From an uncultured Leptospirales bacterium (GTDB lineage: Bacteria > Spirochaetota > UBA4802 > UBA5550): DNA of 64,000 bases. Numbering within the stretch: the stretch's first letter is position 1; the number at the start of each line of letters is the position of its first letter. The notes under the pieces were generated by a model, which did not search any database, was not told the origin of the DNA, and saw only the letters and a list, made by a program, of their open reading frames with translations. The position numbers and the translations under genes are program-made. Below are positions 1-64,000 of the stretch, one piece after another. Location: contig CAZYBU010000008.1 of the NCBI GenBank assembly GCA_964645775.1, forward strand, positions 2,957 to 66,956. Reading direction: 5' to 3'.

Positions 1-2
1 AA

Positions 3-197
3 TACCTTACCGATAACTATCGCCAACTCAGATGGGAAGTACGGGGAGGCAAATACAGTATCGATTTTCTTGCCGGTACCGGCAGGCTCCGGCAGTCACT
101 GTTAGAAGACAAACCGTGGGACGAATTCCTGGAGAGCATTGAAAATAAGGTAAAGGAATATGACAGAAGGGCGGAGCGCTACAGGGTCTATCCCTGA
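3..197 (+). CDS. 3' end of an unidentified gene (partial, continues upstream of window)
   Basis: Open frame from window edge to TGA at 195-197 (..ENKVKEYDRRAERYRVYP*). Convergent with the minus-strand gene ending at 204. No recognisable domain. Confidence 0.3.
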   Translation, partial: YLTDNYRQLRWEVRGGKYSIDFLAGTGRLRQSLLEDKPWDEFLESIENKVKEYDRRAERYRVYP

Positions 198-203
198 TAG
201 AGA

Positions 204-2639
204 TCACATCTTAAGAAAATCCATGTACTTCCGGATCTCCTCCGGATAATTTCCATTTTCGTCCTGGTACTTCTTAAATTTTCGTTCATAGGCCGTGTAG
301 TTACGTGCGCTTATGTTCTTAAAGCGCGTCGCTATCTGGGTATAGGCCGGCATCTGTTCAAGCTGTTCCCTGACCTCTTTTCTAAAGGGAACATTCTTGA
401 AAAAGATTTCCCTGGCAACCGTGTTCATCTTCATGATACCGTCTTTTTCATAGAAAAGCCAGGTTATGTAATCATCGGCGAAACGATCCCTGTTGGTCCG
501 CAGGCTCTTGAATCGCTGCTTGATCCGTTCCTTGGCTTCCTGGGAGAGACGGGAGTTCTTCTTGTAGGTATTTACGTAATCGAAGTATTCGCCCGTAACG
601 CCTCCCTCGATAGGGTCGGCCCACATTCCCCCTTTCATAGTCCGATTCAACTCCCATCTGAATGAGGCTATCGCTTCCGCCAGGCTCTTCTTCAAATCGC
701 CCATGAAGAAGATCGGGACAAATATCCTTCCCCGGCTCCTTTTATTGGTACCTATCAGTTCCTGCCACATAAATGTCTTCGTACCAAATATGGGAAGCAG
801 GATAAAATAAGGAATGACCTCTTCCTGGATAATTTCACGGGCGTCCCCCATCTTAAGAACGGTCTCCCTGTAAAAAGCGGAATAATCGAGTTCAATGATC
901 TCATTTACGGTTTCTGAGAGATTCCGTTTCGATATGTAAAAGTTGTTCAGCGATCCCTTCATGTTATAGGAATTGAGGATAGGGAAAGCCGTGGCCGTTG
1001 ATCCGGAACAGAGGGCTGCAACGCTTGTCAGCCTCTGGTTTACTTCGAACATGACCTTATCCATGGGATCGCTGGTGTCGCTGCTTACCTTTCCCCGGTT
1101 ATGCTTTTCCTGTTCCCTGAGATACTGCTCGTAATTCTGCCCCATCTCAGTAATACTGGGCTCTTCCTCCCGCATATAGATCTTATCAAGAAATTCCAAC
1201 TCGGTAATGACCCAATCATAGGGAACATGTTCTTTCTGCCGCGCCAGCTCATTCAGTTCGACAAGCTGGTCCTCATCAAGCAACTCATCGTCAAGAAAAC
1301 CGTAGTTCATCATCAGGCGAACAACACGGGGTACCGTGGATTCGCTCTTACTCCTTACGTAGGTCTGCTTAAAAATTTCCCAGTAGCTTTTACTTATCTG
1401 CCTGCGAACCTTCCTGGACTCGGAATCGGTGTTAAAAGGATTCTCCATCTCCTTAAAATCATTAAGCAGCTTGACCATCTTCTTCTGCTCTTCCTTGTCA
1501 ATAAGGGCAAACTCGAAGATCTGACCCATGGCCTTTTTCAGCTGGCTCTGGGAACTGCTTCCTGCCGCTTTCGCGGCTTCAACGGAGGCCTGTCTCTCCT
1601 GTTGTGTGTCCAGTTGTTCCTTATCATGTATGCTTCTTAGCTGAGCCACTCCCGGGTATACCTTCTCAAGACTTTTCCCGAAGAGCTCTCTGTGAAAGGA
1701 ATCTATCTTATCAACCACAGCAAGAAGATTCTTCAGAAAATCTGCGGAGAGCCGGCCACTCCCCATCCATTCATCATATCCCCTCATGTCGACAAGGTAC
1801 TGGCTCCAGCTCGCTTCGCTTCCAAACATTCTCTCAAGGATCGTTTCAACTTCATCCTGGAACGCGATCATCCGTTCGTAAATACCGTACAGGTCATCTG
1901 TCATCGAATCGTAGGCGTTCAGCGCTATCTCAGGACTCCCTTTTAGGACGTGCTTTAGTATCTCCGGATTCAGTTTCAGTAATCCGCGAACAACACTCAG
2001 AAATTTCAGGTTAGTGGCCGGCCCGGAAAAAGCATCGGAAAGATCATAATCCCTGTTAAGGAGATTGGAGTTATCCGCGATAACGAAATTTATGTCTATA
2101 CTGGAGGGAAACGCTCCCCCTTTTTCACGGAAGGTTTCGTGAAGCCGCGTGGCCTCTTCATCCAGGTTGCCGGCAGCGTTACTAAGAGACAGCTCCCGAT
2201 AGATAAGGTGCAGATTATCATTAACACGGGCGGTATGCTGGTAAAGTTTGATAGTTCTGTTAAGGTCCGTTATTGCCTGATTAATGCGGCTAAATATATT
2301 TTTAAGCAGGGTAGCGGTCTGAGAAATGTCGGCCACGACGATCCCTTTAAGACCTCCCTTTCTCAGGGGATATTTAACAACCTGCGCCGTTTCAAGAGCG
2401 CGGAGAGATACCTTTCTCGGTTCCGTGAAAAGACGGGTAAAACCGGCAAGAACGCTTTTACCCTTTATGATTCCGACCCTGCGACTCCGTGAGATAATGA
2501 TCGTTGGGTCCATACCTTCAAATTCATCGGGGGCGATGAGTATCTCCAGGGTCCCGGAATGCAAAAGATAGAGGCCGTCCGGTTGCGTTCCCTGTGAATA
2601 GAGGAGCTGGCCTGCCTTTAATTGACGGGATTCTGCCAT
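204..2639 (-). CDS. large cyclic-nucleotide-binding-domain protein, C-terminal ~650 aa of unknown function
   Basis: 811-aa ORF with ATG start and AAGGAA SD. N-terminus has a CAP/cNMP-binding-like signature (GQLLYSQGTQPDGLYLLHSGTLEIL). Rest unrecognised. Start lies 3 nt after the HNH gene stop. Confidence 0.7.
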   Translation of the reverse strand: MAESRQLKAGQLLYSQGTQPDGLYLLHSGTLEILIAPDEFEGMDPTIIISRSRRVGIIKGKSVLAGFTRLFTEPRKVSLRALETAQVVKYPLRKGGLKGIVVADISQTATLLKNIFSRINQAITDLNRTIKLYQHTARVNDNLHLIYRELSLSNAAGNLDEEATRLHETFREKGGAFPSSIDINFVIADNSNLLNRDYDLSDAFSGPATNLKFLSVVRGLLKLNPEILKHVLKGSPEIALNAYDSMTDDLYGIYERMIAFQDEVETILERMFGSEASWSQYLVDMRGYDEWMGSGRLSADFLKNLLAVVDKIDSFHRELFGKSLEKVYPGVAQLRSIHDKEQLDTQQERQASVEAAKAAGSSSQSQLKKAMGQIFEFALIDKEEQKKMVKLLNDFKEMENPFNTDSESRKVRRQISKSYWEIFKQTYVRSKSESTVPRVVRLMMNYGFLDDELLDEDQLVELNELARQKEHVPYDWVITELEFLDKIYMREEEPSITEMGQNYEQYLREQEKHNRGKVSSDTSDPMDKVMFEVNQRLTSVAALCSGSTATAFPILNSYNMKGSLNNFYISKRNLSETVNEIIELDYSAFYRETVLKMGDAREIIQEEVIPYFILLPIFGTKTFMWQELIGTNKRSRGRIFVPIFFMGDLKKSLAEAIASFRWELNRTMKGGMWADPIEGGVTGEYFDYVNTYKKNSRLSQEAKERIKQRFKSLRTNRDRFADDYITWLFYEKDGIMKMNTVAREIFFKNVPFRKEVREQLEQMPAYTQIATRFKNISARNYTAYERKFKKYQDENGNYPEEIRKYMDFLKM

Positions 2640-2642
2640 CTA

Positions 2643-2990
2643 TCATTCCTTATCATTATCAGTATCCTTTTTCAGGCGCTCCAGGTGTTCGTCCCATTCA
2701 TGGGGCAGAAGGTATTTCTTCCTGTTATTGCATTCCTTACAGGCGGGCACCAGGTTCTCTCGATCAGAAGCCCCACCCCGGGAAAGGGGAATGCGGTGGT
2801 CCATGGTGAGCTCCGTGGGAGAAACCCTGCTTTTGCAATAAAAACATTCTCCCCGGGATATCTTTTTTCTCCACCAGGCCGTTTTCCTCAGGTCCCGGGC
2901 TTTTTGCTTTTCCCGACTGATACGACCTGACTCCCGGTCGAGTCCTCCTGAAATTTTTCGATATCCTTTACAAGATTTTCCTGATGCCAT
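2643..2990 (-). CDS. HNH endonuclease
   Basis: CFYCKSRVSPTELTMDHRIPLSRGG...LVPACKECNNRKK shows an HNH motif with zinc-finger cysteines. The ORF-track start at 3035 is a TTG. ATG at 2990 (MASGKSCKGYRK) has a GGAG SD and is preferred. Confidence 0.7.
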   Translation of the reverse strand: MASGKSCKGYRKISGGLDRESGRISREKQKARDLRKTAWWRKKISRGECFYCKSRVSPTELTMDHRIPLSRGGASDRENLVPACKECNNRKKYLLPHEWDEHLERLKKDTDNDKE

Positions 2991-3052
2991 TATATACTCC
3001 AAACTATGGCTACCGGAGTGGATTATCTTTGTCAACGATTAATGTCCGGATA

Positions 3053-3988
3053 TCATTCACCGAGCATCTCCCCTTCTGCCAGGCGCGCTCCATTTATAAA
3101 GGCCGGAACCTCCATCCGTCTCTTTCCCTGCTGCTGCAATTCGATTATTTCAAGATCATCATCTCCGGTTGCAGCCACAAGTCTGCCCTTTTCCTCAGGA
3201 TAAAGTGTTCCCGGTTCCGTTCCGGAGCGCCCCCCCGCGCACGGTCCTGTTTTCCATATCTTCAGGGTCTGACCCCGGAAAAGGGTCCAGGCGCCCGGCG
3301 CAGGATTACATCCCCGGACCAGGTTATGAATGTCCCGGGCGGGCCGGGTCCAGTCAATCTTTGCCAGGTCCGTGGAGAGCTTGCCGCAGTACGTTGCCCT
3401 GGATTCGTCCTGAGGTTCAGGAGTAAAACCGGGATCCCGGATTCTCTCCAGGGAAAGATCGAGCAGTTCTCCTCCGAGGGGCAGGACCTTTTCGTATAAT
3501 TCACCGGCCGTTATTTTATCATCAAGGGGGATCTTTTCCCGGGCAACGATGTCCCCGGCATCCATCCGTTCATTGATCTTCTGCACGGTCACCCCGGTCA
3601 CCTTCTCGCCGTTTATGAGCACCCAGGGAATGGGAGCTGCGCCTCTATAAGCCGGAAGAAGGGAAGGATGAAGATTCAGGGTCCCGAGAGGCGGTAGATT
3701 AAAAATTGAAGGCGGTATGATTTTTCCATAGGCGACCACAACACAGGCCTCAGCGCCGGAACCGGCCAGTGTGGCCTGAAACTCCGGGTCTTTCAGGTCG
3801 GCAGGATGGAACACCTGTATGCCGAGATCGCGTGCCGCCTCCTTCGCGGCACAGGGCCTGGTCGACCGGCCGCGCCCCGCCGGTCTGTCTTCAGGTGTCA
3901 CGGCAAAAAGAATGTCATGCCCTTTTTCATGAAGATATCGAAGATTCCACGCCGCGATGTGCGGAGTACCGAAAAAACCGATCCGCAT
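3053..3988 (-). CDS. fmt: methionyl-tRNA formyltransferase
   Basis: MRIGFFGTP N-terminus and formyltransferase core. Stop of def abuts the start (classic def-fmt arrangement). Confidence 0.9.
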   Translation of the reverse strand: MRIGFFGTPHIAAWNLRYLHEKGHDILFAVTPEDRPAGRGRSTRPCAAKEAARDLGIQVFHPADLKDPEFQATLAGSGAEACVVVAYGKIIPPSIFNLPPLGTLNLHPSLLPAYRGAAPIPWVLINGEKVTGVTVQKINERMDAGDIVAREKIPLDDKITAGELYEKVLPLGGELLDLSLERIRDPGFTPEPQDESRATYCGKLSTDLAKIDWTRPARDIHNLVRGCNPAPGAWTLFRGQTLKIWKTGPCAGGRSGTEPGTLYPEEKGRLVAATGDDDLEIIELQQQGKRRMEVPAFINGARLAEGEMLGE

Positions 3989-3989
3989 T

Positions 3990-4499
3990 TTATTCCCGGT
4001 TCATTCGCTTGATCTTCTTGAGCTGAGGATTCAGCTCCCTGCGCATATAATCTTCAAGGTGATCGACAAAGACGACACCATTGAGATGGTCAATCTCGTG
4101 CTGAAGCACACGGGCGTACAAACCTCCAGCATCAAACTCGAGTTCGTTTCCGTCTACGGTCACCGCTCTGACATGGATCTCGGAGGGACGCACGATATCT
4201 TCCATGATTCCGGGAAGAGAGAGGCATCCTTCTTCATAGGGTTCCTCCTCTTCAGAAACTTTCGTAATCTCCGGGTTGATAAGCACCACAGGCTTCATGC
4301 CGTCGTATTCTTCAATATCTATGACGAGCATGCGGAGTCCCTCGTCAACCTGGGGCGCGGCCAGACCGATCCCACGGGAACCGTACATGACGTTAAACAT
4401 CTCATCAGAAAGCTGTTTAATCTGGCCATTTATATCCTGTATGGGTTTTGCAACCCGCTTAAGGGTTTCATTTCCATAATATACAAGCTGATGTGACAT
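3990..4499 (-). CDS. def: peptide deformylase
   Basis: Motifs GIGLAAPQV, EGCLSLPG and HEIDHLNG. 169 aa. Confidence 0.9.
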   Translation of the reverse strand: MSHQLVYYGNETLKRVAKPIQDINGQIKQLSDEMFNVMYGSRGIGLAAPQVDEGLRMLVIDIEEYDGMKPVVLINPEITKVSEEEEPYEEGCLSLPGIMEDIVRPSEIHVRAVTVDGNELEFDAGGLYARVLQHEIDHLNGVVFVDHLEDYMRRELNPQLKKIKRMNRE

Positions 4500-4824
4500 G
4501 GCGTAATTCCTCTGTCCCCTTGTCTGGAGTGCCTATCTTTTCGAGCAGGACCCCCATCTGTCAATGGAAAATCGGCTCTTATCATGATTCACGAATCATC
4601 GGGGAAAGGTTCCTTCTCTCCACCTGTGAAACCTTTGAAAGAAAAATTCCGATCTCAGCACTTGTTCCCTGTCTTTATTCTCTGGTATAACTCTATTATT
4701 TTCACCACCTTTGACGGCAGGGAGAATAATTCTTTATTGTTCGCACGTAAAAGCATCTTCAGGTATAATTACTGATTTAACGCGTAATCGGGAAATAATA
4801 ATTTATTCATGTTACTGATTTTAA

Positions 4825-4853
4825 TTGACAGATATCAGGGGTATTGCTACATG
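4825..4853 (+). promoter_or_regulatory. putative sigma70-type promoter for tRNA-Asp
   Basis: Perfect TTGACA at 4825-4830. 17-nt spacer, then weak -10 TACATG about 18 nt before tRNA 5' end. Confidence 0.3.
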
Positions 4854-4870
4854 GATATCGCTTCACTAAT

Positions 4871-4945
4871 GGGGTGTTAGCTCAGTTTGGTTAGAGTACC
4901 TGCCTGTCACGCAGGGGGTCGCGAGTTCGAGTCTCGTACACCCCG
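4871..4945 (+). tRNA. tRNA-Asp (anticodon GTC)
   Basis: Cloverleaf read by eye. Acceptor GGGGTGT/ACACCCC, anticodon stem CCTGC/GCAGG with loop CTGTCAC, T-arm GCGAG-TTCGAGT-CTCGT. No encoded CCA. Confidence 0.85.
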
Positions 4946-4952
4946 CATCCAG

Positions 4953-4984
4953 GGGCCTGCAAGAATCTTTGCAGGCCTTTTTGC
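4953..4984 (+). terminator. rho-independent terminator after tRNA-Asp
   Basis: GGCCTGCAA-gaatct-TTGCAGGCC hairpin followed by TTTTTG. Confidence 0.6.
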
Positions 4985-5112
4985 TGTCATTATACATCCA
5001 GTTTTTTCAAGAAATCAGCGACGTTGATTATCGCTATTATTGTATCCCCCCAAAATTATTTCAGAGAAAGAATCCAGTTGACAGAACGCGTTGAAACCTG
5101 TAACTGAAGCTT

Positions 5113-5799
5113 ATGGGAGAGAACGAAGCAAGAAAAGAAAAACGGGCCCCCCTTCCTACAGCGCTGATGGGCGCTTTGCTCCTCTTTATCCTCTCTGGTA
5201 TCATACTTGCCATACTTATTCTTGCCGGTTCAGAGAGGGCTCTCGTATATCTGGAAGACTCGAGCATACGTTACGCAGAATCATTCACCGTCATGGGAGG
5301 CCAACTGGCGGGCCGTTTAGACGGCAGAGAATACAGGGACCGCGCAAAGGCCCTGAAAGGGGAAGAACGGACGTTATCCTTGAAATTTTTCTCCCTTGAA
5401 AAAATCACCCGGATCGAGATAATCCATCCTGCCGACAAAAAAGAAGAAGAGAAAGATATTGATGTACCCGCACATTTCCTGGGGACCTGGAAAGTAAAGA
5501 CCTCGGGCCACGCCGGGTACCTCTATCTCTGGAAGAAAGAAGGAAGAGTCCGCGGTTCCATTAAATTCCCCGGCTGGGCCAGGGGAGTGGCCGAACCCCT
5601 TAAGGGACTGTCCATCAAAAACAATTCAATCTACTTTGTTCGTTCCGCCACTTCCTCCGCCGAACTGAGAAGGCTCGGTGCCAGCTCATACTTTGTCCAG
5701 AAATACTACGGAAACTATCTTCAGGGCGGCAGAATCATCAAGGGATACTACATCTCAAACGGTGTGCGTAATGTCTGGAGAGCTGAAAAGGTACGCTAG
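5113..5799 (+). CDS. hypothetical membrane-anchored protein
   Basis: 228 aa. N-terminal hydrophobic helix (LMGALLLFILSGIILAILILAG). No recognisable catalytic motifs. Confidence 0.5.
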   Translation: MGENEARKEKRAPLPTALMGALLLFILSGIILAILILAGSERALVYLEDSSIRYAESFTVMGGQLAGRLDGREYRDRAKALKGEERTLSLKFFSLEKITRIEIIHPADKKEEEKDIDVPAHFLGTWKVKTSGHAGYLYLWKKEGRVRGSIKFPGWARGVAEPLKGLSIKNNSIYFVRSATSSAELRRLGASSYFVQKYYGNYLQGGRIIKGYYISNGVRNVWRAEKVR

Positions 5800-5928
5800 T
5801 GCTACCAGATTTCTCCGTTTGTCATAAAAATTTACAACAAACAGTTGTTTTATCTTTTTTTTATTATTTATTCGTAGTCAGAGGATTGCTTCATCCTCAT
5901 AATGTAACCGATAAAAGCAGGTGCTGAA

Positions 5929-7530
5929 ATGATACATACGCTGGAAAGATACTTCCTGTCGCGGCTGGATGAAAAGAACATCGGAATCTACCTGAAAGCC
6001 AGGACCTTCATGTTCTTCAGTCTCATCATCAGTATGGTAATTTTTACACTTTTCATCGCCCTGAACGTCATTGTTCAGCGAGAATTCTTTTCCACTCTAA
6101 ATATTATGCTTTTTGTAATATTCAGTGTCTCCCTTGGAAGCCTCGTGGCCCTTAAGGCGGGCAAATATTACATGGCGGTATTACTTATCCTTATCCCATC
6201 CATGGGAGGATACGCCCTCTATATGTTCTCCGGAAATTTCGTCTATGATGAAGCGGTCATCTTCTCTCCCTATCATCTGATGATATTCATCCTTTTCAGC
6301 GCCCTCTTCGCCAACTGGCAGATAACCCTGACTGTGACGACCCTTGCCATAGGAACAAGTATTTCCAGCATCGTCACATCGGACCGGATCAATCCCGATA
6401 TCATCCCGGTTACCCTTATCAACATGACTTTTGGCATGATAGTTATCGGTATAATCTCCATCCTGATACACAGGATCAATGAACGGGCCAGGCGGCGCCT
6501 CGAGGAGGAGCTGGAGAACCGGAAAGAATATGAACGCACCCTGCAGTTTATCGATTCCATCGAGAGCATATCGGAGCGACTCAGGGACTCTTCCCAGGCC
6601 ATGAGTGACACATCTGCCAACTTTTCGGAAAATGCCCAGAACCAGGCCGCCTCCACGGAGGAGGTGTCCGCCACGGTAGAAGAGATCTCCGCCGTGTCAG
6701 AGCGTGTAGATAACAGCACCTCTCTGCAGAAGACAACCATTCGGGATCTGGTGAGCCGCCTTCAGCAACTGAAGGATACCACATCGGAGATGAAGGACCG
6801 GGTAGAGAGCTCCCTCAGTCGGTCAAACGAAGTCTCGGAGATAACCCGGCAGGGATCGGCATCCATGGAAGAGATGAACGGCCGGATGAAATCCATAAGT
6901 GACCGTTCAGATGAGATGACGGGTATTATCTCGATAATAAATGACATATCGGATCAGATAAACCTTCTTTCCCTGAACGCCTCCATTGAGGCAGCCCGGG
7001 CCGGGGAACAGGGTAGAGGTTTCGCGGTTGTTGCCGACGAGATATCAAAACTGGCGGACCAGACATCCACGAGCGTTCGAAGCATCGCGGACCTGATCAA
7101 AGCCTCGGAGGAGGAGGTCACCTCCGGGAACAGGATCGTGCGGGAGAGCGTGGAGGCTAACCGGAACATTCTTGCCGGAGTCCAGGAGATTGGGCAGGAG
7201 GTGGAATCCCTGGCCAGGACCATGCAGAGTCAGGACGAAGTAACCGTGGAGGTCATCCGTCTGGGTCAGGATGTCAATGTCCGTTCAGAGGAGATAAGCA
7301 CGGCAACAGGCGAGCAGAAGAACGCGGCCCAGGAGATCGTTCGAACCGTTTCCGACATAAGTGAGCTGACACAGGAGAATGCCTCGGGTGCGGAACAGAT
7401 GGCCGGAAGCGCGGAAAGCCTGGCAACCATTGCCGCGGACCTGGACCATCGCCTGGATGAGTTCCAGAATGGCCTGAAAGAACGCCAGGGAGAAGCGGAG
7501 AAAGAAACTGAGAAAGAGGAACAGGCCTGA
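5929..7530 (+). CDS. methyl-accepting chemotaxis protein
   Basis: About 6 N-terminal TM helices. MCP signalling-domain core [42 protein letters not shown]. Confidence 0.85.
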
Positions 7531-7536
7531 ATCAAT

Positions 7537-8133
7537 TCACTTTTTTATGCCATCCAGTATGGCCTGTTTTATCTGATTCGAAACATTTTCAAAATCAATC
7601 GTGCTTGTGCCAAATTCAGGATTATAAACAAACTGCCGGATAATGGAATCCACCGCCCCACCGAGAATATGGGCGCCGATCAAAGGGTCCACGTCACTCC
7701 GTATAACACCTCTCTCAACGCCTTCACTGATAACATCAGCCATCACGGTAAAGAACCTGTTGAAGAGACGCTGGCAGTCCTCCTCATAAAAGGTGGGAAG
7801 ACGGGGAACGTCCATAACCAGCACCTTCAGGAGATCCGGATCCTGCCTGTAAAAATGGATGATAATGTCAACGACATGTTCCAGCTTCCTTATGGGATCA
7901 TCCGATTCCTGGAACTTCTTCTCCATGGCCGTAAGGAGGTTCTGCCAGGAACGCTTGAATATCCGTATGAGTATCGCGTCCTTGCTCTCGAAATAATGAT
8001 AAAAGAGGCCATGGGCAATGTTTGCTTCCTTGACAATATCCGCGATTCGGGTATTATAGAAACCATTGCGGGCTATAGTGCGTACCGCGGCATGATATAT
8101 GATACGTTTTTTATCCAGAGTTTTCTTGTTCAT
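7537..8133 (-). CDS. TetR/AcrR-family transcriptional regulator
   Basis: N-terminal HTH (AAVRTIARNGFYNTRIADIVKEANIAHGLFYHYFESKDAIL). Divergent from the aldehyde:ferredoxin oxidoreductase gene. Paralogous to 39658..40278. Confidence 0.85.
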   Translation of the reverse strand: MNKKTLDKKRIIYHAAVRTIARNGFYNTRIADIVKEANIAHGLFYHYFESKDAILIRIFKRSWQNLLTAMEKKFQESDDPIRKLEHVVDIIIHFYRQDPDLLKVLVMDVPRLPTFYEEDCQRLFNRFFTVMADVISEGVERGVIRSDVDPLIGAHILGGAVDSIIRQFVYNPEFGTSTIDFENVSNQIKQAILDGIKK

Positions 8134-8252
8134 TGAATTTCACTTTCCAGAATATTCACATTCTGTTACCATAGAATGGCGAATGACTCTTTCGTCAATA
8201 GTAAAAAACAGTTGCTATTATCATGGGAAATTCGGATATTCAACAAACTGAT

Positions 8253-8266
8253 TGACTTATCAGTCA
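8253..8266. promoter_or_regulatory. candidate TetR operator (palindrome TGACTtatcAGTCA) in divergent promoter region
   Basis: Perfect 5-bp arms with 4-nt spacer in the 174-bp gap between TetR (7537..8133) and the aldehyde:ferredoxin oxidoreductase gene. Related to TTGA..TCAA palindromes at 17829 and 40321. A second palindrome CAGAATattcacATTCTG lies at about 8158-8175. Confidence 0.4.
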
Positions 8267-8307
8267 TTTATTACCTGATCTGAAACAGGTTAAATAGGAG
8301 GATTAGC

Positions 8308-10269
8308 ATGACTTCAGCATACAGCGGATACATGGGGAGAGTACTGGATATCGATCTAACCACCGGTAAAACCGGCGAATATCCGGTCACCGACAGGGAG
8401 AGGGAGCTTTTCCTGGGGGGGAAGTTCATGAGCACAAAGATCCTCCTGGATCAGACACCGGCCGGGATCGATCCCCTTTCAGAGGAGAACATCCTTATAA
8501 TCATGACCTCACCGCTCAACGGAACCGGGGCCCCATCCTCCAGCCGATATGATATTTCCGCCAAGAGTCCCCAGACCGGGGCGATCGGCCATTCCAACAG
8601 TGGCGGCAGCTTCGGGATCTTCCTGAAACGGGCCGGCTGGGACGGCGCCGTCATCCGGGGCAAGGCGAAAAAACCGGTCTATATCGAAATCACGGAAGAG
8701 AACGTGGAGATAATGGACGCAAAAAGTCTCTGGGGAAAGAATACCCGGGAAACCCAGGAAACCATGCTCGACGGCCGTAAAGGCGGCTCCATGGCCATAG
8801 GGATCGCCGGAGAGAACCTGGTCAAGTTCGCGTCCATCGTATCGGAAGAGAGAAGCCACGGCCGTACCGGCATGGGTGCCGTTATGGGTTCCAAGAACCT
8901 GAAGGGCATGATAGCCCTCGGTTCCAGGAAACCGGAAATCAGGCAGCCGGAAGCTTTTAAGAAGACAGTACGGAAATGGATCAAGGCCCTGCAGGCCCAT
9001 CCTGCAACGGGTGAATACTCTCCCAAATACGGGACAGCCTTTTTCCTCACGCCCCTTTCAAAAAACAACACCCTCCCCACGAAGAATTTCACATCCGGGA
9101 CCTTCGAAGGTTCCCACAAGATAAGCGGAGAGTACCTCGCCGAAAAGCACCTGTTAAAAAATTCCGGCTGCCTTTCATGCCCCATCCGCTGCGCCCGGGT
9201 TGTTGAACATGAAGGAAAAGAGATCAAAGGACCGGAATACGAGATTCTTTGCCTTATGGGCTCAAACATCATGAACGATGATATCGAGAAGATCATCCAG
9301 TGGAACTATGAACTTGATCTGCTCGGAATGGATTCCATTTCCACGGGCACCATCCTCGGTTTCGCCATGGAGCTTAACGAAAAGGGGATATGGAACAACG
9401 GCCTGGAATTCGGTAAGACGGATAACATTTCTGACATTCTTCAGAAAATGGCCCGAAGGGATGGGATGGGTAACGACCTGGCCGAAGGTGTCCGTTTCCT
9501 CTCGAAGAAGTACGGCGGGGCTGATTTCGCGCCCCATGCCAAGGGCCTGGAGATCGCCGGTTACTCTCCCAGGGGAACGGTTGGCCAGGGAATGGGGTAC
9601 GCTGTGTCACCCAGGGGCGCCTGCCACCTGGATGCGGGATACACGGTCTATTTCGAGGTGACCGGACCTGTTGTCCTTAACCAGTTCCATCAGAAATCGA
9701 AACCTCCCTACGTTGTCCTCGACCAGAACATGTTCGGCGCCATAAGCGCGGCCGGGAACTGTCTCTTTACCGGATGGCCCATCCTGCCCGGACCTCTCTA
9801 TAAGATTCCTGAACACCGGAAACTTTCTTCCATACTGAGCGCCACCCTTACCCATTCCAGCGGCCTGATCTCAGGCATGCTGAAACTCCCGCCCGGACTG
9901 CAGAAGTTCGACATGCCGGGCATTTCTCATACCCGGGCCCTTCGCGAGGCAACGGGAATGAAAATGGACTTCGGCCGCTTCATGGAGATAGGAGAAAGGG
10001 GTTACACCCTGGATCGCATCTACAACCTCAGGGAAGGAATCGACCGCTCCCAGGACACCCTGGCAAAACGATTCACGGATGAACCCCTCATTAAAAACGA
10101 GAAGAACTCCGTAGTCCGCCTCGATCAGCAGGTTCCCATATACTACAGCCTCCGGGGATGGGACAAAAACGGGATCCCCAAAGAGAAGACCCTCAGGAAA
10201 CTGGATCTCGATTTTATTGACTTGAAAGAGATCCTTTCTTCCCTGGAGAAAAACCGTAAGAGCGCCTGA
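8308..10269 (+). CDS. aldehyde:ferredoxin oxidoreductase (tungsten-containing AOR family)
   Basis: 653 aa. AOR N-terminal domain signature (GRVLDIDLTTGK...GGKFMSTKILLD...SPLNGTGAPSS) and AOR C-terminal domains. AGGAGG SD. Confidence 0.85.
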   Translation: MTSAYSGYMGRVLDIDLTTGKTGEYPVTDRERELFLGGKFMSTKILLDQTPAGIDPLSEENILIIMTSPLNGTGAPSSSRYDISAKSPQTGAIGHSNSGGSFGIFLKRAGWDGAVIRGKAKKPVYIEITEENVEIMDAKSLWGKNTRETQETMLDGRKGGSMAIGIAGENLVKFASIVSEERSHGRTGMGAVMGSKNLKGMIALGSRKPEIRQPEAFKKTVRKWIKALQAHPATGEYSPKYGTAFFLTPLSKNNTLPTKNFTSGTFEGSHKISGEYLAEKHLLKNSGCLSCPIRCARVVEHEGKEIKGPEYEILCLMGSNIMNDDIEKIIQWNYELDLLGMDSISTGTILGFAMELNEKGIWNNGLEFGKTDNISDILQKMARRDGMGNDLAEGVRFLSKKYGGADFAPHAKGLEIAGYSPRGTVGQGMGYAVSPRGACHLDAGYTVYFEVTGPVVLNQFHQKSKPPYVVLDQNMFGAISAAGNCLFTGWPILPGPLYKIPEHRKLSSILSATLTHSSGLISGMLKLPPGLQKFDMPGISHTRALREATGMKMDFGRFMEIGERGYTLDRIYNLREGIDRSQDTLAKRFTDEPLIKNEKNSVVRLDQQVPIYYSLRGWDKNGIPKEKTLRKLDLDFIDLKEILSSLEKNRKSA

Positions 10270-10280
10270 GGAGAGGCAGG

Positions 10281-11168
10281 ATGAGAAAGGAAGCCACAGG
10301 AAAGATAGCGGATAATCTGGAGGCCCTTGGCATAGAAGCCTATCCCTCCTACCTGATCACGGGAAGCGAAAAAAGCTGTATGCTGGAAGCGGGCGTAAGC
10401 CCCCTTGGTACTCGTTACCTGAGAGACCTGGGAGAGAGGAAACCGGAATACCTGATGGTAACCCACGCTCATTACGATCACGCGGGCGCCCTTCCCTTCC
10501 TCTGCGACCGGATCGATTCACTTACGTCCTGCGGTCATCAGAGGGCCACTGAGATATTTCGCAAGGAGAAGGCCATCGCCCTGATGAACAGCCTGAGTAA
10601 AAGTCTTAAACCCTACCTGCGCGAGAATTACGACGACAGCGAGGACCTGGAGATTCGACCGGTCGAATTTGACCGTGTCCTCGAGGATGGCGACATCATA
10701 GACCTGGGCGGCCTGACGATCCGGGTCTACGAGACCCCGGGACACACCCGGGACCATCTCTCCTTCTTCGTGGAAGAGAAAGGATGGCTTTTCCCGGGTG
10801 AGGCCATGGGGAACCCCGATTTCATGAACGAAGATGGAGTAAAGGTGGAGTTTCTTTCATCGTACAACGATTACACGGCCTCCCAGGAAAAACTGTACGA
10901 ATTACGTGATAAGGTAAGCCTTCTGGCGTTCTCACACATCTTCTACTATACCGATGCTGCCGTGAAACAGTTTTTTGACGCAACCATTGATGCCACCCGG
11001 ATCTACCGTGAAAAGCTGGAGGATTTCCTTCATATAACCGGGGGCGAGGTTGAAGCGGCCGTGGAGCTGATGACCCGTAAGGAATACGACCAGAAGAAGA
11101 CCATCTTCCAGGAACGAAACGCCTACATGCTGAACCTGGCAGCCCAGTTCCGGGCCGTGGTGACGTAG
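10281..11168 (+). CDS. MBL-fold metallo-hydrolase
   Basis: HAHYDHAG metal-binding motif and later conserved His/Asp. 295 aa. Likely co-transcribed with the aldehyde:ferredoxin oxidoreductase gene (11-nt gap). Confidence 0.7.
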   Translation: MRKEATGKIADNLEALGIEAYPSYLITGSEKSCMLEAGVSPLGTRYLRDLGERKPEYLMVTHAHYDHAGALPFLCDRIDSLTSCGHQRATEIFRKEKAIALMNSLSKSLKPYLRENYDDSEDLEIRPVEFDRVLEDGDIIDLGGLTIRVYETPGHTRDHLSFFVEEKGWLFPGEAMGNPDFMNEDGVKVEFLSSYNDYTASQEKLYELRDKVSLLAFSHIFYYTDAAVKQFFDATIDATRIYREKLEDFLHITGGEVEAAVELMTRKEYDQKKTIFQERNAYMLNLAAQFRAVVT

Positions 11169-11232
11169 ACGAGGATATCTGTCCTGGTCTACTTGACGTA
11201 TCCTCGCCTACGTCACGACATCACCTGATTTC

Positions 11233-11823
11233 TCAAAAAGAGAAGCCCTCCGGCAACTCCGACTCCTTTGTTCCCCCGGGCACCCACGAAAGGTCCAGGA
11301 TCGTGTATGTGGGATCCAGGGTCTGGAAGATGGGGACTACCTTCATCCCTATCTTCGGTTCTCCCAGGGAGAGGTAACTCATCAGGATCGTGGAGACCCC
11401 TTCAAATTCAATGTTTATAAACCGTATCGGTTTATCCAGGATATTGAAAGCCCCGGACCTCTCGCAAACCATGAAGGTATGGACCGTGGACTTTTTCTTC
11501 GCGATATCGGTCATATCGATAATCGTGTTCCTGCCCAGACAATCCGGACAATGAATACGGAAGGGCTGGTAGACCGTGCCGGTAAACTCACAATCCCTGT
11601 TGTCGCATCTTGTAGCCAGAAGCTTTCCCTGTGACAAACCCTCAAAGAAGGGCGCTTCTCCCCCGTAGGTGTGGATATAGGTCATATCCCGGGGATTGGT
11701 GACGCCCAGAAGCTTCCAGTTCTCATCCGCGTTGCGGATCGGCAAGTTGGGTGTCATGTGATGAAAGTCACCCTTGATCCTGTACTTGTTGTCCTGTACG
11801 TGAACTAATCCTATCATACTCAT
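11233..11823 (-). CDS. DUF35 (Zn-ribbon + OB-fold) acyl-CoA-associated protein
   Basis: C-x2-C...C-x2-C zinc ribbon (CDNRDCEFTG...CPDCLG) followed by an OB-fold region. AAGGAG SD. Immediately downstream of a thiolase-fold gene (BbsA/BbsB-like pairing). Confidence 0.8.
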   Translation of the reverse strand: MSMIGLVHVQDNKYRIKGDFHHMTPNLPIRNADENWKLLGVTNPRDMTYIHTYGGEAPFFEGLSQGKLLATRCDNRDCEFTGTVYQPFRIHCPDCLGRNTIIDMTDIAKKKSTVHTFMVCERSGAFNILDKPIRFINIEFEGVSTILMSYLSLGEPKIGMKVVPIFQTLDPTYTILDLSWVPGGTKESELPEGFSF

Positions 11824-11835
11824 GGTAAGGCTCCT

Positions 11836-13272
11836 TTAAGCGTCATTTTTCAGCATGTGGTCAGGATCCATGAGGATCGTCGCTGTTACATGAGACCCCA
11901 CACCTGCGTGACTGATGGCCAGGGCGCGTTTCGCACCCTCCACCTGAAGGTCGGTCCAGTCAGAGGGTTTCTCTCTCCCGTACCGTTTCCAGCGATCCTT
12001 GTCACCGTGGATCTCGGCCCATCGATTCCAGATATGGGTGGCAATTTCAAAGGTCTGCATGATACCCGTTGCCCCCACGGCATGCATGCATCCGATCAAA
12101 CCTCCCGAGAGGTTGGACGGCAGCTTGCCCGGTTTGCCGGTATGGGGATTGGTGTGATAGCAGTCCCCTGATTCCACGTAGGTCCTTCCTTCACCGTAGG
12201 GCCGGATACCGACATCCTCGTAAGACTGGACATCACTGATGGTAAAGGCGTCGTGTAGTTCAATAACATCCAGGTCCTCAGTAGGGTCTTTTATGCCGAC
12301 CCAGTTATAGGCGTAATAGGCCGCCATGCGGGCAGCCAAAAACCCGGTAAAGCCGGGATATCGGTCTCCACCCGGGAATCTTTTGCCCAGGTCCTTATAC
12401 AGGTCCGCTGTTTCGTTAGGCAGGAGAGGTATCTCCATGTCTCTCCTGTCAGCGGGACGGAGAGTGTGGGACGCGGCCGTGACCCATATCCTCAAAGGCT
12501 TGTGGGGCGAGTCCTTTGTCAGTTCCTCGGCCGTCTTCTCGTCACAGATTATGGCGCAGGCCGCGCCCACGCTCATAAGACAGGCGTCCAGGGCACGGAG
12601 AGGATAGGCCACCACCGGTGAATTCAGAACATCTTCCACGGTAATATCCATGGGAGCCTGGGCGTAAGGATTCATGCGGGCGTAACCGTGATGCTTCACG
12701 GATATCTCGGCCAGGGTCTTACGAAAGGATTCCTCCTCCTTACCGAAGACCTGCCAGTATTTCTGGGCCATGACCGCGTAATACCCGGTATAGATATGTC
12801 CCAGGGGAGATTCCCAGTCCTTGTCGGCCGCGCAGGAGATTAGAAAGTTACCCTCGTCCGTGGGGACCTCGTCCATCCGCTCCCAGCCCATGGCCAGTAC
12901 GCAGTCGGAATAGCCGGAGGCCACGGCCTTGGTGGCCTCCCAGAGGGTTGACCCTCCCGTGGCCCCGCCGGTCTTGACGCCGATATTACCCAGGGGGTCC
13001 AGGCCGAGGCGGTCATGGATCACGGCTTCACCCAGGAGCTGATCTCCGAAGTGGTCCGCGAAATGGCCGTAGTAGCAGCTGTGAATATGCTTCTTCAACT
13101 CAGCCGGTGTCCTGTTAATCAGTTTGGCCGCCTCGGTCAGGGCCTCCACGCATAGCTCTTCTGTTCTGACATCCGGCTGAGCCCGGTCAAACTTGCTCTG
13201 CCCGGCGGTCACCAGATAGACAGGCCGCATGTATTGAGGAGTGGCCAGCTGCTTTTCACTGAATGTAATCAT
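11836..13272 (-). CDS. thiolase-fold protein (SCP-x/BbsB-like), long form
   Basis: 478 aa thiolase-like. C-terminal GGLIGCMHAVGATG. N-terminal segment lacks the canonical nucleophile Cys context (KTGGATGGS). Confidence 0.75.
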   Translation of the reverse strand: MITFSEKQLATPQYMRPVYLVTAGQSKFDRAQPDVRTEELCVEALTEAAKLINRTPAELKKHIHSCYYGHFADHFGDQLLGEAVIHDRLGLDPLGNIGVKTGGATGGSTLWEATKAVASGYSDCVLAMGWERMDEVPTDEGNFLISCAADKDWESPLGHIYTGYYAVMAQKYWQVFGKEEESFRKTLAEISVKHHGYARMNPYAQAPMDITVEDVLNSPVVAYPLRALDACLMSVGAACAIICDEKTAEELTKDSPHKPLRIWVTAASHTLRPADRRDMEIPLLPNETADLYKDLGKRFPGGDRYPGFTGFLAARMAAYYAYNWVGIKDPTEDLDVIELHDAFTISDVQSYEDVGIRPYGEGRTYVESGDCYHTNPHTGKPGKLPSNLSGGLIGCMHAVGATGIMQTFEIATHIWNRWAEIHGDKDRWKRYGREKPSDWTDLQVEGAKRALAISHAGVGSHVTATILMDPDHMLKNDA

Positions 13273-13303
13273 CTTATTCTCCTTATTTACATCCTAACTG
13301 TTG

Positions 13304-14074
13304 TTATCGCCCGATGATATATCGGTGCGGATCGACTTCTTCTCTCAGGATACGCAGTTCATCTTCATGGGGAGGATCCGTGTCTTCCAGTTTATCCGCC
13401 CAGAGCAGTTCGAAACCGCAGTTCTCCTGCACGTCGGTGCGGTCGTAGCCGGGATTGATGGAAAGGACCATCATCCTCTTGCTCACTTCCTCGAATCCCA
13501 TGACCGCCATGTTGGTTATTATCCGGTAAGGACCGGTTCCCTTCGGAAGGCCCGCCTCGTACCGGCTTTCGCCACCGGAGAGATAACCGGGCGTTGTGAT
13601 GAAATCGGGTTTCTCCGTAAAACGGCGGTTATCCTGGGGCGTCATCATCATTGTCCGCCAGCATAGAGACGCCAGGTCATTTGCGCCCCCGGAACCGGGA
13701 AAGCGCACCTTCGGTTTCGAGTGATCGTCCCCTATCATGGTGGAGTTGATGTTCCCGTACATGTCGATCTGGGCCCCGCCCAGGAAGGTGTAGTCCGCCA
13801 TCCCCCTCTGGCACGACTCCATGACCTCGGGCATGGAGCTGGCCATGACAGCCCTGTGAAAGGTCCGTGAATCGCCCACGGAAATCGGCATGGTAGGCAG
13901 CCGCGGGGCGACGCCTCCCGCCTCGAAGAGGATGCAGAGATTGGGAGAACCGGTCTTCTGGGCCAGCATGGCCGCCGCGCAGGGGGCTCCTGTTCCGACA
14001 ACGGCCGTGGCGCCGTCCTCAAGGTTCCGGGCCGCCACGCAGATCATCAGTTCCATGGAATTATAATCAGACAT
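13304..14074 (-). CDS. CoA-transferase subunit B (3-oxoacid/glutaconate CoA-transferase family)
   Basis: MSDYNSMELMICVAARNL...GTGAPCAAAMLAQ, typical of family I CoA-transferase beta subunit. AGGAGG SD. Confidence 0.8.
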   Translation of the reverse strand: MSDYNSMELMICVAARNLEDGATAVVGTGAPCAAAMLAQKTGSPNLCILFEAGGVAPRLPTMPISVGDSRTFHRAVMASSMPEVMESCQRGMADYTFLGGAQIDMYGNINSTMIGDDHSKPKVRFPGSGGANDLASLCWRTMMMTPQDNRRFTEKPDFITTPGYLSGGESRYEAGLPKGTGPYRIITNMAVMGFEEVSKRMMVLSINPGYDRTDVQENCGFELLWADKLEDTDPPHEDELRILREEVDPHRYIIGR

Positions 14075-14085
14075 AGAGGCCCTCC

Positions 14086-15078
14086 TTACTCGTTCCCCGT
14101 GAGAAATTCATCCTCACGAAGCTTGATCATTCTTTCAATACCGCCGTTCAGGTTAAGGTACTCGTAAAAGTCCTTTGTATCCAGAATCTGCTTTTTGAAA
14201 AAAACTTTGAATTCTTCCGGGTCCTTCTCCACCTTAAGCCACTCTTTAAGGTGTTTTTCGTCGGAGAAATACTCGTAGGGCATGTTGCCCGGGTAGCTTC
14301 CGTAAGGGACCTCTATCACGGCATCCACACACCACCAGGGTATGAAGGTATCTTCCGGCCTTCGCCGGATCTCCTCGTTGGAGATGATCCTTTCGGTGGT
14401 CAAGACGACCCTTTTCGCCGCCTTTGCCAGGTCCTGGTCCGATACCGAGGCCCCGTAGACCCGGGCGTTACCGTAAACGTCACACTCGTGGACATGGATG
14501 GCCGCGAAGTCCGGGAACAGGGCCGGGTAGGCCGCGTACTTCTGGCCGGTAAAGGGGCATTCGATCTCTTTGGCCGCGCTGTAGTTGAAGGTGTCGGTGC
14601 CAAGGATATTCCTGGCTGGAAGAAAGGAAACACCCATGGCGGCCGCCTTGAGCCGCCAGGAGAGGGCCGCATTGGTCCATTCCGTCAGTTCCATTTCTCC
14701 ATCCTGCACGGCGCGGCGGGCGTTGGGAGAGAGGCCCCGGGCTTCCAGGCCTACGATGTAGGCGATATCGACCCGGGAGAGGCACTTCCCTCCCACCAGT
14801 ACCTGGAAATCGTGGGTTGAGGTATGACCGGCAAAACCGAGGTCCTTCTTTCCCTGACGCACGATCTCGTGCAGGATGGCGGTCGGTATCCGGTTGGCAC
14901 CAAAGCCGCCGATGGCGATATAGTCCCCGTCCTGGACCATGGAACTGACCACCTCCCGTACGGTAGAAAGCTTCGATTCCATGGCCCTGGACTTGTGCCG
15001 GAAAAATTCCCGGGCCCGGTCCGCGTCCGGATCGGTGAAAAGCCTGTTCTGCCCGGTTTTAAGTTCTGCTGCTGTCAT
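14086..15078 (-). CDS. CoA-transferase subunit A
   Basis: IGGFGANRIPTAILHEIVRQGKKDL signature. Start moved from 15183 to ATG 15078 (MTAAELKTGQ). It is preceded by GGGAGGAAGAG SD and avoids an 83-nt overlap with the upstream 3-keto-5-aminohexanoate cleavage family (BKACE) gene. Confidence 0.8.
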   Translation of the reverse strand: MTAAELKTGQNRLFTDPDADRAREFFRHKSRAMESKLSTVREVVSSMVQDGDYIAIGGFGANRIPTAILHEIVRQGKKDLGFAGHTSTHDFQVLVGGKCLSRVDIAYIVGLEARGLSPNARRAVQDGEMELTEWTNAALSWRLKAAAMGVSFLPARNILGTDTFNYSAAKEIECPFTGQKYAAYPALFPDFAAIHVHECDVYGNARVYGASVSDQDLAKAAKRVVLTTERIISNEEIRRRPEDTFIPWWCVDAVIEVPYGSYPGNMPYEYFSDEKHLKEWLKVEKDPEEFKVFFKKQILDTKDFYEYLNLNGGIERMIKLREDEFLTGNE

Positions 15079-15100
15079 CTCTTCCTCCCTTTGAACCGGG

Positions 15101-15958
15101 TTATTTCCGTATACCCATGATCTCCCGGGCCTCGTCCGGGGTGGCCGGCTCGTGTCCCAGGGCCTGAATAATACGAACGGCATTCTCCACCAGTTCGTGG
15201 TTTCCCTCGGCTACCCGGCCGTCCGGCATGCGGGTGTTGTCTTCCAGGCCGACCCGAAGATGTCCTCCCAGAAGAACAGACTGGGTAATGGCCGGCCACT
15301 CCTGGCTTCCCACGCCGCAGGTAGTAAAGTTGGCCTTCTCCGGAAGGGCGTGCACATAATCGACGAAGGTCCCGGGCCGGAAGGCGGCCCCGCCGCAGAC
15401 CCCCCAGACAAAGTTGAAATTGATGGGGTCCGTAAAGTACCCGGTATTGCTCAGGAAATGATAGTTATCCAGGCCGGCCATGCTGTAGCACTCCAGTTCA
15501 GGCTTGACCTGGTTCTCGTGCATGATCCGGGCGAAGTTTTTTACCATCTCCAGCTTGTTCTCGAAGGTGTAGTCCGCCAGGATCTCACCCGTCTTACGAT
15601 TGATGCCGGCAAAGTTCATGGTCGCCATATTCAGGGATGCCATCTCGGGCCGGATGGCCTCTATCTGACCAATCCTCTGCTCCGACGTGGCCCCCATACC
15701 CAGGGCGGATGTCAGGTTCACAATCAGTTCCGGGGTCTTCTCCTTAATTCGATCATGGCTCTCCCGTATACGATCTACGGACACGGAGTTGCTCCCGTCA
15801 TCCTCAACCGCATGGACATGAACCATGGAGGCTCCCGCCTTGTATACCCGGGCGGCCGCTTCCGCCAGTTCATCCGGGGTATAAGGTGTATTCGGATTCT
15901 GCGATTTTCTGGTGGCAGACCCCACCAGCGCACAGGTAACAATCACCTTTCGTCCCAT
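15101..15958 (-). CDS. 3-keto-5-aminohexanoate cleavage enzyme family (BKACE/DUF849) beta-keto-acid cleavage enzyme
   Basis: MGRKVIVTCALVGS...MVHVHAVEDDGS, typical BKACE TIM-barrel signature. AGGAGG SD. Confidence 0.8.
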   Translation of the reverse strand: MGRKVIVTCALVGSATRKSQNPNTPYTPDELAEAAARVYKAGASMVHVHAVEDDGSNSVSVDRIRESHDRIKEKTPELIVNLTSALGMGATSEQRIGQIEAIRPEMASLNMATMNFAGINRKTGEILADYTFENKLEMVKNFARIMHENQVKPELECYSMAGLDNYHFLSNTGYFTDPINFNFVWGVCGGAAFRPGTFVDYVHALPEKANFTTCGVGSQEWPAITQSVLLGGHLRVGLEDNTRMPDGRVAEGNHELVENAVRIIQALGHEPATPDEAREIMGIRK

Positions 15959-15998
15959 GCATTCCTCCTTATTTCAAAAATACGCCTTCTATCTGGTT

Positions 15999-17804
15999 CT
16001 AGTTTTCCTCGTACATGGTCTCGATAACATCCTCAAACTTGTCCTGGACGATATTTCTCTTTACCTTGAGAGAGGCGGTCAGTTCACCGCTATCCTGGGT
16101 GAACTCGTGCTTGAGGACCTTGTACTTTTTGATGGTCTCAACGCGGGAGAGCTCGTTATTGCTCTCTTCCACGATCTCATCTATGATCTTCAGGAAATCC
16201 CTGTTCGTCCTCAGGTCTTCCGGTTTATCGAACATGATACCCTTCTCTTTTGCCATCTGGGCCGCAACCTCGTAGTTGAGGTTTATAAGAGCCGTCAGGT
16301 ATTTCCTCTTATCACCTACCACAACAAACTGCGCAAAAAGAGGATTCTTCTTGAAAAGGGTCTCGATCTTCTGGGGAGCAATATTCTTACCACCTGCCGT
16401 AATGATAAGATCCTTCTTGCGATCCGTAATGTAGAGCCGACCACTCTTATCGAAATGACCGATGTCTCCTGTTTTGAAATAACCGTCTTCCGTGAAGATC
16501 TCGCTTTTCAGCTCATCCATTTTCCAGTATCCGCTGAAGACCATGTCCCCCTTCATGAGAATCTCGCCATCCTCCGCGATCTTCATATCAAGGCCTGGCA
16601 GGGGACGTCCCACGGAACCGGGGCTGAAATCGTCCAGATTGCTGAGAGTGCCCCCCCCGCAGACCTCAGACATGCCGTACCCCTCGAGAACAAAGATGCC
16701 GGCGGCGTTGAAAAAGTTGACGATCTCCCTGGCTATGGGACCTCCAGCCGCGCACATCCAGCGAACCTGACCTCCCAGTGCCTGTTGAAGTTTCTTGAAG
16801 ACCAGGGCATAGGCCAGCTTGTGCCGCATCTTCAGGCCCAGAGGATGGGGAATCTGCTGTTCGTCACACCTGCTGTATTCGGCACCTACCCTCTGAGCCC
16901 AGGCAAAGAGCTTCTGTACCAGGGGAGGCTTCTCCTTGATGGCCATGACCATCTTCTGGTAGATTTTCTCGTGCACTCTGGGTACGGCAAAAAGTATGGT
17001 CGGTTTCTTGGCCTGTATGTCTTCGACCAGTGTTTCCATGGAACCGGCGTAATGCTTTGTGATTCCCTTGAACATGATGTACATGTGAACCGGCACACGC
17101 TCAAAGATATGACTGAGAGGCAGAAATCCCACGTTGATATCATCCTCGTACCCGAATTTCGGTTCCACAGCATCAAGGGCGTAGATATTGGCCATGATGT
17201 TACCGTGGCTCAGCATGGCACCTTTGGGCATCCCCGTTGTCCCGGACGTGTACTGCAGGGTGGCCAGGTCATCCGGTCCCACTTCGGCAGAAAGCTTTTC
17301 AAAGAGATCTGATTCCTTATCATGAAGGGAAGCGCCTCTCTCGTCCAGTTCCTGGTAACTGATAATAGTACTTCCATTGAGGTCAGCACCTTCCGTATCC
17401 ATGACCGCAATGACCTCCAGTTCTCCCCCGGCACTGAGAGTATCCTTTGCCTTGGCAAGCTGCGTGGCGTTTTCCACGATTAGAACCTTTGATCCGGAAT
17501 TACGCAACACATAATCGACCTCATCCCTGGCCACCGTAGCGTAAATGGGAACCACGATAGCTCCGATGGAGAGACCTCCCATATCCGTGTAGACCCATTC
17601 AAGACGGTTCTCGGAGAGTATGGCCACCCGGTCACCCTTGCGGACTCCCAGTTCATAAAGACCGAGACCGGCTTGCCTTGCTCGATCGTAGTACTGGTTC
17701 CATGTGGCACTGACCCAGGTTTCCCCGTACCGCTTGTCCATGGCGAACCTGTCACCATAGGTATTAACCCTGTTTTTGAAGACATCTACAATAGTTTTTT
17801 CCAT
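15999..17804 (-). CDS. long-chain-fatty-acid--CoA ligase (AMP-binding)
   Basis: AMP-binding motifs (TSGTTGMPKGAML, GYGMSE, ITDRKKD). Start moved to ATG 17804 (MEKTIVDVF) with GGGAGGTG SD. Confidence 0.85.
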   Translation of the reverse strand: MEKTIVDVFKNRVNTYGDRFAMDKRYGETWVSATWNQYYDRARQAGLGLYELGVRKGDRVAILSENRLEWVYTDMGGLSIGAIVVPIYATVARDEVDYVLRNSGSKVLIVENATQLAKAKDTLSAGGELEVIAVMDTEGADLNGSTIISYQELDERGASLHDKESDLFEKLSAEVGPDDLATLQYTSGTTGMPKGAMLSHGNIMANIYALDAVEPKFGYEDDINVGFLPLSHIFERVPVHMYIMFKGITKHYAGSMETLVEDIQAKKPTILFAVPRVHEKIYQKMVMAIKEKPPLVQKLFAWAQRVGAEYSRCDEQQIPHPLGLKMRHKLAYALVFKKLQQALGGQVRWMCAAGGPIAREIVNFFNAAGIFVLEGYGMSEVCGGGTLSNLDDFSPGSVGRPLPGLDMKIAEDGEILMKGDMVFSGYWKMDELKSEIFTEDGYFKTGDIGHFDKSGRLYITDRKKDLIITAGGKNIAPQKIETLFKKNPLFAQFVVVGDKRKYLTALINLNYEVAAQMAKEKGIMFDKPEDLRTNRDFLKIIDEIVEESNNELSRVETIKKYKVLKHEFTQDSGELTASLKVKRNIVQDKFEDVIETMYEEN

Positions 17805-17828
17805 GACGCACCTCCCGGTGAAGATAAT

Positions 17829-17848
17829 CTGGCACAACTTGATTGATT
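17829..17848. promoter_or_regulatory. candidate TetR/FadR-type operator TTGATTGAtttgTCAATCAA
   Basis: Perfect 8-bp inverted repeat with 4-nt spacer, 25 nt upstream of the ligase start. Near-identical half-sites occur at 40321..40338 next to the TetR gene. Confidence 0.45.
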
Positions 17849-17886
17849 TGTCAATCAACATTCGCCAAAAAAGTAATTCTGGCTCA

Positions 17887-18465
17887 TTAATAAAACTTAC
17901 CCTTCTGCAACCGCATCGATTTTATCCTTTCCCATGATCCTCCTTTCCCCTGCATCAGGTTAATACTGGCAAAATCTCCCTCTACCGTAAAAATTACACA
18001 GGTAGGATGGCTCATGGAACCTGCGTACAGGTCTCCGGGGTTGAGAAGAACAACTCCCTTTACGATTCCCATCCAGGGGCTGTGGGTGTGACCAAAAAAG
18101 AGAGCATCTGCCCGCAACCTGTCCCCCATCTCGGCCATCCTGTGTGTACTGTGGTCCCATTCATCCTGCGACTGCCAGGGATTGATTTCAAACTGGTGAC
18201 CATGGATAAAGAGAAAGGTCCAGTCTCCGGCCCGGTAAAGATACCGGTCCTCGCATGCTTCTCCGGTCCTGTCCTCATTGCCCTGCACACAGATAAAGGG
18301 TATCCCCTCCTCCCGGGCGACCCTTTCTCCATCCCCGATACCGTCACCCAGGTGGACCAGCAAATCCAGGGGCATAAGGAATCGAACGGCCTCCCGAATC
18401 TTCTCACGGTTCCCGTGGGAGTCGGCGAAGACAGCTCCCCTGAGGGTGGCCGGTGTACCGGTCAT
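17887..18465 (-). CDS. metallophosphoesterase (YfcE/MJ0936 family)
   Basis: DSHGN, LGDG, GNED and HGH motifs in canonical order. Confidence 0.75.
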   Translation of the reverse strand: MTGTPATLRGAVFADSHGNREKIREAVRFLMPLDLLVHLGDGIGDGERVAREEGIPFICVQGNEDRTGEACEDRYLYRAGDWTFLFIHGHQFEINPWQSQDEWDHSTHRMAEMGDRLRADALFFGHTHSPWMGIVKGVVLLNPGDLYAGSMSHPTCVIFTVEGDFASINLMQGKGGSWERIKSMRLQKGKFY

Positions 18466-19116
18466 CTACCTGACAGCCTCCCGTTTTTCAACATGAAAGC
18501 TCCTTTCACGAATCTGACGGATAAGATCTCCGCAGTCCAGCACCGGTTCATTAAAAACCGTGACGATACTCCCCAGGTTTCTCAGATCATGGGAGTCACT
18601 GCTCCCGGTACCGGCCACCTGCATCTTTTCCATTACCTCCCGGGCCCGTTCCCGTGCGTCATGCCCATAGGAAGGGTGCTCAATCTCCAGCCCATCCAGG
18701 GCGTAGAGTTCGGTATCCTCCCCCGTGCCGTAATACTCACCGCTTACGCCTCCCTGCTTGAAGGGATGGGCAGCGATAACGATTCCCCCTTCTGCGTGAA
18801 CCATCTCGATGAGCTGTTCCGCGCTCTTGTTGGACCCCAGGCTCTCAGGGTACCCGTAAACAAGGAACTCTCCCTGGAAACGGCCCTGGAGTGAGTAGCA
18901 GGCCACTTCCTGTCCCGGGAGAAGGACCACGTCCCGGATACCGCTTCTCTCGATTAACTTATCTATCTCATCATCGGGCCAGCGGATACCGTGTTCCGTC
19001 AGCCCGAGGCCATGCAGACCCGCTTCCCTTGCCCGGCCCGGCAGCAGGTCAGGATCGATATTGCTGCACCCCGAATAACGCCGGGTATGAACGTGCAGGT
19101 CATAATAATAGCCCAT
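18466..19116 (-). CDS. PHP-domain phosphoesterase
   Basis: YYDLHVHTRRYSGCS N-terminal HxH of the PHP fold, with later metal-binding His/Asp. Confidence 0.65.
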   Translation of the reverse strand: MGYYYDLHVHTRRYSGCSNIDPDLLPGRAREAGLHGLGLTEHGIRWPDDEIDKLIERSGIRDVVLLPGQEVACYSLQGRFQGEFLVYGYPESLGSNKSAEQLIEMVHAEGGIVIAAHPFKQGGVSGEYYGTGEDTELYALDGLEIEHPSYGHDARERAREVMEKMQVAGTGSSDSHDLRNLGSIVTVFNEPVLDCGDLIRQIRERSFHVEKREAVR

Positions 19117-19125
19117 TTTTCTCCT

Positions 19126-20280
19126 TCAGGCCAACAGTTCCCTGCCTATAATATCGTTCATGATCTCGTAGGTTCCCCCTCCTATGGAGAAGAGCCTGGA
19201 GTCACGGTACATCCGCTCCACAGGGTATTCCCGTGTGTACCCGTATCCTCCGTGGAGCTGGAGGGCGTCATAGACCACACGGTCGCATACCCGGGTACTG
19301 AAGTTCTTGGCCATGCAGACCTCTTTCATGAGCGACTCGCCCTTTCCGATCCGGTCCGCCACGCTGTAGTTAAACTGCCGCGCCGCCTCTACCTCCGTGG
19401 CCATCTCAGCCAGCTTGTGCCTGTTCACCTGGAAGGATCCTATGGTCTGGCCAAAGGCCGTCCGTTCCTGAACGTATTCCAGGGCCTCCTCCAGGGCCAT
19501 CTGCGCCACGGTCTGGGCCTCAAGGGCCAGGTAGAGCCTCTCCTTCTGGAAGTTCTGCATAATTCCCCTGAACCCCTGGTTCTCTTCTCCCACCAGGTTC
19601 CCGAGGGGGACCCGGCAGTCCATGAAAGAGAGCTCGGCCGTGTCGGAGGCGTGCCACCCCATTTTCGGGATTTTCCGGGAAGCGGTAAAACCGGGAGTCC
19701 CTTTCTCTATTATGAGAAGACTTATCCCCTTTGCGCCGGTACCGCCGGTGCGGACAGCCGCTGTCACGAAATCGGCCCGGGTTCCTCCCGTGATAAAGGT
19801 CTTGGTTCCGTTGACGATATAGTGATCATCTTTTCTGACGGCCCTTGTCTGGATAGATGCCACGTCAGAACCACAGCAGGGCTCCGTGACACCCAGGACC
19901 CCCCTCTTCTTGCCGAGAAGGGCCGGCTCACAGAATTTCTTCTTCTGTTCATGGGTACCCAGGGCCAGGATGGGAGGCACCGCGATACCGCTGGCCCCCA
20001 GGGTGGAGGCCAGGCCCACGGAACCGCAACGGATTATCTCCTCCACATAGACCACCTCGTAGAAGATGTCACATTCCGTTCCCCCGTACTCTTCCGGATG
20101 TCCTATCCCGAGAAAACCGGCCTCTCCCGCCTTTTCAAAGAGTTCCAGGGGGAAGTCCTCTTCCTCTTCCCATTTGTCAACATGGGGTAATATCTCCCTC
20201 TCCACGAAGGTCCGTACCGATGAACGGAAAATCTCGTGGTCATCGGTAAACCATGCTCTGTTAACCGCTCCTCTGTTCAT
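19126..20280 (-). CDS. acyl-CoA dehydrogenase
   Basis: 384 aa. ACAD N/M/C domains with C-terminal catalytic Glu region (YEGTNDIIGRE-like: YEIMNDIIGRE). Confidence 0.85.
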   Translation of the reverse strand: MNRGAVNRAWFTDDHEIFRSSVRTFVEREILPHVDKWEEEEDFPLELFEKAGEAGFLGIGHPEEYGGTECDIFYEVVYVEEIIRCGSVGLASTLGASGIAVPPILALGTHEQKKKFCEPALLGKKRGVLGVTEPCCGSDVASIQTRAVRKDDHYIVNGTKTFITGGTRADFVTAAVRTGGTGAKGISLLIIEKGTPGFTASRKIPKMGWHASDTAELSFMDCRVPLGNLVGEENQGFRGIMQNFQKERLYLALEAQTVAQMALEEALEYVQERTAFGQTIGSFQVNRHKLAEMATEVEAARQFNYSVADRIGKGESLMKEVCMAKNFSTRVCDRVVYDALQLHGGYGYTREYPVERMYRDSRLFSIGGGTYEIMNDIIGRELLA

Positions 20281-20288
20281 GGCTCAAC

Positions 20289-21098
20289 TCAGTGTCCGCG
20301 TCCCGTATAGTTATCCATGGCCTTTGTCATACCCAGGACCTTCAGCATCCAGTCGGCAAAACCGACCGGAAAGAGTTTCAACATCAGGGTCAGGTTGACC
20401 GTGAAGGGGATTTTAAGGATCGCCTTTTCTTTCTTTACGCCCTGCATGATCTTACGGACCACATAGTCCGGTTTAAGTATGGGGTTAAAAAGCAGGGGCT
20501 TGAATCCCTTGAACATGCCGGTATCAATAACATAGGGACAGACAAGGGTGGTCCTAATGTAACCGTGACCGTATTTCTTCAGCTCAAGGCGCAGCGCCTC
20601 AGTCGCGCCCACTTCCGCGAACTTGCTGGCATTGTAGTCCGCGGCCCCGGGAAACCCCTGTAGCCCGGCCGATGATGCAATGTTCACGATATGTCCTTTC
20701 TTAGCCTTTATCATGGAGGGTAGAATCAGTTTGGTGAAGACCAGGTGACCGAAGAAATTTATATCCATGGTCCTGCGAAAATCCTTCATGGTAAGCTGAT
20801 CAAAGGTCTTCCCTGTCACTACTCCTGCGTTGTTCACCAGGACATCCACGTTTCCCATCTCCTGCTCGATCTTCTGGACGGTCTCGGTGACCTTCTTCTC
20901 GTCAGAGATGTCACACTTATAGGTATACACCTCGACCCCCGTGGACGACAATTCCTTTTTTAGATCATCAAGCTGTTTCGTATTGATATCGATCAGAGCC
21001 AGGTTCGACCCTTCCCCGGCAAACTCGATAGCCATAAGCCGCCCGATACCGGACGCGGCCCCGGTGATTAAAACATTCTTTCCTTTTAAGTCCTTCAT
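20289..21098 (-). CDS. SDR-family oxidoreductase
   Basis: TGAASGIGR Rossmann motif, NNAG, and YxxxK. GAGGTGG SD. Confidence 0.85.
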   Translation of the reverse strand: MKDLKGKNVLITGAASGIGRLMAIEFAGEGSNLALIDINTKQLDDLKKELSSTGVEVYTYKCDISDEKKVTETVQKIEQEMGNVDVLVNNAGVVTGKTFDQLTMKDFRRTMDINFFGHLVFTKLILPSMIKAKKGHIVNIASSAGLQGFPGAADYNASKFAEVGATEALRLELKKYGHGYIRTTLVCPYVIDTGMFKGFKPLLFNPILKPDYVVRKIMQGVKKEKAILKIPFTVNLTLMLKLFPVGFADWMLKVLGMTKAMDNYTGRGH

Positions 21099-21188
21099 TG
21101 TACCACCTCGTTCACTTTATGACGTAAGGCCTTATATACCTTCACCTTGCGCTCAGCGTATAACCGGTATCAGTTACCGGGCACTCAA

Positions 21189-23057
21189 TCACTCCACGGC
21201 CCGCAGCAGGGCCGCCTCTTCCACGTCCAGCGCGGAGGTATTTCCGCTTTCGATCACCGCTATCCTCCCCTCGGTCATGGGAAGAAGCTTCTCCAGATAA
21301 TACCGGGCGGAGTGGACCTTTCCGGAGTAGAAGGCCGCGTCCGGGGAGTCCTCGATAACGGCTTTCACGCTCTCCTTGTCCGTGACTTTTTTTTCAACAA
21401 GGATCTCTCCCAGGCGGGCTTCTGCCAGGGAAAGTTGCCAGAGGTGCATCCATCCCAGGATCAGGTCTCCCACCACCTCCAGGAAAACCACCGTGTCCTG
21501 GAACGCCTCGGGGACCTTCCCGTCCTCCATGCGGCTGTACATTTTTCTACCCGCTTCCCGGGTGAGGTCCAGTGTTCTTTGAAGAACCGATACAGGCTGC
21601 TCCATCCCCTTCTTTCTTTTGACTTCGTCAATGGTGGACTGTATACGGGAATAAAGCTCCTCCGCGTACCGTCCCCCTTCCATCTTCATCTTCCGGTTAA
21701 AAAGGTCCACGGAATGTATGGTGTTGGTCCCCTCGTAGAGAGCGGTTATCTTCTGGTCACGCATGAACTGTTCCACGGGATAATCCTGGCAGTAACCGTA
21801 TCCTCCGAAGATATTCACCGCGTCACTGCAAACCTCAAGGCCCCGTATGGAGGTGTATCCCTTGCAGACCGGCGTGAGTAGTTCCACCATCCCGTCGTGA
21901 AGTTTCTTCTTCTCAGGGTCTATCTCGGCCCGGAACAGGTCAAGCTGGTAGGCCGCGTAATAGTTCAGGGCCCGGAGCCCCTCCACCAGGGCCTTCATTC
22001 CGAGCAGAGTTCTTCGTACATCCGGATGCTTGATAATGGAAACGATATCCGTACTCTTTCCCTTGAGACGAATGTCCACGCCCTGCTCACGCTCCCGGGC
22101 GTAATTCAGGGCGTTCAGGTACGCGGCCGATCCCAGGCCGACGCTCTGGAGGCCGACATTGAGGCGTTCCTCGTTCATGATAAGAAACATGATCGGCAGA
22201 CCCTGCCCCGGTTTACCGAGTATCTCTCCAAGGCAATTCCCGTTGTCACCGAAACTCATCTGACAGGTGGCTGACCCCCGGATTCCCATCTTGTGCTCAA
22301 TACCGGCGCAGGTCACGTCATTCCACTGGCCCGGACTGCCGTCGTCATTTACCCGATATTTTGGAACCAGGAAGATGGAGATACCCTTGATCCCGGGCGG
22401 GTCCCCCTCGATACGTGCCAGAACTGGATGAACGATGTTGGGATGGCCATCATGTTCCCCTCCCGTTATGAATATCTTCTGGCCGGATATGAGATATTTT
22501 CCCTCATCAGTGGGAATAGCCTTCGTGGAAATGCGGGCCAGATCGCTGCCGGCCCCCGGCTCGGTCAGGTTCATGGTGCCGGCCCACTCGTAGTTCATCA
22601 TTTTTTCCAGGTACTTCTTTTTCTGGTCTTCCGTCCCGTGTTCTCGAATCATGGTGACACAGCCGTGGGCCAGGCTCGGGTAAAGGTTCAGGGCCGTGTT
22701 GGCCGCATGGAACATCTCGTTACAGGCCGTGAATACCGTTATCGGAAGGCCCTGCCCACCCAGGTCCGGATCTTCACAGGCGGAGACCCATCCCTGTTCA
22801 CCGAAAATTTTCAGCGGTTTATGGAATGACTCCGGAAGGGTCACCTTTCCGTTCTCCCACTTCGCCCCGATCCGGTCTCCGTCCTCGTTGGTGGGGGCCA
22901 GTTCGTTCAGTGCGAACTTCAGGCCCTGTTCCATGATCATGTCGAATTCATCCTTCGAGTAAAAACCGAAGAGTTCCGTTTCCGTCAGTTTAAGAAGCTC
23001 CAGTTGTTCGTAGAGCAGAAAATCCAGGTCTCGCATATCGACTAACAGGTTCGCCAT
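21189..23057 (-). CDS. acyl-CoA dehydrogenase, long form with C-terminal extension
   Basis: 622 aa. ACAD core plus about 200-aa C-terminal domain (FadE/AidB-like architecture). GAGGAG SD. Confidence 0.85.
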   Translation of the reverse strand: MANLLVDMRDLDFLLYEQLELLKLTETELFGFYSKDEFDMIMEQGLKFALNELAPTNEDGDRIGAKWENGKVTLPESFHKPLKIFGEQGWVSACEDPDLGGQGLPITVFTACNEMFHAANTALNLYPSLAHGCVTMIREHGTEDQKKKYLEKMMNYEWAGTMNLTEPGAGSDLARISTKAIPTDEGKYLISGQKIFITGGEHDGHPNIVHPVLARIEGDPPGIKGISIFLVPKYRVNDDGSPGQWNDVTCAGIEHKMGIRGSATCQMSFGDNGNCLGEILGKPGQGLPIMFLIMNEERLNVGLQSVGLGSAAYLNALNYAREREQGVDIRLKGKSTDIVSIIKHPDVRRTLLGMKALVEGLRALNYYAAYQLDLFRAEIDPEKKKLHDGMVELLTPVCKGYTSIRGLEVCSDAVNIFGGYGYCQDYPVEQFMRDQKITALYEGTNTIHSVDLFNRKMKMEGGRYAEELYSRIQSTIDEVKRKKGMEQPVSVLQRTLDLTREAGRKMYSRMEDGKVPEAFQDTVVFLEVVGDLILGWMHLWQLSLAEARLGEILVEKKVTDKESVKAVIEDSPDAAFYSGKVHSARYYLEKLLPMTEGRIAVIESGNTSALDVEEAALLRAVE

Positions 23058-23077
23058 TATCTTCTCCTCACATGATT

Positions 23078-23989
23078 TTACAGATACATTATATCAGCCG
23101 ACTCACGGGGTCCGCCACCAGTTTTTTTCTCTACGGATCCATCGCCCCCACCGGGCGGCCGGCAACCCATGACAAACCGTCCCTCCTGTTCTTCAAGTCC
23201 GTCGATCCTCAGGCTAATAAGTGAGCAGTCATCCAGGGTTCCCTCGCTGCCGGCCAGCTCCAGGACCCGCTCGATAAAACGGGAAGGATTCTCACGGCTG
23301 AATTCACGGGCAATAAGCTTTTCCAGGCTTTCAGCCCTCCTGTTACCCAGTTCCCGGAAACCGTCCGTGGCCAGGACAAAATGGCTCCCCTCGCCTATCT
23401 CTATTATGTCCACCTGGTAGAGCCGGTCAATCCTGCCCACCAGCCAGAAATTGTTTTCATGAAGGGCCCCGACCCTTCCCGTCCTGCCGTCAACCTGGAA
23501 GAGCATACTGTCACCGCTGTTAAGTATAATACCGAAACGATTCGAACTGCCGGTCACCACGATAAGGGCCGTGAAGGTGCAGCTCCGGCTCCCCTTCATT
23601 CTTTTCATGACCTCTTCAAGACCGGTAACCAGCTCGGGGAGCCGCCGGGTCAGCTCCTGTGTCGAGCATATCTCTCCGCTTGTAAAGATATCTGTGCGTT
23701 CGAGCAGGTCGGCCACTTCACCGAGAAAGCGCCCGGAGAAACCGGTACTTCTTCCCGATGCGTCGGAGACAGCAAAACAGGAATGCCGAAAATCCAGGAG
23801 CAGGCTGTCCCCACAGGGCTCACCCTGGAGGGTCATGCTGCCAGGAATAACAAGGGCCGCTGCCGCAGGGTCCATTTTGAGAAGACGGCCTCCTTCCAAC
23901 TGCTGCAGGCTCATTTTTCGCATGTCTCCACGGTCATCCTCATACCGGTCTCCTTCCGCAGAGAGCCCGGGTAACATAGACGCAGACAT
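23078..23989 (-). CDS. PP2C/SpoIIE-like phosphatase-domain protein (tentative)
   Basis: Ordered motifs resembling PP2C (FAVSDASG, TFTALIV, NSGDSMLF, VLATDGF). Start uncertain: 23989 overlaps the MaoC gene by 50 nt. ATG at 23923 is an alternative. Confidence 0.45.
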   Translation of the reverse strand: MSASMLPGLSAEGDRYEDDRGDMRKMSLQQLEGGRLLKMDPAAAALVIPGSMTLQGEPCGDSLLLDFRHSCFAVSDASGRSTGFSGRFLGEVADLLERTDIFTSGEICSTQELTRRLPELVTGLEEVMKRMKGSRSCTFTALIVVTGSSNRFGIILNSGDSMLFQVDGRTGRVGALHENNFWLVGRIDRLYQVDIIEIGEGSHFVLATDGFRELGNRRAESLEKLIAREFSRENPSRFIERVLELAGSEGTLDDCSLISLRIDGLEEQEGRFVMGCRPPGGGDGSVEKKTGGGPRESADIMYL

Positions 23990-24398
23990 CTTCTCCCCGC
24001 TGGTTCTTGATCATGTTCTTTGAAACAATGATGCCCCGTTTCCCGTCCTTCTCTTCCATGGCGGTAATCTCCACCTGGCAGTGGATGGTGTCCCCGATAA
24101 ATACCGGGTTTAAGAACCTGACCGAGTCCATGCCGTAGAAGGCGATGAAGGACTCCGGAAGGGATACGTACTGGCCCAGCCGGAAGATCAGGGCGCTACC
24201 CACGCTCAGGGTAAGCATCCCGTGGGCGATACGCTGGCCGAAGGGTGACATCTTCGCGGTCTCCACGTCGGTATGGATCGGGTGCCAGTCACCCGTAAGG
24301 CCGGCAAAGGTGTGAATATCACTCTCCGTTATGGTGCGGGCCGGAGAGACCAGCACCTCTCCCACGGTATAGTCTTCGTAGTATTCCCTGTCCTGCAT
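23940..24398 (-). CDS. MaoC-like (R)-specific enoyl-CoA hydratase / hot-dog dehydratase
   Basis: ESDIHTFAGLTGDWHPIHTD hot-dog motif. 152 aa. Confidence 0.8.
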   Translation of the reverse strand: MQDREYYEDYTVGEVLVSPARTITESDIHTFAGLTGDWHPIHTDVETAKMSPFGQRIAHGMLTLSVGSALIFRLGQYVSLPESFIAFYGMDSVRFLNPVFIGDTIHCQVEITAMEEKDGKRGIIVSKNMIKNQRGEDVCVYVTRALCGRRPV

Positions 24399-24407
24399 GA
24401 TTCCCTC

Positions 24408-26216
24408 CTACATCCACTCTTCCCGGATCTGCACAGCCGAAAGGTCTTCCAATTCAAAAGATTTACGTCTCGCGTATAGATTGGGTAGAAAATTCCTGGC
24501 GAAGAAGTTCGCGGTCTCCACCTTGCCCCTGTAGAAGCAATAGTCAGGATGGTCTTCAGGCAGATCCTTCGACTTCTCCAGGGCGATAAGGGCCTGTTCC
24601 AGCAGAAGATGGGCCACAGCCACTTCACCGCAGCACTCCAGGAACCTGGTTGAAGTCAGGGGAATGAGGTCCTGCTTTTCGCTGCCAAAGAGGGTGCCGT
24701 ACTTCTCTACCATGGCCTCAAGATTATCGATTCCATCGGCGAGGACAGAGCAGCTGTCCGTTACATCGTCGACCCGGCAGGCCCTGTCTATGAATCCCCG
24801 CATCTCATCAATCCATGCCCGGTAAGCCCGCCCCTCCTTCATCTTCAGTTTGCGTCCCACCAGGTCGATGGACTGGATAAAGGTGGTTCCGTCCCAGAGG
24901 GAGAGTATCTTGCAGTCCCGGGCGTACTGTTCAATGGGGTACTCCGATGTATACCCGTACCCTCCCAGTATCTCGATACCCATGGAGGTCACGTCCCATA
25001 TGCGGAGGGAACAGTATCCCTTTATTATGGGCGTAAAGAAGTCCAGGCTCTCCTGTGCAAGCCGGGCCTCCTCTTCTTCTTCACTGCCGTGGGCGATATC
25101 CTCGAAGAAGTATCCCCTGTAGGTCAGAACCCTCATCCCCTCGGCCAGGGACTTGATGGACATGAGAAGCCTCCGAACTTCGGGATGCTCGATGATCCGG
25201 ACCCGGCCGTCGCCCTTTTTTCCAAAGCGGGTTCCCTGGACCCGTTCCTTCGCGTACTCCAGGGCGTTGGCGTAGATGTTCTGGGCGAAGGCAGTACTCT
25301 CCAGGCCCACGGCCATGCGGGCCACGTTAACCATCTGGAACATGTAGGCCAGGCCCATCCCCTCCTCCCCGATGAGATGACCGTAGCAGGCATCATTATC
25401 ACCGTAGCTCATCTGGCAGGTGGCCGACCCGTGGAGCCCCATCTTGTGTTCTATGCCCACGCAGGTCACGTCATTGGGCTCACCCATGCTTCCGTCCTCA
25501 TTGACCCATATCTTCGGCACGGCAAAAAGGGAAACTCCCTTGGCCCCGTCCGGGGCCCCTTCCACCCGGGCCAGGACCATGTGTACGATGTTCTCTGTCA
25601 GGTCATGGTCCCCGGAGGTGATGAAAATCTTGGAACCGGTTACACGATAGCAGTCTCCATCCTTTACAGCTTTCGCGCCGATCATGTGCGCGTCGGAACC
25701 GACATCCGGTTCAGTCAGGGCCATGGTCCCTCCCCAGGTACCGTCGTAAAGCTTCTCGCAGAAGAGTCCCTTCTGTTTTTCATTACCAAAATTCTCAATC
25801 AGGGCGCCCTGCCCGGGTCCCATGCCGGAATAGGTACCAAAGGTGAAATTTGCGCTCATGAAAAATTCCGTGGCCGCCTCCGCTATGACAAGGGGGAGTC
25901 CCTGGCCGCCATAGTCCGGGCTCTGGGTCAGGGCAAACCAGCTTCCTTCCCTGAAGAGATCCCAGAGAGGGTGAAAGCACTTCGGGGCGTATACCTTTCC
26001 GTTTTCAAAACGCGCAGGGTCCTCCCGGTCCGTGTCCTGGAAGGTGGGGGCGATCCGGTTCAGGGCGATCTTCTCTGCCTGTTCCAGGATCATCTCGAAG
26101 TCTTCCATGGAGAAGAGGGTGTACTTCTCAAAGGAGAGGAGTTTCTCCACCTGGAGGTGCTCGTTCAGCACGAAGTGGACGTCCCGGCTGTCCCTTTTGT
26201 AATAATTATTTCCCAT
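24408..26216 (-). CDS. acyl-CoA dehydrogenase, long form
   Basis: 602 aa. Paralogous to 21189..23057 (same architecture). Confidence 0.85.
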   Translation of the reverse strand: MGNNYYKRDSRDVHFVLNEHLQVEKLLSFEKYTLFSMEDFEMILEQAEKIALNRIAPTFQDTDREDPARFENGKVYAPKCFHPLWDLFREGSWFALTQSPDYGGQGLPLVIAEAATEFFMSANFTFGTYSGMGPGQGALIENFGNEKQKGLFCEKLYDGTWGGTMALTEPDVGSDAHMIGAKAVKDGDCYRVTGSKIFITSGDHDLTENIVHMVLARVEGAPDGAKGVSLFAVPKIWVNEDGSMGEPNDVTCVGIEHKMGLHGSATCQMSYGDNDACYGHLIGEEGMGLAYMFQMVNVARMAVGLESTAFAQNIYANALEYAKERVQGTRFGKKGDGRVRIIEHPEVRRLLMSIKSLAEGMRVLTYRGYFFEDIAHGSEEEEEARLAQESLDFFTPIIKGYCSLRIWDVTSMGIEILGGYGYTSEYPIEQYARDCKILSLWDGTTFIQSIDLVGRKLKMKEGRAYRAWIDEMRGFIDRACRVDDVTDSCSVLADGIDNLEAMVEKYGTLFGSEKQDLIPLTSTRFLECCGEVAVAHLLLEQALIALEKSKDLPEDHPDYCFYRGKVETANFFARNFLPNLYARRKSFELEDLSAVQIREEWM

Positions 26217-26706
26217 GGGACTTCTCCCCGTCGATGATGGTAAAGTGTGTGATATCCTGGATATTTCCCTGCATCTCTTCAGGCTTCCGGAAAACGGCCC
26301 GTACCCTCATGCCGACTTTTATCCTGTCCACGTTCACCTCGTCGATGATATGGGAGAATATACTGTCCGCACCGTCCATGCGGATATACCCGTAGGTGTA
26401 GGGTATGGGCCGCTGGAGTCCTGTGGCCGGGTCGAGAAAGGGATAGTTCACCACGGAAAAGGCGGTAATGGTTCCCTCGTCCGATAAGGGGACAAGTTCA
26501 TCGCATTCCGTGAAGCAGGGACCGCAGACCCGCCTGGGCGGCACGTAGACCTTCTTGCAGGATGGACATCGTATTCCCAGGAGACGCCCCCTCTCCCTTA
26601 TCTCTTTAAAGAACAGGGTGCCCGGCTTACCCACGGACCACTCGTAGGGCATGGGTGTCGCAAAGGACACGGTAAGCAGATCTTCATATAGTCGTTCGTT
26701 GCTCAT
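26206..26706 (-). CDS. DUF35 Zn-ribbon/OB-fold protein
   Basis: CPSCKKVYVPPRRVCGPC zinc ribbon plus OB-fold. Confidence 0.8.
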   Translation of the reverse strand: MSNERLYEDLLTVSFATPMPYEWSVGKPGTLFFKEIRERGRLLGIRCPSCKKVYVPPRRVCGPCFTECDELVPLSDEGTITAFSVVNYPFLDPATGLQRPIPYTYGYIRMDGADSIFSHIIDEVNVDRIKVGMRVRAVFRKPEEMQGNIQDITHFTIIDGEKSHGK

Positions 26707-26720
26707 CCTCTCCTCCCCTC

Positions 26721-27890
26721 TTACAGTTCGTTACTCAGGATCATGACATCGGACCAGAAGCACCCGCCGAAACCGGTGGCCAGGGCGTTCTTCACTTCCG
26801 GCACCTGGCGTTTGTCACCCTTTCCCATGACCTGGATGGCCGCCTCGGCCACGCGCAGGATGGCTGTTGCCCCAATACAATTGGTACTGATCACCCCTCC
26901 CGAGGGATTGACGGGAATCTTTCCGCCCATGTGGGTATTTCCCTCCCGGACGAACTTCGCTCCCTCTCCGGGACCACAGAACTGCAAATCCTCGATCCAC
27001 TTGAGCCCGGCCCAGGTATAGGGCAGGTAGAGCTCGGCGACGTCCAGTTCCTCAGCCGGCTTCGTTATGCCCGCCTGTTTGTAGGCGTCCCTGGAAGCCC
27101 GCTGGAGGGAGACCAGTCCCTCGGTATAGTTGGTCGAGTCCCCGAACCAGGTATAGGTATGTCGAACGGCCGTTCCCCTGACCCAGGCCGGTTTGGAGGT
27201 CATCTTCCTGGCCACATCTTCGGCCGCGAAGATCACAGCCCCGGCCCCGTCCGTGCGGGGACAGATGTCACCCAGTTTAATAGGGTAGGCCAGCATGGGA
27301 GATTCCATGATCTCCGCAACACTCAGGGGTTTCTGGAGGTGGGCAAAGGGATTGTTCAGGGCATTGGCCCGGTCCCTTTCGGCGATGAGAGCCGCGTTCT
27401 CCTGTGTGGCCCCGTACTGTTCCATGTAGGCCGTGGCCTCCGTGGCCAGGCTCGGTATGGCACCCGAGTAGGAGAACCGGTCCCAGATGGGATCGCTGCA
27501 GGTTATGATTGCGGCCGTGGTATCGCTCTCGGAGTTCTTCTCCCATCCTATGGCCAGGACCCGGTCGAAAAGACCGCTGGCCACGTGGTAGTATGCGGCG
27601 ATGGCCACGGAAGCTCCCGTGGTACCGCCCGTGGAGACCTTCATGATCGGTTTCATGACTCCGCCGGTCCCCTCTACGCTCCAGGTATCCACGTAATTTA
27701 TGGATTCAAAGTGGTCCATGTTACCGATAACTATCGCGTCGATATCGGCGATTGTGATTTCACAGTCCTCCAGGGCCCGGGTTACGGCTTCGTTAATCAT
27801 CTCCCTCTGGTTAACATCGGGCCTGTGACTTTTATGGTAGGTCTGTCCTGTTCCGACTATGGCTACGTTTCGTCCCATGCTTAACCTCAC
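26721..27890 (-). CDS. thiolase-fold protein, Cys-less 'type A' (SCP-x/Ltp2-like)
   Basis: Thiolase fold. Nucleophile position reads STGGTTGAS (no Cys). C-terminal STNCIGATA (Asn in place of His). Start overlaps the stop of the type B partner (27887). Confidence 0.75.
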   Translation of the reverse strand: MRLSMGRNVAIVGTGQTYHKSHRPDVNQREMINEAVTRALEDCEITIADIDAIVIGNMDHFESINYVDTWSVEGTGGVMKPIMKVSTGGTTGASVAIAAYYHVASGLFDRVLAIGWEKNSESDTTAAIITCSDPIWDRFSYSGAIPSLATEATAYMEQYGATQENAALIAERDRANALNNPFAHLQKPLSVAEIMESPMLAYPIKLGDICPRTDGAGAVIFAAEDVARKMTSKPAWVRGTAVRHTYTWFGDSTNYTEGLVSLQRASRDAYKQAGITKPAEELDVAELYLPYTWAGLKWIEDLQFCGPGEGAKFVREGNTHMGGKIPVNPSGGVISTNCIGATAILRVAEAAIQVMGKGDKRQVPEVKNALATGFGGCFWSDVMILSNEL

Positions 27891-29029
27891 ACAACGCTAC
27901 TCAGGACCCAGAGGCAGTGACTCTGCCCGCAGGGACCGTTGATTCCCTGGGCCACGGCTGTCCTGGCTCCCTCTACCTGCCGTTTACCCGCGTCTCCCCG
28001 AACCTGGAGGGCTGCTTCGATAACACGGGCCAGGCCCGCAACCAGGGCAGCGTGAGATGAAAGGACGCCTCCCGAAGGATTCACGGGAAGGTCCCCTCCG
28101 GCCAGGGTCAGACCCTGTTCCAGGAGGGTCATACCCTCGCCCGGACCGCAGAATCCCATCCCCTCCAGCCAGAGTGGTTCCATGTAGGTAAAGGCGTCAT
28201 AGAGTTCCACCACGTCGACCTCTTCCAGGCGGTTGTTGATTCCGGCCATGGCAAAGGCCCTGTCCGCGGCCTGGCGCAGGGCCCGGGGTGTCTCCAGTTC
28301 ACGATCACCGATCATGTACTCGTCGGCGCAGTGTGCGATCCCCCTGATCCAGGCCGGTTTACTCTTAGCCTTTTCCACTATCTCCCGGTTGCCAATGATA
28401 ACAGCGGCCGCGCCGTCACTTACCGGGCTGCAGTCCAGCTTCTTCAGGGGTTCCGCCATTTTTCTGGAATTCATCACGTCATCCACGGAGATATCCATGG
28501 GAAGGTGGGCCAGGGGATTCTTCCGTCCGTTTCCGTGGTTCTTCACGGATATACGGGCCAGGGACTCCTCAGATACACCGAAGGTATCCATGTACCTGCG
28601 GGCCTGTAGGGCCGAGGAGCTGACGGATTCCAGTCCCAGGTGACGCTGAAAGACCGGGTCGAACATCCCGTTCGTCACATACCGGATGTCCCCCTCGCTT
28701 CCCTTGCAATGAGCCACGACAAGGGATGTCCTGTTTCCACCCAGGACCCTCATGGCTCCGTAGAAGGCGCCGAAGGCACCGTCCCCTTCCACCGTGGAGA
28801 TGTTCTTGTCCTGCCCACCGGAAGCGTCTCCCACGGCCATGCCGGAGATGGTACGGCCGTCAAAGAAGTCGTTGGAGACCGTGACCACGCTGTCGATATC
28901 ATCAATGGTAAGCCCCGCGTCATCCAGGGCCATGCGTGTCACGTCGAAAACAAGGTCCGCGTAGATCTCATCTTTCTTCCGTTTCTCGTAATTTGTCTGT
29001 CCGGTCCCGACTATTGCTATATCATCCAT
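27887..29029 (-). CDS. thiolase-fold protein, Cys-less 'type B'
   Basis: Thiolase fold. Nucleophile segment STVEGDGAF (no Cys). C-terminal SGGVLSSHAALVAG retains His. Confidence 0.75.
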   Translation of the reverse strand: MDDIAIVGTGQTNYEKRKKDEIYADLVFDVTRMALDDAGLTIDDIDSVVTVSNDFFDGRTISGMAVGDASGGQDKNISTVEGDGAFGAFYGAMRVLGGNRTSLVVAHCKGSEGDIRYVTNGMFDPVFQRHLGLESVSSSALQARRYMDTFGVSEESLARISVKNHGNGRKNPLAHLPMDISVDDVMNSRKMAEPLKKLDCSPVSDGAAAVIIGNREIVEKAKSKPAWIRGIAHCADEYMIGDRELETPRALRQAADRAFAMAGINNRLEEVDVVELYDAFTYMEPLWLEGMGFCGPGEGMTLLEQGLTLAGGDLPVNPSGGVLSSHAALVAGLARVIEAALQVRGDAGKRQVEGARTAVAQGINGPCGQSHCLWVLSSVV

Positions 29030-29030
29030 G

Positions 29031-29495
29031 TCAGCTCTCCCCTATCACTTCAAAGCATTCTATGTCCAGGATATGCCCCTTTCTCTCTTCACGGAACCTG
29101 GCCCGGACCCGGGTTCCCCGTTTCAGGGAATCGAGACCATCCTGCACCAGGTGGGCCAGAGAGACGTTACTCCCCTCAAGGCGGACCAGAACATAGGCGA
29201 AGGGTGGATCAAAGGGTTGAAGCACAAAGGGATAATGCACTATGGTAAAGGATTCAACAACGCCTTCGGTGGAGAGCTCCACCCAGTCCTCCATGGGCAC
29301 GAAACAGGTGCCGCAGTTCTTCCTGGGCGGGACATAGGTCCGGCCGCATTTGGCGCACGTGTTGCCCAGGATTTTTTTCTCGTCACGGATCCCCCGAAGA
29401 AACCGGCTGCCGGTCTCCCCGACCCACCATGTATAGGGCACCGCGATCTGTCCCTTCAGGGTCATTCCTTCCACATCCTTTAACCAGTCCGCCAT
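29031..29495 (-). CDS. DUF35 Zn-ribbon/OB-fold protein
   Basis: CAKCGRTYVPPRKNCGTC zinc ribbon plus OB-fold. Confidence 0.8.
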   Translation of the reverse strand: MADWLKDVEGMTLKGQIAVPYTWWVGETGSRFLRGIRDEKKILGNTCAKCGRTYVPPRKNCGTCFVPMEDWVELSTEGVVESFTIVHYPFVLQPFDPPFAYVLVRLEGSNVSLAHLVQDGLDSLKRGTRVRARFREERKGHILDIECFEVIGES

Positions 29496-29524
29496 ATCTC
29501 TCTCCTTTTCAGATGCTCAGCTTT

Positions 29525-30754
29525 TCAGACCGTGAGCATAAGCGCTTCGCCCTGGGAGAGACCTCCGCATATTGCGGCCACGCCTCTTCCTCCGCCCCTG
29601 CGCATAAGCTCGTACATCAGGGTCATGGTTATACGTGCGCCGCTGGCGCCCACCGGATGGCCGATGGCAATGGCGCCGCCGTTCACGTTTGTCTTCTCCT
29701 TGAGGAGATCCATCTTCTTCCGGTCTCTGCCCGCCAGTTCCTTGAGGGAGACCAGGGTAACGGCCGCGAAGGCCTCATTTATCTCGATAAGGTCGATATC
29801 ATCGATAGTTGAACCGGCCCGGGAAAGCATCTTATCAATGGCCTGGGCCGGAACGCAGGCCATGTACTTGGGGGAACCGGCCGCGGCCTGGGTATAGTCA
29901 ACCCTGGCCAGGGGCTCCAATCCCTTCTCCTCAGCCTTCTTCCGCGACATGAGAACGATGGCCGAGGCCCCGGAGTTCATGCCCGGAGCGTTGCCGGCCG
30001 TTACTGTTGGGCTTCCGTACACAGGTTTAAGGCGGGCCAGCTTCTCCATGCTGGAGTCTTCCCTGGGCGACTCGTCCCGGTCCATGACAACAGGGTCACC
30101 CTTTCTCCGGGGTGCCTCACAGGTCATCATCTCCTCGCCTACCTTGAACTTCCCGGCTTCAAATGCCTGGAACCATCTCCGGTGGCTTCCCATGGCCCAC
30201 TCGTCCTGTTCCTCGCGGGAGACATCGTACTCAACGGCCACTTCCCCCGCGTCCGTTGCCACGGGAGCGAATCCCCGGCGTCCGTAACCCAGTTCAAAGA
30301 GGACATCCTCCAGAGGCATGTGTCCCAGACGGGACCCCCACCTTGCCTTCTCAGCCGGGGCAATAAGGGCAGCGTTACCCATGTTCTCCGCGCCGGAAGC
30401 GATAACTATCTCCGCGTTCCCGGAACGGATCGACTGGTACCCCAGGCGCATTGCCGTCATGGATGAACAGCAGGCCCGGTCAAGGGTAAGGGAGATGTTA
30501 TCATCAGGAAAACCGGCGCCAAGGGTTATCTGCCGCGCCGGCACGTTAGTGTAGAGGGAGTACTCGGCCGGGATACAGGTCCCGTAGTAGACCTCGTCCA
30601 CCTCGCTCTTATCCAGGTTTATGCGTTCGGTCACTTCCTTCAGAGTTGCGATACTGAGATCAAAGCTCAGAACATTCTTTAATACTCCGTCAAACTTCCC
30701 GAAAGGGGTCCGAACCGCGCTTACGATAACAACATCATCAGGGTTTGTGCTCAT
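29525..30754 (-). CDS. acetyl-CoA C-acyltransferase (thiolase II, catalytically complete)
   Basis: Nucleophile Cys (RACCSSMTAM), GHPVGASG and CGGLSQG C-terminal motifs. Confidence 0.85.
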   Translation of the reverse strand: MSTNPDDVVIVSAVRTPFGKFDGVLKNVLSFDLSIATLKEVTERINLDKSEVDEVYYGTCIPAEYSLYTNVPARQITLGAGFPDDNISLTLDRACCSSMTAMRLGYQSIRSGNAEIVIASGAENMGNAALIAPAEKARWGSRLGHMPLEDVLFELGYGRRGFAPVATDAGEVAVEYDVSREEQDEWAMGSHRRWFQAFEAGKFKVGEEMMTCEAPRRKGDPVVMDRDESPREDSSMEKLARLKPVYGSPTVTAGNAPGMNSGASAIVLMSRKKAEEKGLEPLARVDYTQAAAGSPKYMACVPAQAIDKMLSRAGSTIDDIDLIEINEAFAAVTLVSLKELAGRDRKKMDLLKEKTNVNGGAIAIGHPVGASGARITMTLMYELMRRGGGRGVAAICGGLSQGEALMLTV

Positions 30755-30784
30755 ATCATTATTCCTTGTTCGATTTTCCGGTTT

Positions 30785-32302
30785 CTATCGGAAACCGTAG
30801 TCCTTATCCAGGATATCTCCGGCACACAATATCCCTGAAACAATGGCACAGTCCATGGCCACACCGTATCCCCGGGCCGTGTCTCCCGCGAAGAACAGTC
30901 CCTCAACGTGCCTCGAACGTACCGGGAGTTTCTGTGTGCCGGCCTGGGAGATGCTCTTGGCCACGCCTTCCAGCTTCCAGCATACCAGGTCCAGTTTCCA
31001 GTCCACGCTCTCGTTAAAACCGGGGTAAATCTCCTCCATGAAATGGGGGAGTCGATCCACGATCTTACGGACTAAACTCTTATCCAGAGCCTCCTTCTCG
31101 GTAAGGGGGAGATAGGCGGTGTAGAGATATTTCCCTTCCGGGGCCACGGTCGGATCAATGGCGGACTGGATATTCCAGCAGATGTAGACATCGGAATCAA
31201 AGCCTTCTTCTTTGGGAAGGACACAGGTATTCTTGATTCCCATGCGCGCCTCCTCTTCCGGCATAACCAGTTTATTGAGCCCCATGTAGGGAACGTAACT
31301 TCCGTACCCGTACATCGATTCAGTCTTTTTCACCCAATCTTCCGGAAAGAGGGATGGATCGATCATCTTGAAGGTAAGCTGGCCCGGCACGTTGCTGACC
31401 ACCCGGCCTGTGCCGATGGTTTTATCTCCTTCGGGCGTCTCGACCCGGACACCGGTGACCTTCGCATCTTCAACCTCGATCTGCCGCACCTTCGCGTTCA
31501 GCATCAGCTCGCCGCCGAAGGACTCGAACTTGCGGGCCACAGCTTCGGACCATTTCATGGTACCGCCTTCCACGAAGCCTCCCACGTGCCGCAGAACTCC
31601 CTTCGAGAGCTTGGGCTGGAAGGCGTGCTTGAAGTACCGGAAGATATCTCCCATGGAGATGTCTTCCGGGTTATTAATCGTGGAGAAGAGGGTTGCCACC
31701 GTGTGAAGGTGATTATAGATGATTTCGTTTTTTGTTATTCCTTTCTTCTCCGCCCAGTCCCGGAAAGAGACCCCTTCCAATCCGTCGATCTCCTCGTCGG
31801 ACATGGTGTAGGCATCGGAGTAGAAATCGAGGTAGGGTATGCCCTCCTCTTTGGCCATGATCTTCAGCTTCGGGTCGATATTGCTGCCGGCCACGTCCCG
31901 GTAGATCTCGCCCTTGTACCAGGAGGCATAATCGGAACCGTACCGGTTCACATCCTCTATGCCGCCGATCAGTTCCTCGAAGTCCATCATGTATCCTGCA
32001 CCATTGGCGCTCAGAGCGTGGTACCCGATGTCGAGTGTGTAGCCGCGGAGCATGCCGGAGGATACCAGTACCTCTGCCGGGGGCGTGGAGTTGGCAATAT
32101 AGGTGTACTGGCTCTTTAGGATGTTCCTGTACCAGTCCAGGCCCTTATCGGTTATATCATCACCGCTTACGGACAGGGCCCGTCCCCCTACCCGGTCGTT
32201 CTGTTCAACGAGGAGTACCTTTTGCCCCTCCTTTGCCAGAAGAGTGGCCACGGAAAGCCCTCCCACACCGGCACCGATAACTATCGTGTCGTAACTCTTC
32301 AC
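30785..32302 (-). CDS. FAD-dependent oxidoreductase, phytoene desaturase (CrtI) family
   Basis: N-terminal GAGVGGL...EQNDRVGGRA dinucleotide-binding motif. 505 aa with CrtI-like length and architecture. Confidence 0.8.
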   Translation of the reverse strand: MKSYDTIVIGAGVGGLSVATLLAKEGQKVLLVEQNDRVGGRALSVSGDDITDKGLDWYRNILKSQYTYIANSTPPAEVLVSSGMLRGYTLDIGYHALSANGAGYMMDFEELIGGIEDVNRYGSDYASWYKGEIYRDVAGSNIDPKLKIMAKEEGIPYLDFYSDAYTMSDEEIDGLEGVSFRDWAEKKGITKNEIIYNHLHTVATLFSTINNPEDISMGDIFRYFKHAFQPKLSKGVLRHVGGFVEGGTMKWSEAVARKFESFGGELMLNAKVRQIEVEDAKVTGVRVETPEGDKTIGTGRVVSNVPGQLTFKMIDPSLFPEDWVKKTESMYGYGSYVPYMGLNKLVMPEEEARMGIKNTCVLPKEEGFDSDVYICWNIQSAIDPTVAPEGKYLYTAYLPLTEKEALDKSLVRKIVDRLPHFMEEIYPGFNESVDWKLDLVCWKLEGVAKSISQAGTQKLPVRSRHVEGLFFAGDTARGYGVAMDCAIVSGILCAGDILDKDYGFR

Positions 32303-32326
32303 CGTCTTCTTCCTCCTCTTCGATTC

Positions 32327-33352
32327 TTAGAGAATGACGTATTCATGCAGCATTTCTCCCGTTACCCGGTCTTCTTCTCCATCTATCACCAGATCGAGGG
32401 TATAGTCCGCCAGGAAGCGGTAATAGTACATGTCCCATTCCGCCCGTTTCGGCAGGGTCATCTGTTCTACCACCCTGTGAGTCCTGATATCGAGTTTCAT
32501 AGTAACTCCCAGGGTATCGGTGCTGCAAACCAGGCGGTTCGGGTACTCCTGACCCAGACTCTCGTCCTTTACCATGTCATGGAAGTCGATCTCCATCCTG
32601 TCCGTGGAGAGCTCGATCTTCCCGTCCCGGGCTATTAAAAGGGGCGCGCCCGTGGGAGCGTCCTCTTCCCGGGGCAGGACCCATCCCCAGTCGATGGTGT
32701 ATCTCTCGTTATGAATACGGCCCCAGTACCAGCCGCGGTATGTTTTGTAAACATGGTAGTTGCCCCAGTTATGGTCATGGTAGCCGAATCCCTTCACCGG
32801 TATGGTCTCTCCCTTGACATAGAGTTCACCCTCCACGTCTGCCGCGGGCATGGGAACCACCCATCCGGCCACCATGCCACTTTCCTCGTCCTTGTAATTG
32901 AACCCGGTACCCGGCTTCCAGGGAGACACGGTGTTTCGAAAGACCAGGTCAAAGCCGTTACCGTTTATGTCCATAACCACCCGGTAATGGTCTCCCGTGT
33001 CCCGGACGTAGCTTTTATTCATGCGGACATCGCACCAGTTGGGGTTCGCGGAGATGGACTTCGCGTCACAGATCTCGTAGCGGTCCACCCGGGTCCCGTC
33101 AGGCCTGTATACGAAGAACTGGAGCGACGGGATCATGGGATTGAGGAACATGTTCCGGTAATGGTACGTGATGACCAGGTGATAGCCGTTGGTAAAGCCG
33201 GCGTCAAAGTACCACCACTCGTAATACTCCTCGACGTTCTCCTCGTACTTGTGGGAGGCGTCATCCCTCCGGACAAAACCGGTCGGTTTTCTCTCGGCTC
33301 CCCGTTCGCCCTCGAAGTAGGCCAGGTAATTTTTCTTTGACCGTTCATCCAT
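32327..33352 (-). CDS. CrtC/AttH-like lipocalin-fold putative hydratase (tentative)
   Basis: EWWYFDAGF and HDHNWG segments resemble hydroxyneurosporene-synthase/AttH family signatures. Family assignment from memory only. Confidence 0.45.
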   Translation of the reverse strand: MDERSKKNYLAYFEGERGAERKPTGFVRRDDASHKYEENVEEYYEWWYFDAGFTNGYHLVITYHYRNMFLNPMIPSLQFFVYRPDGTRVDRYEICDAKSISANPNWCDVRMNKSYVRDTGDHYRVVMDINGNGFDLVFRNTVSPWKPGTGFNYKDEESGMVAGWVVPMPAADVEGELYVKGETIPVKGFGYHDHNWGNYHVYKTYRGWYWGRIHNERYTIDWGWVLPREEDAPTGAPLLIARDGKIELSTDRMEIDFHDMVKDESLGQEYPNRLVCSTDTLGVTMKLDIRTHRVVEQMTLPKRAEWDMYYYRFLADYTLDLVIDGEEDRVTGEMLHEYVIL

Positions 33353-33362
33353 TTCTCCTCCC

Positions 33363-33818
33363 TCACTCCGGCCGGAAATGCTTTATATCCAGGATATTGC
33401 CCTGACGGTCCTCCTCGAAAACAGCACGGACCCTCATCCCGATCTTCATCTGGCTGTAATCCACCTCGTCCACGAAATGGGTGATACCGGTATCCGCGCC
33501 ATCCAGCTTGACAACCGCGTAGATGAAGGGCGCTTTTCTGGGTATGTGAGGCTCGTCGTAATGGACCCGGGTGAAGGTCTCCACTGTTCCTCCGGGACCC
33601 ACCTCGATCATATCATCCAGGGACATGGTGGTGTAAGTCTCCTGGCAGGTCTCCCTGGGGGGCCAGTAGACCTTTCCTTTATTGTTTTTCGTAGCCAGGA
33701 TCTTCTTCTCGTCCCGCAACGCCCTGAAAAAAGCAGAACCGACAATCCCGGCATAGTAGTTACACTTTACCTTGATCCGCTGATCATATTCCATGGGAGG
33801 ATAGTAGCTTTCGTTCAT
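33363..33818 (-). CDS. DUF35-like OB-fold protein with degenerate zinc ribbon
   Basis: OB-fold region aligns with neighbouring DUF35 proteins (VETFTRVHY...GMRVRAVFE). Only two Cys where the ribbon should be (KVKCNYY, RETCQE). Confidence 0.55.
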   Translation of the reverse strand: MNESYYPPMEYDQRIKVKCNYYAGIVGSAFFRALRDEKKILATKNNKGKVYWPPRETCQETYTTMSLDDMIEVGPGGTVETFTRVHYDEPHIPRKAPFIYAVVKLDGADTGITHFVDEVDYSQMKIGMRVRAVFEEDRQGNILDIKHFRPE

Positions 33819-33821
33819 GGC

Positions 33822-34340
33822 TCACTCCTTATCCTTGTTCGGTTTTTCCTGGCCGGGAAGGGGATCAAAGTACCTGATGTCGGAAAGGTCCCCTTTTCTC
33901 ATGTCATCGGGATGAAAAACCGGTCTTACCCTCATGCCGACCCATAGCTTGTTGAACTCCGGTTCCATGTTCAGAAAATGATCAATGGAACTGTCGCATC
34001 CGTCCAGATGCACCGTGCAGTAAACAAAGGGGGGCTCATGGGGCTCTCCCGTTGTAGGGTCAGTCAGGGGAATGTACATGATCTGGTACGCACTGACCGA
34101 ACCTTCCGGGCCCACTTCCACCCATCCTTCATTTTGGACGTGACAGGTTGCGCAGACCACCCTGGGTGGAAGCTGTACACGCCCGCATTTTGGACAGCGG
34201 ATGGCAAAGAACCGCTTGTTCTCCTTGAGCTCGTACAGGAATTTTCCCATGTTCGGCCCCGCCGCGAAACGGTAGGGGACATCAACGATCAGGGGTATAT
34301 GAATAAGATCCTCTTCATGGATGTTCTCTTCAGATGCCAT
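33822..34340 (-). CDS. DUF35 Zn-ribbon/OB-fold protein
   Basis: CPKCGRVQLPPRVVCATC ribbon. Start moved to ATG 34340 (MASEENIHEE) with GAGGAGG SD. Lies 11 nt after the upstream gene's stop. Confidence 0.75.
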   Translation of the reverse strand: MASEENIHEEDLIHIPLIVDVPYRFAAGPNMGKFLYELKENKRFFAIRCPKCGRVQLPPRVVCATCHVQNEGWVEVGPEGSVSAYQIMYIPLTDPTTGEPHEPPFVYCTVHLDGCDSSIDHFLNMEPEFNKLWVGMRVRPVFHPDDMRKGDLSDIRYFDPLPGQEKPNKDKE

Positions 34341-34350
34341 TTCCGCCTCC

Positions 34351-35541
34351 TCAGTCCTTTGTTCCGTCCGAAAGTGCCGTAAGGGCCGTCCAGCAGGTTC
34401 CGCCGTAGGCCGTGGCCAGGGCCCTGTGTACTTCACCCGGGACCTGGTGATCACCCGCCTCACCCCGAATCTGGAGAACACACTCCCAGATACGGCACAG
34501 GGCCGTGGCACCGATGGCGTTGGTGCAGAGGACCCCACCCGAGGGATTAACCGGTATCTCTCCATCGATCTCGGTCATACCCTTTTCTATGAGCTTCCAG
34601 CCGTCTCCTCTTTCGCAGAGATGCAGGTCCTCGTACCAGACCAGTTCAGCCCAGGTGGCCGGCTCGTAGACCTCGAATACATCAAAATACTCTGCCGGTT
34701 TCTTGACTCCCAGCTTCTTGTAAATCCTTTCCGCAGAGACCTCGGAGAAACGGGGCTTGTCCGAATACATGTCCCTCCAGTTCAGCTCGAACTGTTCGTT
34801 ATGGGAGGTATCCATGGCCCGAATCCAGACCGGTTTTTTTGGTCCTTTTTTCGCCTTCTCTTTTGACTGCACGATAACGGCGCAGGCACCGTTGGAAGCA
34901 GGACACATGTCCAGGAGGCGTATGGGCCAGGCCAGCATGCGCGAGTTCAGGGCGTCCTGTATCCCGATATCGAGCTGGAGGTGGGAGAATTCATTCTTTC
35001 TCCCGTTCTGGCGGGACTTGACAGAGACCATGGCCGAGTGTTCCTCCGTGGCGCCGTACTTCGACATGTAGGTGGAACCCTGCTGGGCAAAGAAACCGAG
35101 CGCGGCACCTGCCGTTGAGCGTCCATAAAGGGGATGAGCGACCCCGCTCAGGATGGCGTTGGTGTCTCCTTCCTCCTGTTTTTCGAATCCGATAACCAGG
35201 ACCGTGTCATAAAGTCCGCTGGCCACAAAATGGGCCCCGGCATGGACCACGGTAGCCCCCACGGTTCCCCCGGTGGTAATCTTCACGCCCGGTTTGCCGT
35301 AATTACCCACGCCGCTGGCCATCCAGCAGTCCGTCATGTAGGTCCCTTCGAAGAATTCCATGTTCCCCTGGACAACGGCGTCCACCTGGTCCATGGTCAA
35401 TTCCGCGTCTTCCAGCGCGGCCCGGACGGCCTCGTTGACCATTTCTATCTGGTTAACGTCATGACGGCGGGCCGCGAACTTTGTCTGTCCTCCGCCGACG
35501 ATGGCAACCTGTCGTTTCATTGAAGCCTCCTTACTTACCAC
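34351..35541 (-). CDS. thiolase-fold protein, Cys-less 'type A'
   Basis: TTGGTVGAT at nucleophile position. C-terminal CTNAIGATA. Paralogous to 26721..27890. Confidence 0.75.
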   Translation of the reverse strand: MVSKEASMKRQVAIVGGGQTKFAARRHDVNQIEMVNEAVRAALEDAELTMDQVDAVVQGNMEFFEGTYMTDCWMASGVGNYGKPGVKITTGGTVGATVVHAGAHFVASGLYDTVLVIGFEKQEEGDTNAILSGVAHPLYGRSTAGAALGFFAQQGSTYMSKYGATEEHSAMVSVKSRQNGRKNEFSHLQLDIGIQDALNSRMLAWPIRLLDMCPASNGACAVIVQSKEKAKKGPKKPVWIRAMDTSHNEQFELNWRDMYSDKPRFSEVSAERIYKKLGVKKPAEYFDVFEVYEPATWAELVWYEDLHLCERGDGWKLIEKGMTEIDGEIPVNPSGGVLCTNAIGATALCRIWECVLQIRGEAGDHQVPGEVHRALATAYGGTCWTALTALSDGTKD

Positions 35542-36679
35542 TCAGTACGATGACGCAGTGATGCTGACCGCAAAACCCGCTGTGTCCCTGGGCCACGGCA
35601 GTCTTCACCCCATCCACCTGGTGCTCACCCGCACGACCGGCCACCTGTCTCCAGGCCTCGGCCACGCAGTTCAGACCCATTACATTGTGGGGGACCCCGG
35701 AGAGAACTCCCCCGGAGGGGTTAACCGGTATCCGGCCATTCAGCATGGTCTCCCCGGAATCGATGAGCTTACCGCCTTCACCGTTTCCACACAGGCCGAG
35801 ACCCTCTGTCCACATCAGCTCCTGGTAAGCGAACTCCTCGTCAACCTCGGCCACGTCTATCTCCCTGGAGGGGTACTGAATACCGGCCATTCCATAGGCC
35901 TGTTTCGCAGCATCCTCCAGGGAAGGAGTACGAGCCAGATCACGGTCTCCCGGATAGTATGCGTCGTAGCTCGTTCCGATACCGGTTACCCAGACCGGGT
36001 TCTTCGTTACCTTTTTCGCTTTCTTCTCTGATGCAAGAATCATGGCGACGGCGCCGTCCGTGTCCGGGGCCATCATCATTTCATGAATTGGTTCAGCCAC
36101 CATGGGAGACTCCAGCACATCCCGGATGGAGTAGTTCCCAAAATTATGTGCATAGGGGTTCCTGGCCCCGTTTGCCAGGTTTTTCTCCACAACCCGGGCC
36201 ACCTGTTCATCAGTTACTCCGAAGTCATGCTGGTACCGTCTCTGCTGCATGGCCGCAGCAGAGGTCCAGTCCAGACCGAGCATTCGGCTGAACAGAGGTT
36301 CCATTCCGTTGTTGCTCACCACGTTTCTCCGGGTGGCTGACATCTTGGTGTGGGCCATGATAAGGGTACAGTCGAACTCCCCGGAGAGTATCCCTATGGT
36401 TCCGTAAAATACGGCGGTGGAACCGTCCATGGCCATCTTCTCCTCGGTGCGAAGGTGCCCACCGATGACATCGGTGATCCCGATATTCGATATGGTCTGG
36501 CCGTCCCATATATCATGGGAACAGCTAATGCTGTTATCGATATCCTTCTCCATCTCCAGACCGGTCTCCTCAAAGACCTGCCGGATAACTTCCCAGCCCA
36601 GTTCCGAGTACTGGGCATCAACCCTCTTTGGGCTGAACCGGGTCTGGGCCACTGCCAGTATAGCTACCCTGTCGGACAT
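35531..36679 (-). CDS. thiolase-fold protein, Cys-less 'type B'
   Basis: DGSTAVFYG at nucleophile position. C-terminal GVPHNVMG. Paralogous to 27887..29029. Its stop overlaps the type A start. Confidence 0.75.
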   Translation of the reverse strand: MSDRVAILAVAQTRFSPKRVDAQYSELGWEVIRQVFEETGLEMEKDIDNSISCSHDIWDGQTISNIGITDVIGGHLRTEEKMAMDGSTAVFYGTIGILSGEFDCTLIMAHTKMSATRRNVVSNNGMEPLFSRMLGLDWTSAAAMQQRRYQHDFGVTDEQVARVVEKNLANGARNPYAHNFGNYSIRDVLESPMVAEPIHEMMMAPDTDGAVAMILASEKKAKKVTKNPVWVTGIGTSYDAYYPGDRDLARTPSLEDAAKQAYGMAGIQYPSREIDVAEVDEEFAYQELMWTEGLGLCGNGEGGKLIDSGETMLNGRIPVNPSGGVLSGVPHNVMGLNCVAEAWRQVAGRAGEHQVDGVKTAVAQGHSGFCGQHHCVIVLSGK

Positions 36680-36688
36680 ATCTTCCCC

Positions 36689-37873
36689 CTATACCCGTTC
36701 AAATATGGTTGCTATTCCCTGGCCACCGCCGATGCAGAGGGTGGCCAGTCCGTATTTACCGCCTGTCCTGTGAAGCTCGTTAATCACGGCAATGGCCAAT
36801 CTTCCGCCCGACATGCCGTTGGGATGTCCGAAAGCTATGGCGCCACCGTGAGGGTTCCACCTCTCAGGGATGACTTTATGACCATTTTTCTCAAGAATCT
36901 TCATCACAGCCAGTGTCTGGGACGCGAAGGCCTCGTTGCACTCCACCACGTCCATCTCTTCAAGGGAGAGTCCGGCCACTTTCAGGGCCTTTTCGCATGC
37001 GTCGACAGGGGCTATACCCATGTACCGGGGCTCCCGTGCGGAAACGGCAGAAGCCACAAACCGGGCCTTAGGAGTAACCTTGAGCTCATCCGCCTTCTCC
37101 TTTGACATCATGAGAACGGCCACTCCGCCGTCATTCATGCCGGAGGAGCTGCCTGCCGTTACGGTTCCATCTTTCTTAAAGGCCGGTTTCAGTTTGGAAA
37201 GTTTTTCCAGGGTCGTCTCTCTGGGGTGCTCGTCCGTATCAAAGATAACGGGGTCCCCCTTTCGTTGAGGAATTTCCACGGGAACAATCTCGTCCCTGAA
37301 CAGCCCCCCATCGATTGCTTCTTTGGCCAGCTGCTGGCTGCGGAGGCCGAACTTGTCCTGCTCTTCCCGGCTGATCTGGAACTCCTCTGCCAGGATCTCT
37401 GCAATAATCCCCATGGGGACATTGGTCTGGTCATCGGGACCGGTCTGCCGGGTGATCCAGGCCGGGGGCGCCAGGGAGAAAGGTGCCTCCTGGCGTTCCA
37501 TCATGTAAGGCTGGCGGCTCCAGGACTCGCATCCGGCGGAGACATAGACATCACCGAATCCGGCCATAATATTGGCCGCCGCGCTGTTAATGGTCTGCAG
37601 GGAGGAACCGCACTGCCTCTCGATGGTTTGGGAGGGAACTGAAATGGGGTATCCTGCCGCCAGCGTTGCCCACCGGCCGATGTTCACGGCAGCGTTATTG
37701 GTGCAGGCGTGGCCCACCAGGATATCGTCCACCAGGGCCGGGTCTATGGTCATCCGTTCCCGCAGGCCCTTAAGCGCGAAGGCGGCCAGCTCCTCGGGCC
37801 GAAAGGTGGATAGGCTTCCCCCCATCCTGCCTATGGCCGTTCTGACTCCGTCTATATACATCACTTCTTTCAT
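36689..37873 (-). CDS. acetyl-CoA C-acyltransferase (thiolase II, catalytically complete)
   Basis: RQCGSSLQ nucleophile, FGHPNGMSG and LCIGGGQG C-terminal motifs. Confidence 0.85.
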   Translation of the reverse strand: MKEVMYIDGVRTAIGRMGGSLSTFRPEELAAFALKGLRERMTIDPALVDDILVGHACTNNAAVNIGRWATLAAGYPISVPSQTIERQCGSSLQTINSAAANIMAGFGDVYVSAGCESWSRQPYMMERQEAPFSLAPPAWITRQTGPDDQTNVPMGIIAEILAEEFQISREEQDKFGLRSQQLAKEAIDGGLFRDEIVPVEIPQRKGDPVIFDTDEHPRETTLEKLSKLKPAFKKDGTVTAGSSSGMNDGGVAVLMMSKEKADELKVTPKARFVASAVSAREPRYMGIAPVDACEKALKVAGLSLEEMDVVECNEAFASQTLAVMKILEKNGHKVIPERWNPHGGAIAFGHPNGMSGGRLAIAVINELHRTGGKYGLATLCIGGGQGIATIFERV

Positions 37874-37898
37874 GATAACTCTCCTTTCTCCCGGTGGG

Positions 37899-37914
37899 AC
37901 CGATAACTATCGGC
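37899..37914. promoter_or_regulatory. 16-bp palindrome ACCGATAACTATCGG(c) in crotonase-thiolase intercistronic gap
   Basis: Inverted 7-bp arms ACCGATA/TATCGG. Overlaps the crotonase stop codon. Ends 25 nt upstream of the thiolase start. Member of a dispersed family (see findings). Confidence 0.4.
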
Positions 37915-38701
37915 CCTTAAAATTAGCCTTCCGTTTCTCGAGGAAGGCGGTCATTCCCTCCGTCTTGTCTTCGGTGCCCATTACCAGTCCAAAGCACATG
38001 GCCTCCATGGCCAGCCCGGTTTTCAGGTCAGCCTGTATGCCGTTATTTATGGCTGTTTTGGCCATGTAGAGGGCAAAGGCCCCCTTGCTGGCGATCTTAT
38101 CTGCGATTTCCTGGACCTTTTCGTCCAGCTGATCGGCGGATACCACATGGTTAAGCATGCCGATATCCATGGCCTCCCGGGCGGAGATATAGTCACCAGT
38201 CATTATAAGTTCCTTGGCCTTTCCCACCCCTATGAGCCTGGGAAGGCGCTGGGTACCACCATAACCGGGGATGATTCCCAGGCGGATCTCGGGGAGGCCA
38301 AATTTAGCCGAGTCAACGGAGACCCGGATGTCGCAGGAGAGGGCCACCTCGGTACCGCCTCCCAGGGCCACGCCATTTATGCGTGCGATAACCGGCTTGG
38401 GAAAGTTTTCAATGTAGGAACAGATGGCCTGGCCGTTAGGAACTTCGTACACGGTCTCCACGTATCCTTCACCAGCATTCATGATGGATATATCCCCACC
38501 GGAGATAAAAGCCTTGTCTCCCGTACCGGTAAGCACAACCACGTGAATCTCATCATCCTTCAGGATGTCTTTTTCAAGGGCATCCTGTATCTCCAGCATG
38601 GTCACATGCCTGATCGCGTTCATTACTTTGGGGCGATCAACAGCTATGGTGGCTACGGCCCCATCCTTCGTTACCCTGATATCTTCATAGCTCATAATCA
38701 T
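37907..38701 (-). CDS. enoyl-CoA hydratase (crotonase family)
   Basis: Crotonase fold with oxyanion-hole segments (AFISGGDI, GVALGGGTEVAL). Confidence 0.85.
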   Translation of the reverse strand: MIMSYEDIRVTKDGAVATIAVDRPKVMNAIRHVTMLEIQDALEKDILKDDEIHVVVLTGTGDKAFISGGDISIMNAGEGYVETVYEVPNGQAICSYIENFPKPVIARINGVALGGGTEVALSCDIRVSVDSAKFGLPEIRLGIIPGYGGTQRLPRLIGVGKAKELIMTGDYISAREAMDIGMLNHVVSADQLDEKVQEIADKIASKGAFALYMAKTAINNGIQADLKTGLAMEAMCFGLVMGTEDKTEGMTAFLEKRKANFKGR

Positions 38702-38719
38702 TCTCCTTAAGAAACGATC

Positions 38720-39625
38720 TTAAAAGAGGTTTTTGAAGAGGGTTTTTGACCCGTCTTCATGGTAATCATAGAAACCCCTGCCATTCTTTTTACCAAGGCG
38801 TCCGGCTTCCACCATCTTACGATAGAGGATATTGACCGCATCCCTGGGATTGTGTGTGTAATCGTATACCGCGTCACCGGCAGCGACAATGATGTCGAAT
38901 CCGCCAAAATCGGCCAGCTCGCAGGGACCCATGGGATGACCCGCGCCCAGTTTCATGGCCTGGTCGACCTCCTCGGCCGTTGCCGTCCCTTCCAGGACGA
39001 TTTGGGCCGCTTCATGGTAGAGAAGCCCCAGGAGACGATTGACGATAAAGCCAGGAGTATCCTTTACCGTGACCCCGACCTTGCCAATACTCTTGCAGAA
39101 TTCCAGGACCGTATCAACGGTCTCCTGGCTGACGCCAATCGGTTTAACCACCTCAACAAGCTTCATGACAACGGCTGGATTGAAGAAATGCATGCCGATA
39201 ATCCTGTCTGGACGATCGGTGGCTCCTCCTATCTGGGTTACCGGCAGGACAGATGTATTTGAAGCCAGGATTGTTTCCGGCTTGCAGGCCTTATCCAGCT
39301 CGGCGAATACTTTCTTTTTCAGTTCAATGTCTTCGGGAATAGCTTCAATAACCAGGTCCGCATCAGCTGCCATCTTTTTAAGCTCGGTTCCGGTAGAAAT
39401 ACGACCAATGACAGCCTCTCCATCTTCTTTTGATATTTTACCCTTGGCCACAAAGTGTTTATCAATGCTGCCGGATATTTTCTGCATGGCCTTATCCAGG
39501 GCACCCTGATCGACATCATAGATACCTACCGTGAAACCGTTAAGGGCGGATACCTGGGCTATCCCATGCCCCATGGTCCCTGAACCGAGTACCGTCACTT
39601 TTTTGATATTCATGTAATCCTCCAT
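38720..39625 (-). CDS. 3-hydroxyacyl-CoA dehydrogenase
   Basis: VTVLGSGTMGHGIAQ NAD-binding motif. 301 aa with Hbd-like architecture. Confidence 0.85.
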   Translation of the reverse strand: MEDYMNIKKVTVLGSGTMGHGIAQVSALNGFTVGIYDVDQGALDKAMQKISGSIDKHFVAKGKISKEDGEAVIGRISTGTELKKMAADADLVIEAIPEDIELKKKVFAELDKACKPETILASNTSVLPVTQIGGATDRPDRIIGMHFFNPAVVMKLVEVVKPIGVSQETVDTVLEFCKSIGKVGVTVKDTPGFIVNRLLGLLYHEAAQIVLEGTATAEEVDQAMKLGAGHPMGPCELADFGGFDIIVAAGDAVYDYTHNPRDAVNILYRKMVEAGRLGKKNGRGFYDYHEDGSKTLFKNLF

Positions 39626-39657
39626 TTAATTTTCTCTTATAATATCATCACCGGAAA

Positions 39658-40278
39658 TTATGTTCTCCGGGTAATCCCTTCCATAAAGACGAATGTTGTT
39701 GTATCCATAGTCGGTTCCATGGGGAATTCACCGTTCAGGTTACTGTAAACGTATTTCCTGATTACTCCATCAATAGATCCATGAAGCAGGGAGGATAACA
39801 GATCGGGCGGAATCTCTTTTATAAAGATGCCCTTTTCCTGTCCCTGTTTGAAAATATCCGCGATTCTATGGAAATATTGATCATAGAGAATCTGGCAGGT
39901 CTCTTCATAGAAAGCATCCAGCCTGGGAACATCCATGATAAGAACTTTCATCAAATCGGGATGATCTCTGTAGTTGCTATAAAGATAGCCGATCACTTCT
40001 TTTAACTTCTCGTGAGGTGGAACAGAGGAGGCTTCGATTTCATCGAGTTTGCCCAGAAATCGACTCCATGCACTTCGATATATTGTTAGAAGAATCTCTT
40101 CTTTGCTCGGGTAATAATGATAAAAGAGTCCGTATGCGATGTTAGCCTCGTTCATGATATCAGCAATCCTGCAGCGGTAATACCCCTTACGCGCGAATAT
40201 TTTCACAGCAGCTCTTCTTATAAGCTCCTTTTTTGAAATCTCAGCTTTTTTAGCGTACTTTTTCAAAGCATCCTTCAC
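39658..40278 (-). CDS. TetR/AcrR-family transcriptional regulator
   Basis: HTH RRAAVKIFARKGYYRCRIADIMNEANIAYGLFYHYYPSKEEIL, paralogous to 7537..8133. Start codon is GTG at 40276-40278. Confidence 0.85.
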   Translation of the reverse strand: MKDALKKYAKKAEISKKELIRRAAVKIFARKGYYRCRIADIMNEANIAYGLFYHYYPSKEEILLTIYRSAWSRFLGKLDEIEASSVPPHEKLKEVIGYLYSNYRDHPDLMKVLIMDVPRLDAFYEETCQILYDQYFHRIADIFKQGQEKGIFIKEIPPDLLSSLLHGSIDGVIRKYVYSNLNGEFPMEPTMDTTTFVFMEGITRRT

Positions 40279-40290
40279 AAATCACCATGA

Positions 40291-40338
40291 TTGACAGGTC
40301 AGTCAACATGCGCACTGTATCGATTGATTGGTCAATCG
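40291..40338. promoter_or_regulatory. candidate TetR operators: TTGACaggtcaGTCAA (40291-40306) and CGATTGAttggTCAATCG (40321-40338)
   Basis: Two inverted repeats within 60 nt upstream of the TetR start. The second shares the TTGATTGA half-site with the site at 17829. Confidence 0.45.
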
Positions 40339-40385
40339 TCAATATTAATTTTCTTCCATGACTCTTTTTGATAAAAAAAATCAAA

Positions 40386-40404
40386 GATCTGGATAGTTAT
40401 CGGT
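40386..40404 (+). repeat. left 19-bp inverted repeat GATCTGGATAGTTATCGGT
   Basis: Perfect reverse complement of 41157..41175. Contains the GGATAGTTATCGG palindrome-family core. Confidence 0.6.
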
Positions 40405-40469
40405 GCTTTTTTTTCCAAATCAGGCTTCCCGGGCGTGTACCATATATAACACAAAAGAGGAAGAATAGG

Positions 40470-40904
40470 ATGATTGAAACAACTGTTAACATGCACATGA
40501 AGACAAGGTATAAGCTCTTGCAAGCTTCGAATAAGACCGGATTGTGTTTCAACAGGCTAATCAGGTTACTACTGCAGTATTCGCTTAGAGATGAAGATAA
40601 CACTATTTCATCTTTTGGAAGAATACGATACCAGGACAGAAGAGAGACAAAGGACTGGACCAGATTCCATTTAACCCTCGATGAGAGGGATTATGAATTA
40701 TTGCTGGATGTTCGCAAGTTCTACAAGGTATCGGTATCTCTGTTTCTTGCTCGAGCTATTGATACCATATTAAGAACGTTGATAAATCGTATCCTGAAAA
40801 AATCCCTTGATCTGGATAACTATCCAATAAACTGCTATACCATAATACAAGCCACAACAGATAATGGAGATGTATATTGGAAACTGTACTGGGGGATTCC
40901 CTGA
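40470..40904 (+). CDS. small ribbon-helix-helix-like DNA-binding protein (hypothetical)
   Basis: Start set at ATG 40470 (MIETTVN) with AGAGGAAGA SD. The ORF-track start at 40368 has no SD. Central FHLTLDERDYELLLDVRKFYKVSVSLFLARAID fits a beta-strand-helix-helix (CopG/Arc-like) pattern. Internal GGATAACTATCC palindrome at 40813-40824. Confidence 0.5.
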   Translation: MIETTVNMHMKTRYKLLQASNKTGLCFNRLIRLLLQYSLRDEDNTISSFGRIRYQDRRETKDWTRFHLTLDERDYELLLDVRKFYKVSVSLFLARAIDTILRTLINRILKKSLDLDNYPINCYTIIQATTDNGDVYWKLYWGIP

Positions 40905-41156
40905 TTCTGGCAGTTAATCATAAATCAGCATCTCCTGGCAGTTCTTCAGATAAGGTATGATTTATACTGCACCAATACTATTGTCCGTAAAGAAGACGCT
41001 TGATAATACATCGATGAATTTCTTGCAATTTCAGGCAGGTGAATTATTCTCTATCAATGGAACAGGATTGTCCAGGGGTTAATTTAACTGAAAAATTCCA
41101 CTTTTCTCGAACAATCATGAATATGAATAGATTCTCATGTTGTCCCAGAAAAATGA

Positions 41157-41175
41157 ACCGATAACTATCCAGATC
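41157..41175 (-). repeat. right 19-bp inverted repeat (reverse complement of 40386..40404)
   Basis: ACCGATAACTATCCAGATC on the plus strand. Together with the left copy it brackets a 790-bp segment. Confidence 0.6.
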
Positions 41176-41178
41176 AAT

Positions 41179-43008
41179 TTAGCTATTATGACATTTCTTT
41201 TCCATTCCTGGTATCTGTTCAAGCAGCTGCCCCAGGTTTTCAGGGAAAAGAGCCGCACGACCCTTTTCCAGAAGGTTATAATTACTTTGCCAGTAATTCA
41301 TCAGCTGTTTTCTGTATTTATCAGCAATCTGCACCGAATCATTTACCTGCTCGCGCGCAAAACGATTCAAAAACTGATATTTCCATGAGATAGTTATCGC
41401 CAACTTTCGTTCAAGGGCAACAAGGTCTTTCCAGAGAGGTCTACCTTTTTTATCAATGGTTTTTCGAACCCTTTCTTCGAAATCAAGGATACTCCTGGCA
41501 ATGGATCTCCGAAAAACGTCTGCCTTGATAATATCATCCGTTATATGAAAGAAATGATATCCCTTCACCGCAAACCCGACAGCAAGAGAAAAGCGTTTAG
41601 GAAATCTACCAAGTACATTGAAAAGGAATGTAAGGTATTCCAAACCGTGCGATGAGAACGTCTGCCGAACAAGTGAGTTGAGAAATGCCCTGATGTCCCG
41701 CAGTGTCAGATTATAGGAAAGATAATCATTGACCTGAAGTCTCTCCAGCAGCTTGAGACACCTCTGGAAATAGCGTTTCGGATCATAAATACGTTTTAAA
41801 AGATCCCGATACCCCATAACCAGTTCACTTTTATCCATCACCGGTATAAAGTTTAGTTCCAGGTCATGGGTATTATTTCCCCTCAGACCATCCAGAAGCC
41901 TCCCTTCTCGCTTCAACCGTCGCGCCAGACGTGTTCTGGGTAGAGCCACCAGCAAGCCTACCATGGCAACGGGGATGGCTGCCTTCTGAATAAATTCAAG
42001 CTGACGATCAAATATGGTACTGTCATCGGAATCAAATCCAACGATAAACCCGGCGGTTACCTCGAGGCCCTTTCTCTGGATTGTTTCGACGGATTCCAGT
42101 ATATCCATCCGTGTATTCTGATGTTTATGTGCCGCAGCAAGTGTCTCATTGTCCGGCGTTTCAATTCCTATAAAGACCATATCAAACCCTGATTCCACCA
42201 TAAGGTCCATCAGGTCTTCATCTTCCGCCAGATTAATGCTTGCCTCTGTATATAACCTGAAGGGATAATTCCTTTCTTTCTGCCACTCTGATACGTGTTT
42301 AAGCAGATCACGAACTTTTCCCCGATGACCTATAAAGTTGTCATCCACGATAAAAATACCACCTCGGTATCCCGTATCATACAAGGCCTCCATCTCAGCC
42401 AGAAAACAACCGGGTTTCTTGGTGCGGGTAACACGACCGAACATCTCGATTATATCACAGAATTCGCAGTTATAGGGACACCCTCTTGAGAACTGAAGAC
42501 ACATGCTCACGTAATCATCATGATCGATCAGGTCAAAACGGGGTACCGGTGTCTGATTAAGTGATGGCTTTGTTTCATCCTCGTATACATGTTTTGCAAC
42601 GCCCAACTCATAATCTCGTATAAATTCCGGAAGAGTTATTTCAGCTTCATTGAGCACGAAATGATCCACACCTTCGATCTTTTCTCTCGAAGAGGTAGGA
42701 TAGGGTCCACCCGCCACAACAATAATTCCTGCTTCCCGGCATCTTTGTATGGTCTCTTCAAATGATTTTTGCTGAACGATCATGGCGGAAAGGAAGACGG
42801 TATCCGCCCAATCCAGGTCTTTCTTCTCCAGTTTTCGCACATTCAGGTCAACCAGTCGTACCTCCCACTCATCCGGCAGGAGCGCTGCCACGGTCAATAA
42901 TCCCAGGGGAGGAAAGGTCGCTTTCTTGTCAATAAAGGACATGACGTAACGGTAACTCCAGTACGTGGAAGGGATCTCGGGATAAATCATCAGTACTCTT
43001 CGATTCAT
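41179..43008 (-). CDS. B12-binding radical SAM protein (with C-terminal DUF4070-like region)
   Basis: N-terminal cobalamin-binding Rossmann segment (PLGLLTVAALLP). CxxxCxxC cluster (GCPYNCEFCD). 609 aa. Confidence 0.8.
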   Translation of the reverse strand: MNRRVLMIYPEIPSTYWSYRYVMSFIDKKATFPPLGLLTVAALLPDEWEVRLVDLNVRKLEKKDLDWADTVFLSAMIVQQKSFEETIQRCREAGIIVVAGGPYPTSSREKIEGVDHFVLNEAEITLPEFIRDYELGVAKHVYEDETKPSLNQTPVPRFDLIDHDDYVSMCLQFSRGCPYNCEFCDIIEMFGRVTRTKKPGCFLAEMEALYDTGYRGGIFIVDDNFIGHRGKVRDLLKHVSEWQKERNYPFRLYTEASINLAEDEDLMDLMVESGFDMVFIGIETPDNETLAAAHKHQNTRMDILESVETIQRKGLEVTAGFIVGFDSDDSTIFDRQLEFIQKAAIPVAMVGLLVALPRTRLARRLKREGRLLDGLRGNNTHDLELNFIPVMDKSELVMGYRDLLKRIYDPKRYFQRCLKLLERLQVNDYLSYNLTLRDIRAFLNSLVRQTFSSHGLEYLTFLFNVLGRFPKRFSLAVGFAVKGYHFFHITDDIIKADVFRRSIARSILDFEERVRKTIDKKGRPLWKDLVALERKLAITISWKYQFLNRFAREQVNDSVQIADKYRKQLMNYWQSNYNLLEKGRAALFPENLGQLLEQIPGMEKKCHNS

Positions 43009-43372
43009 GTAGCTTTCCTCTGCTCTCTTTCGGTCATTTTTTCACCTATCATGGTAGACGATTCTATCACATATAGTATTTTGTGGAATAAATACAATAT
43101 TTATTCTTTACATTTATTTGCTAAAAAAATTCAATTATCCACGGCGCCTTCTGCGGCGGGAATAATTGAATTTTTGTTTGCACTTAAAGGCATTTTCAGG
43201 ATAATTACTAGAATAAATATACTGTTAATACCTGTTCAAATCAACAATTATGAATTTATCTTTTTACTGTAACCGGTTAAAGGTAATGGTTTCATAATTG
43301 TACGACTCACAGATCCCGTGAGCAACCCTGACAAATGAACAGGTAGTAGCAGATAATCTGCGAGGAGGAACC

Positions 43373-44068
43373 ATGTTTCTCGGAATTGACCCCCTGTACT
43401 GGATGATGATGATACCGGTATTTCTGCTTTCAGCTGTGGCGTCCTGGAAAGTAAAGAGTACTTTCAAAGAATTTTCCAAAAAGGCAAACAGCTCAGGTCT
43501 GACCGGGGCCGAAATTGCGGCCCAGATCCTTCGAAGAAACGGGCTTTCCCATGTACGGGTTGAGCAGGCCAGCGGTTTCCTGTCTGACCATTACGATCCC
43601 ACAAAAAAGGTTGTCCGCCTGTCACCGGACGTGTACGGTAGCAGGTCGATCTCCGCCATAGGCGTCGCCGCCCATGAAACAGGACACGCCATCCAGCATG
43701 CCAGATCATACAGTCCTCTTGTACTGAGAAATATGCTGGTACCGGTAGCGTCGATCGGGTCGAACCTTTCCTGGATCATAATTTTCGCCGGGTTTATCTT
43801 CGGTGCCCTGGGGCTGGTCAAGATAGGCATAGTCCTGTTCAGCGCCGTTGTTGTGTTCCAACTGCTGACCCTGCCCGTTGAATTCAACGCCTCTACCAGG
43901 GCAAAGGAGCTTCTTGGAAAATACGGCATCGTTTCAAGGACGGATGCCCAGGGAGTGGCGAGTGTACTGAACGCGGCAGCCATGACCTATGTCGCGGCTG
44001 CAGCCAGCGCCATTATGACCCTTCTCTATTTCCTTCTCAGGGCCGGTATCCTGGGAGGGAACGATTAG
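43373..44068 (+). CDS. putative zinc metallopeptidase (Zn_peptidase_2-like membrane protein)
   Basis: HETGHAIQH zinc-binding motif. N- and C-terminal TM helices. GAGGAGG SD. Confidence 0.75.
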
Positions 44069-44072
44069 AATC

Positions 44073-45104
44073 ATGACGGCTTCCCCGGAGGAGCCATTTA
44101 ACAGAACCACGTTCACCCGTTTTCTAATAGAAGAACAGCGCCATATAACAGGCGCTACGGGTGAATTCACCTCACTAATGAACGATGTGGTAACAGCCTG
44201 CAAGGTCGTTTCCCACGCGGTTAACCACGGAGCCCTGCAGAACGTTCTGGGCAGTTCCACCAGCCGGAACATCCAGGGCGAGACCCAGAAAAAACTCGAT
44301 ATCATCGCCAATGACCTGATGATAAACTCAAGCGAATGGGCGGGAAACTGCGCCGCTCTCGCTTCGGAAGAGATGGAGGATATATATCACATACCGCCCC
44401 AGTATCCCAGGGGGAAGTACCTCCTGGTATTTGATCCCCTGGACGGTTCTTCCAACATAGATATCAACGCTCCCGTGGGGACCATATTCTCTATCCTGAA
44501 ATACAACGGCTTACAATCTGATCCCCTGGAAAAAGATTTTCTGCAACCCGGACAGGAACAGATAGCGGCCGGGTATGCCATCTACGGACCCCAGACCCTG
44601 ATGGTTCTCACAACAGGTAACGGTGTAAACGGCTTTACCCTGGATACGAACATCGGTGAGTTCATCCTTACCCATCCCGATCTGCGTATCCCGGAAGAAA
44701 CCCATGAGTTCGCCATAAACATGTCCAACATGCGTCACTGGGAAGAACCGGTTCGTCGTTACGTACAGGAATGCCTGGAAGGAAGAAGCGGAATCCGGGA
44801 AAAGGACTTCAACATGCGATGGATCGCTTCCCTTGTCTCGGAAGTTCACAGGATTCTCATGCGTGGAGGGGTCTTCATGTATCCCATGGATGATCGCATC
44901 AGGGAAAAGGGAGGAAGGCTGCGACTGATGTACGAAGCCGGCCCCATGGCCTTCATCGTTGAGCAGGCCGGAGGAAAGGCCGTTACAGGTAAAGATCGAA
45001 TTATGGACGTCCAGCCTGAAAGCCTTCACCAGAGGATACCGGTTATCCTCGGATCAGCCCGTGAAGTTGAACGAATACATCGCTATTACCGGGAGATGAC
45101 CTGA
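44073..45104 (+). CDS. fbp: fructose-1,6-bisphosphatase class I
   Basis: [15 protein letters not shown] metal-binding signature and GKLRLMYEA C-terminal motif. Confidence 0.9.
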
Positions 45105-45120
45105 TCTTCACCCCGATCCT

Positions 45121-46029
45121 TTATGTAAACTCTTTTATCCAGTCCAGGGCTATGGGATAGATCTCTTCAGGCGCTTCCCTGTGGGTCAGCATGGTAATGT
45201 GATCATAATCATTGCGAAAACCTGCCTTCTTGCCCAGAAGAACGTACTTCCAGTTATCCTGCCCTGATTCCCTGGCCGTTCGCATCACGTCAACAGGATG
45301 TCCAAGGCACCGGTCCTGGCTTGCCGCCAGGTAGAGAGCGGGAGGAAGGGTAGCTTCATTGGCGGCTTTGCCGTAATCGAAACCATCATCCGGGTCGATC
45401 CACCTGTCCCGGGTGGCCCAGAGCATGCAGTGCAGATGAGTGCCGTCTGATTCATGATCAGACGCGATACCAAAGGGGAGACTCTCAGCCGGCAGGTATC
45501 CATGCTTTCGAATGACCCTGCGGCAATACCAGCTCCAGATAGCATCAATCTGAAGTATTCTTGTGGGATTGATCACGCTTACGTATCTCTTGGTCCCGAA
45601 ATAGGTCAGGCTCTTAACCTTCGAAACATTTTCAGGAAAACGGACAAGGTGTGAGTTCATAATCACCCCTCCCCAGGAATGGGCCACCCAGTGCTGGGGG
45701 ACGTCGCCTTTTATTTCCCGGATACTGTTCATAAGCGCAGGTATGTCTTCTACAATCTCCTCTGTCTGGCTGAAGGTCGATTCAGCCGAGATGGGAGGTT
45801 CACCTCCTCCCCTTCCCCTCCTGTGAGCGACAAATACATCATAGCCCTGACGGGCCAGCCAGGGAGCCAGCCCCGCACCCCTTTCGCTGTAGAACACCTT
45901 CCCGTTCTCTATGGAACCGTGCAGCATGAGAACCGGCTCACCTTTCGGGTCCTTTTTGATTCTCCGCACATGCAGACTGCTTCCATCCGGAACCGGAATC
46001 ATAATCGAAGAATAATCCAGGTTATTCAT
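45121..46029 (-). CDS. alpha/beta-fold hydrolase
   Basis: VLMLHGS...HSWGG nucleophile elbow. 302 aa. Confidence 0.75.
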   Translation of the reverse strand: MNNLDYSSIMIPVPDGSSLHVRRIKKDPKGEPVLMLHGSIENGKVFYSERGAGLAPWLARQGYDVFVAHRRGRGGGEPPISAESTFSQTEEIVEDIPALMNSIREIKGDVPQHWVAHSWGGVIMNSHLVRFPENVSKVKSLTYFGTKRYVSVINPTRILQIDAIWSWYCRRVIRKHGYLPAESLPFGIASDHESDGTHLHCMLWATRDRWIDPDDGFDYGKAANEATLPPALYLAASQDRCLGHPVDVMRTARESGQDNWKYVLLGKKAGFRNDYDHITMLTHREAPEEIYPIALDWIKEFT

Positions 46030-46275
46030 AGAGGTATCCTGCTAAATTGTACAATTCAAGAATGAACTATATTCTCAGAGGATGATACATCTGGAAAGAA
46101 GATTATTCCAGTTGAAACGGTTGAAAACATTATATGAACAGAAACGATACAAAAATGAAGATTGAATACCCGGGTGCCATGCCCAAAATGTTCTCTCCAA
46201 CGAACGGACCACCGTCGACCTCGCCTTTTATCATATTCGGTTTAGCGAGGCAGGATCGCGCATACCGATTCAGGA

Positions 46276-46872
46276 TTATTTGTCCCGTTTCTGGAGGTAG
46301 CGCGCCCTGTCATTGACCTTGTGGATGGTGGTCAGTATGGCGCTCAGATTGATCGTAAGGGCAACGGACTGGTCCCTGTCGTCGATCCGTTCGATGATGG
46401 GATTGTAATTATGGGTTATTCCACTGTAGGTTACCCAGGTCTGGTTGTTATTAACGGGACGAAGCCTCCAATGAAAATGGGTTCCCTCCAGATGTCCTGA
46501 ATACTGATAGATATCCACCTTGCCCTTTGCCTTGTCGAGAACATACCGGTTTGAGTATACCGTGTTCACGAAAATGGGTACCTTGATCTCGAAATCACCG
46601 ATTATAACCTGCCCGTTGTTCTCAATCTTCTGAACATCCGATTTGATCATCCTGGGGAAGTATTCCTTGTACCGTTTAATATCAGTTATCGCTTCCCATA
46701 TATACTTGAAGGGTACGTTCATGAGCATGGTCCCTCGAACAGAAACCAGTTTTCCACTCTGGTTGTAGACAGGTACCATGACAGGCCCCTTCTGCAGTTC
46801 TTCCTGTATACTGAAAGAAAATGCCGGCAATGCGGCCAGAAGTATCATGGTTGAAAAGATTATTTTTTTCAT
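46276..46872 (-). CDS. secreted SRPBCC/Bet v1-like lipid-binding protein (tentative)
   Basis: Start moved to ATG 46872 (MKKIIFSTMILLAALPAFS signal peptide) with AGAGGGA SD. Fold call from weak motif similarity. Confidence 0.5.
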   Translation of the reverse strand: MKKIIFSTMILLAALPAFSFSIQEELQKGPVMVPVYNQSGKLVSVRGTMLMNVPFKYIWEAITDIKRYKEYFPRMIKSDVQKIENNGQVIIGDFEIKVPIFVNTVYSNRYVLDKAKGKVDIYQYSGHLEGTHFHWRLRPVNNNQTWVTYSGITHNYNPIIERIDDRDQSVALTINLSAILTTIHKVNDRARYLQKRDK

Positions 46873-46953
46873 TTTATCCCTCTTTTGATTATATTTAATA
46901 GAATATAAATATTTGTTGACATTTTGCTTCGCAGGATCCATATTGCTTACATG

Positions 46954-47766
46954 AAGACCTTGCAGGTGACAGAGAAGATTAAAACGGCTCCTAAAAAGCC
47001 CCCTCTCCCCCAGGAGGTGGTCGATTCGATTCGTTTTCCCATACGCTTCCCGGAATTTGAGAATGGAGAAAACCCTGAATTAAAGATCACCATTGTCCGT
47101 CCCCTCGACTACCTGCTTTACTTTATTGTTTTCCTTATAAGCTTTACGGTTGTGAAAATCTTCCATGGCGCAAAAATTCTCGGAAAAAAGAGACTTCCCC
47201 GTGACAGGGGGGCCCTTATCATATCCAACCATTCCCTCTTTATTGAACCACCCTACCTGGCTTACTACAGCTTTCCCGGACAAAACTACTTCACCAGCAA
47301 TCTTTACAACCTTAAGGCCCCGATCCTTGGAAACTTTCTCCGTCACGTCAATACCCTGCCCCTGTTTCAGGGACCAAGATTTGATGAATCCCGGCGTTTT
47401 ATCCTTCGGGCACTTGAACGTTCCCATGTCCTTTTCTATCCTGAAGGTCACCTTTCTCACATGAGCAACAGGATGCTTGAATTCAAGCTGGGAGCCTTCA
47501 GGCTCGCCGTTGATGAAGGATTGGATATCTACCCCCTGATTTTTTTCAAGCGCCGTATCCGGATCGGTTACTTCACCGTGCCTCTTTTCATACGTGCCCA
47601 TTCCGAAATCCAGGACCCTGTATCCATCAAAGATTTTCGTCCGGACAATGGTGACAGAGAAGAATGGGCAAAAAATCTGGCTGATCACTGCTACGATCTC
47701 ATGCAGTCAAGACTTAATGAGTACATGTCCATTCACTCTCTGGAACAGTATCCCCTCGGTTCATAA
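46954..47766 (+). CDS. lysophospholipid acyltransferase (PlsC family)
   Basis: NHSLFIE (NHx4D-like) and FPEG motifs. Start taken at the internal ATG (MKTLQV). The 5' end is uncertain. Confidence 0.65.
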   Translation, partial: KTLQVTEKIKTAPKKPPLPQEVVDSIRFPIRFPEFENGENPELKITIVRPLDYLLYFIVFLISFTVVKIFHGAKILGKKRLPRDRGALIISNHSLFIEPPYLAYYSFPGQNYFTSNLYNLKAPILGNFLRHVNTLPLFQGPRFDESRRFILRALERSHVLFYPEGHLSHMSNRMLEFKLGAFRLAVDEGLDIYPLIFFKRRIRIGYFTVPLFIRAHSEIQDPVSIKDFRPDNGDREEWAKNLADHCYDLMQSRLNEYMSIHSLEQYPLGS

Positions 47767-48927
47767 AACCAGGTTCCCCACCTTTTCACCTGCCGGTTCA
47801 ATATCCTTATGCCTTGAATAATCAAGACATTTCTCATAGATTTCCGTAAGTCGATCGACTGATTTCTCGATGGTGTATTCCTGGGCCAGCTCATGACAGA
47901 CTTTACCTGTTTCTTTCACCAGATCCCTGTTTTCCATAAGGTGGTCAATCCTGGCCGCGAGAGAATCAGCATTATCGTACTGAAAAATGAAACGCCCATC
48001 CTTCACAAACTGCTGGGCGGCGCTTGCGGGAGAGTTTGACACCATGACCGGAAGTCCTTCCGCCATAGCTTCCAAAACAGTGAGACTTTCAAGTTCCACA
48101 AGGGAAGGGTGGACATAAAGATCGGCGCTGCTGTAATAGGTCAGCAGATCATTCGCCTCCACGTGACCGGTGCAGAAGGCGTGAGGAAGTCGTTTCATCT
48201 TCTCTTCAATTCGAGGTTTTTCAGGCCCGTCACCTACCAGTATCAACTGAATATCTTCTCTGAAGGAAGAGCGGTTCACGGCTTCCACCAGAAGAGCGTG
48301 GTTCTTTTCCCTGGAGATGCGACCCACACTCAGAATAACGAACCTTCCCTGAAAATCAAAACGCTCGCTTTCCTCATTTTTTTTAAACTCCGGCAAAAAT
48401 CCATTGGAAAGAACGACACATTCCGACTTCAGGCCATTTTTATACAACTCGTTTCTGCCAAGCATACTGGGAGAGAGTACTATATGCGCATGGTCGTAAC
48501 ATTTACTGATAAAAAGCCTGTGAAGTTTTCTGACAAGAAAATCGGAATTGATGCCCATATTATATAGTATATTCTCCGGCTGGACATGGTAACTGCAAAC
48601 CAGAGGCTTATTCATCTCCCTGGCCCATTGCGCAGTCTTCCATCCCAGGATGAAGGGGAATTGAACATGAACAAGATCGATCTCTTCAAGAACCTCCCGG
48701 ATTCTGTCCTCTACGGGCCAGCCAAAGTACATCCCATTTTTAATCATCTTCTGCTTGAGAAAGGGAATAAAGAAAAAGGGCATGCCGACCAGACCTTCTT
48801 CATCCTGACCCGCTGCAATAACCGTTACTTCATGCTCCCTTCGAAGATACTCCACAAATCGACGGGCCGATTGCACTCCCCCGTTTTTGACGTCATCAAA
48901 CCTGTCGATCACCATCGCAATTTTCAC
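47761..48927 (-). CDS. glycosyltransferase family 4 (GT-B)
   Basis: C-terminal EGLPVMVSNSPA...E-x7-E region typical of GT4. Confidence 0.8.
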   Translation of the reverse strand: MKIAMVIDRFDDVKNGGVQSARRFVEYLRREHEVTVIAAGQDEEGLVGMPFFFIPFLKQKMIKNGMYFGWPVEDRIREVLEEIDLVHVQFPFILGWKTAQWAREMNKPLVCSYHVQPENILYNMGINSDFLVRKLHRLFISKCYDHAHIVLSPSMLGRNELYKNGLKSECVVLSNGFLPEFKKNEESERFDFQGRFVILSVGRISREKNHALLVEAVNRSSFREDIQLILVGDGPEKPRIEEKMKRLPHAFCTGHVEANDLLTYYSSADLYVHPSLVELESLTVLEAMAEGLPVMVSNSPASAAQQFVKDGRFIFQYDNADSLAARIDHLMENRDLVKETGKVCHELAQEYTIEKSVDRLTEIYEKCLDYSRHKDIEPAGEKVGNLVL

Positions 48928-49120
48928 CTGTTCCCCCCCTGCAATTATCTCTATACTGTTAAGAAAAATCTAATGATCATTCCGATTCAATTCAAATCGA
49001 ACATGTGGGGGGATACATTGAAAAATGTCAAGAACTGAACATAAAAGGTCGAAATATACAGAAACTAGCGTGGTTCCGATGGTTCCTTCAGGAAATATCG
49101 AACGGAACATATCAATTTTG

Positions 49121-49136
49121 ACCGATAGTTATCGGT
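49121..49136. promoter_or_regulatory. 16-bp perfect palindrome ACCGATAGTTATCGGT
   Basis: Just downstream of the Gfo/Idh/MocA gene stop (49142) in the gap before the GT4 gene. Flanked by GGTACC-like extension. Confidence 0.4.
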
Positions 49137-49141
49137 ACCCC

Positions 49142-50308
49142 TTATCTTGTTAAGGGTAAATCAACAGGATTACCGGTTTCCGCGGAACGATAGGACGCGA
49201 AAACAAGTTCAATGTCAGACCGGGCGTCCAGACCACTGACCCTGGGAGAACGTCCTTCCCGGATTGAAGCGATAAAATCGAGAATTGCCTCCTCGTAAAC
49301 ATTGTATCCGGAGAAATCGGTTGTGATATCGAGGAGCTTTCCTTTCGAAAAAGTCTTCTCAATGGCCTTCCACGGGATATCGTCATCATCCATGGTCTTC
49401 ATGTACTCCTTAACTCCTCTCACAACTTCCTCTGGCGGTTTTTCCTGAAACTCTTCCCGTATCTCGCTGTACACCTCAATGCCTCCGATCTCAAACTGGC
49501 GGTGGCCGGGAAGCCTCATCTCCGGGTTCTCGATGATGCTTCCTCTCGATCCGAAAACAGACAGGAATGGGACCTTCTTCGGATTCCTGATGTTCCAGCT
49601 TTCAATGATATTAGTCGTTATAGAATCCACGTGATCGAGCATAACAACCGATGTTTCGTCCACCTCCCATTTGCTATCCGGTCTCATCGTTCGCGCGAAA
49701 ACACGTTTCACCGGTCCACCCAGCTGGTTTGCCGCGGCCATAAGGTGAACACCCCGGTCAAAGAGGACACCGCCCCCTCCTGTACTTTTTTTCATCCTCC
49801 ATTCATAGGCCTTCATGGCCGACGTGATCTCAATGGCATAGGATAACTCATGAATATTGACCATGAAAGGCCGTCCTATATCTCCCCTTTTCATGATCTC
49901 GAGGGAGCGTCTGATGGCAGGCTCGTACCGGAAATTCTCGCAAACAGCCAGGACAAGGCCATTTTTTGCGGCCGCATCGATCATCCGGTCCGCCTCATCC
50001 AGGGAATTGGCTATCGGCTTTTCCAGGAAGACATGTTTCCCGTTCTCCAGGGCGGAGAGGGTCATCTGCAGATGAAGATGATGGGGCAGACAGATATCGA
50101 GCGCGTCAACATCGGAACTCAAAACGTCATCCAGGCTTTCAAAAATACCGGAGGCCTCAAAATCCTCCTTCGTTTTTCCGGCTGCCTGACGGTTTATATC
50201 GAATACATGAAGATCGATACGATCTCTGTGTTTCTGATACTCTGCCGCGTGGACCCGGCCGATCATACCACAACCTACAAGGCATATGGATATCATTTCA
50301 CCATTCAT
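49142..50308 (-). CDS. Gfo/Idh/MocA-family oxidoreductase
   Basis: N-terminal GCGMIGRVHA Rossmann motif and EKP motif. Confidence 0.8.
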   Translation of the reverse strand: MNGEMISICLVGCGMIGRVHAAEYQKHRDRIDLHVFDINRQAAGKTKEDFEASGIFESLDDVLSSDVDALDICLPHHLHLQMTLSALENGKHVFLEKPIANSLDEADRMIDAAAKNGLVLAVCENFRYEPAIRRSLEIMKRGDIGRPFMVNIHELSYAIEITSAMKAYEWRMKKSTGGGGVLFDRGVHLMAAANQLGGPVKRVFARTMRPDSKWEVDETSVVMLDHVDSITTNIIESWNIRNPKKVPFLSVFGSRGSIIENPEMRLPGHRQFEIGGIEVYSEIREEFQEKPPEEVVRGVKEYMKTMDDDDIPWKAIEKTFSKGKLLDITTDFSGYNVYEEAILDFIASIREGRSPRVSGLDARSDIELVFASYRSAETGNPVDLPLTR

Positions 50309-50346
50309 GGTATGGACACCTGCTCCTTATTCTTCCTGAAAGACGA

Positions 50347-50604
50347 TTATTCCTTTCTCATCTCTTTTTCGATCATCTTCTCCTTAAATCGGCCGGAAAA
50401 GATAAAGACACCGGCACCGTGAAATAAAACACCGATTCCCCATCCCATAAGAGGCCATATATGCCACCTGTATCCGGACGAGGTAGTACTATTAATGTAA
50501 TAGAGAACAATGTTTACGACCACGTAAACAGCCAGGTGAACAAAGAAACCCATCTTCGCTTCAACCCGTTCTTTCGCTTTTCGGTATCGTTCTTCGTCAG
50601 TCAA
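50347..50604 (-). CDS. 2TM-domain small membrane protein
   Basis: 85 aa with two hydrophobic helices flanked by a basic N-terminus. Confidence 0.55.
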   Translation of the reverse strand: MTDEERYRKAKERVEAKMGFFVHLAVYVVVNIVLYYINSTTSSGYRWHIWPLMGWGIGVLFHGAGVFIFSGRFKEKMIEKEMRKE

Positions 50605-50623
50605 TGGTATCCTCCATAAATAT

Positions 50624-51172
50624 TTACATTTGTAAAGCCGCCCTGAGACCCAGTATCACGTACCGGGTCAGCAGGATGGAAAGGATTACAGGCAGGATCA
50701 TCTGCGCGTTCGGCAGGAGGGCGAACTTCCTGCCGAGCATCGGCATCTCCGGGCTGTAGCCCCACCAGTCCCGGGCCAGTCCGATCATCTCGATCACGAC
50801 CTGCCAGAATATCCCCAGGAGAAGAGCGATAAGGTATCCCGCCCAGATCGGAAAAGCGATCTCTCCCTGGCCAAAGAGGGTACCTCCATCAATAAACCAG
50901 AAGCGGTCCATGAAAAGAAGGCTCACCACCCAGTAATGGCCCAGTATGAGAAGGCCGTCAAAGGCGGAGGCGAACCAGAAAACACCGGCAAAGGTCTTTC
51001 TCATAGTAAATGTATTTTCACCGAACCAGTATCTTTTCTCAACACTCTTGTCTTTATTATAGAAATTATAATACCCCTTATAGTAGGGCATGTGGGATAT
51101 CTCCCAAACGAAGTTGAAGAGAAACCCGTAGAGCCAGATGTATAGCTCCGGGATAATGAAGTATTGTTCCAT
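50624..51172 (-). CDS. hypothetical integral membrane protein
   Basis: 182 aa, aromatic-rich hydrophobic helices. No known motif. Confidence 0.5.
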   Translation of the reverse strand: MEQYFIIPELYIWLYGFLFNFVWEISHMPYYKGYYNFYNKDKSVEKRYWFGENTFTMRKTFAGVFWFASAFDGLLILGHYWVVSLLFMDRFWFIDGGTLFGQGEIAFPIWAGYLIALLLGIFWQVVIEMIGLARDWWGYSPEMPMLGRKFALLPNAQMILPVILSILLTRYVILGLRAALQM

Positions 51173-51181
51173 GAAGACCTC

Positions 51182-52588
51182 CTATCCGTCCCGGTGAAAC
51201 CGATAACCGGTCCCTTTCTTAAGTCGGGCCAGCTCCTTCTTTAGTCCCGGTACAAGCTTTTTGCCCCGGGCCGTTTTATAGAGGTTGCTTTTCTCCTTCG
51301 GGTCGGCTGCCAGGTCGAAAAGTTCTCTGGGCCGTTTGTCGCTCTGATACTCAATGTACTTGTAGCGCCCGGTGCGGACCGCCGTTATTCCCGGTATGGG
51401 TATAGGGTAGACCGGAAAGTGCTCGTAGAGCCAGGACTCCCGGCCGGGCGCGTCGCTTCTTTGCAGTACCGGTTTCAGGCTCCGCCCCTGCATGGTCTCC
51501 GGCGCGGGTATGCCTGCCAGGTCCAGGAGAGTGGGGGCCAGGTCGATATTCAGGGCCATCTGGGAGGCCCGCCGCCCCGGTTGCCGGATGCCGCGGGGAT
51601 ACCGGACCATGAAGGGTATGCGAATCGATTCCTCGTAGGCGAGGCGCTTGTCATAAAGACCGTGTTCCCCGAAGAAATGGCCGTTGTCCCCCGCGTAGAC
51701 AAGGATGGTCTCATCGGAAATGCCCATCTCATCGATCTTGTTCAGGACCCGGCCCACCTGCTCGTCCACGGAGACAACGGTCTCACAGTAGTTTCTGTAC
51801 ATCATGTTCATGGGCATGGGAGCTCCGACAAACATGTGATTATTGGTATAGGTGATGAAGGGGTCCGATTCCGGGGGAAGCTGAAGATCCACACCGTCAT
51901 AAAGATTGTTCAGATGATCAGGGGGCAGGAAACCGAAGTGTACCGCCTTGTGGGACAGGTAGAGACAGAAGGGGTTGCTCCGCTTCTTCTCGATAAATTT
52001 CAGGGCAAAGTCGGTCAGATCCTCGGTGATATACTTACCGGGTCTGGGTGTCTCCTTCCCGTCAATGATAAGGGGGCAATCTTTGTAGACGCCCTGGCCT
52101 CCCTCCTTTGTGAAAGTTATGAAATGGTCCACTCCCCTGAGGTCGGGCACCCCTTCTCCCGGCATGTGCCACTTCCCGATAAATGCGTTCTCGTATCCCT
52201 TCTCCTTCAAAAGTTCCATGAAGTGTATGTTGCCGTTGTCCCAGGGCGTGTGGTTGGTCACCACACCGTGGGTGTGGGCGTACTGCCCGGTTAAAAAGCT
52301 GGCCCGGGAGGGACTGCACAGGGAGGTGGTACAGAAACTGTTCTCGAAAAGCACGCCTTCACGCCCGATTCGGTCCAGGTTAGGCGTTTCAATGAATGGG
52401 TGCCCCATACAGCTGAAGGCGTCCCATCTGTGATCGTCGGTCAAAATGAATATGATGTTGGGAAGCTTCTCCCTGCCGGCAAGCACGGACGGTAAAGATG
52501 AGAGGCCCACGGCGGTTACGGCGGCCTTGCCTGTGCCTTTCAGAAAATCTCTTCGTGTTATATGGTTCCTGTTGCCATCCTGTTTCAT
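51182..52588 (-). CDS. Tat-exported sulfatase (Cys-type, formylglycine-dependent)
   Basis: Twin-arginine signal (RRDFLKGTG). CSPSRASFLTG formylglycine motif. LTDDHRWD metal-binding motif. Confidence 0.85.
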   Translation of the reverse strand: MKQDGNRNHITRRDFLKGTGKAAVTAVGLSSLPSVLAGREKLPNIIFILTDDHRWDAFSCMGHPFIETPNLDRIGREGVLFENSFCTTSLCSPSRASFLTGQYAHTHGVVTNHTPWDNGNIHFMELLKEKGYENAFIGKWHMPGEGVPDLRGVDHFITFTKEGGQGVYKDCPLIIDGKETPRPGKYITEDLTDFALKFIEKKRSNPFCLYLSHKAVHFGFLPPDHLNNLYDGVDLQLPPESDPFITYTNNHMFVGAPMPMNMMYRNYCETVVSVDEQVGRVLNKIDEMGISDETILVYAGDNGHFFGEHGLYDKRLAYEESIRIPFMVRYPRGIRQPGRRASQMALNIDLAPTLLDLAGIPAPETMQGRSLKPVLQRSDAPGRESWLYEHFPVYPIPIPGITAVRTGRYKYIEYQSDKRPRELFDLAADPKEKSNLYKTARGKKLVPGLKKELARLKKGTGYRFHRDG

Positions 52589-52601
52589 TATTCACCTCGC
52601 T

Positions 52602-53150
52602 TCATAGAAAAAGAAGGGTATAGAGATCCATAAAGACATAGTAGTAACTGTGTCCCCCGTTCCAGAGACCTGCGAAGGTAATAACCAGGCCGGCCACAAG
52701 GAAGATTCCGCTCGCGGAAGAGAATATCCGCACGCCTTCGTCTTTACGGTGACGAATGCGGCAGGCAAGCTCCGCAAGACCAATGGAAAGGATATTAACC
52801 CCGATATTACCCAGGATGAAGGGATGGACCAGGAGGAAAAGGACCTCAAGAAAACTGTAGATTCCAGCGAAAGACCAGATCGTTTTGAAAACCCAGAGAA
52901 CAGGCGAGGCAAGGGAAGCCATGTACCGTTCCATGGGGGCGGAGCCACGTTTAAAGGCGAAGGGAACCACGAAAAGGGGCCCGAGCCAGATGCTGAGAAA
53001 CATCAGTATAACGGATGGATAGAGTATGACCTTTCTGAGAGCGCCGCTTCCCAGGTGCCGGGAAAAATCATAGGCCAGGCTGGAAACAACCATGACCGTG
53101 AAAACGACGAGGGCCGGCAGGACGGCCCGTTTAAACAGTGAATGATTCAT
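52602..53150 (-). CDS. hypothetical integral membrane protein
   Basis: 182 aa, about 5 TM helices. Confidence 0.5.
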   Translation of the reverse strand: MNHSLFKRAVLPALVVFTVMVVSSLAYDFSRHLGSGALRKVILYPSVILMFLSIWLGPLFVVPFAFKRGSAPMERYMASLASPVLWVFKTIWSFAGIYSFLEVLFLLVHPFILGNIGVNILSIGLAELACRIRHRKDEGVRIFSSASGIFLVAGLVITFAGLWNGGHSYYYVFMDLYTLLFL

Positions 53151-53174
53151 CCTGCCTCCTCTGGTCCCGGCGGG

Positions 53175-53190
53175 ACCGATAGTTATCGGT
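53175..53190. promoter_or_regulatory. 16-bp perfect palindrome ACCGATAGTTATCGGT
   Basis: Lies between the MFS gene stop (53194) and the downstream membrane-protein start (53150). Confidence 0.4.
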
Positions 53191-53193
53191 ATA

Positions 53194-54558
53194 TCAGGCC
53201 TTTTCGGCCTCCATCTTCTCTATATCATCGAGTATCTCATTATATCGCTTCTCGTTTATAGGATAGAACCGGAGGGCCACTATAGCCAGGAGAAAGATAA
53301 AGGCCGAAATGGGCCCCAGGAGAAGCCGAATACCGAACTGCGACAGGGCGGACTGGGCCACTTCAGGAACGTATCCCACCAGGGAGAGTACACCGCCGGT
53401 GATGGCCAGGGCGATAGCCTGGCCGATCTTGATGCCGAAGGTCCAGACCCCGTAAAAGGCCCCCTCGGTCCGCTCGCCTGTGACCAGGTAGTCGTACTCC
53501 ACGGCGTCCGGAACCATGGCGTAGGGCATGGCGTAGGTGAGACCCAGACCGATACCGGCCGGTACCATCATATACGTGGCCAGGTTAACCGCCTCAATAC
53601 CGAAGAGGGAGAGGTGGCCGATGAAGAATACCACGACAAGCATGCCCCCCAGAATGGCCATGCCCGATCCATAGACGAGCTTCTTACCGAGCCGTTTCGA
53701 AATAACAACGCTAAGGGGGATAGTCACCATGGCCGTCACAAGGAGAAGGACCATGGCCACGGTCGTGGCGTCCTCGGAATGGTGGATATACTTGAAGTAG
53801 TAGATGGCCACGCTCATGATTACCGTCAGGGCCGTAATGTGCAGGGTATAGGTTGCCAGGATCAGAAGATAAGGCTTGTTGCGGAAAACCTTGAGGTAGG
53901 TCTTAATAAAGTTCCCTGTGACCTCAACGTCTTTTCGTTCAGGCTCACGCACGGAGAAGAATGTAATGAGCGCCGTTATGAGCATAACCCCTCCGAAGAT
54001 GGTGCCCATGGCTGAAAAACCTATATTCCGGTCCGGGAAAAGTTTTACGATGGGAAGGGCGGCCCCGGCCGCGACTATGGTTCCGATGACAGCAAAGGCG
54101 AAACGGTATCCGTTCAGGGCTGTCCGCTCGTGAAAGTCCCGGGTAAGCTCCGGTGTCAGGGAATTGTAGGGGATGTTAACCGCCGTGTAAGTTGTATTGA
54201 GCAGCATAAAGGCAAGAAGTCCCCACACGAAAAGGGCCGCCTGGGTGTCGAGCTGGGGATTGGTGAACATGATAATCGTCGCTATGAAAAGGGGAAATGA
54301 TCCGAAGAGAAGCCAGGGGCGGCGGCGGCCCCAGCGGGTCTTTGTGCGGTCCGAAAGGTATCCCGCCACCGGGTCAGTGACCGCGTCCCATATTTTCCCC
54401 AGGGCGATAATAACACCCGCAAGACCGGCCGCGATACCGACCGTGTCGGTCAGGTAATTCATGAGCCACAGACCAACAGCCGTGAAAAAGAGGTTGCCAC
54501 CCAGGTCGCAGACCCCGTACCCCATTTTTACGCCCACAGAAAGTTTTCCCTGTTCCAT
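53194..54558 (-). CDS. MFS transporter, glycoside-pentoside-hexuronide:cation symporter family
   Basis: GPH signature GLWLMNYLTDTVG..DPVAGYLSDRT. 12 TM helices. Confidence 0.8.
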   Translation of the reverse strand: MEQGKLSVGVKMGYGVCDLGGNLFFTAVGLWLMNYLTDTVGIAAGLAGVIIALGKIWDAVTDPVAGYLSDRTKTRWGRRRPWLLFGSFPLFIATIIMFTNPQLDTQAALFVWGLLAFMLLNTTYTAVNIPYNSLTPELTRDFHERTALNGYRFAFAVIGTIVAAGAALPIVKLFPDRNIGFSAMGTIFGGVMLITALITFFSVREPERKDVEVTGNFIKTYLKVFRNKPYLLILATYTLHITALTVIMSVAIYYFKYIHHSEDATTVAMVLLLVTAMVTIPLSVVISKRLGKKLVYGSGMAILGGMLVVVFFIGHLSLFGIEAVNLATYMMVPAGIGLGLTYAMPYAMVPDAVEYDYLVTGERTEGAFYGVWTFGIKIGQAIALAITGGVLSLVGYVPEVAQSALSQFGIRLLLGPISAFIFLLAIVALRFYPINEKRYNEILDDIEKMEAEKA

Positions 54559-54768
54559 AGCACCATCCTGCGAAGTGATATTAATAACCGCTGGTTACCC
54601 TACAGGATGCGTCCGGGTAAGGCAATACAATTATTGATTTCTATATCAATTACGTAGAGGGCTTTTTCAGGTAACAGATACCCGACTTCGTCGGGAATTC
54701 GTCGAAACCGCCCGGTTCCCGATATTCCAGGAATAAAAAAACAAAAAGTTGGTTTTTAATCTTTGCGA

Positions 54769-54993
54769 CTATAGCAAATCATGGATGCTGCCCGGCAAGG
54801 ATGCCGCAGTGTCCAGCTCTATTCTCAGGGCATCATCCAGCCTCGATAACCTGTCCATGGAAAGGGAGCCAATGAAATCCGTTAAAGCGCCTTTGGCTAT
54901 ACTGATCAATTCATCACAGCAGATACAGCTTTCATGCTTTAATCCATCCTCCACGCCAACAGGAAAACCACATCTGTAACAATAAATTTTCAT
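54769..54993 (-). CDS. small Cys-rich hypothetical protein
   Basis: 74 aa, CYRC...CICC cysteine cluster. Divergent from the Mop gene. Weak support. Confidence 0.35.
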   Translation of the reverse strand: MKIYCYRCGFPVGVEDGLKHESCICCDELISIAKGALTDFIGSLSMDRLSRLDDALRIELDTAASLPGSIHDLL

Positions 54994-55055
54994 TGCCTCC
55001 AGGAAAACGCTATGTTAAAGGAAATCCCTGGCAACAAAATGAGAACAAGGCCGTC

Positions 55056-55268
55056 ATGAAGATAAGCGCGAGAAATCAGATAAAGGGTACAGTCAGGAAA
55101 ATCATCCACGGCTCCGTGAATACCGAGGTGGTCATTGAAATCGCCGATGGTACGGAGATTATTTCCATTATAACAAAGGAATCGGCCGATCGCATGGACC
55201 TTTCGGAAGGCATGGAGGTCTTCGCCGTGGTCAAGGCCTCCAACGTGATGATCGCAGTTGAGGACTGA
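55056..55268 (+). CDS. molybdopterin-binding Mop/TOBE-domain protein
   Basis: MKISARNQIKGTV...VMIAVED classic TOBE. Start placed at the internal ATG. Confidence 0.8.
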   Translation: MKISARNQIKGTVRKIIHGSVNTEVVIEIADGTEIISIITKESADRMDLSEGMEVFAVVKASNVMIAVED

Positions 55269-55280
55269 CATCCAGGTGGT

Positions 55281-55296
55281 ACCGATAACTATCGGC
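55281..55296. promoter_or_regulatory. 16-bp palindrome ACCGATAACTATCGG(c)
   Basis: 13 nt after the Mop stop and 35 nt before the CPBP start. Flanked by GGTACC / CACC. Confidence 0.4.
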
Positions 55297-55330
55297 ACCC
55301 TCTATCAAATTTAGACTCATAAGGAGCCTT

Positions 55331-56071
55331 ATGGACACGATAATAACTCTTTCAGAGTTTTTAGTACGCATATCTCCGGGAGCTATACTCCTTATTCTCG
55401 CCTTCATTATCGCCAGGCCGGGTCCCATGGGGAGAATCGCTCTCTATATTTTGGCCTTTATCCTCATGCGGGACGCCATGACTCCCCTTAAACTCTGGAC
55501 CTTCGGGAGAGAAGGATTTTTCTGGCTACGATTTTCCGATAATCCCTGGTTCCTTCTCCTCTTCGGGGCCGGAAGCGCTCTTTTAATGACAGGATTTTAC
55601 CTTGCGGACCGTGAGAACAGGGATAAGGTGACCTTTTTCCGGGGAAACCGGGCCGCGGGTATAGTTATCGGTATACTGGGCGGCCTGGCCGCGGCTGCCC
55701 CCCTTCTTATCATCTATACACAGGTTGACATTTCTGTAAGAGGAGGTGCTGTCTCCACGGCTCTTCTTGTTCCAACTCTGTTCTTAGCCCTGACCGGCAA
55801 CTTCTTTGAAGAGGGTCTCTTTCGAGGATACCTTCTGGGCCACCTGCAGACCTACCTGCCGGGCTGGAGGGCTGCCGTGGCGTCGGGTGTCATCTTCTCG
55901 CTCTGCCACATGTTCCTGGCCCTTACGGTCACGAACGTGGGGGCGCCCCTTCTGGTTTTCGCCCTCTGGGAGGGTATCATCTGCGGGCTGGTTGCCCTCC
56001 GGTACGGGATCATTCCCGCGACCCTGAGCCACGGAGGGGCCGTTTTTCTGCTGGCCTCGGGTCTCATATAA
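55331..56071 (+). CDS. CPBP-family intramembrane glutamic endopeptidase (CAAX protease/Abi)
   Basis: EEGLFRGYLL and FSLCHMF motifs. Confidence 0.8.
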   Translation: MDTIITLSEFLVRISPGAILLILAFIIARPGPMGRIALYILAFILMRDAMTPLKLWTFGREGFFWLRFSDNPWFLLLFGAGSALLMTGFYLADRENRDKVTFFRGNRAAGIVIGILGGLAAAAPLLIIYTQVDISVRGGAVSTALLVPTLFLALTGNFFEEGLFRGYLLGHLQTYLPGWRAAVASGVIFSLCHMFLALTVTNVGAPLLVFALWEGIICGLVALRYGIIPATLSHGGAVFLLASGLI

Positions 56072-56114
56072 TGTATTGTTATCAATAATCATCCTGTCCC
56101 TGTGAGGTGAATCC

Positions 56115-56510
56115 ATGAAAACCCTGCGTATCGCCCTTATAACGATCCTCTTGTTCACCGGCCTGGGCGCCCTCTCGGGCGGATACACTCTCATGCTCGA
56201 TCCCACGGGAGGGGAGATGGGTCTTTCCATGAACATCCTGGCCGATTCCCCCTTCCGGGACTTTCTTGTTCCAGGCATCGTTCTTTTTTCCGTAAACGGC
56301 ATCGGTTCCCTGGCCGGCGGACTTCTGGGCGTCATCCGCAACCGCCTCTTTCCCCTGGCGGGTATGGCCCTCGGACTTTTTCTCATGGCATGGATCGTTA
56401 TCCAGGCCTGGTGGATCGGTCTCCACTGGCTCCATCTCCTCTACGGAACCATCGGCCTGATTGAATTCTTTGCGGCATTTTTCATAGAACGGGACTTTCG
56501 GAGAGGATAA
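56115..56510 (+). CDS. hypothetical integral membrane protein
   Basis: 131 aa, 4 TM helices. Confidence 0.5.
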   Translation: MKTLRIALITILLFTGLGALSGGYTLMLDPTGGEMGLSMNILADSPFRDFLVPGIVLFSVNGIGSLAGGLLGVIRNRLFPLAGMALGLFLMAWIVIQAWWIGLHWLHLLYGTIGLIEFFAAFFIERDFRRG

Positions 56511-56551
56511 CCCGGAGGCTTGAACAATCCCCCTGATAAAGGAGAATCTCC

Positions 56552-57058
56552 ATGGAGAGCGTTATACGGCCCGAACAACCGGAAGACCGGTCCCACATAT
56601 TCAAGATCCATGAATCGGCCTTTAACCAGGACAATGAAAGCCGGCTGGTCGACGCACTGAGGAAGGGTAAGACCTGGATACCGGACTTATCCCTCGTGGC
56701 GGAGATCAACGGCAAGGTGGCGGGGCATGTTCTCTTCTCCCGCATATCCATCGGTCAAACGACTTCCCTGGCCCTGGCTCCCGTAGGCGTGGCTCCAGGT
56801 TACCAGGGAAGGGGCCTGGGTGACAAACTGATTCGTGCTGGCCTGGAAAAGGCCCGGGAGATGAGGTTCGGCTCGGTCATCGTGCTGGGTCATCCGGAAT
56901 ATTATCCCCGGTTCGGGTTCAAACCTGCATCGAAATGGGGCCTTACTTGTCCGTTCACCATCCCGGACGACGCCTTCATGGCACTGGAACTTAAACCGGG
57001 GGCTCTTAAGCGCGTTAAGGGCACGGTGAGGTATCCTGCCCCCTTTAAAGACATTTAA
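56552..57058 (+). CDS. GNAT-family N-acetyltransferase
   Basis: GYQGRGLGDKLIRAGL acetyl-CoA-binding motif. Confidence 0.85.
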   Translation: MESVIRPEQPEDRSHIFKIHESAFNQDNESRLVDALRKGKTWIPDLSLVAEINGKVAGHVLFSRISIGQTTSLALAPVGVAPGYQGRGLGDKLIRAGLEKAREMRFGSVIVLGHPEYYPRFGFKPASKWGLTCPFTIPDDAFMALELKPGALKRVKGTVRYPAPFKDI

Positions 57059-57079
57059 TACCGTTACCTGGACCTGTTT

Positions 57080-57658
57080 ATGAAAATACTGATCATTAAC
57101 GCCAGCCCGAGAAAAAAGGGTGTTACACGCCAGGCACTTGAACGGTTGAGGGAAGGCCTGGCAAACCATACTGTTGAATGGCATGACATACACAGGCTCT
57201 CCATCCGGCCCTGTACCGGCTGCCTGAAGTGCAGACCCGGCGGAGAGTGCGTTCTCAAAGAGGATGACGGGCACCTCATGGCCGGGAAGATCCGGTGGGC
57301 CGACCTGATAGTTATCGGTTCCCCTGTTTACTGGGGCAACATCCCGGGCACCCTGAAGATACTCTTTGACCGGAACGTCCCCCTCTTTGAGGAGGTGGAG
57401 GCGGGCCCCATGAATCGAATACCGGAACCGCGCCTCAGGGGTAAGGAAGCGATAACTATCAGCAGCTGTGGTTCCCGGTTTCCCTTCAGTCTTCTTCCCT
57501 CTCAGGCTGGAGGGACCGTTCAGGCGTTGAAAACCATACTCCGGTCAGGTGGGATCAGAATCCGGAAGAATCTGATCATCTCGGATTCTTACAGGTTCAA
57601 TAACAAGAAGGACAATTGGTTCAGTAAAATCGACCGTATGGCGGGGAAGATCAGGTAG
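57080..57658 (+). CDS. flavodoxin-like NAD(P)H-dependent FMN reductase / iron-sulfur flavoprotein-like
   Basis: MKILIINASPRKKGVT FMN-binding start. CTGCLKCRPGGEC cysteine cluster. Confidence 0.7.
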   Translation: MKILIINASPRKKGVTRQALERLREGLANHTVEWHDIHRLSIRPCTGCLKCRPGGECVLKEDDGHLMAGKIRWADLIVIGSPVYWGNIPGTLKILFDRNVPLFEEVEAGPMNRIPEPRLRGKEAITISSCGSRFPFSLLPSQAGGTVQALKTILRSGGIRIRKNLIISDSYRFNNKKDNWFSKIDRMAGKIR

Positions 57659-57938
57659 AGAAACCGGAACGCGGTACGTCAGGATACCTCTTCCACGTTA
57701 TCCTGGATATATTTATCAAATTCCTCTTCGGACATTTTGCCCTTATAAAGAGGCCAGAGACTCTCCTTAAGTTCTTCCATGGTAGAGAATTTCGCCCCAT
57801 CTATCTTATATTTTCCCATAATCAGTATCCAATAACGTTAGACTGACAATTTAATATATCCTTGTCCCTTACGAATGAAAATACAATATATAACCAGATT
57901 TGTAAAGCACAGGTAAGCTTTTAGATGTGAGATTTTTG

Positions 57939-58340
57939 TTAATTTCCGGGTCGGGCCGTTTTTACCCGGTTACGGCCCGCTTCCTTTGCAGCGTAAAGGA
58001 CTTTATCAGCGATTGCCACAAGTCTATCCGCCTTTCCCGAATCATCGGGAATCATGGTCGCTGTTCCCAGGCTGATGGTAATATATTCGGAAACGATGGG
58101 CGTATCCTCAAGACCCTTCAGGTCCTTTATGATACCCGTAAGCTTTATGCCATCCATCCCCGGCAGATTAATATCCATAAGAATACAGTCCAGGGGAGAC
58201 GCGGCCCGGGTCATTTCATGGATCAGGGCCAGGGCCTCTTCAGGAGAACGAACACCTTTCAGTTCTCCATACTGGTTCCCCAGTGTCTCTTTAAGAGAAT
58301 CATGGACTGTGTCGGAATCATCAATTACAAGGATATTCAT
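57939..58340 (-). CDS. response-regulator receiver domain fused to a GGDEF C-terminal remnant
   Basis: Start set at ATG 58340 (MNILVIDDSD). The phospho-acceptor region reads LMDINLPGMDG. The last ~40 aa (ITISLGTA...ADKVLYAAKEAGRNRV) match only the end of a GGDEF domain. No GGDEF motif present. Confidence 0.7.
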   Translation of the reverse strand: MNILVIDDSDTVHDSLKETLGNQYGELKGVRSPEEALALIHEMTRAASPLDCILMDINLPGMDGIKLTGIIKDLKGLEDTPIVSEYITISLGTATMIPDDSGKADRLVAIADKVLYAAKEAGRNRVKTARPGN

Positions 58341-58657
58341 ACGAAAAATTGTTTCCCCGTTGCTATTAATTGACAAACGATACACTTTTGCATGTCACGC
58401 ATTTACGACCATTATAATGTCAGGCCCCCGCAGGCAATAGTATTTTTTTACCCAATTATTGACCGGCACCTGACTCCGGCAAGGTAACAAGTCTTGCCTG
58501 TCGTATCCTGATAAGCTTTAATGCCCGAAACCCGGTTCTGTTAATCCAGGTATTTTCTCAGAGCATTAAACGTTTACAGGACCTCTACTGCAAAGGGTAT
58601 CCTGCGTACCGCATTACTACAACTTTTCTTAACGCGCAGCTGTCATCCGAGACATCC

Positions 58658-59428
58658 TCACGAAAGAGATTTCACCCGTTCAAGCAGTTTCTCATAATGA
58701 CTCCCCTTCCAGTATATCTTACCGCATTCCCGGCATCTGAAAAACTCCCTGCACCAGGAGGCTACACCGGGAGGCACTCTTTCCAGCGCCTTTTCGGTTT
58801 CCATTCTTTCAATAATCCCGTTACATTCCATGCAGCGGGAAAAGGGATCGATACAATTACGAAACTGCAATCTCTCCATAATCTCGCGAAGCTGCTTATC
58901 CGGATCACGGTTTCTCACGTACAGTCCCCTGTCAACGATACGTCTCATGAGAAGCCCACGATCCCGTGTCAAAAGAACCCTCCTCTCGCGGTGGGAGACA
59001 TCCGCCAGTTCTGGATCATCTCTTTCTGGAGAATAATCCGTGTCAAATCCCAGAAGACGCAGGTATCTTGCAAGGGGTCTGAGATGAACGTCACACACAA
59101 ACCTGGGATCGCGCAGGGGCCCCTGCCACCGGGGCGTCATGCCGGACACGTCAAACCGTTCAAAAACAGGATAAACGCTTATACGATCATTATGCCGGAG
59201 AATATAATCAAAATCGACCGGTTCGCCGTTTACCAGGATCATGTCAACTTCAACATGGGGGACCCCGGTCGATTCTATCAGGTCCTTGACGGATCTCCTT
59301 TCCGGAAACTCGACCTGAAACTCCTGTTTTCTTCTGTGGACCGGGAGAAAATCATTCAGTTCCTCGTACATCCTCACAGAGACCTGGAATATTTCGTCAC
59401 CGTTTTTACACATGGCACCTTCCATCAT
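58658..59428 (-). CDS. Mut7-C RNase-domain protein with N-terminal ubiquitin-like domain
   Basis: FVCDVHLRPLARYLRLLGFDT...LLTRD PIN-like core. C-terminal zinc ribbon CMECN...CRECGKIYWKGSH. Confidence 0.75.
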   Translation of the reverse strand: MMEGAMCKNGDEIFQVSVRMYEELNDFLPVHRRKQEFQVEFPERRSVKDLIESTGVPHVEVDMILVNGEPVDFDYILRHNDRISVYPVFERFDVSGMTPRWQGPLRDPRFVCDVHLRPLARYLRLLGFDTDYSPERDDPELADVSHRERRVLLTRDRGLLMRRIVDRGLYVRNRDPDKQLREIMERLQFRNCIDPFSRCMECNGIIERMETEKALERVPPGVASWCREFFRCRECGKIYWKGSHYEKLLERVKSLS

Positions 59429-59654
59429 CCCGGCTTGAATCGTCTCGTAAAGTGCTTTACATCGATTATTATTTCTGACAATAGCCGGGTATATGACTAC
59501 TGCTGCGGCACAACAATAATTAATCTAATATCTCAGCCGCCTTCGGCGGCGGGAACGGACATCTCACATTAATACTTAATACTTTTTTTATTTGCACTTA
59601 AAAGCATCCTGGAAACAATTACCGTGAACGAATACATGTAATCAGGAACATCCT

Positions 59655-60791
59655 ATGGGAAATGAACACATCCAAATTGAGGAATCCTCCAGACCGCGGG
59701 GTCATTTTTACCGAACCTTCCGTGACCTTCCAAAAAAAATCTACAGGTCATCCCCCTATTTCGTCCCCTGGCTCAATTATGACATGAAGTCGATCCTGAC
59801 CCGACGGCATCCTCTCTTTGAGCACACGGATGCACTCTTTCTCCTGGCCCGGAGAGGCAAACGGGCCGTGGGTCGCATCATGGTTTTTGATAACAGCCGT
59901 TATAACAGGACTCACGAGACCCGGGCCGCCCACTTTTTCTTCCTCGACCTGGAAAATGATATGGAGATCCTGGAGTCCCTTTTTAATAAAGCGAGCGACT
60001 GGGCCCGTGAACGGAAACTGGATATCATCCTGGGTCCCATGGGTTTCGGCGGTGTAACCGGGGGCGGCATCCTTGTAGAGGGTTTTGAAGAGCGTTGCGC
60101 CATGAACATGATGGGCTACAACCATCCTTATTACCCGGACCTCATGGAGAGATACGGTTTCGAAAAATTTCTGGACCTCCACTCCTTTTACCTGAGTGTT
60201 CCCGATTTTAAACTTCCTGAACAGATTCATGTGGCGGCACGAGCCCTTCTCGATAAGGGAGATTTCGGTGTGAAAGTTTTTCACAGCAAAAAAGACATGT
60301 GGATGATCGCACCCCGTATAATCGAATTATACAAAGAGACCCTGGGGCATCATCCGGAAAACTACCTAATGTCCGAAAGTGAACTTCAGCTCCTGGCAAA
60401 GGACATTATCACCACAGCGGACCCGGAACTTATTAAGATACTGACCTATCACGATAAAGTAATCGGTTTCCTTTTCGCCTTCCATGACCTGTCCAGGGCC
60501 CTCCGGAAATCGAGAGGAAGGCTGACACCCCTTTCTATTGTCAGGATTATCCGGGAATATAAAAAGACGGACCGGGTCCTTATAAACGGCATAGGCATTC
60601 TACCGGAATACCAGGGTTTGGGAGGAAACGCCCTCCTCTATAGCGAACTGGAGAAGACCATAAAGGGTAAGGGTTTCCGGCACGCCGAGATGGTCCTCGT
60701 GGCGGAGACAACGGCCCGTATGCTCTCAAATGTTGAAACTCTTAAAGGTGAAAGCCTTAAAGTACACAGAATATTCCAGCTTAAACTCTGA
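59655..60791 (+). CDS. hypothetical protein, possible GNAT/FemAB-like acyltransferase fold
   Basis: 378 aa. No firm motif. Weak resemblance to Acetyltransf_6-type proteins. Confidence 0.4.
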   Translation: MGNEHIQIEESSRPRGHFYRTFRDLPKKIYRSSPYFVPWLNYDMKSILTRRHPLFEHTDALFLLARRGKRAVGRIMVFDNSRYNRTHETRAAHFFFLDLENDMEILESLFNKASDWARERKLDIILGPMGFGGVTGGGILVEGFEERCAMNMMGYNHPYYPDLMERYGFEKFLDLHSFYLSVPDFKLPEQIHVAARALLDKGDFGVKVFHSKKDMWMIAPRIIELYKETLGHHPENYLMSESELQLLAKDIITTADPELIKILTYHDKVIGFLFAFHDLSRALRKSRGRLTPLSIVRIIREYKKTDRVLINGIGILPEYQGLGGNALLYSELEKTIKGKGFRHAEMVLVAETTARMLSNVETLKGESLKVHRIFQLKL

Positions 60792-62361
60792 TCGTTCCGC
60801 GGTCGCCGGTTGTGCCACTATCAGCGTGAACGACATGCCGGTTTTTACCTGCGTTCTTGGCCTGGTACATGGCCTTATCCGCGATCTTAATCAGGTCCGT
60901 TTCGATTTCACCGTGATCCGGGTAAAGAGCGATACCTATACTCACGCCCACTCTTCTTATATCATCTCCCACCGGTATTTCCCGGTTAACGCCGACGACA
61001 ATTTTTTCGGACACAAAGGATGCGTCTTCCCCGGTTGATATCTTCTGCAAAATAATGGCAAATTCATCCCCTCCCATTCGAGCAACGATATCGTTCTCGC
61101 GAACGGCTTCTCTCAGCCTGTCCGCCACGATCCTCAGAACCCTGTCTCCGGCGTCATGTCCGTATTGGTCGTTAATGTCCTTGAAACCGTCCAGGTCGAG
61201 AAAGAGAAGGGCAAAAGCACCCCCTTCCCTCCGGCTGTTAGAGATAGCCTGGGCAACCAGCCGATAGAAGAGGGAACGGTTCACAAGGTCGGTAAGATCA
61301 TCATAGTGGGCCAGATGGACGAGCTCTTTTTCAAGCATCCGCTGTTCCGTCATATCCTGCATCGTCCCCCTTATCGCCGTAACTTCTTCCCGTGCATTCC
61401 GCACAGCCCGGATCTCGGAACGCATGTTACGCTCATCTCCATCAGGCAGAAGAAACCTGAATTCATAGTTACGCACTTTGTGGAGGTTCCTGAAATCCGT
61501 AATAAGGTTTTCAAAGATATAACTGTCCTCAGGGTGGATGAACCGTTCCACGAATTCCTGGAAATCGGAGATATCCTCATCTGCCTGAAGGTCCATAAGC
61601 TCAAACACGTTTCGTGACCAGGTAATTATTCCTGTTTCCGGATTCAGTTCCCAGGTCACAAGGCGGGCCATCCTCTGCGCGTTCTCCAGTTTTTCCTGAT
61701 TTGCCAGGAGGATGCGTTCCCTCCTGTCCGCGATACGGATAGTCCAGCTGACCAGAAAACCTATCCCGAGGAACCCAAAGATATTTGTAAAAAGAATGGA
61801 GGCCAGATAACGTAAACTCACTCCACCCATATCGCCCGCAAGGACTTCTCTGCCATGTATTATACCGGTGTATTCAAGCAGGATGGGAACGGCATAAGAA
61901 AAAGTGCTGAGAAGTACCACCACATAAATGTCCGCGGGCCGCAGGAGAAAACCGGCCACTACGATCACAAGGGCGTAGATTATCTCCACATGGTTCATGG
62001 CCCCGTTAACAATATGAACGATACCGCCCATCTCCAGGAGAAAGAGAGCAAGCCATACATAGATAACAGTGCGCCTCCGTTTTCCCTTCTGGACAAGTAC
62101 ATTGAACCAGGGATAGAGAGACGCGTTCAGTATCAGCAAAAAAAGTACAAGATTGTGGATAAAAAAGTTTTCCACCCGGTAAAGGAGAACGATTCCGATC
62201 ATAACCAGGGTGATGAGGAATATCAGGGTCGAAATAACAACGAACCTTCGATTGATATCCTCTTCCCGGTCAAATCTCTGATTCAGGATGGATGTCTTAA
62301 ACATGCCTGGCAGTCCTTTAGTATCCATATATTGTACCATACCAGAGACGATATCGTCCAA
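60781..62361 (-). CDS. sensor diguanylate cyclase (membrane domain + PAS + GGDEF)
   Basis: N-terminal multi-TM region, PAS-like middle, GGDEF domain with intact RMGGDEFAIIL and C-terminal YQAKNAGKNR. Confidence 0.85.
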   Translation of the reverse strand: MDDIVSGMVQYMDTKGLPGMFKTSILNQRFDREEDINRRFVVISTLIFLITLVMIGIVLLYRVENFFIHNLVLFLLILNASLYPWFNVLVQKGKRRRTVIYVWLALFLLEMGGIVHIVNGAMNHVEIIYALVIVVAGFLLRPADIYVVVLLSTFSYAVPILLEYTGIIHGREVLAGDMGGVSLRYLASILFTNIFGFLGIGFLVSWTIRIADRRERILLANQEKLENAQRMARLVTWELNPETGIITWSRNVFELMDLQADEDISDFQEFVERFIHPEDSYIFENLITDFRNLHKVRNYEFRFLLPDGDERNMRSEIRAVRNAREEVTAIRGTMQDMTEQRMLEKELVHLAHYDDLTDLVNRSLFYRLVAQAISNSRREGGAFALLFLDLDGFKDINDQYGHDAGDRVLRIVADRLREAVRENDIVARMGGDEFAIILQKISTGEDASFVSEKIVVGVNREIPVGDDIRRVGVSIGIALYPDHGEIETDLIKIADKAMYQAKNAGKNRHVVHADSGTTGDRGTIRV

Positions 62362-62381
62362 TTTTTTTTCTGATTATACCG

Positions 62382-63185
62382 CTATGGAGACAGGGCATCT
62401 TCCTTTGCCGGGTCAAGGAGTCCAAAACCGGCGGGCCAGAGATCTGCCGGCCCGGAGCCCATACGTTCAAGTATGGCCAGCGTCACAAGGCGGGAGGCAA
62501 TGGTGTCAGCCGAGCAATATCGGATCAGCTTCGGTCTGCATTCAGGATGACCCGCTTTCCACCTGTAATAGAGGTTCAGCGCTTCAATGCCGTCCCAGTC
62601 CACAAGGTCGGCCGGCCGATGGATGCCGAGTTTTTTTTCCAGGACCTTCAGCCCCCCTCTTAAGCCGGAATGCCAGGAGACCCAGCGGAGATCGATATGG
62701 GGTGCCTGAAAACCGGGTATATGAAAAGACCGTTCAAGGAAGGGAATATCAAAACAGGCGCCGTTGAAGGTAACAAGCAGTTCCCGGCTGTCGGCGAAGT
62801 CGATAAAATCGTCCAGGTTCTCCCCTTCCACAAAGGTATGAAGCTCCCCCCGGTCCAGGGCAACCACCACGGTTACCCGGTGGTCTATCATGGAGAGTCC
62901 CGTGGTTTCGATGTCAAAGAAGGTTGCCCGGTCAAAAAACCGGTCCAGTATCCTCCAGTGATGCCGGTTATGGAAAACCCGGGTAAAGAAGGTGATATCC
63001 TCCCTCTTCAGGGCCTCCATTCCCCTTTGAATCTCGTCCACGAAAGGGCCTTTCATTTTTGCGGAGAGAGGAAGGCCGGAAGGGTTTTCCAGGCACTCCT
63101 TCCAGGTATGGTAACCGGCCCGGCGAATCCGTTCATCCATGCGGGGTCCTATCCCCGGACAATGGTCGAAGACCCGGTCTATCAA
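62382..63185 (-). CDS. RNase H-like 3'-5' exonuclease, YprB/MrfB-like
   Basis: FFDIETTGL exonuclease motif I and downstream acidic motifs. N-terminal HhH-like region. Start overlaps the upstream helicase stop by 4 nt. Confidence 0.65.
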   Translation of the reverse strand: MIDRVFDHCPGIGPRMDERIRRAGYHTWKECLENPSGLPLSAKMKGPFVDEIQRGMEALKREDITFFTRVFHNRHHWRILDRFFDRATFFDIETTGLSMIDHRVTVVVALDRGELHTFVEGENLDDFIDFADSRELLVTFNGACFDIPFLERSFHIPGFQAPHIDLRWVSWHSGLRGGLKVLEKKLGIHRPADLVDWDGIEALNLYYRWKAGHPECRPKLIRYCSADTIASRLVTLAILERMGSGPADLWPAGFGLLDPAKEDALSP

Positions 63186-64000
63186 TGAATCCGCTCCCTT
63201 TTCTTTCGGAGGATGTCGGAGGCCCGGTCCAGTTTACCCCGCACGGCCTGCCGCTCTTCGTCAGGTTCAATACCAATCAGGGCCTGTTCCAGTTCACTGG
63301 ATCGGATCTGTACACGGGGGACCTTCACATCTCCTTCCAGCAGAGAATCCAGGAGAGAAAGGGTACAGACCCGGGATGCGTCACTCTCTACCAGCAGGTA
63401 TTCCAGAGTCGCGGAGTCCACACCTGGAGGAAGTGAAGGCACGCAGGAAGGACAGCCGCTTTCGCATTCGCATTCACGGATAATGTCACGGACCAGAACC
63501 AGGGTCTCCGGAAGCATCTCGAAGACTTTCTCGGAATAGCCGACCCCTCCTTCGATTGCGTCGTAGAGAAAGAGGGAACTCTTCCATTCTTCGCCCGTGG
63601 TCTCATTCAGGGAAACGTCGGTCCCAAGATCCCTGGGATCGGCCATGCATATAACCGAGGAGGCGTGGGGAAGGATATACGCCAGCCCGTGAAAGGCCGC
63701 GCCGATAAAACGGATATCCTCCCGGTTCATGGTTTCGATCCACTCGCCGGGCGCCAGCAGGCTGAAACCGACGGTGTCGTACTCGAAAGGCGGGAGGGTA
63801 ATGGGACCGTAACCGATATTCTCGAATGTCCTCTCCCGGATCTTCTTGTACAGTTTCGGCTGTCGATTCACGTTCACTTCCCCAAGAGTCACAAGTCCAT
63901 CGTAGAGGTCCTTCTTTTCATAGACATGATTCATGGTAATGCGGCTCTCCCAGTGCGCCTCGGTATAGTAGTCCACGTCCACAGGTTCCACCCGGCAGAG
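63182..64000 (-). CDS. C-terminal region of a YprA/MrfA-like DEXH helicase (DUF1998 domain), 5' part beyond window
   Basis: CECESGCPSCV four-Cys DUF1998 signature. The frame stays open to the window edge. The track 'start' at 63991 is an internal GTG. Confidence 0.6.
   Translation of the reverse strand, partial: LCRVEPVDVDYYTEAHWESRITMNHVYEKKDLYDGLVTLGEVNVNRQPKLYKKIRERTFENIGYGPITLPPFEYDTVGFSLLAPGEWIETMNREDIRFIGAAFHGLAYILPHASSVICMADPRDLGTDVSLNETTGEEWKSSLFLYDAIEGGVGYSEKVFEMLPETLVLVRDIIRECECESGCPSCVPSLPPGVDSATLEYLLVESDASRVCTLSLLDSLLEGDVKVPRVQIRSSELEQALIGIEPDEERQAVRGKLDRASDILRKKRERIH

Follow-up and report, generated by a model that had tools for sequence, protein, structure and literature searches.

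The window analyzed here, a 64,000-nucleotide stretch of DNA from an uncultured Leptospirales bacterium, contains an operon on the minus strand—as are all features described below—in which def and fmt are followed by a 62-nt spacer, an HNH endonuclease gene and an 811-aa ORF. The peptide deformylase gene def (positions 3990-4499; 169 aa; PF01327, E 3.7e-49; TIGR00079, 170 bits) is separated by 1 nt from fmt, which encodes methionyl-tRNA formyltransferase (3053-3988; 311 aa; PF00551 and PF02911; TIGR00460, 255 bits, cut-off 201.5 bits). The ensuing spacer (2991-3052), read from the sequence, yielded no minus-strand promoter or terminator consensus when these were looked for. The HNH gene (2643-2990) encodes 115 aa from an ATG at 2990, with GGAG 8 nt upstream, to a TGA stop at 2643-2645; the mechanically called ORF reaches a TTG at 3035, but homologs measure 115-124 aa. 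Three nucleotides (TAG, 2640-2642) part this stop from the ATG of the large ORF (204-2639; ATG at 2639, stop at 204-206), whose AGGA ribosome-binding motif sits within the 3' end of the HNH gene. The encoded protein is cytoplasmic and multidomain, comprising a CNB fold, a helical region and an unmodeled C-terminal core. Since each of the four is matched by many conserved homologs, we regard them as real genes rather than chance ORFs. GC and GC3 of the locus are unremarkable, flanking repeats of note were not found, and namZ lies convergent and downstream of the large gene, an arrangement repeated in 22 related loci. The preliminary description had placed the four genes on one strand with gaps of 62 and 3 nt, and its coordinates and spacings were all reproduced. 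def and fmt are ordinary, and beyond the HNH and large proteins the locus is a housekeeping neighborhood.

The HNH (H-N-N) endonuclease is a small single-domain protein of the Gmet_0936 type, recognized by PF01844 (E 3e-14; 53.3 bits, cut-off 21.4). Its residues 23-110 align ungapped over 88 residues with chain A of PDB 4H9D (E 5.9e-35), the structure of Gmet_0936 from Geobacter metallireducens, identifying the window protein as a close homolog. Gmet_0936 is a weak Mn2+-dependent nickase with a preference for abasic-site DNA, built around a four-cysteine zinc ribbon (C38, C41, C73, and C76) and the catalytic residues D53, H54, N68, and N77 (PMC3765158). At an offset of +11 on the 4H9D alignment, the zinc ligands C49, C52, C84, and C87 and the catalytic residues D64, H65, N79, and N88 are all present; the preliminary description had allowed for a protein stripped of its catalytic His or Asn, and the window enzyme is instead intact. 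The two proteins share their size class, the CxxC...CxxC zinc ribbon, and an identical D-H...N...N catalytic set, and differ in the longer basic N-terminal tail of the window protein. Because the characterized relative nicks abasic-site DNA, it may be proposed by analogy that the window HNH serves in DNA repair or processing. Conservation of the family is high and extends over several phyla, with more than 2,373 small homologs at ~60-70% identity; besides those of Spirochaetota, named members come from Thermodesulfobacteria, Calditerrivibrio, and Nitrospirae. In other phyla the gene stands alone, beside alaS or polysaccharide-export genes. An 811-aa gene was not seen behind it in Calditerrivibrio or Thermodesulfatator, and a pairing of the kind that is constant in the window lineage, where HNH always precedes the 811-aa gene, has not been reported for Geobacter.

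The large protein opens with a β-barrel (residues 1-95; 2355-2639) that has a genuine CNB fold. PF00027 (cNMP_binding) matches residues 5-92 at 29.1 bits, above the 27.5-bit cut-off; Foldseek retrieves FNR, CLP, CRP, and NtcA with E ~1e-5 and probability 1.0; and the family profile matches PKG, PKA, and CRP in the PDB at E 4e-14. In two samples of diverse family members, 39 of 43 and 45 of 58 carry a CNB Pfam match. The preliminary description had called this domain the sole recognizable part of the protein, and PF00027 is indeed all that Pfam and NCBIfam return. The phosphate-binding cassette, however, is degenerate. Where the canonical sequence has G-E the window protein has G66-F67, the window clade does not conserve the Arg that aligns with CRP R82, and a canonical cassette (GE...R[STNA]A) occurs in none of 23 close and only 4 of 127 distant members. 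In the window clade, then, the cAMP/cGMP cassette (F-G-E ... R-[ST]-A) is lost as judged from these alignments, and with its Glu and Arg gone the sensor would probably bind another ligand, or none. In lacking these two residues the protein resembles CNB family members that bind non-cNMP ligands, and its CNB Pfam match is no indication that it senses cAMP or cGMP.

A single long helix follows the barrel (residues 105-150; 2190-2327; DSSP on the AlphaFold2 model) and is the equivalent of the CRP C-helix, the family profile aligning to CRP residues 21-156. A dimerization or signal-transmitting role is likely for this helix, with dimerization suggested by the CRP parallel. Beyond it lie a poorly conserved, all-helical middle region (residues 157-348; 1596-2171), which matches designed helical repeats only, and a disordered polar linker of variable length (residues 349-365; 1545-1595; pLDDT <50, gap-rich alignment columns). 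The eight-stranded N-terminal barrel and ensuing long helix, and the sensor-plus-output architecture at large, are shared with CRP/FNR-type CNB proteins (CRP, FNR, NtcA, CLP, PKA-R, and Bd1971). Unlike these, the large protein has no known output domain: Pfam and NCBIfam recognize no HTH family after the CNB domain, the C terminus is unrelated to CRP/FNR factors, and ~650 residues without a database match stand in its place.

The family-defining C-terminal core (residues 366-811; 207-1544), delimited by the AlphaFold2 model and by family matches, constitutes a new, unmodeled family of putative output domain. Its ~450 residues are predicted with high confidence (pLDDT 93.9, pTM 0.91) as a series of helices, a five-stranded sheet (590-645), a long helix (649-672) and a helical bundle. 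Foldseek nonetheless found no significant match in the PDB or BFVD (best E 0.47 and 0.54, respectively), and no Pfam family matched the core among 101 members. The best-conserved signature, R661-W-E-L-N-R666 (642-659), lies in the helix after the sheet and takes the form RWExx[RK] in 137 of 150 members, with R661, W662, and E663 nearly invariant. Invariant polar residues of the core are E532, D585, R591, Q626, R638, R661, E663, D687, and E731.

One reading of this architecture is a zincin-like (thermolysin-type) fold in which the zinc-binding histidines have been lost, HExxH giving way to WExx[R/K], yielding a metal-independent hydrolase or pseudo-peptidase that might act on nascent or N-terminal peptides alongside def, with which the large gene shares its operon. 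Zincins recur among the top, albeit non-significant, Foldseek matches, which include anthrax lethal factor, botulinum light chain, ACE, collagenase H, and a phage "lethal factor" and "peptidase"; moreover, the core likewise runs from sheet to long helix, bearing an invariant Glu in xExx[RK], to helical bundle. Yet every match has E of at least 0.47 and probability of at most 0.21, TM scores are 0.1-0.2 against the PDB and 0.21/0.41 for the phage match, and among distant relatives the large-protein gene shows no linkage to def. HExxH itself is absent from the window protein and found in 1 of 150 members. The likeness to the zincin metallopeptidases is thus one of topology and of a conserved Glu one turn into the post-sheet helix, without significant structural score or sequence similarity, and we consider this reading improbable.

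Across a broad family the core stays constant, while the N-terminal part varies. Besides 25 close homologs of the large protein, the family numbers 747 clusters at 50% identity, many of which match only profile positions ~360-820; distant members match the C-terminal core only, and the Leptospira interrogans member carries an N-terminal part that is not a CNB domain. Hosts are Spirochaetota and spore-forming Clostridia. Relatives at or below 31% identity had no HNH neighbor in the eight contexts examined; the core clearly functions without HNH in these distant members.

Among related species, by contrast with these distant relatives, all 75 of the 75 species-level loci have HNH immediately 5' of the large gene in the same orientation, and this pairing persists where the large proteins are as little as 38% identical. 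In 49 of the 63 related loci with enough upstream sequence def-fmt comes before the pair, and in 43 it is directly adjacent. The preliminary description had entertained, as its alternative, a conserved lineage-specific protein appended to def-fmt, and this synteny supports it. Synteny of the pair with def-fmt throughout the lineage, which that description had named as counting against a signal-activated nuclease system, largely holds, in 49 of 63 loci; def-fmt is lost or displaced in 20 of 63. The pair does travel outside this context, being kept where def-fmt is absent or ~2 kb away, and the downstream neighbor may be namZ, a lipoprotein gene or a GHKL gene. As neighbors on both sides change, the pair is the only invariant unit. 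Large-protein and def identities are correlated across species (rho 0.68), in keeping with vertical inheritance.

Could the two proteins nevertheless be functionally unrelated, each acting alone and kept adjacent by descent and shared transcription behind def-fmt? That the HNH family stands alone in other phyla, and the large-protein family in eight other contexts, is compatible with such a view, as are the HNH-to-large-gene spacers of 100-390 nt that are common among related loci (median about 90-130 nt, up to ~390 nt). This spacing is not uniformly tight, and so coupling is not universal; adjacency within a single lineage can, in general, persist by inheritance alone. Set against independence are a spacer of 12 nt or less, or an overlap, in about one-third of loci, the fixed adjacency and orientation in every species examined, and the turnover of both outer neighbors around an unbroken pair. 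We regard independence as possible, though rather unlikely. Constant adjacency together with frequent coupling suggests that HNH is at least expressed along with the large protein and probably cooperates with it. The reading we favor, with reasonable if qualified confidence, is accordingly of a vertically inherited chromosomal operon carrying a gene pair specific to an uncultured Spirochaetota lineage, the two genes being co-expressed and their products probably cooperating.

A CNB-fold domain encoded 3 nt from an intact HNH nuclease invites a further interpretation, which extends the signal-activated nuclease of the preliminary description to defense: the domain would sense a nucleotide signal and license HNH to cut DNA. 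Septu PtuA/PtuB, retron-associated HNH, and CBASS or type III CRISPR effector nucleases similarly place a small HNH gene beside a large partner with a nucleotide-binding-type fold, and the HNH protein draws PADLOC matches to PDC-M01B and PtuB. These matches are, however, weak (E 5e-7 to 1e-3) and limited to the generic HNH motif, and the large protein has none. Unlike Septu PtuA, it lacks the Walker A motif of an ABC/AAA-type ATPase: G-x4-GK[ST] is absent from the window protein and present in 1 of 150 family members, with no ATPase Pfam match. Nor do Pfam, NCBIfam or PADLOC find in the operon a SAVED/CARF-type sensor or a signal synthase such as a cyclase, CD-NTase, Cas10 or TIR. The distribution is not patchy, island-like or mobile; rather, the locus is fixed in the core genome beside housekeeping genes and diverges in step with def, and its large-protein family is widespread without an HNH neighbor. 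No relatives reside on viral contigs: "phage" matches are mislabeled fragments of Clostridia chromosomes, and "plasmid" matches sit on 350-394 kb non-mobilizable Leptospira replicons. Missing cyclase, cassette loss, fixed locus, and vertical inheritance together largely refute a signal-activated nuclease, and we deem it highly improbable. A locus that could plausibly pass for a nucleotide-activated nuclease defense system is thereby discounted as a false positive.

How might the favored pair operate? In outline, the large protein is soluble, probably dimerizes via its CRP-like long helix, and appears to be built like a one-component signaling protein, in which a CNB sensor would act through a helical transmitter on the ~450-aa output domain. 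In this lineage only, its gene always stands directly behind HNH, and the two are often translationally coupled. More speculatively, and on balance doubtfully, the core may represent an undescribed enzyme or effector fold—conceivably a histidine-less zincin derivative using the invariant RWExx[R/K] Glu—common to Spirochaetota and Clostridia with interchangeable sensors. Here it would have been recruited to partner a Gmet_0936-type HNH nickase under ligand control, the two forming a new module for nucleic-acid repair or processing that is expressed together with def-fmt. Strict pairing with a Gmet_0936-type HNH offers, for both proteins, a first hint from genomic context; the cellular role of Gmet_0936 has been open since 2013. 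Although the family can be folded with confidence, none of Pfam, NCBIfam, PADLOC, and PHROG contains a model of it and the PDB offers no neighbor; one member is a hypothetical protein encoded by the 350-kb second replicon of Leptospira interrogans, a pathogen, and others are abundant in human-gut Clostridia.

The gene order def, fmt, HNH nuclease gene and large open reading frame, together with the 62-nt and 3-nt spacings given in the preliminary description, is borne out by the six-frame ORF list and by the sequence itself. All four genes lie on the minus strand: def (3990-4499) is followed after 1 nt by fmt (3053-3988), then by the 115-aa HNH gene (ATG at 2990, stop TGA at 2643-2645), each of the three being assigned unambiguously by Pfam and NCBIfam. 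The fmt-HNH spacer spans 62 nt, with GGAG 8 nt before the HNH start, and the HNH stop is followed by three bases (TAG) and the ATG of the 811-aa ORF (204-2639), the last gene of the operon. Beyond it, the opening 200 nt of the window hold the 3' end of a convergent exo-beta-N-acetylmuramidase gene, namZ (3-200, plus strand; NamZ_C, E 1.3e-6), which lies only a few bases from the large-gene stop. Promoter and terminator scans gave no excess over shuffled-sequence expectation. We consider it reasonably probable that the locus is a conserved, lineage-specific def-fmt extension, comprising a Gmet_0936-type HNH nickase and a protein of cyclic nucleotide-binding (CNB) fold whose mechanism would resemble that of a one-component sensor, with a CNB-fold sensor and an output domain of ~450 aa. 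The output domain is an undescribed family, and the HNH protein is a probable, unproven partner; literature searches found neither the large family nor its HNH pairing described.

The HNH protein gives an ungapped alignment (E 5.9e-35) with Geobacter metallireducens Gmet_0936 (PDB 4H9D), for which structure and mutagenesis are available: zinc is bound by C38, C41, C73 and C76, the active site comprises D53, H54, N68 and N77, and the enzyme is reported to be a weak, Mn2+-dependent nickase that favors depurinated DNA and has been suggested to act in repair (PMC3765158). All eight residues are kept at an offset of +11 in the window protein (C49, C52, C84, C87, D64, H65, N79 and N88). Judged by its sequences, this HNH family is large and strongly conserved, with more than 2,373 clusters, the best 120 of which are ~56-72% identical to the window protein; named members come from Spirochaetota, Thermodesulfobacteria, Calditerrivibrio and Nitrospirae. 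In other phyla the gene keeps different company, namely alaS in Calditerrivibrio and polysaccharide-export genes in Thermodesulfatator. PADLOC and PHROG matches span the generic HNH motif only.

To what extent the four genes travel together was assessed by tblastn with the four window proteins in a synteny scan across GTDB species, each represented by one genome, which returned 80 loci, all in Spirochaetota bins and many titled Leptospirales, with large-protein identities of 38% to 57%. The HNH gene directly precedes the large gene on the same strand in all 75 loci that extend 350 nt or more upstream, at spacings ranging from overlaps to ~390 nt (median ~90-130 nt). Where at least 2.5 kb of upstream sequence was available, def-fmt precedes the pair in 49 of 63 loci (43 directly adjacent, six ~2 kb apart), which supports the alternative offered in the preliminary description, that of a lineage-specific addition to def-fmt. 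The remaining 14 loci carry the pair without def-fmt, one having genes for a TPR protein and a hypothetical protein upstream, and the downstream side is likewise variable: namZ in convergent orientation, a gene for a putative lipoprotein or one for a GHKL-type ATPase. Because neighbors change on both sides, the HNH-large pair is the only invariant unit. Across species, large-protein identity follows def identity (Spearman 0.68, p 4e-9), as expected under vertical descent. Relatives of the large protein at or below 31% identity had no HNH neighbor in eight different, mostly housekeeping, contexts. That the adjacency of the two genes lacks functional meaning strikes us as rather doubtful, and a conserved def-fmt extension with the HNH protein as probable partner remains our preferred reading.

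Several features of these loci merit mention. GTDB species representatives include no close relative of the window organism, the best large-protein identity being ~52-57%. Convergent namZ is also found 3' of the pair in 22 related loci. In one subclade (L072, L074, L075 and ~15 further loci), a 272-aa GHKL-type ATPase-like gene begins ~16 nt after the large gene (for example, L075 7530-8348; HATPase_c E 3e-5, just under the Pfam cut-off) and could be a third partner there. In 56 related loci, and so in most relatives, a conserved gene of ~222 aa lies downstream of the large gene (for example, L066 9055-9720 and L003 8462-9157); its product, unmatched in Pfam, has a lipoprotein-like signal sequence, and the window has namZ in place of this gene. 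Five loci were flagged by a script as HNH-large fusions (gaps of about -2430), but translation gave separate ORFs, with an in-frame stop, three codons and then an ATG, so there is no fusion.

In the full-length AlphaFold2 model of the large protein (pLDDT 79.6, pTM 0.47), a beta-barrel (residues 1-95) precedes one long helix (105-150), a helical region (157-348), a disordered linker (349-365) and the C-terminal part (366-811). The single Pfam/NCBIfam match is cNMP_binding at residues 5-92 (29.1 bits; cut-off 27.5), which Pfam also finds in 84 of 101 diverse family members. Foldseek with the full-length model returned only CNB proteins (FNR, CLP, CRP, NtcA), matched via barrel and helix, and a family-wide profile matched PKG, PKA and CRP in the PDB with E down to 4e-14, covering CRP residues 21-156; the CNB fold and its CRP-like C-helix are therefore real. 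Matches to Alpha-E (PF04168) and TcaA_2nd, each in one of 43 members, did not recur in 58 more and were treated as noise.

Whether this domain senses nucleotides, as the preliminary description supposed, is another matter. Set against the E. coli CRP sequence and its residue roles, the phosphate-binding cassette of the window protein has G-F at CRP's G-E; the Arg aligned to CRP R82 is variable within the clade, and an invariant R80 sits at the position of CRP R87. By motif count, the canonical cassette is present in none of 23 close and four of 127 distant relatives, P0160 being a family member that has it. With the cassette not conserved, nucleotide sensing is unsafe to infer for the large protein, while cNMP binding may persist in a few relatives. 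A 31% identical family member, P0152 (locus L089, 7622-11284), has downstream genes for a CHASE2 adenylate/guanylate cyclase and a GAF-HD phosphohydrolase, the only examined context with cNMP-signaling genes adjoining a family member.

Modeled alone from a 65-sequence alignment, the C-terminal core (residues 365-811) reached pLDDT 93.9 and pTM 0.91, with helices predicted to lead into a five-stranded sheet (590-645), a long helix (649-672) and a helical bundle. No model in Pfam, NCBIfam, PADLOC or PHROG covers the core, PDB sequence profiles did not match it, and Foldseek gave no significant neighbor (best E 0.47 in PDB and 0.54 in BFVD). Chains of a retron-IA/HNH complex in the PDB list are meaningless (probability at most 0.02, rmsd 14-31 Å). 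Invariant or near-invariant residues family-wide include P494, S495, E532, D585, R591, Q626, R638, R661, W662, E663, W673, Y685, D687 and E731, and an RWExx[R/K] signature occurs in 137 of 150 members; a Walker A motif occurs in one. The top Foldseek matches, though non-significant, were repeatedly zincin peptidases, and a zincin derivative without the histidines would fit the succession of sheet, helix and bundle, in which a conserved Glu lies one turn into the helix. However, the zincin motif HExxH appears in just one of the 150 members, and a zincin-derived hydrolase seems to us improbable as the main story; for the modeled core, a histidine-less zincin derivative ranks as a lead rather than a result.

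A word-indexed search yielded 25 homologs at 43-60% identity, full-length ones being 810-826 aa and source-named ones Spirochaetota metagenome bins, plus one 99% identical copy, on an 11-kb Logan contig. An exhaustive profile search reached 747 cluster representatives (387 below 1e-30), many covering profile positions ~360-820 only, and the family therefore extends well past the window's lineage. The names given by cluster look-ups were limited to 'Spirochaetota bacterium' and a single 'Clostridiales bacterium', and a profile built from distant members matched only the query itself. A single 90% cluster contains 1,157 members, its genes lying between coaBC and rhodanese/rlmL. In Leptospira interrogans, the homolog WP_000465640.1 (L095 5230-7353, NZ_CP020413.2) is a 707-aa hypothetical protein on a 350-kb second replicon, 25% identical over its C-terminal 440 residues (core including FRWEMER), with a hydrophobic N-terminus instead of a CNB Pfam match; ~2.3 kb upstream of its gene contain no annotated gene or long ORF. 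Plasmid matches are non-mobilizable L. interrogans replicons of 350-394 kb, which we take to be chromosome II.

The preliminary description had favored a signal-activated nuclease system. The four genes do not stand out in GC or GC3 from the window mean of 52.3%, a repeat scan found neither element boundaries nor flanking repeats pointing to insertion, a viral-contig scan gave no relatives of the large protein, PADLOC defense models did not match it, and the ORF list holds no cyclase or other signal synthase in the operon. Defense by a cyclic nucleotide-activated nuclease is therefore very unlikely. Copies 26-29% identical occur on 'Bacteriophage sp.' contigs from human feces. One of these, MT835844.1 (L096; 'UNVERIFIED: Bacteriophage sp.', 16.7 kb, human fecal virome), encodes SpoVAA, SpoVAD, TrmO, a RelA/SpoT-like protein, GH3 and IS605 OrfB/TnpB; given spoVAA, spoVAD, trmO and the GH3 gene, we reject a phage origin and read it as a mislabeled chromosome fragment of spore-forming Clostridia. 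The large gene is flanked by a 29-nt inverted repeat (79% complementary; 117-145 and 2668-2696), whose arms fall in namZ and in the 3' end of the HNH gene, respectively; as both arms encode 'WDE.LE' on opposite strands, it is probably chance. Rfam on the whole 64-kb window found tRNA as the sole RNA family, a tRNA-Asp (GTC; 4871-4946, plus strand) within the 370 nt that precede def, which is encoded on the other strand. Between this tRNA gene and the gene for a methyl-accepting chemotaxis protein (5929-7530) sits a 228-aa ORF (5113-5799, plus strand) that has no Pfam match and contains an N-terminal hydrophobic segment.

Follow-up and report, generated by a model that had tools for sequence, protein, structure and literature searches.

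Two Ltp3/Ltp4-like modules of Cys-less thiolase-fold and DUF35 proteins, putative retro-aldol lyases, in a catabolic operon of an anaerobe

The analyzed window (i.e., the whole stretch of DNA, 64 kb) contains a catabolic, fatty-acid-type operon of an anaerobe, approximately 29 kb in length and located on the minus strand, which includes two four-gene sets encoding two Cys-less thiolase-fold proteins (A and B) and two DUF35 proteins. Judged by homology and genomic context, the best-supported reading is that these modules are four-subunit retro-aldol lyases debranching beta-substituted acyl-coenzyme A (acyl-CoA) compounds, to which we assign a probability of roughly 55%. The most likely substrates of the putative lyases are branched acyl-CoA intermediates beyond the reach of normal beta-oxidation, in line with the cleavage of beta-branched or blocked acyl-CoAs proposed earlier in a sequence-only reading.

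Organization of the operon

The first gene of the operon encodes a TetR-family regulator (39658..40278; Pfam TetR_N and TetR_C), which is found in the same position at loci L035, L037, L049, and L087. It is followed by genes for a 3-hydroxyacyl-CoA dehydrogenase (HCDH; 38720..39625; 3HCDH_N and 3HCDH) and a crotonase-type enoyl-CoA hydratase (ECH; 37907..38701; ECH_1). Module 1 consists of a complete classical thiolase (Thl1; 36689..37873; Thiolase_N and Thiolase_C), the Ltp4-like SCP2-type B1 (35531..36679), the Ltp3-like A1 (34351..35520; 389 aa), and the DUF35 proteins D1a (33822..34340; zf-ChsH2 and OB_ChsH2_C) and D1b (33363..33818; OB domain only). Module 2 comprises a second complete classical thiolase (Thl2; 29525..30754; Thiolase_N and Thiolase_C), the DUF35 protein D2a (29031..29495), the Ltp4-like B2 (27887..29029), the Ltp3-like A2 (26721..27878; 385 aa), and the DUF35 protein D2b (26206..26706). 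The Pfam domains thus bear out the common parts list that had been noticed for the two modules. Thl1 (430 bits against TIGR01930) and Thl2 retain the CxS nucleophile, NEAF, GHP, and a C-terminal Cys-Gly loop in their translations, with a CIGGG motif visible in Thl1. Since an ordinary HCDH and both complete thiolases are encoded in the operon, conventional beta-oxidation would be possible without the lyase.

Two genes separate the modules. One encodes a CrtC/AttH-like lipocalin-fold protein (32327..33352; weak Pfam CrtC and DA_N matches), which weakly matches AttH 2ich and 7a0q in the PDB, is kept between both modules at approximately 10 loci, and represents a candidate C=C hydratase. The other encodes a CrtI-like FAD oxidoreductase of the Amino_oxidase family (30785..32302; Pfam Amino_oxidase), whose match to solved structures is limited to the N-terminal FAD motif.

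Downstream of module 2 are genes for a long acyl-CoA dehydrogenase (ACAD; 24408..26216; 602 aa; Acyl-CoA_dh_N/M/1 and Acyl-CoA_dh_C), a MaoC-type (R-specific) enoyl-CoA hydratase (23940..24398; MaoC_dehydratas), and a SpoIIE/PP2C-like protein (23078..23989; weak SpoIIE match). The last of these is present again at 22 loci, and its start probably lies later than that of the open reading frame, since the NCBI call is 280 aa. Pfam searches further identified a second long ACAD (21189..23057; 622 aa), a short-chain dehydrogenase/reductase (20289..21098; adh_short), a standard-size ACAD (19126..20280), and PHP-domain (18466..19116) and calcineurin-like phosphoesterase (17887..18465) proteins, the genes for the latter two being retained within the operon in other phyla. 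These are followed by an AMP-forming acyl-CoA ligase (15999..17861; 620 aa; AMP-binding), a beta-keto acid cleavage enzyme (BKACE; 15101..15958; 297 bits against Pfam BKACE), and the A (14086..15183; true start probably later) and B (13304..14074) subunits of a 3-oxoacid-type CoA-transferase (both CoA_trans).

The same operon ends with Thl3 (11836..13272), a fifth Cys-less thiolase-fold protein, and its partner D3 (11233..11823; 196 aa), an atypical DUF35-like protein matching only zf-ChsH2. Thl3 scores 697 bits against NCBIfam PRK06365 (cutoff, 695), and its translation shows the TGGATGG and HDAF motifs and a retained His. An aldehyde:ferredoxin oxidoreductase (AOR) gene (8308..10269, plus strand; AFOR_N and AFOR_C) lies just past the operon end. 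No carboxylase gene is encoded within the 64-kb window.

The B stop had been described as overlapping the A start in each pair. This does not hold after correction of the starts, which we placed at ATG 27878 for A2 and ATG 35520 for A1 according to the lengths of homologs (386 and 389 aa), the gene call by NCBI, and the Shine-Dalgarno sites ahead of the ATGs (GAGG/GGAGG), with GGAGG preceding the A1 start; the genes do not overlap, and the B-to-A spacers are 8 to 10 nt. The duplication that had been noticed is an old one. A1 and A2 are 44 to 45% identical, B1 and B2 41%, and A and B 32 to 36%, and these values (32 to 45%) mark the modules as ancient paralogs rather than a recent duplication; they are also widely conserved and not special to this genome.

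Active sites of the A and B proteins

A1, A2, B1, and B2 all contain an SCP2-type Thiolase_C_1 domain and a weak Thiolase_N match. Alignment of A2 to solved thiolases (6esq, 7pxp, and 6hsj) placed Gly89 at the position of the nucleophilic Cys, Y-L-P-Y at the HDCF motif, and Asn337 at the GHP His. In B2, the Cys position is lost in a deletion of 3 residues, and the GHP His is retained; B1 has the same deletion and an Asp in the nucleophile loop. The absence of the nucleophilic Cys from all four proteins, as originally claimed, is maintained across 80 A2, 72 B2, 22 A1, and 19 B1 homologs, among which no displaced nucleophile was evident. Because neither A nor B has an acyl-accepting Cys, thiolysis would not be open to them.

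Residues T87-G-G-T-T-G92, E286, Y288, P290, and N337 are invariant among the A2 homologs, and the TTGGTVG, E-V-Y-E-P, and Asn341 motifs of A1 are conserved in its family. Among the B2 homologs, G82-D83-G84, Y90-G91, Q369, and C372 are invariant. A C-terminal His in type B and an Asn in type A were correctly read in the present proteins, but the His (His326) is conserved in only 76% of the B2 family (Tyr277, ~75%) and is not conserved in the B1 family, in which the active-site loops are variable and the GFCGQHHC motif is conserved. The invariance, rather than decay, of the A/B active-site loops makes a catalytic role likely, and A2 is the probable catalytic subunit. The A proteins lack the second catalytic residue found in both characterized aldolases, with a Pro at the position of Sal Cys304; the position approximately 50 residues past the Tyr is not conserved, varying among Cys, Pro, and Ala.

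An invariant Thr-Thr directly after the Cys position in A and an invariant Asp in the equivalent loop of B could also be taken as alternative nucleophiles (Thr90 or Thr91 in A and Asp83 in B) of true thiolases or acyltransferases. We consider this highly improbable, as the activating His residues are absent from A, being replaced by Tyr and Asn, and we know of no precedent for a non-Cys nucleophile among SCP2-type thiolases. Moreover, an identical Gly substitution is found in Sal and Ltp2, both of them aldolases (PMC12329534).

The four module DUF35 proteins share the OB fold (OB_ChsH2_C), and each represents its own ortholog group. D1a has a Cys4 zinc ribbon, with all four Cys residues 100% conserved, and D2a and D2b likewise have Cys4 zinc ribbons. 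Three of the four zinc-ribbon Cys residues are missing from D1b in this genome, whereas 95% of its 19 orthologs retain them.

Conservation of the cassette

Among 80 loci fetched out of 466 matches in species genomes, the gene order of the DUF35-B-A-DUF35 cassette hardly varies. A2 is followed by D2b at 78 of 78 loci and preceded by B2 at 67 of 71, and at 64 of 70 loci a DUF35 gene stands ahead of B2. The hosts include Syntrophales, Desulfobacterota, Spirochaetota, Anaerolineae, and Bacillota, with syntrophic fatty-acid degraders among them. Orthologous clusters were also found to keep both modules, the full layout recurring gene for gene in other genomes. The recurrence of the cassette and of the two-module order in many unrelated genomes indicates that the arrangement is not due to chance. 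The usual neighbors are genes for ACADs, hydratases, CoA ligases, and BKACE; of the 32 loci with complete flanks, 13 have a BKACE gene close to the cassette.

At 35 of 64 loci, the gene immediately upstream of the cassette encodes a true thiolase. This proximity would suit a noncatalytic scaffold or pseudoenzyme, modeled on the role of DUF35 in archaeal thiolase/HMG-CoA synthase, in which A, B, and DUF35 organize the true thiolase and perhaps a hydratase into a channeling complex. The poorly conserved loops of B1 agree with such a role, as does the AlphaFold2 (AF2) model of A2 (pLDDT, 83; that of B2, 71.5), which has TM-scores of 0.81 to 0.90 to SCP2-type thiolase folds and is closest (0.90) to 6esq, the archaeal thiolase from a DUF35 complex; the fold search did not tell aldolases and thiolases apart. 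Nonetheless, a scaffold is unlikely, given that no thiolase adjoins 45% of the cassettes and that the A loops (TGGTxG, ExYxP, and N) are 100% invariant in 80 homologs and common to Ltp3, which would be unexpected for a dead site. Classical FadA-type thiolases are not known to be DUF35 partners.

In Bacillota (5 of 5 loci), the cassette is followed by genes for an acyl-CoA carboxylase (biotin carboxylase and carboxyltransferase), an ECH, and a BKACE-like protein; with the carboxylase, the layout is Liu/Atu-like. The accompanying carboxylases might point to decarboxylation of malonyl-type or 3-oxo-dicarboxyl-CoAs via an enolate-stabilizing half-site, and TbSLP, a Cys-less SCP2-thiolase-like protein of the same fold group, decarboxylates malonyl-CoA very slowly (PMC12329534). 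We regard this function as quite unlikely for the A and B proteins: the TbSLP activity is marginal and its source argues that the protein is in fact an aldolase, decarboxylation by Sal was not observed (PMC12329534), aldol cleavage is the function assigned to the closest relatives (i.e., Ltp3 and Ltp4), and a context of ACADs and hydratases predicts a 3-hydroxy substrate.

AOR genes adjoin the cassette in 6 other loci, and the occurrence of AOR and Fe-ADH genes at several cassette loci makes aldehydes plausible members of the pathway. Aldol reactions being reversible, the complexes might instead condense acetyl-CoA onto a ketone or aldehyde, either for anaerobic activation of methyl ketones or aldehydes or for building branched lipids. 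The condensing direction is very unlikely, since the operon is TetR controlled and catabolic (three ACADs, ligase, BKACE, and CoA-transferase) and lacks biosynthetic genes, and syntrophic fatty-acid degraders are among the hosts.

Proposed reaction and pathway

The retro-aldolase reading fits the presence of ACADs, MaoC, BKACE, and CoA-transferase within the operon. Each lyase would be composed of one A, one B, and two distinct DUF35 subunits, probably in the order DUF35-B-A-DUF35, and would catalyze retro-aldol cleavage of a 3-hydroxyacyl-CoA. An additional substituent on the beta-carbon (i.e., a tertiary alcohol) would prevent oxidation of this substrate to the 3-oxo form, and the predicted products are acetyl- or propionyl-CoA and a carbonyl compound. 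In A, the likely catalytic subunit, the Gly at the Cys position may make room for the hydroxyl-bearing carbon, and the invariant Asn replaces the GHP His; the invariant Tyr of the E-x-Y-x-P loop may serve as the base, as Tyr294 does in Ltp2 and Tyr302 does in Sal. The B subunit, in which the Asp next to the missing Cys is invariant and a CGQxHC loop is conserved, would act as a partner in shaping or completing the site.

In the putative pathway, the AMP-forming ligase would activate a long-chain branched acid, possibly isoprenoid derived, and the ACADs and the MaoC or crotonase hydratases would then produce the 3-hydroxy intermediate, perhaps after the branch has been gamma-carboxylated by a carboxylase whose gene lies elsewhere. 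Once the lyase has removed the block, a product released as a free 3-oxoacid could be reactivated without ATP by BKACE or the 3-oxoacid CoA-transferase and shortened by the adjacent true thiolase. ECH, HCDH, and thiolase would carry the unblocked cycles.

Comparison with known systems

The A and B proteins correspond, at the level of sequence and distantly, to actinobacterial Ltp3 and Ltp4, respectively. The best NCBIfam match of the A proteins is the Ltp3 model PRK08313 (365 to 373 bits), an assignment confirmed with the Ltp3 and Ltp4 orthologs of Tsukamurella, the cholesterol-cluster Ltp3 ortholog scoring 734 bits. The A proteins score 248 to 275 bits (A1, 249 to 275 bits; 38 to 40% identity) against Ltp3-like proteins and ≤143 bits against any solved structure, and within the comparison panel Ltp4 matched B1 and B2 best. 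The substitutions in A are common to actinobacterial Ltp3, as are the 3-residue deletion and Asp in B to Ltp4. Ltp2/ChsH2, the comparison suggested at the outset, is a more distant comparator (97 bits) than Ltp3/Ltp4 (~250 bits).

The operon as a whole matches neither Bbs nor any steroid pathway gene for gene. The unit of A, B, and two DUF35 proteins is nevertheless not new, being equal to ltp3, ltp4, and the fused double-DUF35 gene of actinobacterial cholesterol clusters. In those clusters the fused gene stands beside ltp4, whereas two separate DUF35 genes are found here; P0451 is a fusion of a thiolase-like domain and two DUF35 domains. The description of this architecture as possibly uncharacterized is fair for the anaerobic version, since we found no assayed or solved enzyme of the A/B clade, including Ltp3/Ltp4, in the literature consulted. 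Knowledge of the poorly studied ltp3/ltp4/double-DUF35 trio comes only from genetics, in which it figures as a heteromeric aldol-lyase acting on sterol side chains branched at C24.

A Gly in place of the Cys, together with a catalytic Tyr, is an established hallmark of the Sal and Ltp2 aldolases (PMC12329534). The solved alpha-beta-beta-alpha assemblies of Sal-Shy(DUF35) and Ltp2-ChsH2(DUF35) provide a proposed model for DUF35-B-A-DUF35. According to published descriptions, Ltp3-Ltp4 is a heteromeric aldol-lyase whose action follows carboxylation and hydration (PMC6678751; PMC6593523), and the Bacillota cassettes with their carboxylase genes fit this proposed scheme of carboxylation, hydration, and aldol cleavage (PMC6678751).

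Gene content and organization of the two-module operon

All of the genes described here lie on the minus strand of the window, with intergenic gaps of 1 to 30 nt, in a single co-directional string that runs from a TetR gene (39658 to 40278) down to position 11233; the length of the conserved two-module operon is about 29 kb. A Pfam search recovered, at the same positions, the parts that the sequence-only reading had listed for two modules (i.e., for each module a complete thiolase, two Cys-less thiolase-fold proteins of types A and B, and two DUF35 proteins). The operon begins with genes for the TetR protein, a 3-hydroxyacyl-CoA dehydrogenase (HCDH), and a crotonase (ECH). Module 1 then follows, in the order complete thiolase Thl1 (36689 to 37873), type B protein B1 (35531 to 36679), type A protein A1 (34351 to 35541), and DUF35 proteins D1a (33822 to 34340) and D1b (33363 to 33818). 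Module 2 is arranged as thiolase Thl2 (29525 to 30754), DUF35 protein D2a (29031 to 29495), B2 (27887 to 29029), A2 (26721 to 27890), and DUF35 protein D2b (26206 to 26706). Thl1 and Thl2 contain Thiolase_N and Thiolase_C domains, pass the TIGR01930 cutoff, and have a complete set of true-thiolase residues, with the nucleophilic Cys, the NEAF and GHP motifs, and the C-terminal Cys-Gly loop all visible in their translations. A1, A2, B1, and B2, all of the SCP2-type thiolase fold, match Thiolase_C_1, and the four DUF35 proteins match OB_ChsH2_C with or without zf-ChsH2.

The stop codon of each B gene had been read as overlapping the start of the A gene, which proved to be wrong. The A starts were set at ATG 35520 (A1) and ATG 27878 (A2) from homologue lengths (386/389 aa) and an NCBI gene call; GAGG or GGAGG precedes each of these starts, and 8 to 10 nt separate B from A. 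The A2 region is 100% identical to contig CAXDPQ010000017.1 of the metagenome-assembled genome (MAG) GCA_963991465.1.

Between the two modules (30785 to 33352) are genes for a CrtC/AttH-like lipocalin protein and a CrtI-like FAD protein, a pair that is also present in about 10 other loci. Module 2 is followed by genes for a 602-aa acyl-CoA dehydrogenase (ACAD), a MaoC hydratase, a SpoIIE/PP2C-like protein (23078 to 23989), a 622-aa ACAD, a short-chain dehydrogenase (SDR), and a third ACAD. A PHP-domain protein and a calcineurin-like (Metallophos) phosphoesterase are encoded at 17887 to 19116. These last two and the SpoIIE/PP2C-like gene, three phosphoesterase-fold genes without any nameable part in a beta-oxidation-type pathway, are retained within the acyl-CoA operon across several phyla. 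The 3' part of the operon encodes a 620-aa AMP-forming ligase, BKACE, and the A and B subunits of a CoA-transferase, and it ends with a further pair: Thl3 (11836 to 13272; 478 aa), a fifth Cys-less thiolase-fold protein with TGGATGG, HDAF, and a retained His, which barely attains the NCBIfam PRK06365 cutoff, and D3 (11233 to 11823; 196 aa), an atypical DUF35-like protein in which Pfam detects the zinc ribbon alone.

Just past the operon end, on the plus strand, are an aldehyde:ferredoxin oxidoreductase (AOR) gene (8308 to 10269), which has its own TetR gene, and a metallo-beta-lactamase-fold gene (10281 to 11168); together with this TetR gene, which is divergent, they abut the operon 3' end (7537 to 11168). 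Upstream of the operon TetR gene is a minus-strand gene for a B12-binding radical SAM protein with DUF4070 (41179 to 43008), and the gap of about 900 bp between the two is AT rich (about 40% GC) and noncoding. When the operon ends were scanned for promoters and terminators, the results were not above those for shuffled sequence. The remaining genes of the window have unrelated housekeeping, sugar, or sulfatase functions. No carboxylase is encoded in the 64-kb window; two open reading frames (ORFs) of 533 and 653 aa, considered as carboxylase subunits, encode an MCP and the AOR.

Age of the paralogy

The modules had been described as tandemly duplicated. Two modules with common parts are present, but the paralogy is old and the arrangement is widely conserved rather than peculiar to this genome. 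A1 and A2 share 44 to 45% identity, B1 and B2 share 41%, and A and B proteins share 32 to 36%; a recent tandem duplication is ruled out by this paralogue identity of 32 to 45% together with the presence of per-module orthologues at 60 to 85% in other phyla. D1a, D1b, D2a, and D2b each form their own orthologue group, with 50 to 73% identity across loci versus 33 to 39% between groups, the pattern that distinct subunits of one complex would show. Comparison of these four proteins with the N- and C-terminal halves of a fused actinobacterial DUF35 protein gave no clear orthology assignment. In D1b of this genome, three of the four zinc-ribbon Cys residues are gone (KNNK-G and CQET), whereas 95% of 19 orthologues keep CxxC...CxxC; the N-terminal half of the actinobacterial fused double DUF35 protein is also Cys free.

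Fold and active sites of the Cys-less proteins

AlphaFold2 models were obtained for A2 (pLDDT, 83) and B2 (pLDDT, 71.5). A Foldseek search with the A2 model matched SCP2-type folds that have DUF35 partners (6esq/6et9, 7pxp, 6ok1, 5m3k, 9myr, and 9vbo) and the Cys-less 4yzo, with TM-scores of 0.81 to 0.90. Since aldolases and thiolases alike fall within this range, the modeled fold confirms the structural class and does not separate the chemistries.

Catalytic residues were judged from HMMER alignments of A2 to an archaeal thiolase (6esq), BbsB (7pxp), and the zebrafish SCP2-thiolase (6hsj), and their conservation was counted over homologues taken from relatives' loci (80 for A2, 22 for A1, 72 for B2, and 19 for B1). 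The absence of a nucleophilic Cys from A1, A2, B1, and B2, noted from the sequence alone, was borne out: Gly89 of A2 occupies the position of the thiolase catalytic Cys and is invariant in the 80 homologues, and in B2 that position falls inside a 3-residue deletion. The combination of nucleophilic Cys, His, and acid/base Cys that marks true thiolases was likewise absent from Thl3, in which no nucleophile was found. At the GHP position, type A has Asn (Asn337 in A2) and type B retains His (His326 in B2), again as first read, and Y288-L-P-Y of A2 aligns with the HDCF or HDAF loop. A displaced nucleophile was ruled out, as the conserved Cys residues of A (C210 and C377) and B (C367 and C372) lie outside the nucleophile loop; C210 is in the DxCPxSDG strand, where Pyrococcus 7yvy carries Ser, and C377 is near the C terminus. 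These Cys residues may instead serve as an acid. That A and B use some nucleophile other than Cys is hardly to be expected.

Residues T87-G-G-T-T-G92, E286, Y288, P290, N337, and I339-G-A-T are conserved in all 80 A2 sequences, and the 22 A1 sequences follow the same pattern. In the 72 B2 sequences, G82-D83-G84, Y90-G91, Q369, and C372 are invariant, C367 (96%) and H371 (97%) nearly so, and Tyr277 and His326 are present in about 75%; the 19 B1 sequences keep the Asp and the GxCGQxHC loop, with the remaining loops variable. In an exhaustive search of representative proteins, the nearest clusters (about 35 at 50% identity) all carry xTGG(T/A/S)xG, E-x-Y, and N-P-IGA, and B-type sequences and real thiolases (CASG, HDCF, and GHP) appear only at lower scores.

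In thiolase-fold aldolases, Gly replaces the nucleophilic Cys and its backbone touches the substrate hydroxyl, the catalytic base is the Tyr of YDHF (Ltp2) or YDCY (Sal), and the role of acid falls to Tyr344 in Ltp2 and to Cys304 in Sal (PMC12329534). The A proteins have the first two of these features and no obvious counterpart of the third. Tyr stands at the first position of the YDHF/YDCY loop in 80 of 80 A2 sequences (Tyr288), 21 of 22 A1 sequences (Tyr292), and 54 of 72 B2 sequences (Tyr277); B1 has another residue at this position. Pro (A) and Ala (B2) occupy the position of Sal Cys304, and the residue about 50 positions after the Tyr, equivalent to Ltp2 Tyr344 by spacing rather than by direct alignment to 6ok1, is Cys, Pro, or Ala. 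With Gly and Tyr in place and the acid missing, the conserved residues point to a working lyase site in A that is predicted to be equipped differently from those of Ltp2 and Sal; the conserved site of B may be auxiliary. Given the degree of conservation of the A loops, a role of A, B, and DUF35 as a scaffold or pseudoenzyme is unlikely.

Relationship to the actinobacterial Ltp3 and Ltp4 proteins

No A or B protein reached the cutoff of any NCBIfam model. The closest named family for A1 and A2 is PRK08313 (373 and 365 bits; cutoff, 514), of which they are not members; B1 and B2 are similarly outside PRK07937 ("lipid-transfer protein"; 179 and 178 bits; cutoff, 419), a model to which the A proteins score 97 to 114 bits. 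A tblastn search of plasmid records yielded a Tsukamurella record with cholesterol-cluster genes, including echA19-like and fadD19-like genes and genes for an F420 oxidoreductase, a P450, and a "steroid 3-ketoacyl-CoA thiolase." This cluster contains a string of three genes for an OB-fold protein with two DUF35 OB domains (309 aa), a thiolase-domain protein that is a full PRK07937 member (359 aa; 593 bits), and a thiolase-domain protein that is a full PRK08313 member (390 aa; 734 bits). From this gene context, the 390- and 359-aa proteins, and hence PRK08313 and PRK07937, correspond to Ltp3 and Ltp4, which we take from the Mycobacterium tuberculosis gene order to be Rv3523 and Rv3522, respectively.

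In a joint alignment, A1 and A2 share with the Ltp3-like proteins the T-x-G-x-x-G loop at the Cys position, the E-x-Y-x-P loop, and Asn in place of the GHP His, and B1 and B2 share with the Ltp4-like protein the 3-residue deletion and an Asp beside the lost Cys. Pairwise scores of A1 and A2 with the Ltp3-like proteins are 248 to 275 bits, with best matches reciprocal within the panel, and the best partners of Ltp4 are B1 and B2 (120 to 129 bits), above the A proteins (50 to 85 bits). Scores against solved structures stay at or below 143 bits for A2 and 159 bits for B2, and those against Ltp2 (6ok1) are 97 and 92 bits. From these shared loops, pairwise scores, and gene strings, the A, B, and two DUF35 genes together correspond, in anaerobes, to ltp3, ltp4, and their double-DUF35 neighbor, and the suggestion that its architecture is without precedent is not supported.

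Two papers describe ltp3 and ltp4 as essential for the degradation of C24-branched sterol side chains and Ltp3-Ltp4 as a heteromeric aldol-lyase that cleaves C24-C25 after carboxylation of C28 and hydration (PMC6678751, PMC6593523). Both cite Wilbrink et al. 2012, the sole genetic study behind this role, and one of them assigns to Ltp3-Ltp4 the debranching of a beta-substituted acyl-CoA via aldol cleavage (PMC6678751). Our literature search found no biochemical or structural paper on these two proteins, which are known from genetics alone.

A conserved four-gene cassette in anaerobic bacteria

Homologues of A2 with 75 to 86% identity number in the hundreds and are nearly all metagenomic. A species-level scan (one genome per species) gave 466 relatives, of which the best 80 were examined for hosts and loci. 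The hosts of these 80 include Syntrophales (e.g., Smithella), Desulfobacterales, Desulfomonile, Desulfatibacillum, Spirochaetota (Leptospirales MAGs), Anaerolineae, Syntrophomonadaceae and other Bacillota, Poribacteria, and Abyssobacteria; module 2 is present in the cultured strains Desulfomonile tiedjei DSM 6799 and Desulfatibacillum alkenivorans DSM 16219 and in D. aliphaticivorans. When all of the window proteins were mapped onto these loci, D2b followed A2 in 78 of 78 loci, B2 preceded A2 in 67 of 71, and a DUF35 gene preceded B2 in 64 of 70. A true thiolase was located upstream in 35 of 64 loci, and module 1 lay within 10 kb in 11 of the 32 loci with full flanks. From these gene orders, the conserved unit is the four-gene cassette DUF35-B-A-DUF35.

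Both modules are kept in related genomes, and their order recurs gene for gene in other MAGs, from TetR-HCDH-ECH-Thl1-B1-A1-D1a-D1b via module 2 to ACAD-MaoC-SpoIIE-like and the ligase, with the genes for the CrtC-like protein and the flavoprotein optional. The two-module operon is thus a recurrent, horizontally spread arrangement and not an oddity of this genome.

In most loci, the cassette is accompanied by AMP-forming ligases, ACADs, MaoC or crotonase hydratases, HCDH, and BKACE. Clustering of the locus ORFs without a window counterpart revealed further recurrent neighbors, and the list includes the SpoIIE-like protein (22 loci), a 468-aa Amino_oxidase subfamily (19 loci), Liv-type ABC transporters (7 loci), AOR (6 loci), and an Fe-alcohol dehydrogenase (5 loci). 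The 468-aa subfamily, distinct from the CrtI-like protein, is encoded after the cassette in loci that include those of Desulfomonile tiedjei and Desulfatibacillum alkenivorans, and AOR and Fe-alcohol dehydrogenase genes flank the cassette in Anaerolineae and other loci. Biotin carboxylase (BC) and carboxyltransferase (CT) genes follow the cassette in five of five Bacillota/Syntrophomonadaceae loci, where the order is ACAD, ligase, MaoC, DUF35, B, A, DUF35, ACAD, BC, CT, ECH, BKACE-like, and ligase, a Liu/Atu-like layout without HMG-CoA lyase.

No fusion of A with B was found among 150 representative proteins, whose long matches combine a thiolase-like domain with two DUF35 domains or with SCP2 domains. 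One representative (P0451; 731 aa) consists of an A-like thiolase-fold domain fused to two DUF35 domains, a natural composition that fits the pairing of a single thiolase-like subunit with two DUF35 modules. In an aerobe, plasmid pLP1 of Rhodococcus qingshengii carries, at 38 to 47 kb, another A/B variant in an igr-like operon that includes genes for two ACADs, a split MaoC, a truncated B-like protein (304 aa), an A/Ltp3-like protein, a single DUF35 protein, a CaiB-type CoA-transferase, an SDR, and a ligase.

Proposed role of the cassette

Very probably, A and B form a non-thiolytic heteromer capped by DUF35. Indirect evidence for such a complex comes from the gene order of the cassette and from the fused proteins (the 309-aa double-DUF35 protein and P0451). 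That these units have lyase chemistry, i.e., the retro-aldolase activity already proposed in the sequence-only reading, is the best-supported interpretation of the residue and gene-order comparisons, and we put its probability at roughly 55%. A lyase that stabilizes a thioester enolate would convert a 3-hydroxy-3-alkylglutaryl-CoA into acetyl-CoA and a free 3-oxoacid. BKACE and 3-oxoacid CoA-transferase are enzymes that use free 3-oxoacids; the operon-encoded versions would handle this product, after which the re-activated 3-oxoacyl-CoA would be cleaved by the true thiolase encoded next to the cassette. If carboxylation is absent, the lyase product would be a methyl ketone. An unbranched secondary alcohol substrate would give an aldehyde, in which case the nearby AOR and second ligases would gain a role, as in the Sal/Sad route. 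Decarboxylation by the Cys-less proteins is quite unlikely, and complexes running in the condensing direction are very unlikely.

With respect to substrates, the CrtC-like and CrtI-like pair, the ACADs of about 600 aa, and the 620-aa ligase hint at long, unsaturated, methyl-branched chains that are possibly isoprenoid derived. Tentatively, the cassette could encode the key enzyme of an anaerobic route, widespread and previously unrecognized, by which syntrophs, sulfate reducers, Spirochaetota, and Anaerolineae debranch lipid chains of the beta-methyl or isoprenoid type. In such a route, a four-subunit thiolase-fold lyase would replace HMG-CoA lyase, BKACE and CoA-transferase would recycle the 3-oxoacid or ketone product without ATP, and each paralogous module would serve its own kind of blocked cycle. 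Candidate substrates include acids that originate from phytol, polyprenols, or archaeal lipids, as well as fatty acids with a mid-chain methyl group.

Three features are new: a distant clade of the Ltp3/Ltp4-type system spread across anaerobes; the occurrence of this system as two duplicated, dedicated modules in a conserved operon, with a separate thiolase for each; and its association with BKACE and CoA-transferase and, in Bacillota, with carboxylase genes. No description of any of these was found in the literature searched, and a mention of DUF35 in a Desulfotomaculum acetone study was judged to be unrelated. To our knowledge, thiolase-fold aldolases are known solely from a few steroid-degrading aerobes. 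Hundreds of anaerobic species carry the cassette, and conservation of the two-module operon extends across phyla; if the lyase assignment is true, it would explain how strict anaerobes pass beta-branched lipid carbons during isoprenoid and branched-chain breakdown in anoxic sediments and digesters, and it would provide new C-C lyases for biocatalysis.

Comparison with known systems

A gene-for-gene correspondence with a Bbs or steroid pathway was sought and rejected. Benzoylsuccinyl-CoA thiolase BbsAB (PDB 7PXP) resembles the window system in being encoded in an anaerobic catabolic operon and in combining SCP2-type thiolase-fold and DUF35 subunits. In contrast, BbsB has the nucleophilic Cys and His of a real thiolase and is the single thiolase-type subunit of its complex; the window proteins score 115 to 146 bits against the BbsB model NF053628 (cutoff, 750), lack the Cys, and are not members.

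The steroid side-chain aldolases Ltp2-ChsH2 (PDB 6OK1) and Sal-Shy (PDB 9MYR), each with a DUF35 partner (ChsH2 and Shy), share with A2 the SCP2-thiolase fold (TM-scores of 0.82 to 0.83), as seen by Pfam and Foldseek. Like A2, they carry Gly where thiolases have the nucleophilic Cys, and Tyr is the first residue at the (H/Y)D(C/H)(F/Y) loop (PMC12329534). Both differ in being homodimers with one DUF35 type, itself fused to a hydratase. A has no equivalent of their second catalytic residue (Ltp2 Tyr344 and Sal Cys304), and the score of A2 against 6ok1 is just 97 bits.

The archaeal thiolase/HMG-CoA synthase complex gives the top TM-score to the A2 model (0.90), and its DUF35 protein bridges two different thiolase-superfamily enzymes. 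Both archaeal enzymes, however, have a catalytic Cys and are biosynthetic, whereas both partners in the window are SCP2 type, Cys-less, and in a catabolic setting. Of the solved structures, the thiolase-like protein ST0096 of Sulfolobus tokodaii (PDB 4YZO) matches best in both sequence and Foldseek E value, and its nucleophile loop is also Cys-less. It differs in retaining both the HD(M)A-loop His and the GHP His, and it was deposited as one protein type.

The HMG-CoA lyase step of the Liu/Atu pathways is a functional analogue and not a homologue; HMG-CoA lyase itself is a metalloenzyme with a TIM-barrel fold. The gene set of these pathways, for leucine and acyclic terpenes, comprises ACAD, carboxylase, and ECH, and their lyase cleaves a 3-hydroxy-3-alkylglutaryl-CoA. 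The Bacillota cassette likewise lies among genes for ACAD, biotin carboxylase, carboxyltransferase, and ECH; the differences are that a thiolase-fold heteromer would hold the lyase slot and that the window encodes no carboxylase. The Bacillota layout and the role proposed for Ltp3/Ltp4 follow the same chemical logic.

Ltp3-Ltp4 shares with the window cassette adjacent Cys-less SCP2-type genes in the order B (ltp4) and then A (ltp3), together with two DUF35 domains. The differences are as follows: (i) identity is only 38 to 40% for A and 29 to 31% for B; (ii) the DUF35 domains, fused in actinobacteria, are two separate genes here and flank the pair in module 2; (iii) the window B proteins are full length, with a CGQxHC loop that is absent from Ltp4; (iv) hosts of the window type are strict anaerobes, and the window operon contains no steroid-specific genes and none of the sterol-cluster markers (e.g., echA19, fadD19, cyp125, and fadA5), in contrast to the Tsukamurella locus; and (v) two paralogous modules are present here, with a thiolase in each.

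Follow-up and report, generated by a model that had tools for sequence, protein, structure and literature searches.

How a flavoprotein of the phytoene-desaturase family and a protein of the CrtC/AttH type come to be embedded among beta-oxidation genes is the question raised by this locus, which lies in a 64,000-nucleotide stretch of DNA (the window) from an uncultured Leptospirales bacterium. Both genes are on the minus strand, exactly where the first-pass annotation had put them: an AttH/CrtC-fold two-beta-barrel protein of 341 aa with an ATG start, identified from its ORF and translation (CrtCL, 32327-33352), is followed by a CrtI/PDS-like FAD flavoprotein of 505 aa with a GTG start, identified by ORF and Pfam (CrtIL, 30785-32302). 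Strong Shine-Dalgarno sequences, GGAGG and GAGGGAGGAG, precede the two ORFs. The spacers from the adjoining DUF35 gene (33363-33818) to CrtCL and from CrtCL to CrtIL are 10 and 24 nt, within the 10-25 nt originally proposed, and that from CrtIL to the next gene, a true thiolase (29525-30754), is slightly longer at 30 nt. CrtCL and CrtIL are members of one tight operon, and the analysis presented here indicates that the pair probably modifies a double bond of some unusual lipid whose chain is branched or unsaturated. A literature search found no paper on this gene pair.

The AlphaFold (AF2) model of CrtCL is all-beta, with a pLDDT of 95.6. Its full-length Foldseek matches are kievitone hydratase (7a0q), AttH (2ich) and the CghA/Fsa2/Phm7 pericyclases (E 5e-13 to 1e-10, TM 0.60-0.66), the alignments to 7a0q, 2ich, 6kbc and 7e5t (E 5e-13 to 1e-11) spanning about 335-400 columns, and a family profile leads to AttH as well (2ich, E 6e-6). 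At the level of Pfam, CrtCL scores 22.2 bits against CrtC (PF07143), just below the 22.5 cut-off, and 21.1 bits against the Diels-Alderase N-terminal domain (PF24137); several orthologues bear a precomputed PF07143 match. The profile matches that had been anticipated for CrtCL were missed, PF07143 by 0.3 bits and PF17186 without any match in the Pfam search, whereas the relation to AttH and CrtC holds through the fold. Despite its sub-threshold Pfam score, CrtCL as modelled is a member of the AttH/CrtC two-barrel superfamily, and we regard the predicted fold as secure.

The translation contains both of the motifs first reported for this protein, EWWYFDAG (residues 45-52) and HDHNWG (residues 192-197). 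EWWYFD (45-50) aligns with IEWWYV of AttH, and GYHDHNWG with AWLDREWS of AttH and TWYDRQWG of kievitone hydratase, which places Asp193 (within Y-H-D-H-N-W) opposite the Asp of WLDREW and WYDRQW. Essential residues of CrtC are H239, W241, Y266 and D268 in R. gelatinosus numbering (PMC4717167). The spacing of Y191-x-D193 in CrtCL, about 98% conserved in the clade, equals that of CrtC Y266/D268, and a conserved W164 lies about 27 residues upstream, with no His two residues before it. CrtCL shares with CrtC, kievitone hydratase and AttH (7a0q, 2ich) the two-beta-barrel fold, EWWY, the central-strand Asp and W-x-W. In contrast to these proteins, to which it is only 15-18% identical, it has neither signal peptide nor membrane association, being predicted as cytoplasmic, soluble and free of membrane segments, and its genomic context consists of catabolic acyl-CoA genes rather than pigment or phytoalexin genes. 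The motif set is retained in 120 cluster representatives, down to 25% identity, together with invariant residues of the clade's own (H192, H194, N195, R212, R312, E337). The charged residues conserved across the clade (R212, R312, E337 and D31) suggest a polar handle on the substrate. CrtCL is a putative acid-base (de)hydratase or isomerase acting on a C=C bond.

CrtIL is a member of the flavin amine-oxidase/CrtI structural superfamily. The match to Amino_oxidase (PF01593), on which its initial assignment could be checked, is clear (residues 14-498; E 4.5e-25; 89.3 bits, cut-off 19.8), and the N-terminal GxGxxG...E (G10, G12, G15, E33) and C-terminal GDT (G473-D474-T475) are invariant or nearly so. 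An AF2 model with a pLDDT of 94.6 gave 3ka7, 4rep and 5mog as top Foldseek matches (E 1e-24 to 1e-22), and the family profile gave CrtI (4dgk, E 2.8e-15); among proteins of solved structure, CrtI, plant phytoene desaturase and a carotenoid desaturase are its closest relatives. Likeness to CrtI, PDS and CrtD (4dgk, 5mog, 4rep) extends beyond the dinucleotide-binding motif and the FAD motifs are intact, but identity is about 17%, there is no carotenoid context, and CrtIL is predicted to be soluble, with no signal peptide or membrane segment. Scores against curated equivalogs are low: 66.8 bits for TIGR02734 (crtI_fam; cut-off 238.1), 67.9 for CrtID (640), 53.4 for carot_isom (587), 50.3 for HpnE (283) and 46 for CrtD (550-580), and CrtCL reaches 17 bits against the CrtC equivalog NF045922 of NCBIfam (400). 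Since all of these cut-offs are missed by far, and neither the gene tables nor the cluster-protein maps place a carotenoid gene nearby, we rejected CrtCL and CrtIL as orthologues of carotenoid enzymes; the family assignments made at the outset are correct for both proteins at superfamily level. Orthologues are annotated by their sources as 'prolycopene isomerase'. CrtIL may desaturate, isomerise or saturate a chain that contains C=C; with no double bond nearby, a flavoenzyme of the CrtI type would not be expected to introduce one into a fully saturated chain.

The surrounding genes, assigned by Pfam and on the minus strand except where stated, include the two thiolase/DUF35 modules between which the pair had been placed. 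The operon opens with a TetR regulator with a YsiA/FadR-like C-terminal domain (39658-40278), followed by a 3-hydroxyacyl-CoA dehydrogenase (38720-39625), an enoyl-CoA hydratase (37907-38701) and a true thiolase whose Cys is retained (36689-37873, by MAFFT alignment); the three form a classical beta-oxidation trio (36689-39625). Two Cys-less SCP-x-type thiolase-fold proteins come next, partners of one another (35531-36679, by Pfam and MAFFT, and 34351-35541, by Pfam, MAFFT and alignments to 6hsj, 7yvy and 7pxp_C), the latter with no nucleophilic Cys, no GHP His and YEPA replacing HDCF. A second DUF35 gene, absent from the first-pass annotation, was found by translation near the pair (33822-34340, start inferred at MASEENIH...); its homologues hold the same position in ten of the related loci (L001-L006, L010, L021, L027, L031), and in L025 it is fused to the other DUF35. 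The DUF35 (OB_ChsH2_C) protein directly upstream of CrtCL (33363-33818) also keeps its position in related loci. Beyond CrtIL, the second module (26206-30754) comprises the true thiolase at 29525-30754, in which Cys is likewise kept (MAFFT), a DUF35 protein (29031-29495), two Cys-less SCP-x-type proteins distinguished by residue analysis, one with YDAF (27887-29029) and one with YLPY (26721-27890), and a closing DUF35 protein (26206-26706).

Further downstream, a block that is co-conserved in related loci (19126-26216) contains two long acyl-CoA dehydrogenases (24408-26216 and 21189-23057), a MaoC hydratase (23940-24398), a weak PP2C/SpoIIE-like protein (23078-23989), an SDR (20289-21098) and a short acyl-CoA dehydrogenase (19126-20280). 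Pfam and NCBIfam then identified a PHP metallohydrolase (18466-19116), a YfcE phosphodiesterase (17887-18465), a long-chain acyl-CoA ligase (15999-17861), a BKACE protein (15101-15958), CoA-transferase subunits (13304-15183), a fifth Cys-less thiolase-fold protein (11836-13272) and a DUF35-like protein (11233-11823); BKACE, PHP and the acyl-CoA ligase recur alongside the pair in other loci. The same searches found a tungsten-type aldehyde:ferredoxin oxidoreductase on the plus strand (8308-10269), divergent from a YsiA-type TetR gene (7537-8133, minus strand). If it belongs to the system, the oxidoreductase is a possible sink for a retro-aldol aldehyde. Its presence, and relatives of the locus that all come from Syntrophales, Desulfobacterota or Chloroflexota, bear out the suggestion that the host is an anaerobe. 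A B12 radical-SAM gene (41179-43008), 8 kb from the pair and in DNA of low GC content, has no counterpart in any of the related loci.

What chemistry the flanking modules carry out is suggested by the residues that their thiolase-fold proteins have lost. In MAFFT alignments the nucleophile position is Gly in all five Cys-less proteins, while Cys is kept in the two true thiolases. At the HDCF site the protein at 27887-29029 has YDAF, which resembles the Y-D-(H/C)-(F/Y) motif of Ltp2/Sal aldolases, whose meaning we take from PMC12329534; YEPA, YLPY, DEEF and HDAF occur among the other Cys-less proteins. Judged by sequence, these SCP-x-type neighbours are Ltp2/Sal aldolase-like, and the link to retro-aldol cleavage originally drawn for the cluster is strengthened. 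As in Ltp2-ChsH2(DUF35) and Sal-Shy, a thiolase fold with Gly for Cys and, in the protein at 27887-29029, a Tyr motif at the HDCF site (YDAF) goes with a DUF35 partner, and genes for a MaoC hydratase and acyl-CoA dehydrogenases are close by. Unlike those systems, the cluster has paired, different Cys-less subunits and two free-standing DUF35 proteins, it occurs in strict anaerobes, and steroid-ring genes are not nearby; the catalytic residues of Ltp2/Sal are only partly matched, with YEPA, YLPY and DEEF in other subunits.

CrtCL and CrtIL are a co-inherited pair. Thirteen adjacent pairs were found in assemblies of Syntrophales/Smithella, Desulfomonile, Thermodesulfobacteriota and Chloroflexota. 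CrtCL precedes CrtIL with gaps of 25-146 nt in L002-L007, L023-L027, L030 and L031, and the two genes are divergently oriented in L008. Across the adjacent pairs the identities of the two proteins co-vary (r = 0.96), which reflects shared descent, not independent events. The operon position is kept in more than 15 loci from several phyla, always with DUF35 proteins and Cys-less "thiolase" paralogues and usually with a long acyl-CoA dehydrogenase, MaoC, BKACE and an acyl-CoA ligase (AMP-ligase). Pfam gene tables, which cover L020-L025, list no crtB, crtE, crtD or crtF and no phytoene synthase or prenyl-diphosphate synthase; in the other loci, mapped with the window's own cluster proteins only, beta-oxidation and DUF35 genes surround the pair. 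Neither survey shows the carotenoid-only context that would have spoken against the first interpretation. Desulfatibacillum alkenivorans DSM 16219 (L021), an n-alkene and fatty-acid degrader, is the sole cultured carrier found; its two genes are 4 kb apart, with a truncated second amino-oxidase-like gene downstream. A paralogue of 47% identity lies 6-7 kb away in L003 and L006. In L028, a single contig, the gene after a CrtCL of 53% identity encodes a FadH-like FMN/FAD ene-reductase instead of CrtIL, and in L035 a 37% CrtCL homologue accompanies SCP-x/DUF35 genes with CrtIL absent. TRAP or ABC binding proteins and acyl-CoA ligases adjoin the pair in L021 and L024, a hint that the substrate is a soluble carboxylic acid and not a long lipid. 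Archaeal UbiA/geranylgeranyl-reductase clusters contain distant homologues of CrtCL and CrtIL together. One CrtCL cluster was seen on 113 contigs, and the carriers are Syntrophales/Smithella-type organisms that are abundant in digesters.

Several characterised systems employ these folds without oxygen. Hgs (AttH-like) and Has (phytoene-desaturase family) hydrate double bonds of archaeal lipids, Hgs acting on bonds made by a partner B12 radical-SAM desaturase whose gene overlaps hgs (bioRxiv 10.1101/2025.10.20.683597). Compared by description rather than by sequence, they resemble our pair in having one member of each fold and a desaturate-then-hydrate logic; they differ in being biosynthetic, in acting on membrane ether lipids, and in that the partner of Hgs is a B12 radical-SAM protein, not a flavoprotein. 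Limonene dehydrogenase CtmAB, a COG1233 phytoene-dehydrogenase-family enzyme (PMC4109377), and the delta-24 steroid desaturase (PMC11061730) act on allylic positions of isoprenoid chains ahead of CoA-dependent degradation. By description they are, like CrtIL, phytoene-dehydrogenase-family flavoproteins, and they are catabolic and oxygen-independent, but both are heteromers of two paralogues with a covalent flavin (on His), whereas the window has one gene. The 25-phosphosteroid lyase of Sterolibacterium denitrificans, which serves oxygen-independent side-chain catabolism at a tertiary carbon (PMC11061730), shares the fold of CrtCL (9fzn, 9g2i, 9g4c), with a weaker match.

We tentatively favour a reading in which the pair is an oxygen-independent double-bond-processing module whose products, derived from branched or unsaturated acyl chains, go on to retro-aldol cleavage. 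CrtIL would desaturate or isomerise a position beside an existing C=C or carbonyl of the acyl chain. Asp193 of CrtCL would then protonate the resulting double bond, most likely a trisubstituted or conjugated one, and addition of water would give a tertiary or allylic alcohol; the reverse direction is also possible. The long acyl-CoA dehydrogenases and MaoC hydratase would bring this product into register for the Cys-less, Ltp2/Sal-like thiolase-fold/DUF35 complexes, which may cleave it by retro-aldol chemistry instead of thiolysis. The fragments would pass to the ordinary hydratase/dehydrogenase/thiolase set, to BKACE and CoA-transferase and to the acyl-CoA ligase, with the aldehyde:ferredoxin oxidoreductase perhaps a further destination.

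A serious rival, which we nevertheless hold to be doubtful, is that the pair assists in the oxidation of common straight-chain fatty acids with double bonds, oleate and linoleate among them. With CrtIL as a double-bond isomerase or saturase dependent on FAD (CrtISO- or RetSat-like) and CrtCL as a hydratase or double-bond-shifting isomerase, the two would rid syntrophic and sulfate-reducing degraders of long-chain fatty acids of double bonds that are cis or wrongly placed and obstruct beta-oxidation. The place of the genes in a beta-oxidation operon under a FadR-type TetR, with a long-chain acyl-CoA ligase, speaks for it, as do the 'prolycopene isomerase' labels of orthologues and the prevalence of digester carriers and of the CrtCL cluster on 113 contigs. 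The FadH-like, 2,4-dienoyl-CoA-reductase-type protein that replaces CrtIL in L028 fits the handling of unsaturated fatty acids as well, but on one contig. Characterised AttH/CrtC-fold hydratases, however, hydrate isoprene-type double bonds at the tertiary carbon, and the tight, constant tie to Cys-less aldolase-like proteins and DUF35 would be unneeded for straight chains.

It is unlikely that the pair instead works upstream of activation to the CoA ester, its substrate being a hydrophobic compound free of CoA: an alkene, an isoprenoid alcohol or hydrocarbon (phytol, squalene) or an ether lipid. Hydrated, and perhaps desaturated as well, this compound would become an alcohol or a cleavable intermediate, and the resulting aldehyde and then acid would reach the operon by way of the aldehyde:ferredoxin oxidoreductase and acyl-CoA ligase. 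CrtC, kievitone hydratase, Hgs, Has, CtmAB and the 25-phosphosteroid lyase all use free lipids and not CoA esters, an alkene degrader has the pair, and in the window aldehyde:ferredoxin oxidoreductase, metallohydrolase and phosphodiesterase genes lie beside or inside the cluster. Against such a substrate are the predicted solubility of both proteins, the polar handle suggested by the conserved charged residues of CrtCL, and the carboxylate transporters near the pair in L021 and L024.

We find it improbable that the cluster follows a reverse route resembling sterol side-chain degradation, in which CrtCL would resemble the 25-phosphosteroid lyase and form an alkene by eliminating water or phosphate from a tertiary alcohol. 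Oxidation or hydroxylation of the allylic position would follow, carried out by CrtIL in the manner of CtmAB or the delta-24 desaturase. The Foldseek matches to the lyase (9g2i/9fzn/9g4c, E 2e-8 to 9e-8, TM 0.56-0.57), the pathway logic (PMC11061730, PMC8449060) and the phosphoesterase-like genes conserved in the cluster are consistent with it. Yet CrtCL has no sequence-level match to the lyase and is structurally closer to the hydratases and AttH, and CtmAB and the delta-24 desaturase have two subunits where the window has a single CrtIL gene. The lyase moreover requires a kinase partner; no kinase or molybdenum enzyme is present among the window genes scanned with Pfam, and the kinase and molybdenum hydroxylase are absent from every locus examined. 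That the genes serve carotenoid (CrtC/CrtD-type) or other isoprenoid biosynthesis of the usual kind, and lie in a beta-oxidation region by chance, is scarcely credible: CrtC adjoins CrtD in purple-bacterial carotenoid clusters and both proteins give weak carotenoid-family matches, but the CrtC, CrtD and crtI_fam scores lie far under their cut-offs and the operon position is conserved in more than 15 loci, with no phytoene synthase or prenyl-diphosphate synthase gene in the tables of L020-L025.

Returning to the double-bond-processing module, we infer an acyl chain as substrate, one that is methyl-branched, isoprenoid-like or unsaturated in some other way. The first-pass annotation had suggested isoprenoid or alkenyl chains and a route past methyl branches. 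Nothing identifies the substrate as isoprenoid, and the cluster has no isoprenoid-specific gene (e.g. a geranyl-CoA-type carboxylase or HMG-CoA lyase). Because dehydrogenase, MaoC hydratase and aldolase might in principle suffice to get past a 3-methyl branch, the need for the pair would in that case be unexplained. What stands of the isoprenoid proposal is precedent: CtmAB, the 25-phosphosteroid lyase, Has and Hgs provide examples of oxygen-independent isoprenoid chemistry in both folds, and by analogy with them an isoprenoid substrate for this pair is plausible.

In the ORF map of the window, every relevant gene lies on the minus strand, in a long operon whose first gene encodes a FadR/YsiA-type TetR regulator (39658-40278) and which extends to about position 11233. 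Within it is the gene pair singled out by the first-pass annotation, and we confirm that both reading frames are present with their motifs, one encoding CrtCL, a 341-aa AttH/CrtC-fold protein (32327-33352, ATG start), and the other CrtIL, a 505-aa CrtI/PDS-like FAD flavoprotein (30785-32302, GTG start). The two are separated by a 24-nt spacer, with a strong ribosome-binding site in front of each; a DUF35 gene upstream (33363-33818) ends 10 nt before CrtCL, a true thiolase gene downstream (29525-30754) starts 30 nt past CrtIL, and no convincing promoter or terminator was seen inside the operon run. Annotation with Pfam and NCBIfam places a 3-hydroxyacyl-CoA dehydrogenase, an enoyl-CoA hydratase, and a true thiolase (36689-37873) after the TetR gene, followed by two SCP-x-type thiolase-fold proteins (35531-36679 and 34351-35541) and two DUF35 proteins, the second of which (33822-34340) had been overlooked. 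Beyond the pair come the second true thiolase, a DUF35 protein, two more SCP-x-type proteins (27887-29029 and 26721-27890), and another DUF35 protein; then two long acyl-CoA dehydrogenases, between which sit MaoC and a weak PP2C-like protein, followed by an SDR and a short acyl-CoA dehydrogenase; then a PHP metallohydrolase, a YfcE phosphodiesterase, a FadD11-like acyl-CoA ligase, BKACE (beta-keto-acid cleavage enzyme), and two CoA-transferase subunits; and last a fifth SCP-x-type protein (11836-13272) with a DUF35-like partner. For BKACE, the PHP protein, and the acyl-CoA dehydrogenases every NCBIfam model scored under its cut-off, leaving them unnamed by that resource.

Just outside the operon, a metallo-beta-lactamase-fold gene (10281-11168, plus strand) adjoins a gene for a tungsten-type aldehyde:ferredoxin oxidoreductase (8308-10269, plus strand), from which a second YsiA/FadR-type TetR gene (7537-8133, minus strand) diverges. 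The presence of this oxidoreductase near a lipid operon and the taxonomy of all relatives support the assumption of an anaerobic host, and the enzyme could serve as a sink for aldehydes released by retro-aldol cleavage. At the other end, a stretch of low GC content (40-46%, about 40000-44000) carries, a short way upstream of the TetR gene that opens the operon, a gene for a DUF4070-containing, B12-binding radical-SAM protein (41179-43008, minus strand). As a candidate Ted-like desaturase partner of CrtCL it is ruled out by its position in DNA of about 40% GC beyond the TetR gene and its absence from every related locus; since it is conserved in none of them, it is probably unrelated to the cluster. 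Three genes inside the operon are hydrolase- or phosphoesterase-like, encoding the PHP/CehA-McbA-like metallohydrolase (18466-19116), YfcE (17887-18465), and the weak PP2C/SpoIIE-like protein (23078-23989), and the PHP gene is kept beside the pair in many loci, that of Desulfatibacillum alkenivorans included.

Both EWWYFDAG and GYHDHNWG occur in the translation of CrtCL, whose N-terminus is hydrophilic and lacks a signal peptide. Its Pfam scores are borderline, with 22.2 bits against CrtC (gathering score 22.5) and 21.1 bits against the Diels-Alderase N domain, and it scores 17 against a cut-off of 400 for the Rhodobacter-type CrtC equivalog. Matches by phmmer to AttH (2ich, E 1e-3) and kievitone hydratase (7a0q, E 4e-3) improved with a family profile to E 6e-6 and 4.5e-4, respectively. 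An AlphaFold model built from 53 homologues (pLDDT 95.6) is all-beta with two barrels. In Foldseek its full-length matches were to the pericyclase CghA, to kievitone hydratase, and to AttH, Fsa2, and Phm7 (E 5e-13 to 1e-10, TM 0.60-0.66), and a weaker match (E 2e-8, TM 0.57) was to the 25-phosphosteroid lyase that acts in anaerobic cholesterol degradation. The modeled structure is thus unambiguously of the AttH/CrtC fold. Asp193 aligns with the Asp of 'WLDREW' in AttH and of 'WYDRQW' in kievitone hydratase, and Y191-x-D193 has the same spacing as the essential Y266 and D268 of CrtC (PMC4717167). Among 120 cluster representatives of 25-40% identity, conservation reaches 87-100% at D31, E45-W-W-Y-x-D50, W164, G188, Y191-H-D-H-N-W-G197, W208-x-W210-G-R212, R312, and E337, and the GYHDHNW core is seen in 15 fetched loci, counted as those matching a strict pattern, with all archaeal ones included. 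Among 1.84 billion representatives searched exhaustively with HMMER, 1180 are relatives at E ≤ 1e-3 and only 58 at E ≤ 1e-30, which makes CrtCL a member of a small and clearly delimited clade within a large superfamily. An exact-sequence look-up of the 341-aa protein returned no record; a 100% identical cluster representative does exist. AttH-like homologues of the CrtCL clade also occur as tandem gene pairs or as a fused double-length protein of 799 aa (L032, L033, L074, L075; protein P0268), and domain fusions among AttH-like relatives (tandem AttH, acetolactate decarboxylase, acyltransferase_3) gave no functional lead.

CrtIL matches Pfam Amino_oxidase across residues 14-498 (E 4.5e-25). 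It falls well below the NCBIfam cut-offs for carotenoid enzymes, scoring 66.8 against 238.1 for crtI_fam and 46-68 bits each for CrtID, CrtISO, HpnE, CrtO, and CrtD, whose cut-offs are 283-1000. Its FAD-binding motifs are invariant among 44 homologues. The best Foldseek matches of its AlphaFold model (pLDDT 94.6) were 3ka7, an uncharacterized Methanosarcina mazei oxidoreductase, the carotenoid desaturase 4rep, the plant phytoene desaturase 5mog, and Pyrococcus furiosus PF1083 (3nrn), with Rab-GDI, protoporphyrinogen oxidase, and amine oxidases close behind at overlapping E-values. With a family profile, CrtI (4dgk) was best at E 2.8e-15, in an alignment that extends beyond the Rossmann motif to take in the substrate domain. 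From these matches, together with the missed cut-offs, we infer that CrtIL is a CrtI/PDS-like flavoprotein that is an orthologue of no named carotenoid enzyme. Its coding sequence contains an inverted repeat with a 15-bp stem (31637-31669) that encodes the conserved peptide PEDISMGDIFR, the codons of which are nearly self-complementary; the repeat is probably a chance by-product of protein-motif conservation and does not represent a regulatory hairpin. Elsewhere, a second CrtI-like paralogue of 47% identity lies at the operon end in two related loci (L003, 18407-19855; L006, 17226-18674), and a shorter, 348-aa amino-oxidase-like gene comes right after CrtIL in D. alkenivorans (L021, 11555-12601), a hint that some lineages may have a two-subunit enzyme.

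Related loci were drawn from species-representative genomes, contigs encoding specific homologues, and metagenomes, and the window's cluster proteins were mapped onto them. CrtCL is followed directly by CrtIL, with gaps of 25-146 nt, in 13 loci from Syntrophales, Smithella and unclassified delta-proteobacterial MAGs, Desulfomonile, a Thermodesulfobacteriota MAG, and a Chloroflexota MAG. At one further locus (L008) the two genes diverge with a TetR gene between them, and in cultured D. alkenivorans DSM 16219 (FQZU01000031.1, at about 45-57 kb) they lie 4 kb apart, separated by MaoC, PHP, YfcE, and a long acyl-CoA dehydrogenase. Identities of CrtCL and CrtIL to the window's proteins fall into two types (53-56% with 65-70%, and 38-43% with 47-48%) and co-vary with r = 0.96, showing joint descent of the pair as opposed to independent events. 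Its constant companions are two SCP-x-type and two DUF35 proteins, the latter fused into one at the Chloroflexota locus; frequent ones are a long acyl-CoA dehydrogenase, MaoC, BKACE, an AMP-ligase, PHP, and the classical hydratase/dehydrogenase/thiolase trio. AttH-like homologues under about 38% identity have other contexts and no CrtIL; those in L011, L012, and most of L036-L105, in settings unrelated to beta-oxidation, are uninformative on the function of the CrtCL clade. At L035 a 37% CrtCL homologue occurs with SCP-x/DUF35 genes and no CrtIL. On contig LAHQ01003637.1 (L028), a 53%-identical CrtCL orthologue (414-1436) is followed by a 645-aa FadH-like FMN/FAD ene-reductase (Oxidored_FMN plus Pyr_redox_2; 1608-3545) and no CrtIL, with an MFS transporter also present after the orthologue; the FadH-like gene may be a non-orthologous replacement of CrtIL. 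Distant homologues of both genes (23-30% identity, GYHDHNW present) occur together in two Thermoplasmata MAG loci (L018, LSSG01000068.1, 3236-11384; L015, MUGC01000060.1, 1081-7092), next to two to four UbiA prenyltransferases and geranylgeranyl-reductase-like flavoproteins, in what looks like a cluster for modifying archaeal isoprenoid lipids or quinones. Public records name the pair's genes hypothetical, 'predicted secreted hydrolase', 'hydroxyneurosporene synthase', 'phytoene dehydrogenase-like', or 'prolycopene isomerase', and literature searches found no publication on the pair. These kinds of protein are already known; what is new to us is that they are conserved as a pair within an anaerobic beta-oxidation operon rich in aldolase-like genes.

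The link to retro-aldol chemistry made in the first-pass annotation is strengthened by alignment of the SCP-x-type neighbors with the operon's two true thiolases, solved SCP2-thiolases, an archaeal thiolase, and BbsB. Both true thiolases keep the nucleophilic Cys, which is Gly in all five SCP-x-type proteins, and two of these (34351-35541 and 26721-27890) also lack the GHP histidine. In steroid side-chain aldolases the HDCF site reads YDHF (Ltp2) or YDCY (Sal), with Tyr as the catalytic base, and Sal, in which Gly replaces the nucleophile, is incapable of thiolysis (PMC12329534). The corresponding sites here are YDAF, YEPA, YLPY, DEEF, and HDAF, the first of which resembles the Ltp2/Sal motif. 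Judged by these residues, the SCP-x-type proteins, which come as heterologous pairs with free-standing DUF35 proteins, are not thiolases but putative aldolase-like enzymes, and their automatic annotation as acetyl-CoA acetyltransferases would be wrong. Their combination with DUF35, MaoC, and long acyl-CoA dehydrogenases follows the logic of steroid side-chain cleavage, in which a dehydrogenase, a MaoC-type hydratase, and an aldolase act.

Two folds with intact cofactor and acid-base motifs are thus encoded in one operon, as a co-inherited pair with aldolase-like neighbors. We tentatively propose that the pair modifies a carbon-carbon double bond and adds water, after which the Cys-less SCP-x/DUF35 proteins cleave the chain. 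CrtIL would desaturate or isomerize next to an existing double bond or carbonyl, Asp193 of CrtCL would protonate the resulting double bond, and addition of water would give a tertiary or allylic alcohol. The chain would then be cleaved by aldolase-type SCP-x/DUF35 complexes, and the fragments would enter ordinary beta-oxidation or be re-activated by BKACE with the CoA-transferase, or by the ligase. BKACE and the CoA-transferase subunits (15101-15958 and 13304-15183 in the window) recur next to the pair at L005, L007, L016, L023, L024, and L027, implying a free beta-keto acid as an intermediate somewhere in the pathway. The family calls and anaerobic setting of the earlier interpretation stand, as does its link to retro-aldol chemistry; its isoprenoid substrate is a candidate, and its desaturation of a saturated chain is hypothetical. 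A CrtI-type enzyme would need pre-existing unsaturation or a carbonyl beside the site. Both folds have precedents in oxygen-free isoprenoid chemistry. The limonene dehydrogenase CtmAB is of the phytoene-dehydrogenase family (PMC4109377), a CtmAB-like delta-24 desaturase is at work in anaerobic sterol side-chain degradation (PMC11061730), and the 25-phosphosteroid lyase of the latter pathway shares the AttH fold with CrtCL. Archaeal lipid double bonds are hydrated by Has, of the phytoene-desaturase family, and the AttH-like Hgs, which acts after a dedicated desaturase (bioRxiv 10.1101/2025.10.20.683597).

It is also possible, if rather unlikely, that the two proteins are auxiliary enzymes for unsaturated straight-chain fatty acids, as the FadR-type operon, best-KO annotations as 'prolycopene isomerase', the FadH-like replacement at L028, and the abundance of carriers in digesters would suggest; the pair is nevertheless constantly linked to aldolase-like proteins, and known AttH-type hydratases prefer tertiary carbons. 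We consider it doubtful that the pair acts before activation, on non-CoA lipids, alkenes, or prenols. A lyase-first route resembling sterol C25/C26 activation seems improbable, as neither a kinase nor a molybdenum enzyme was found. Carotenoid biosynthesis is strongly disfavored on the strength of equivalog scores and of gene context: neither carotenoid genes nor a prenyl-diphosphate synthase gene appear in the Pfam gene tables of L020-L025, and the other loci were mapped with the window's cluster proteins only.

The way strict anaerobes deal with methyl branches or isolated double bonds in the chains of lipids is little understood. Substrates that pose this problem include acids derived from phytol, branched lipids of archaea and bacteria, and unsaturated long-chain fatty acids in digesters and sediments. 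To our knowledge, all known routes past such branches and bonds depend on oxygen or on biotin carboxylases, molybdenum hydroxylases, or glycyl-radical enzymes. Within our proposal of double-bond modification, hydration, and aldol cleavage, a more specific and unlikely version is an undescribed oxygen-independent catabolism of isoprenoid or methyl-branched chains, such as those from phytol or archaeal lipids, in syntrophic and sulfate-reducing bacteria and some Chloroflexota. The CrtI-type flavoprotein and AttH-type hydratase would install a tertiary alcohol at which the Cys-less thiolase-fold/DUF35 aldolases would cut, which would take degradation past the methyl branch with no need for oxygen or biotin carboxylation.

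Our analysis defines a conserved, compact gene set, in organisms of syntrophic lipid and hydrocarbon degradation, that joins two folds known for oxygen-free isoprenoid double-bond chemistry to aldolase-type relatives of thiolases. Because D. alkenivorans DSM 16219 is a cultured carrier, the hypothesis is directly testable. Confirmation of the function would give the AttH/CrtC and CrtI families a new catabolic role and would correct the routine labels 'prolycopene isomerase', 'hydroxyneurosporene synthase', and 'predicted secreted hydrolase'.
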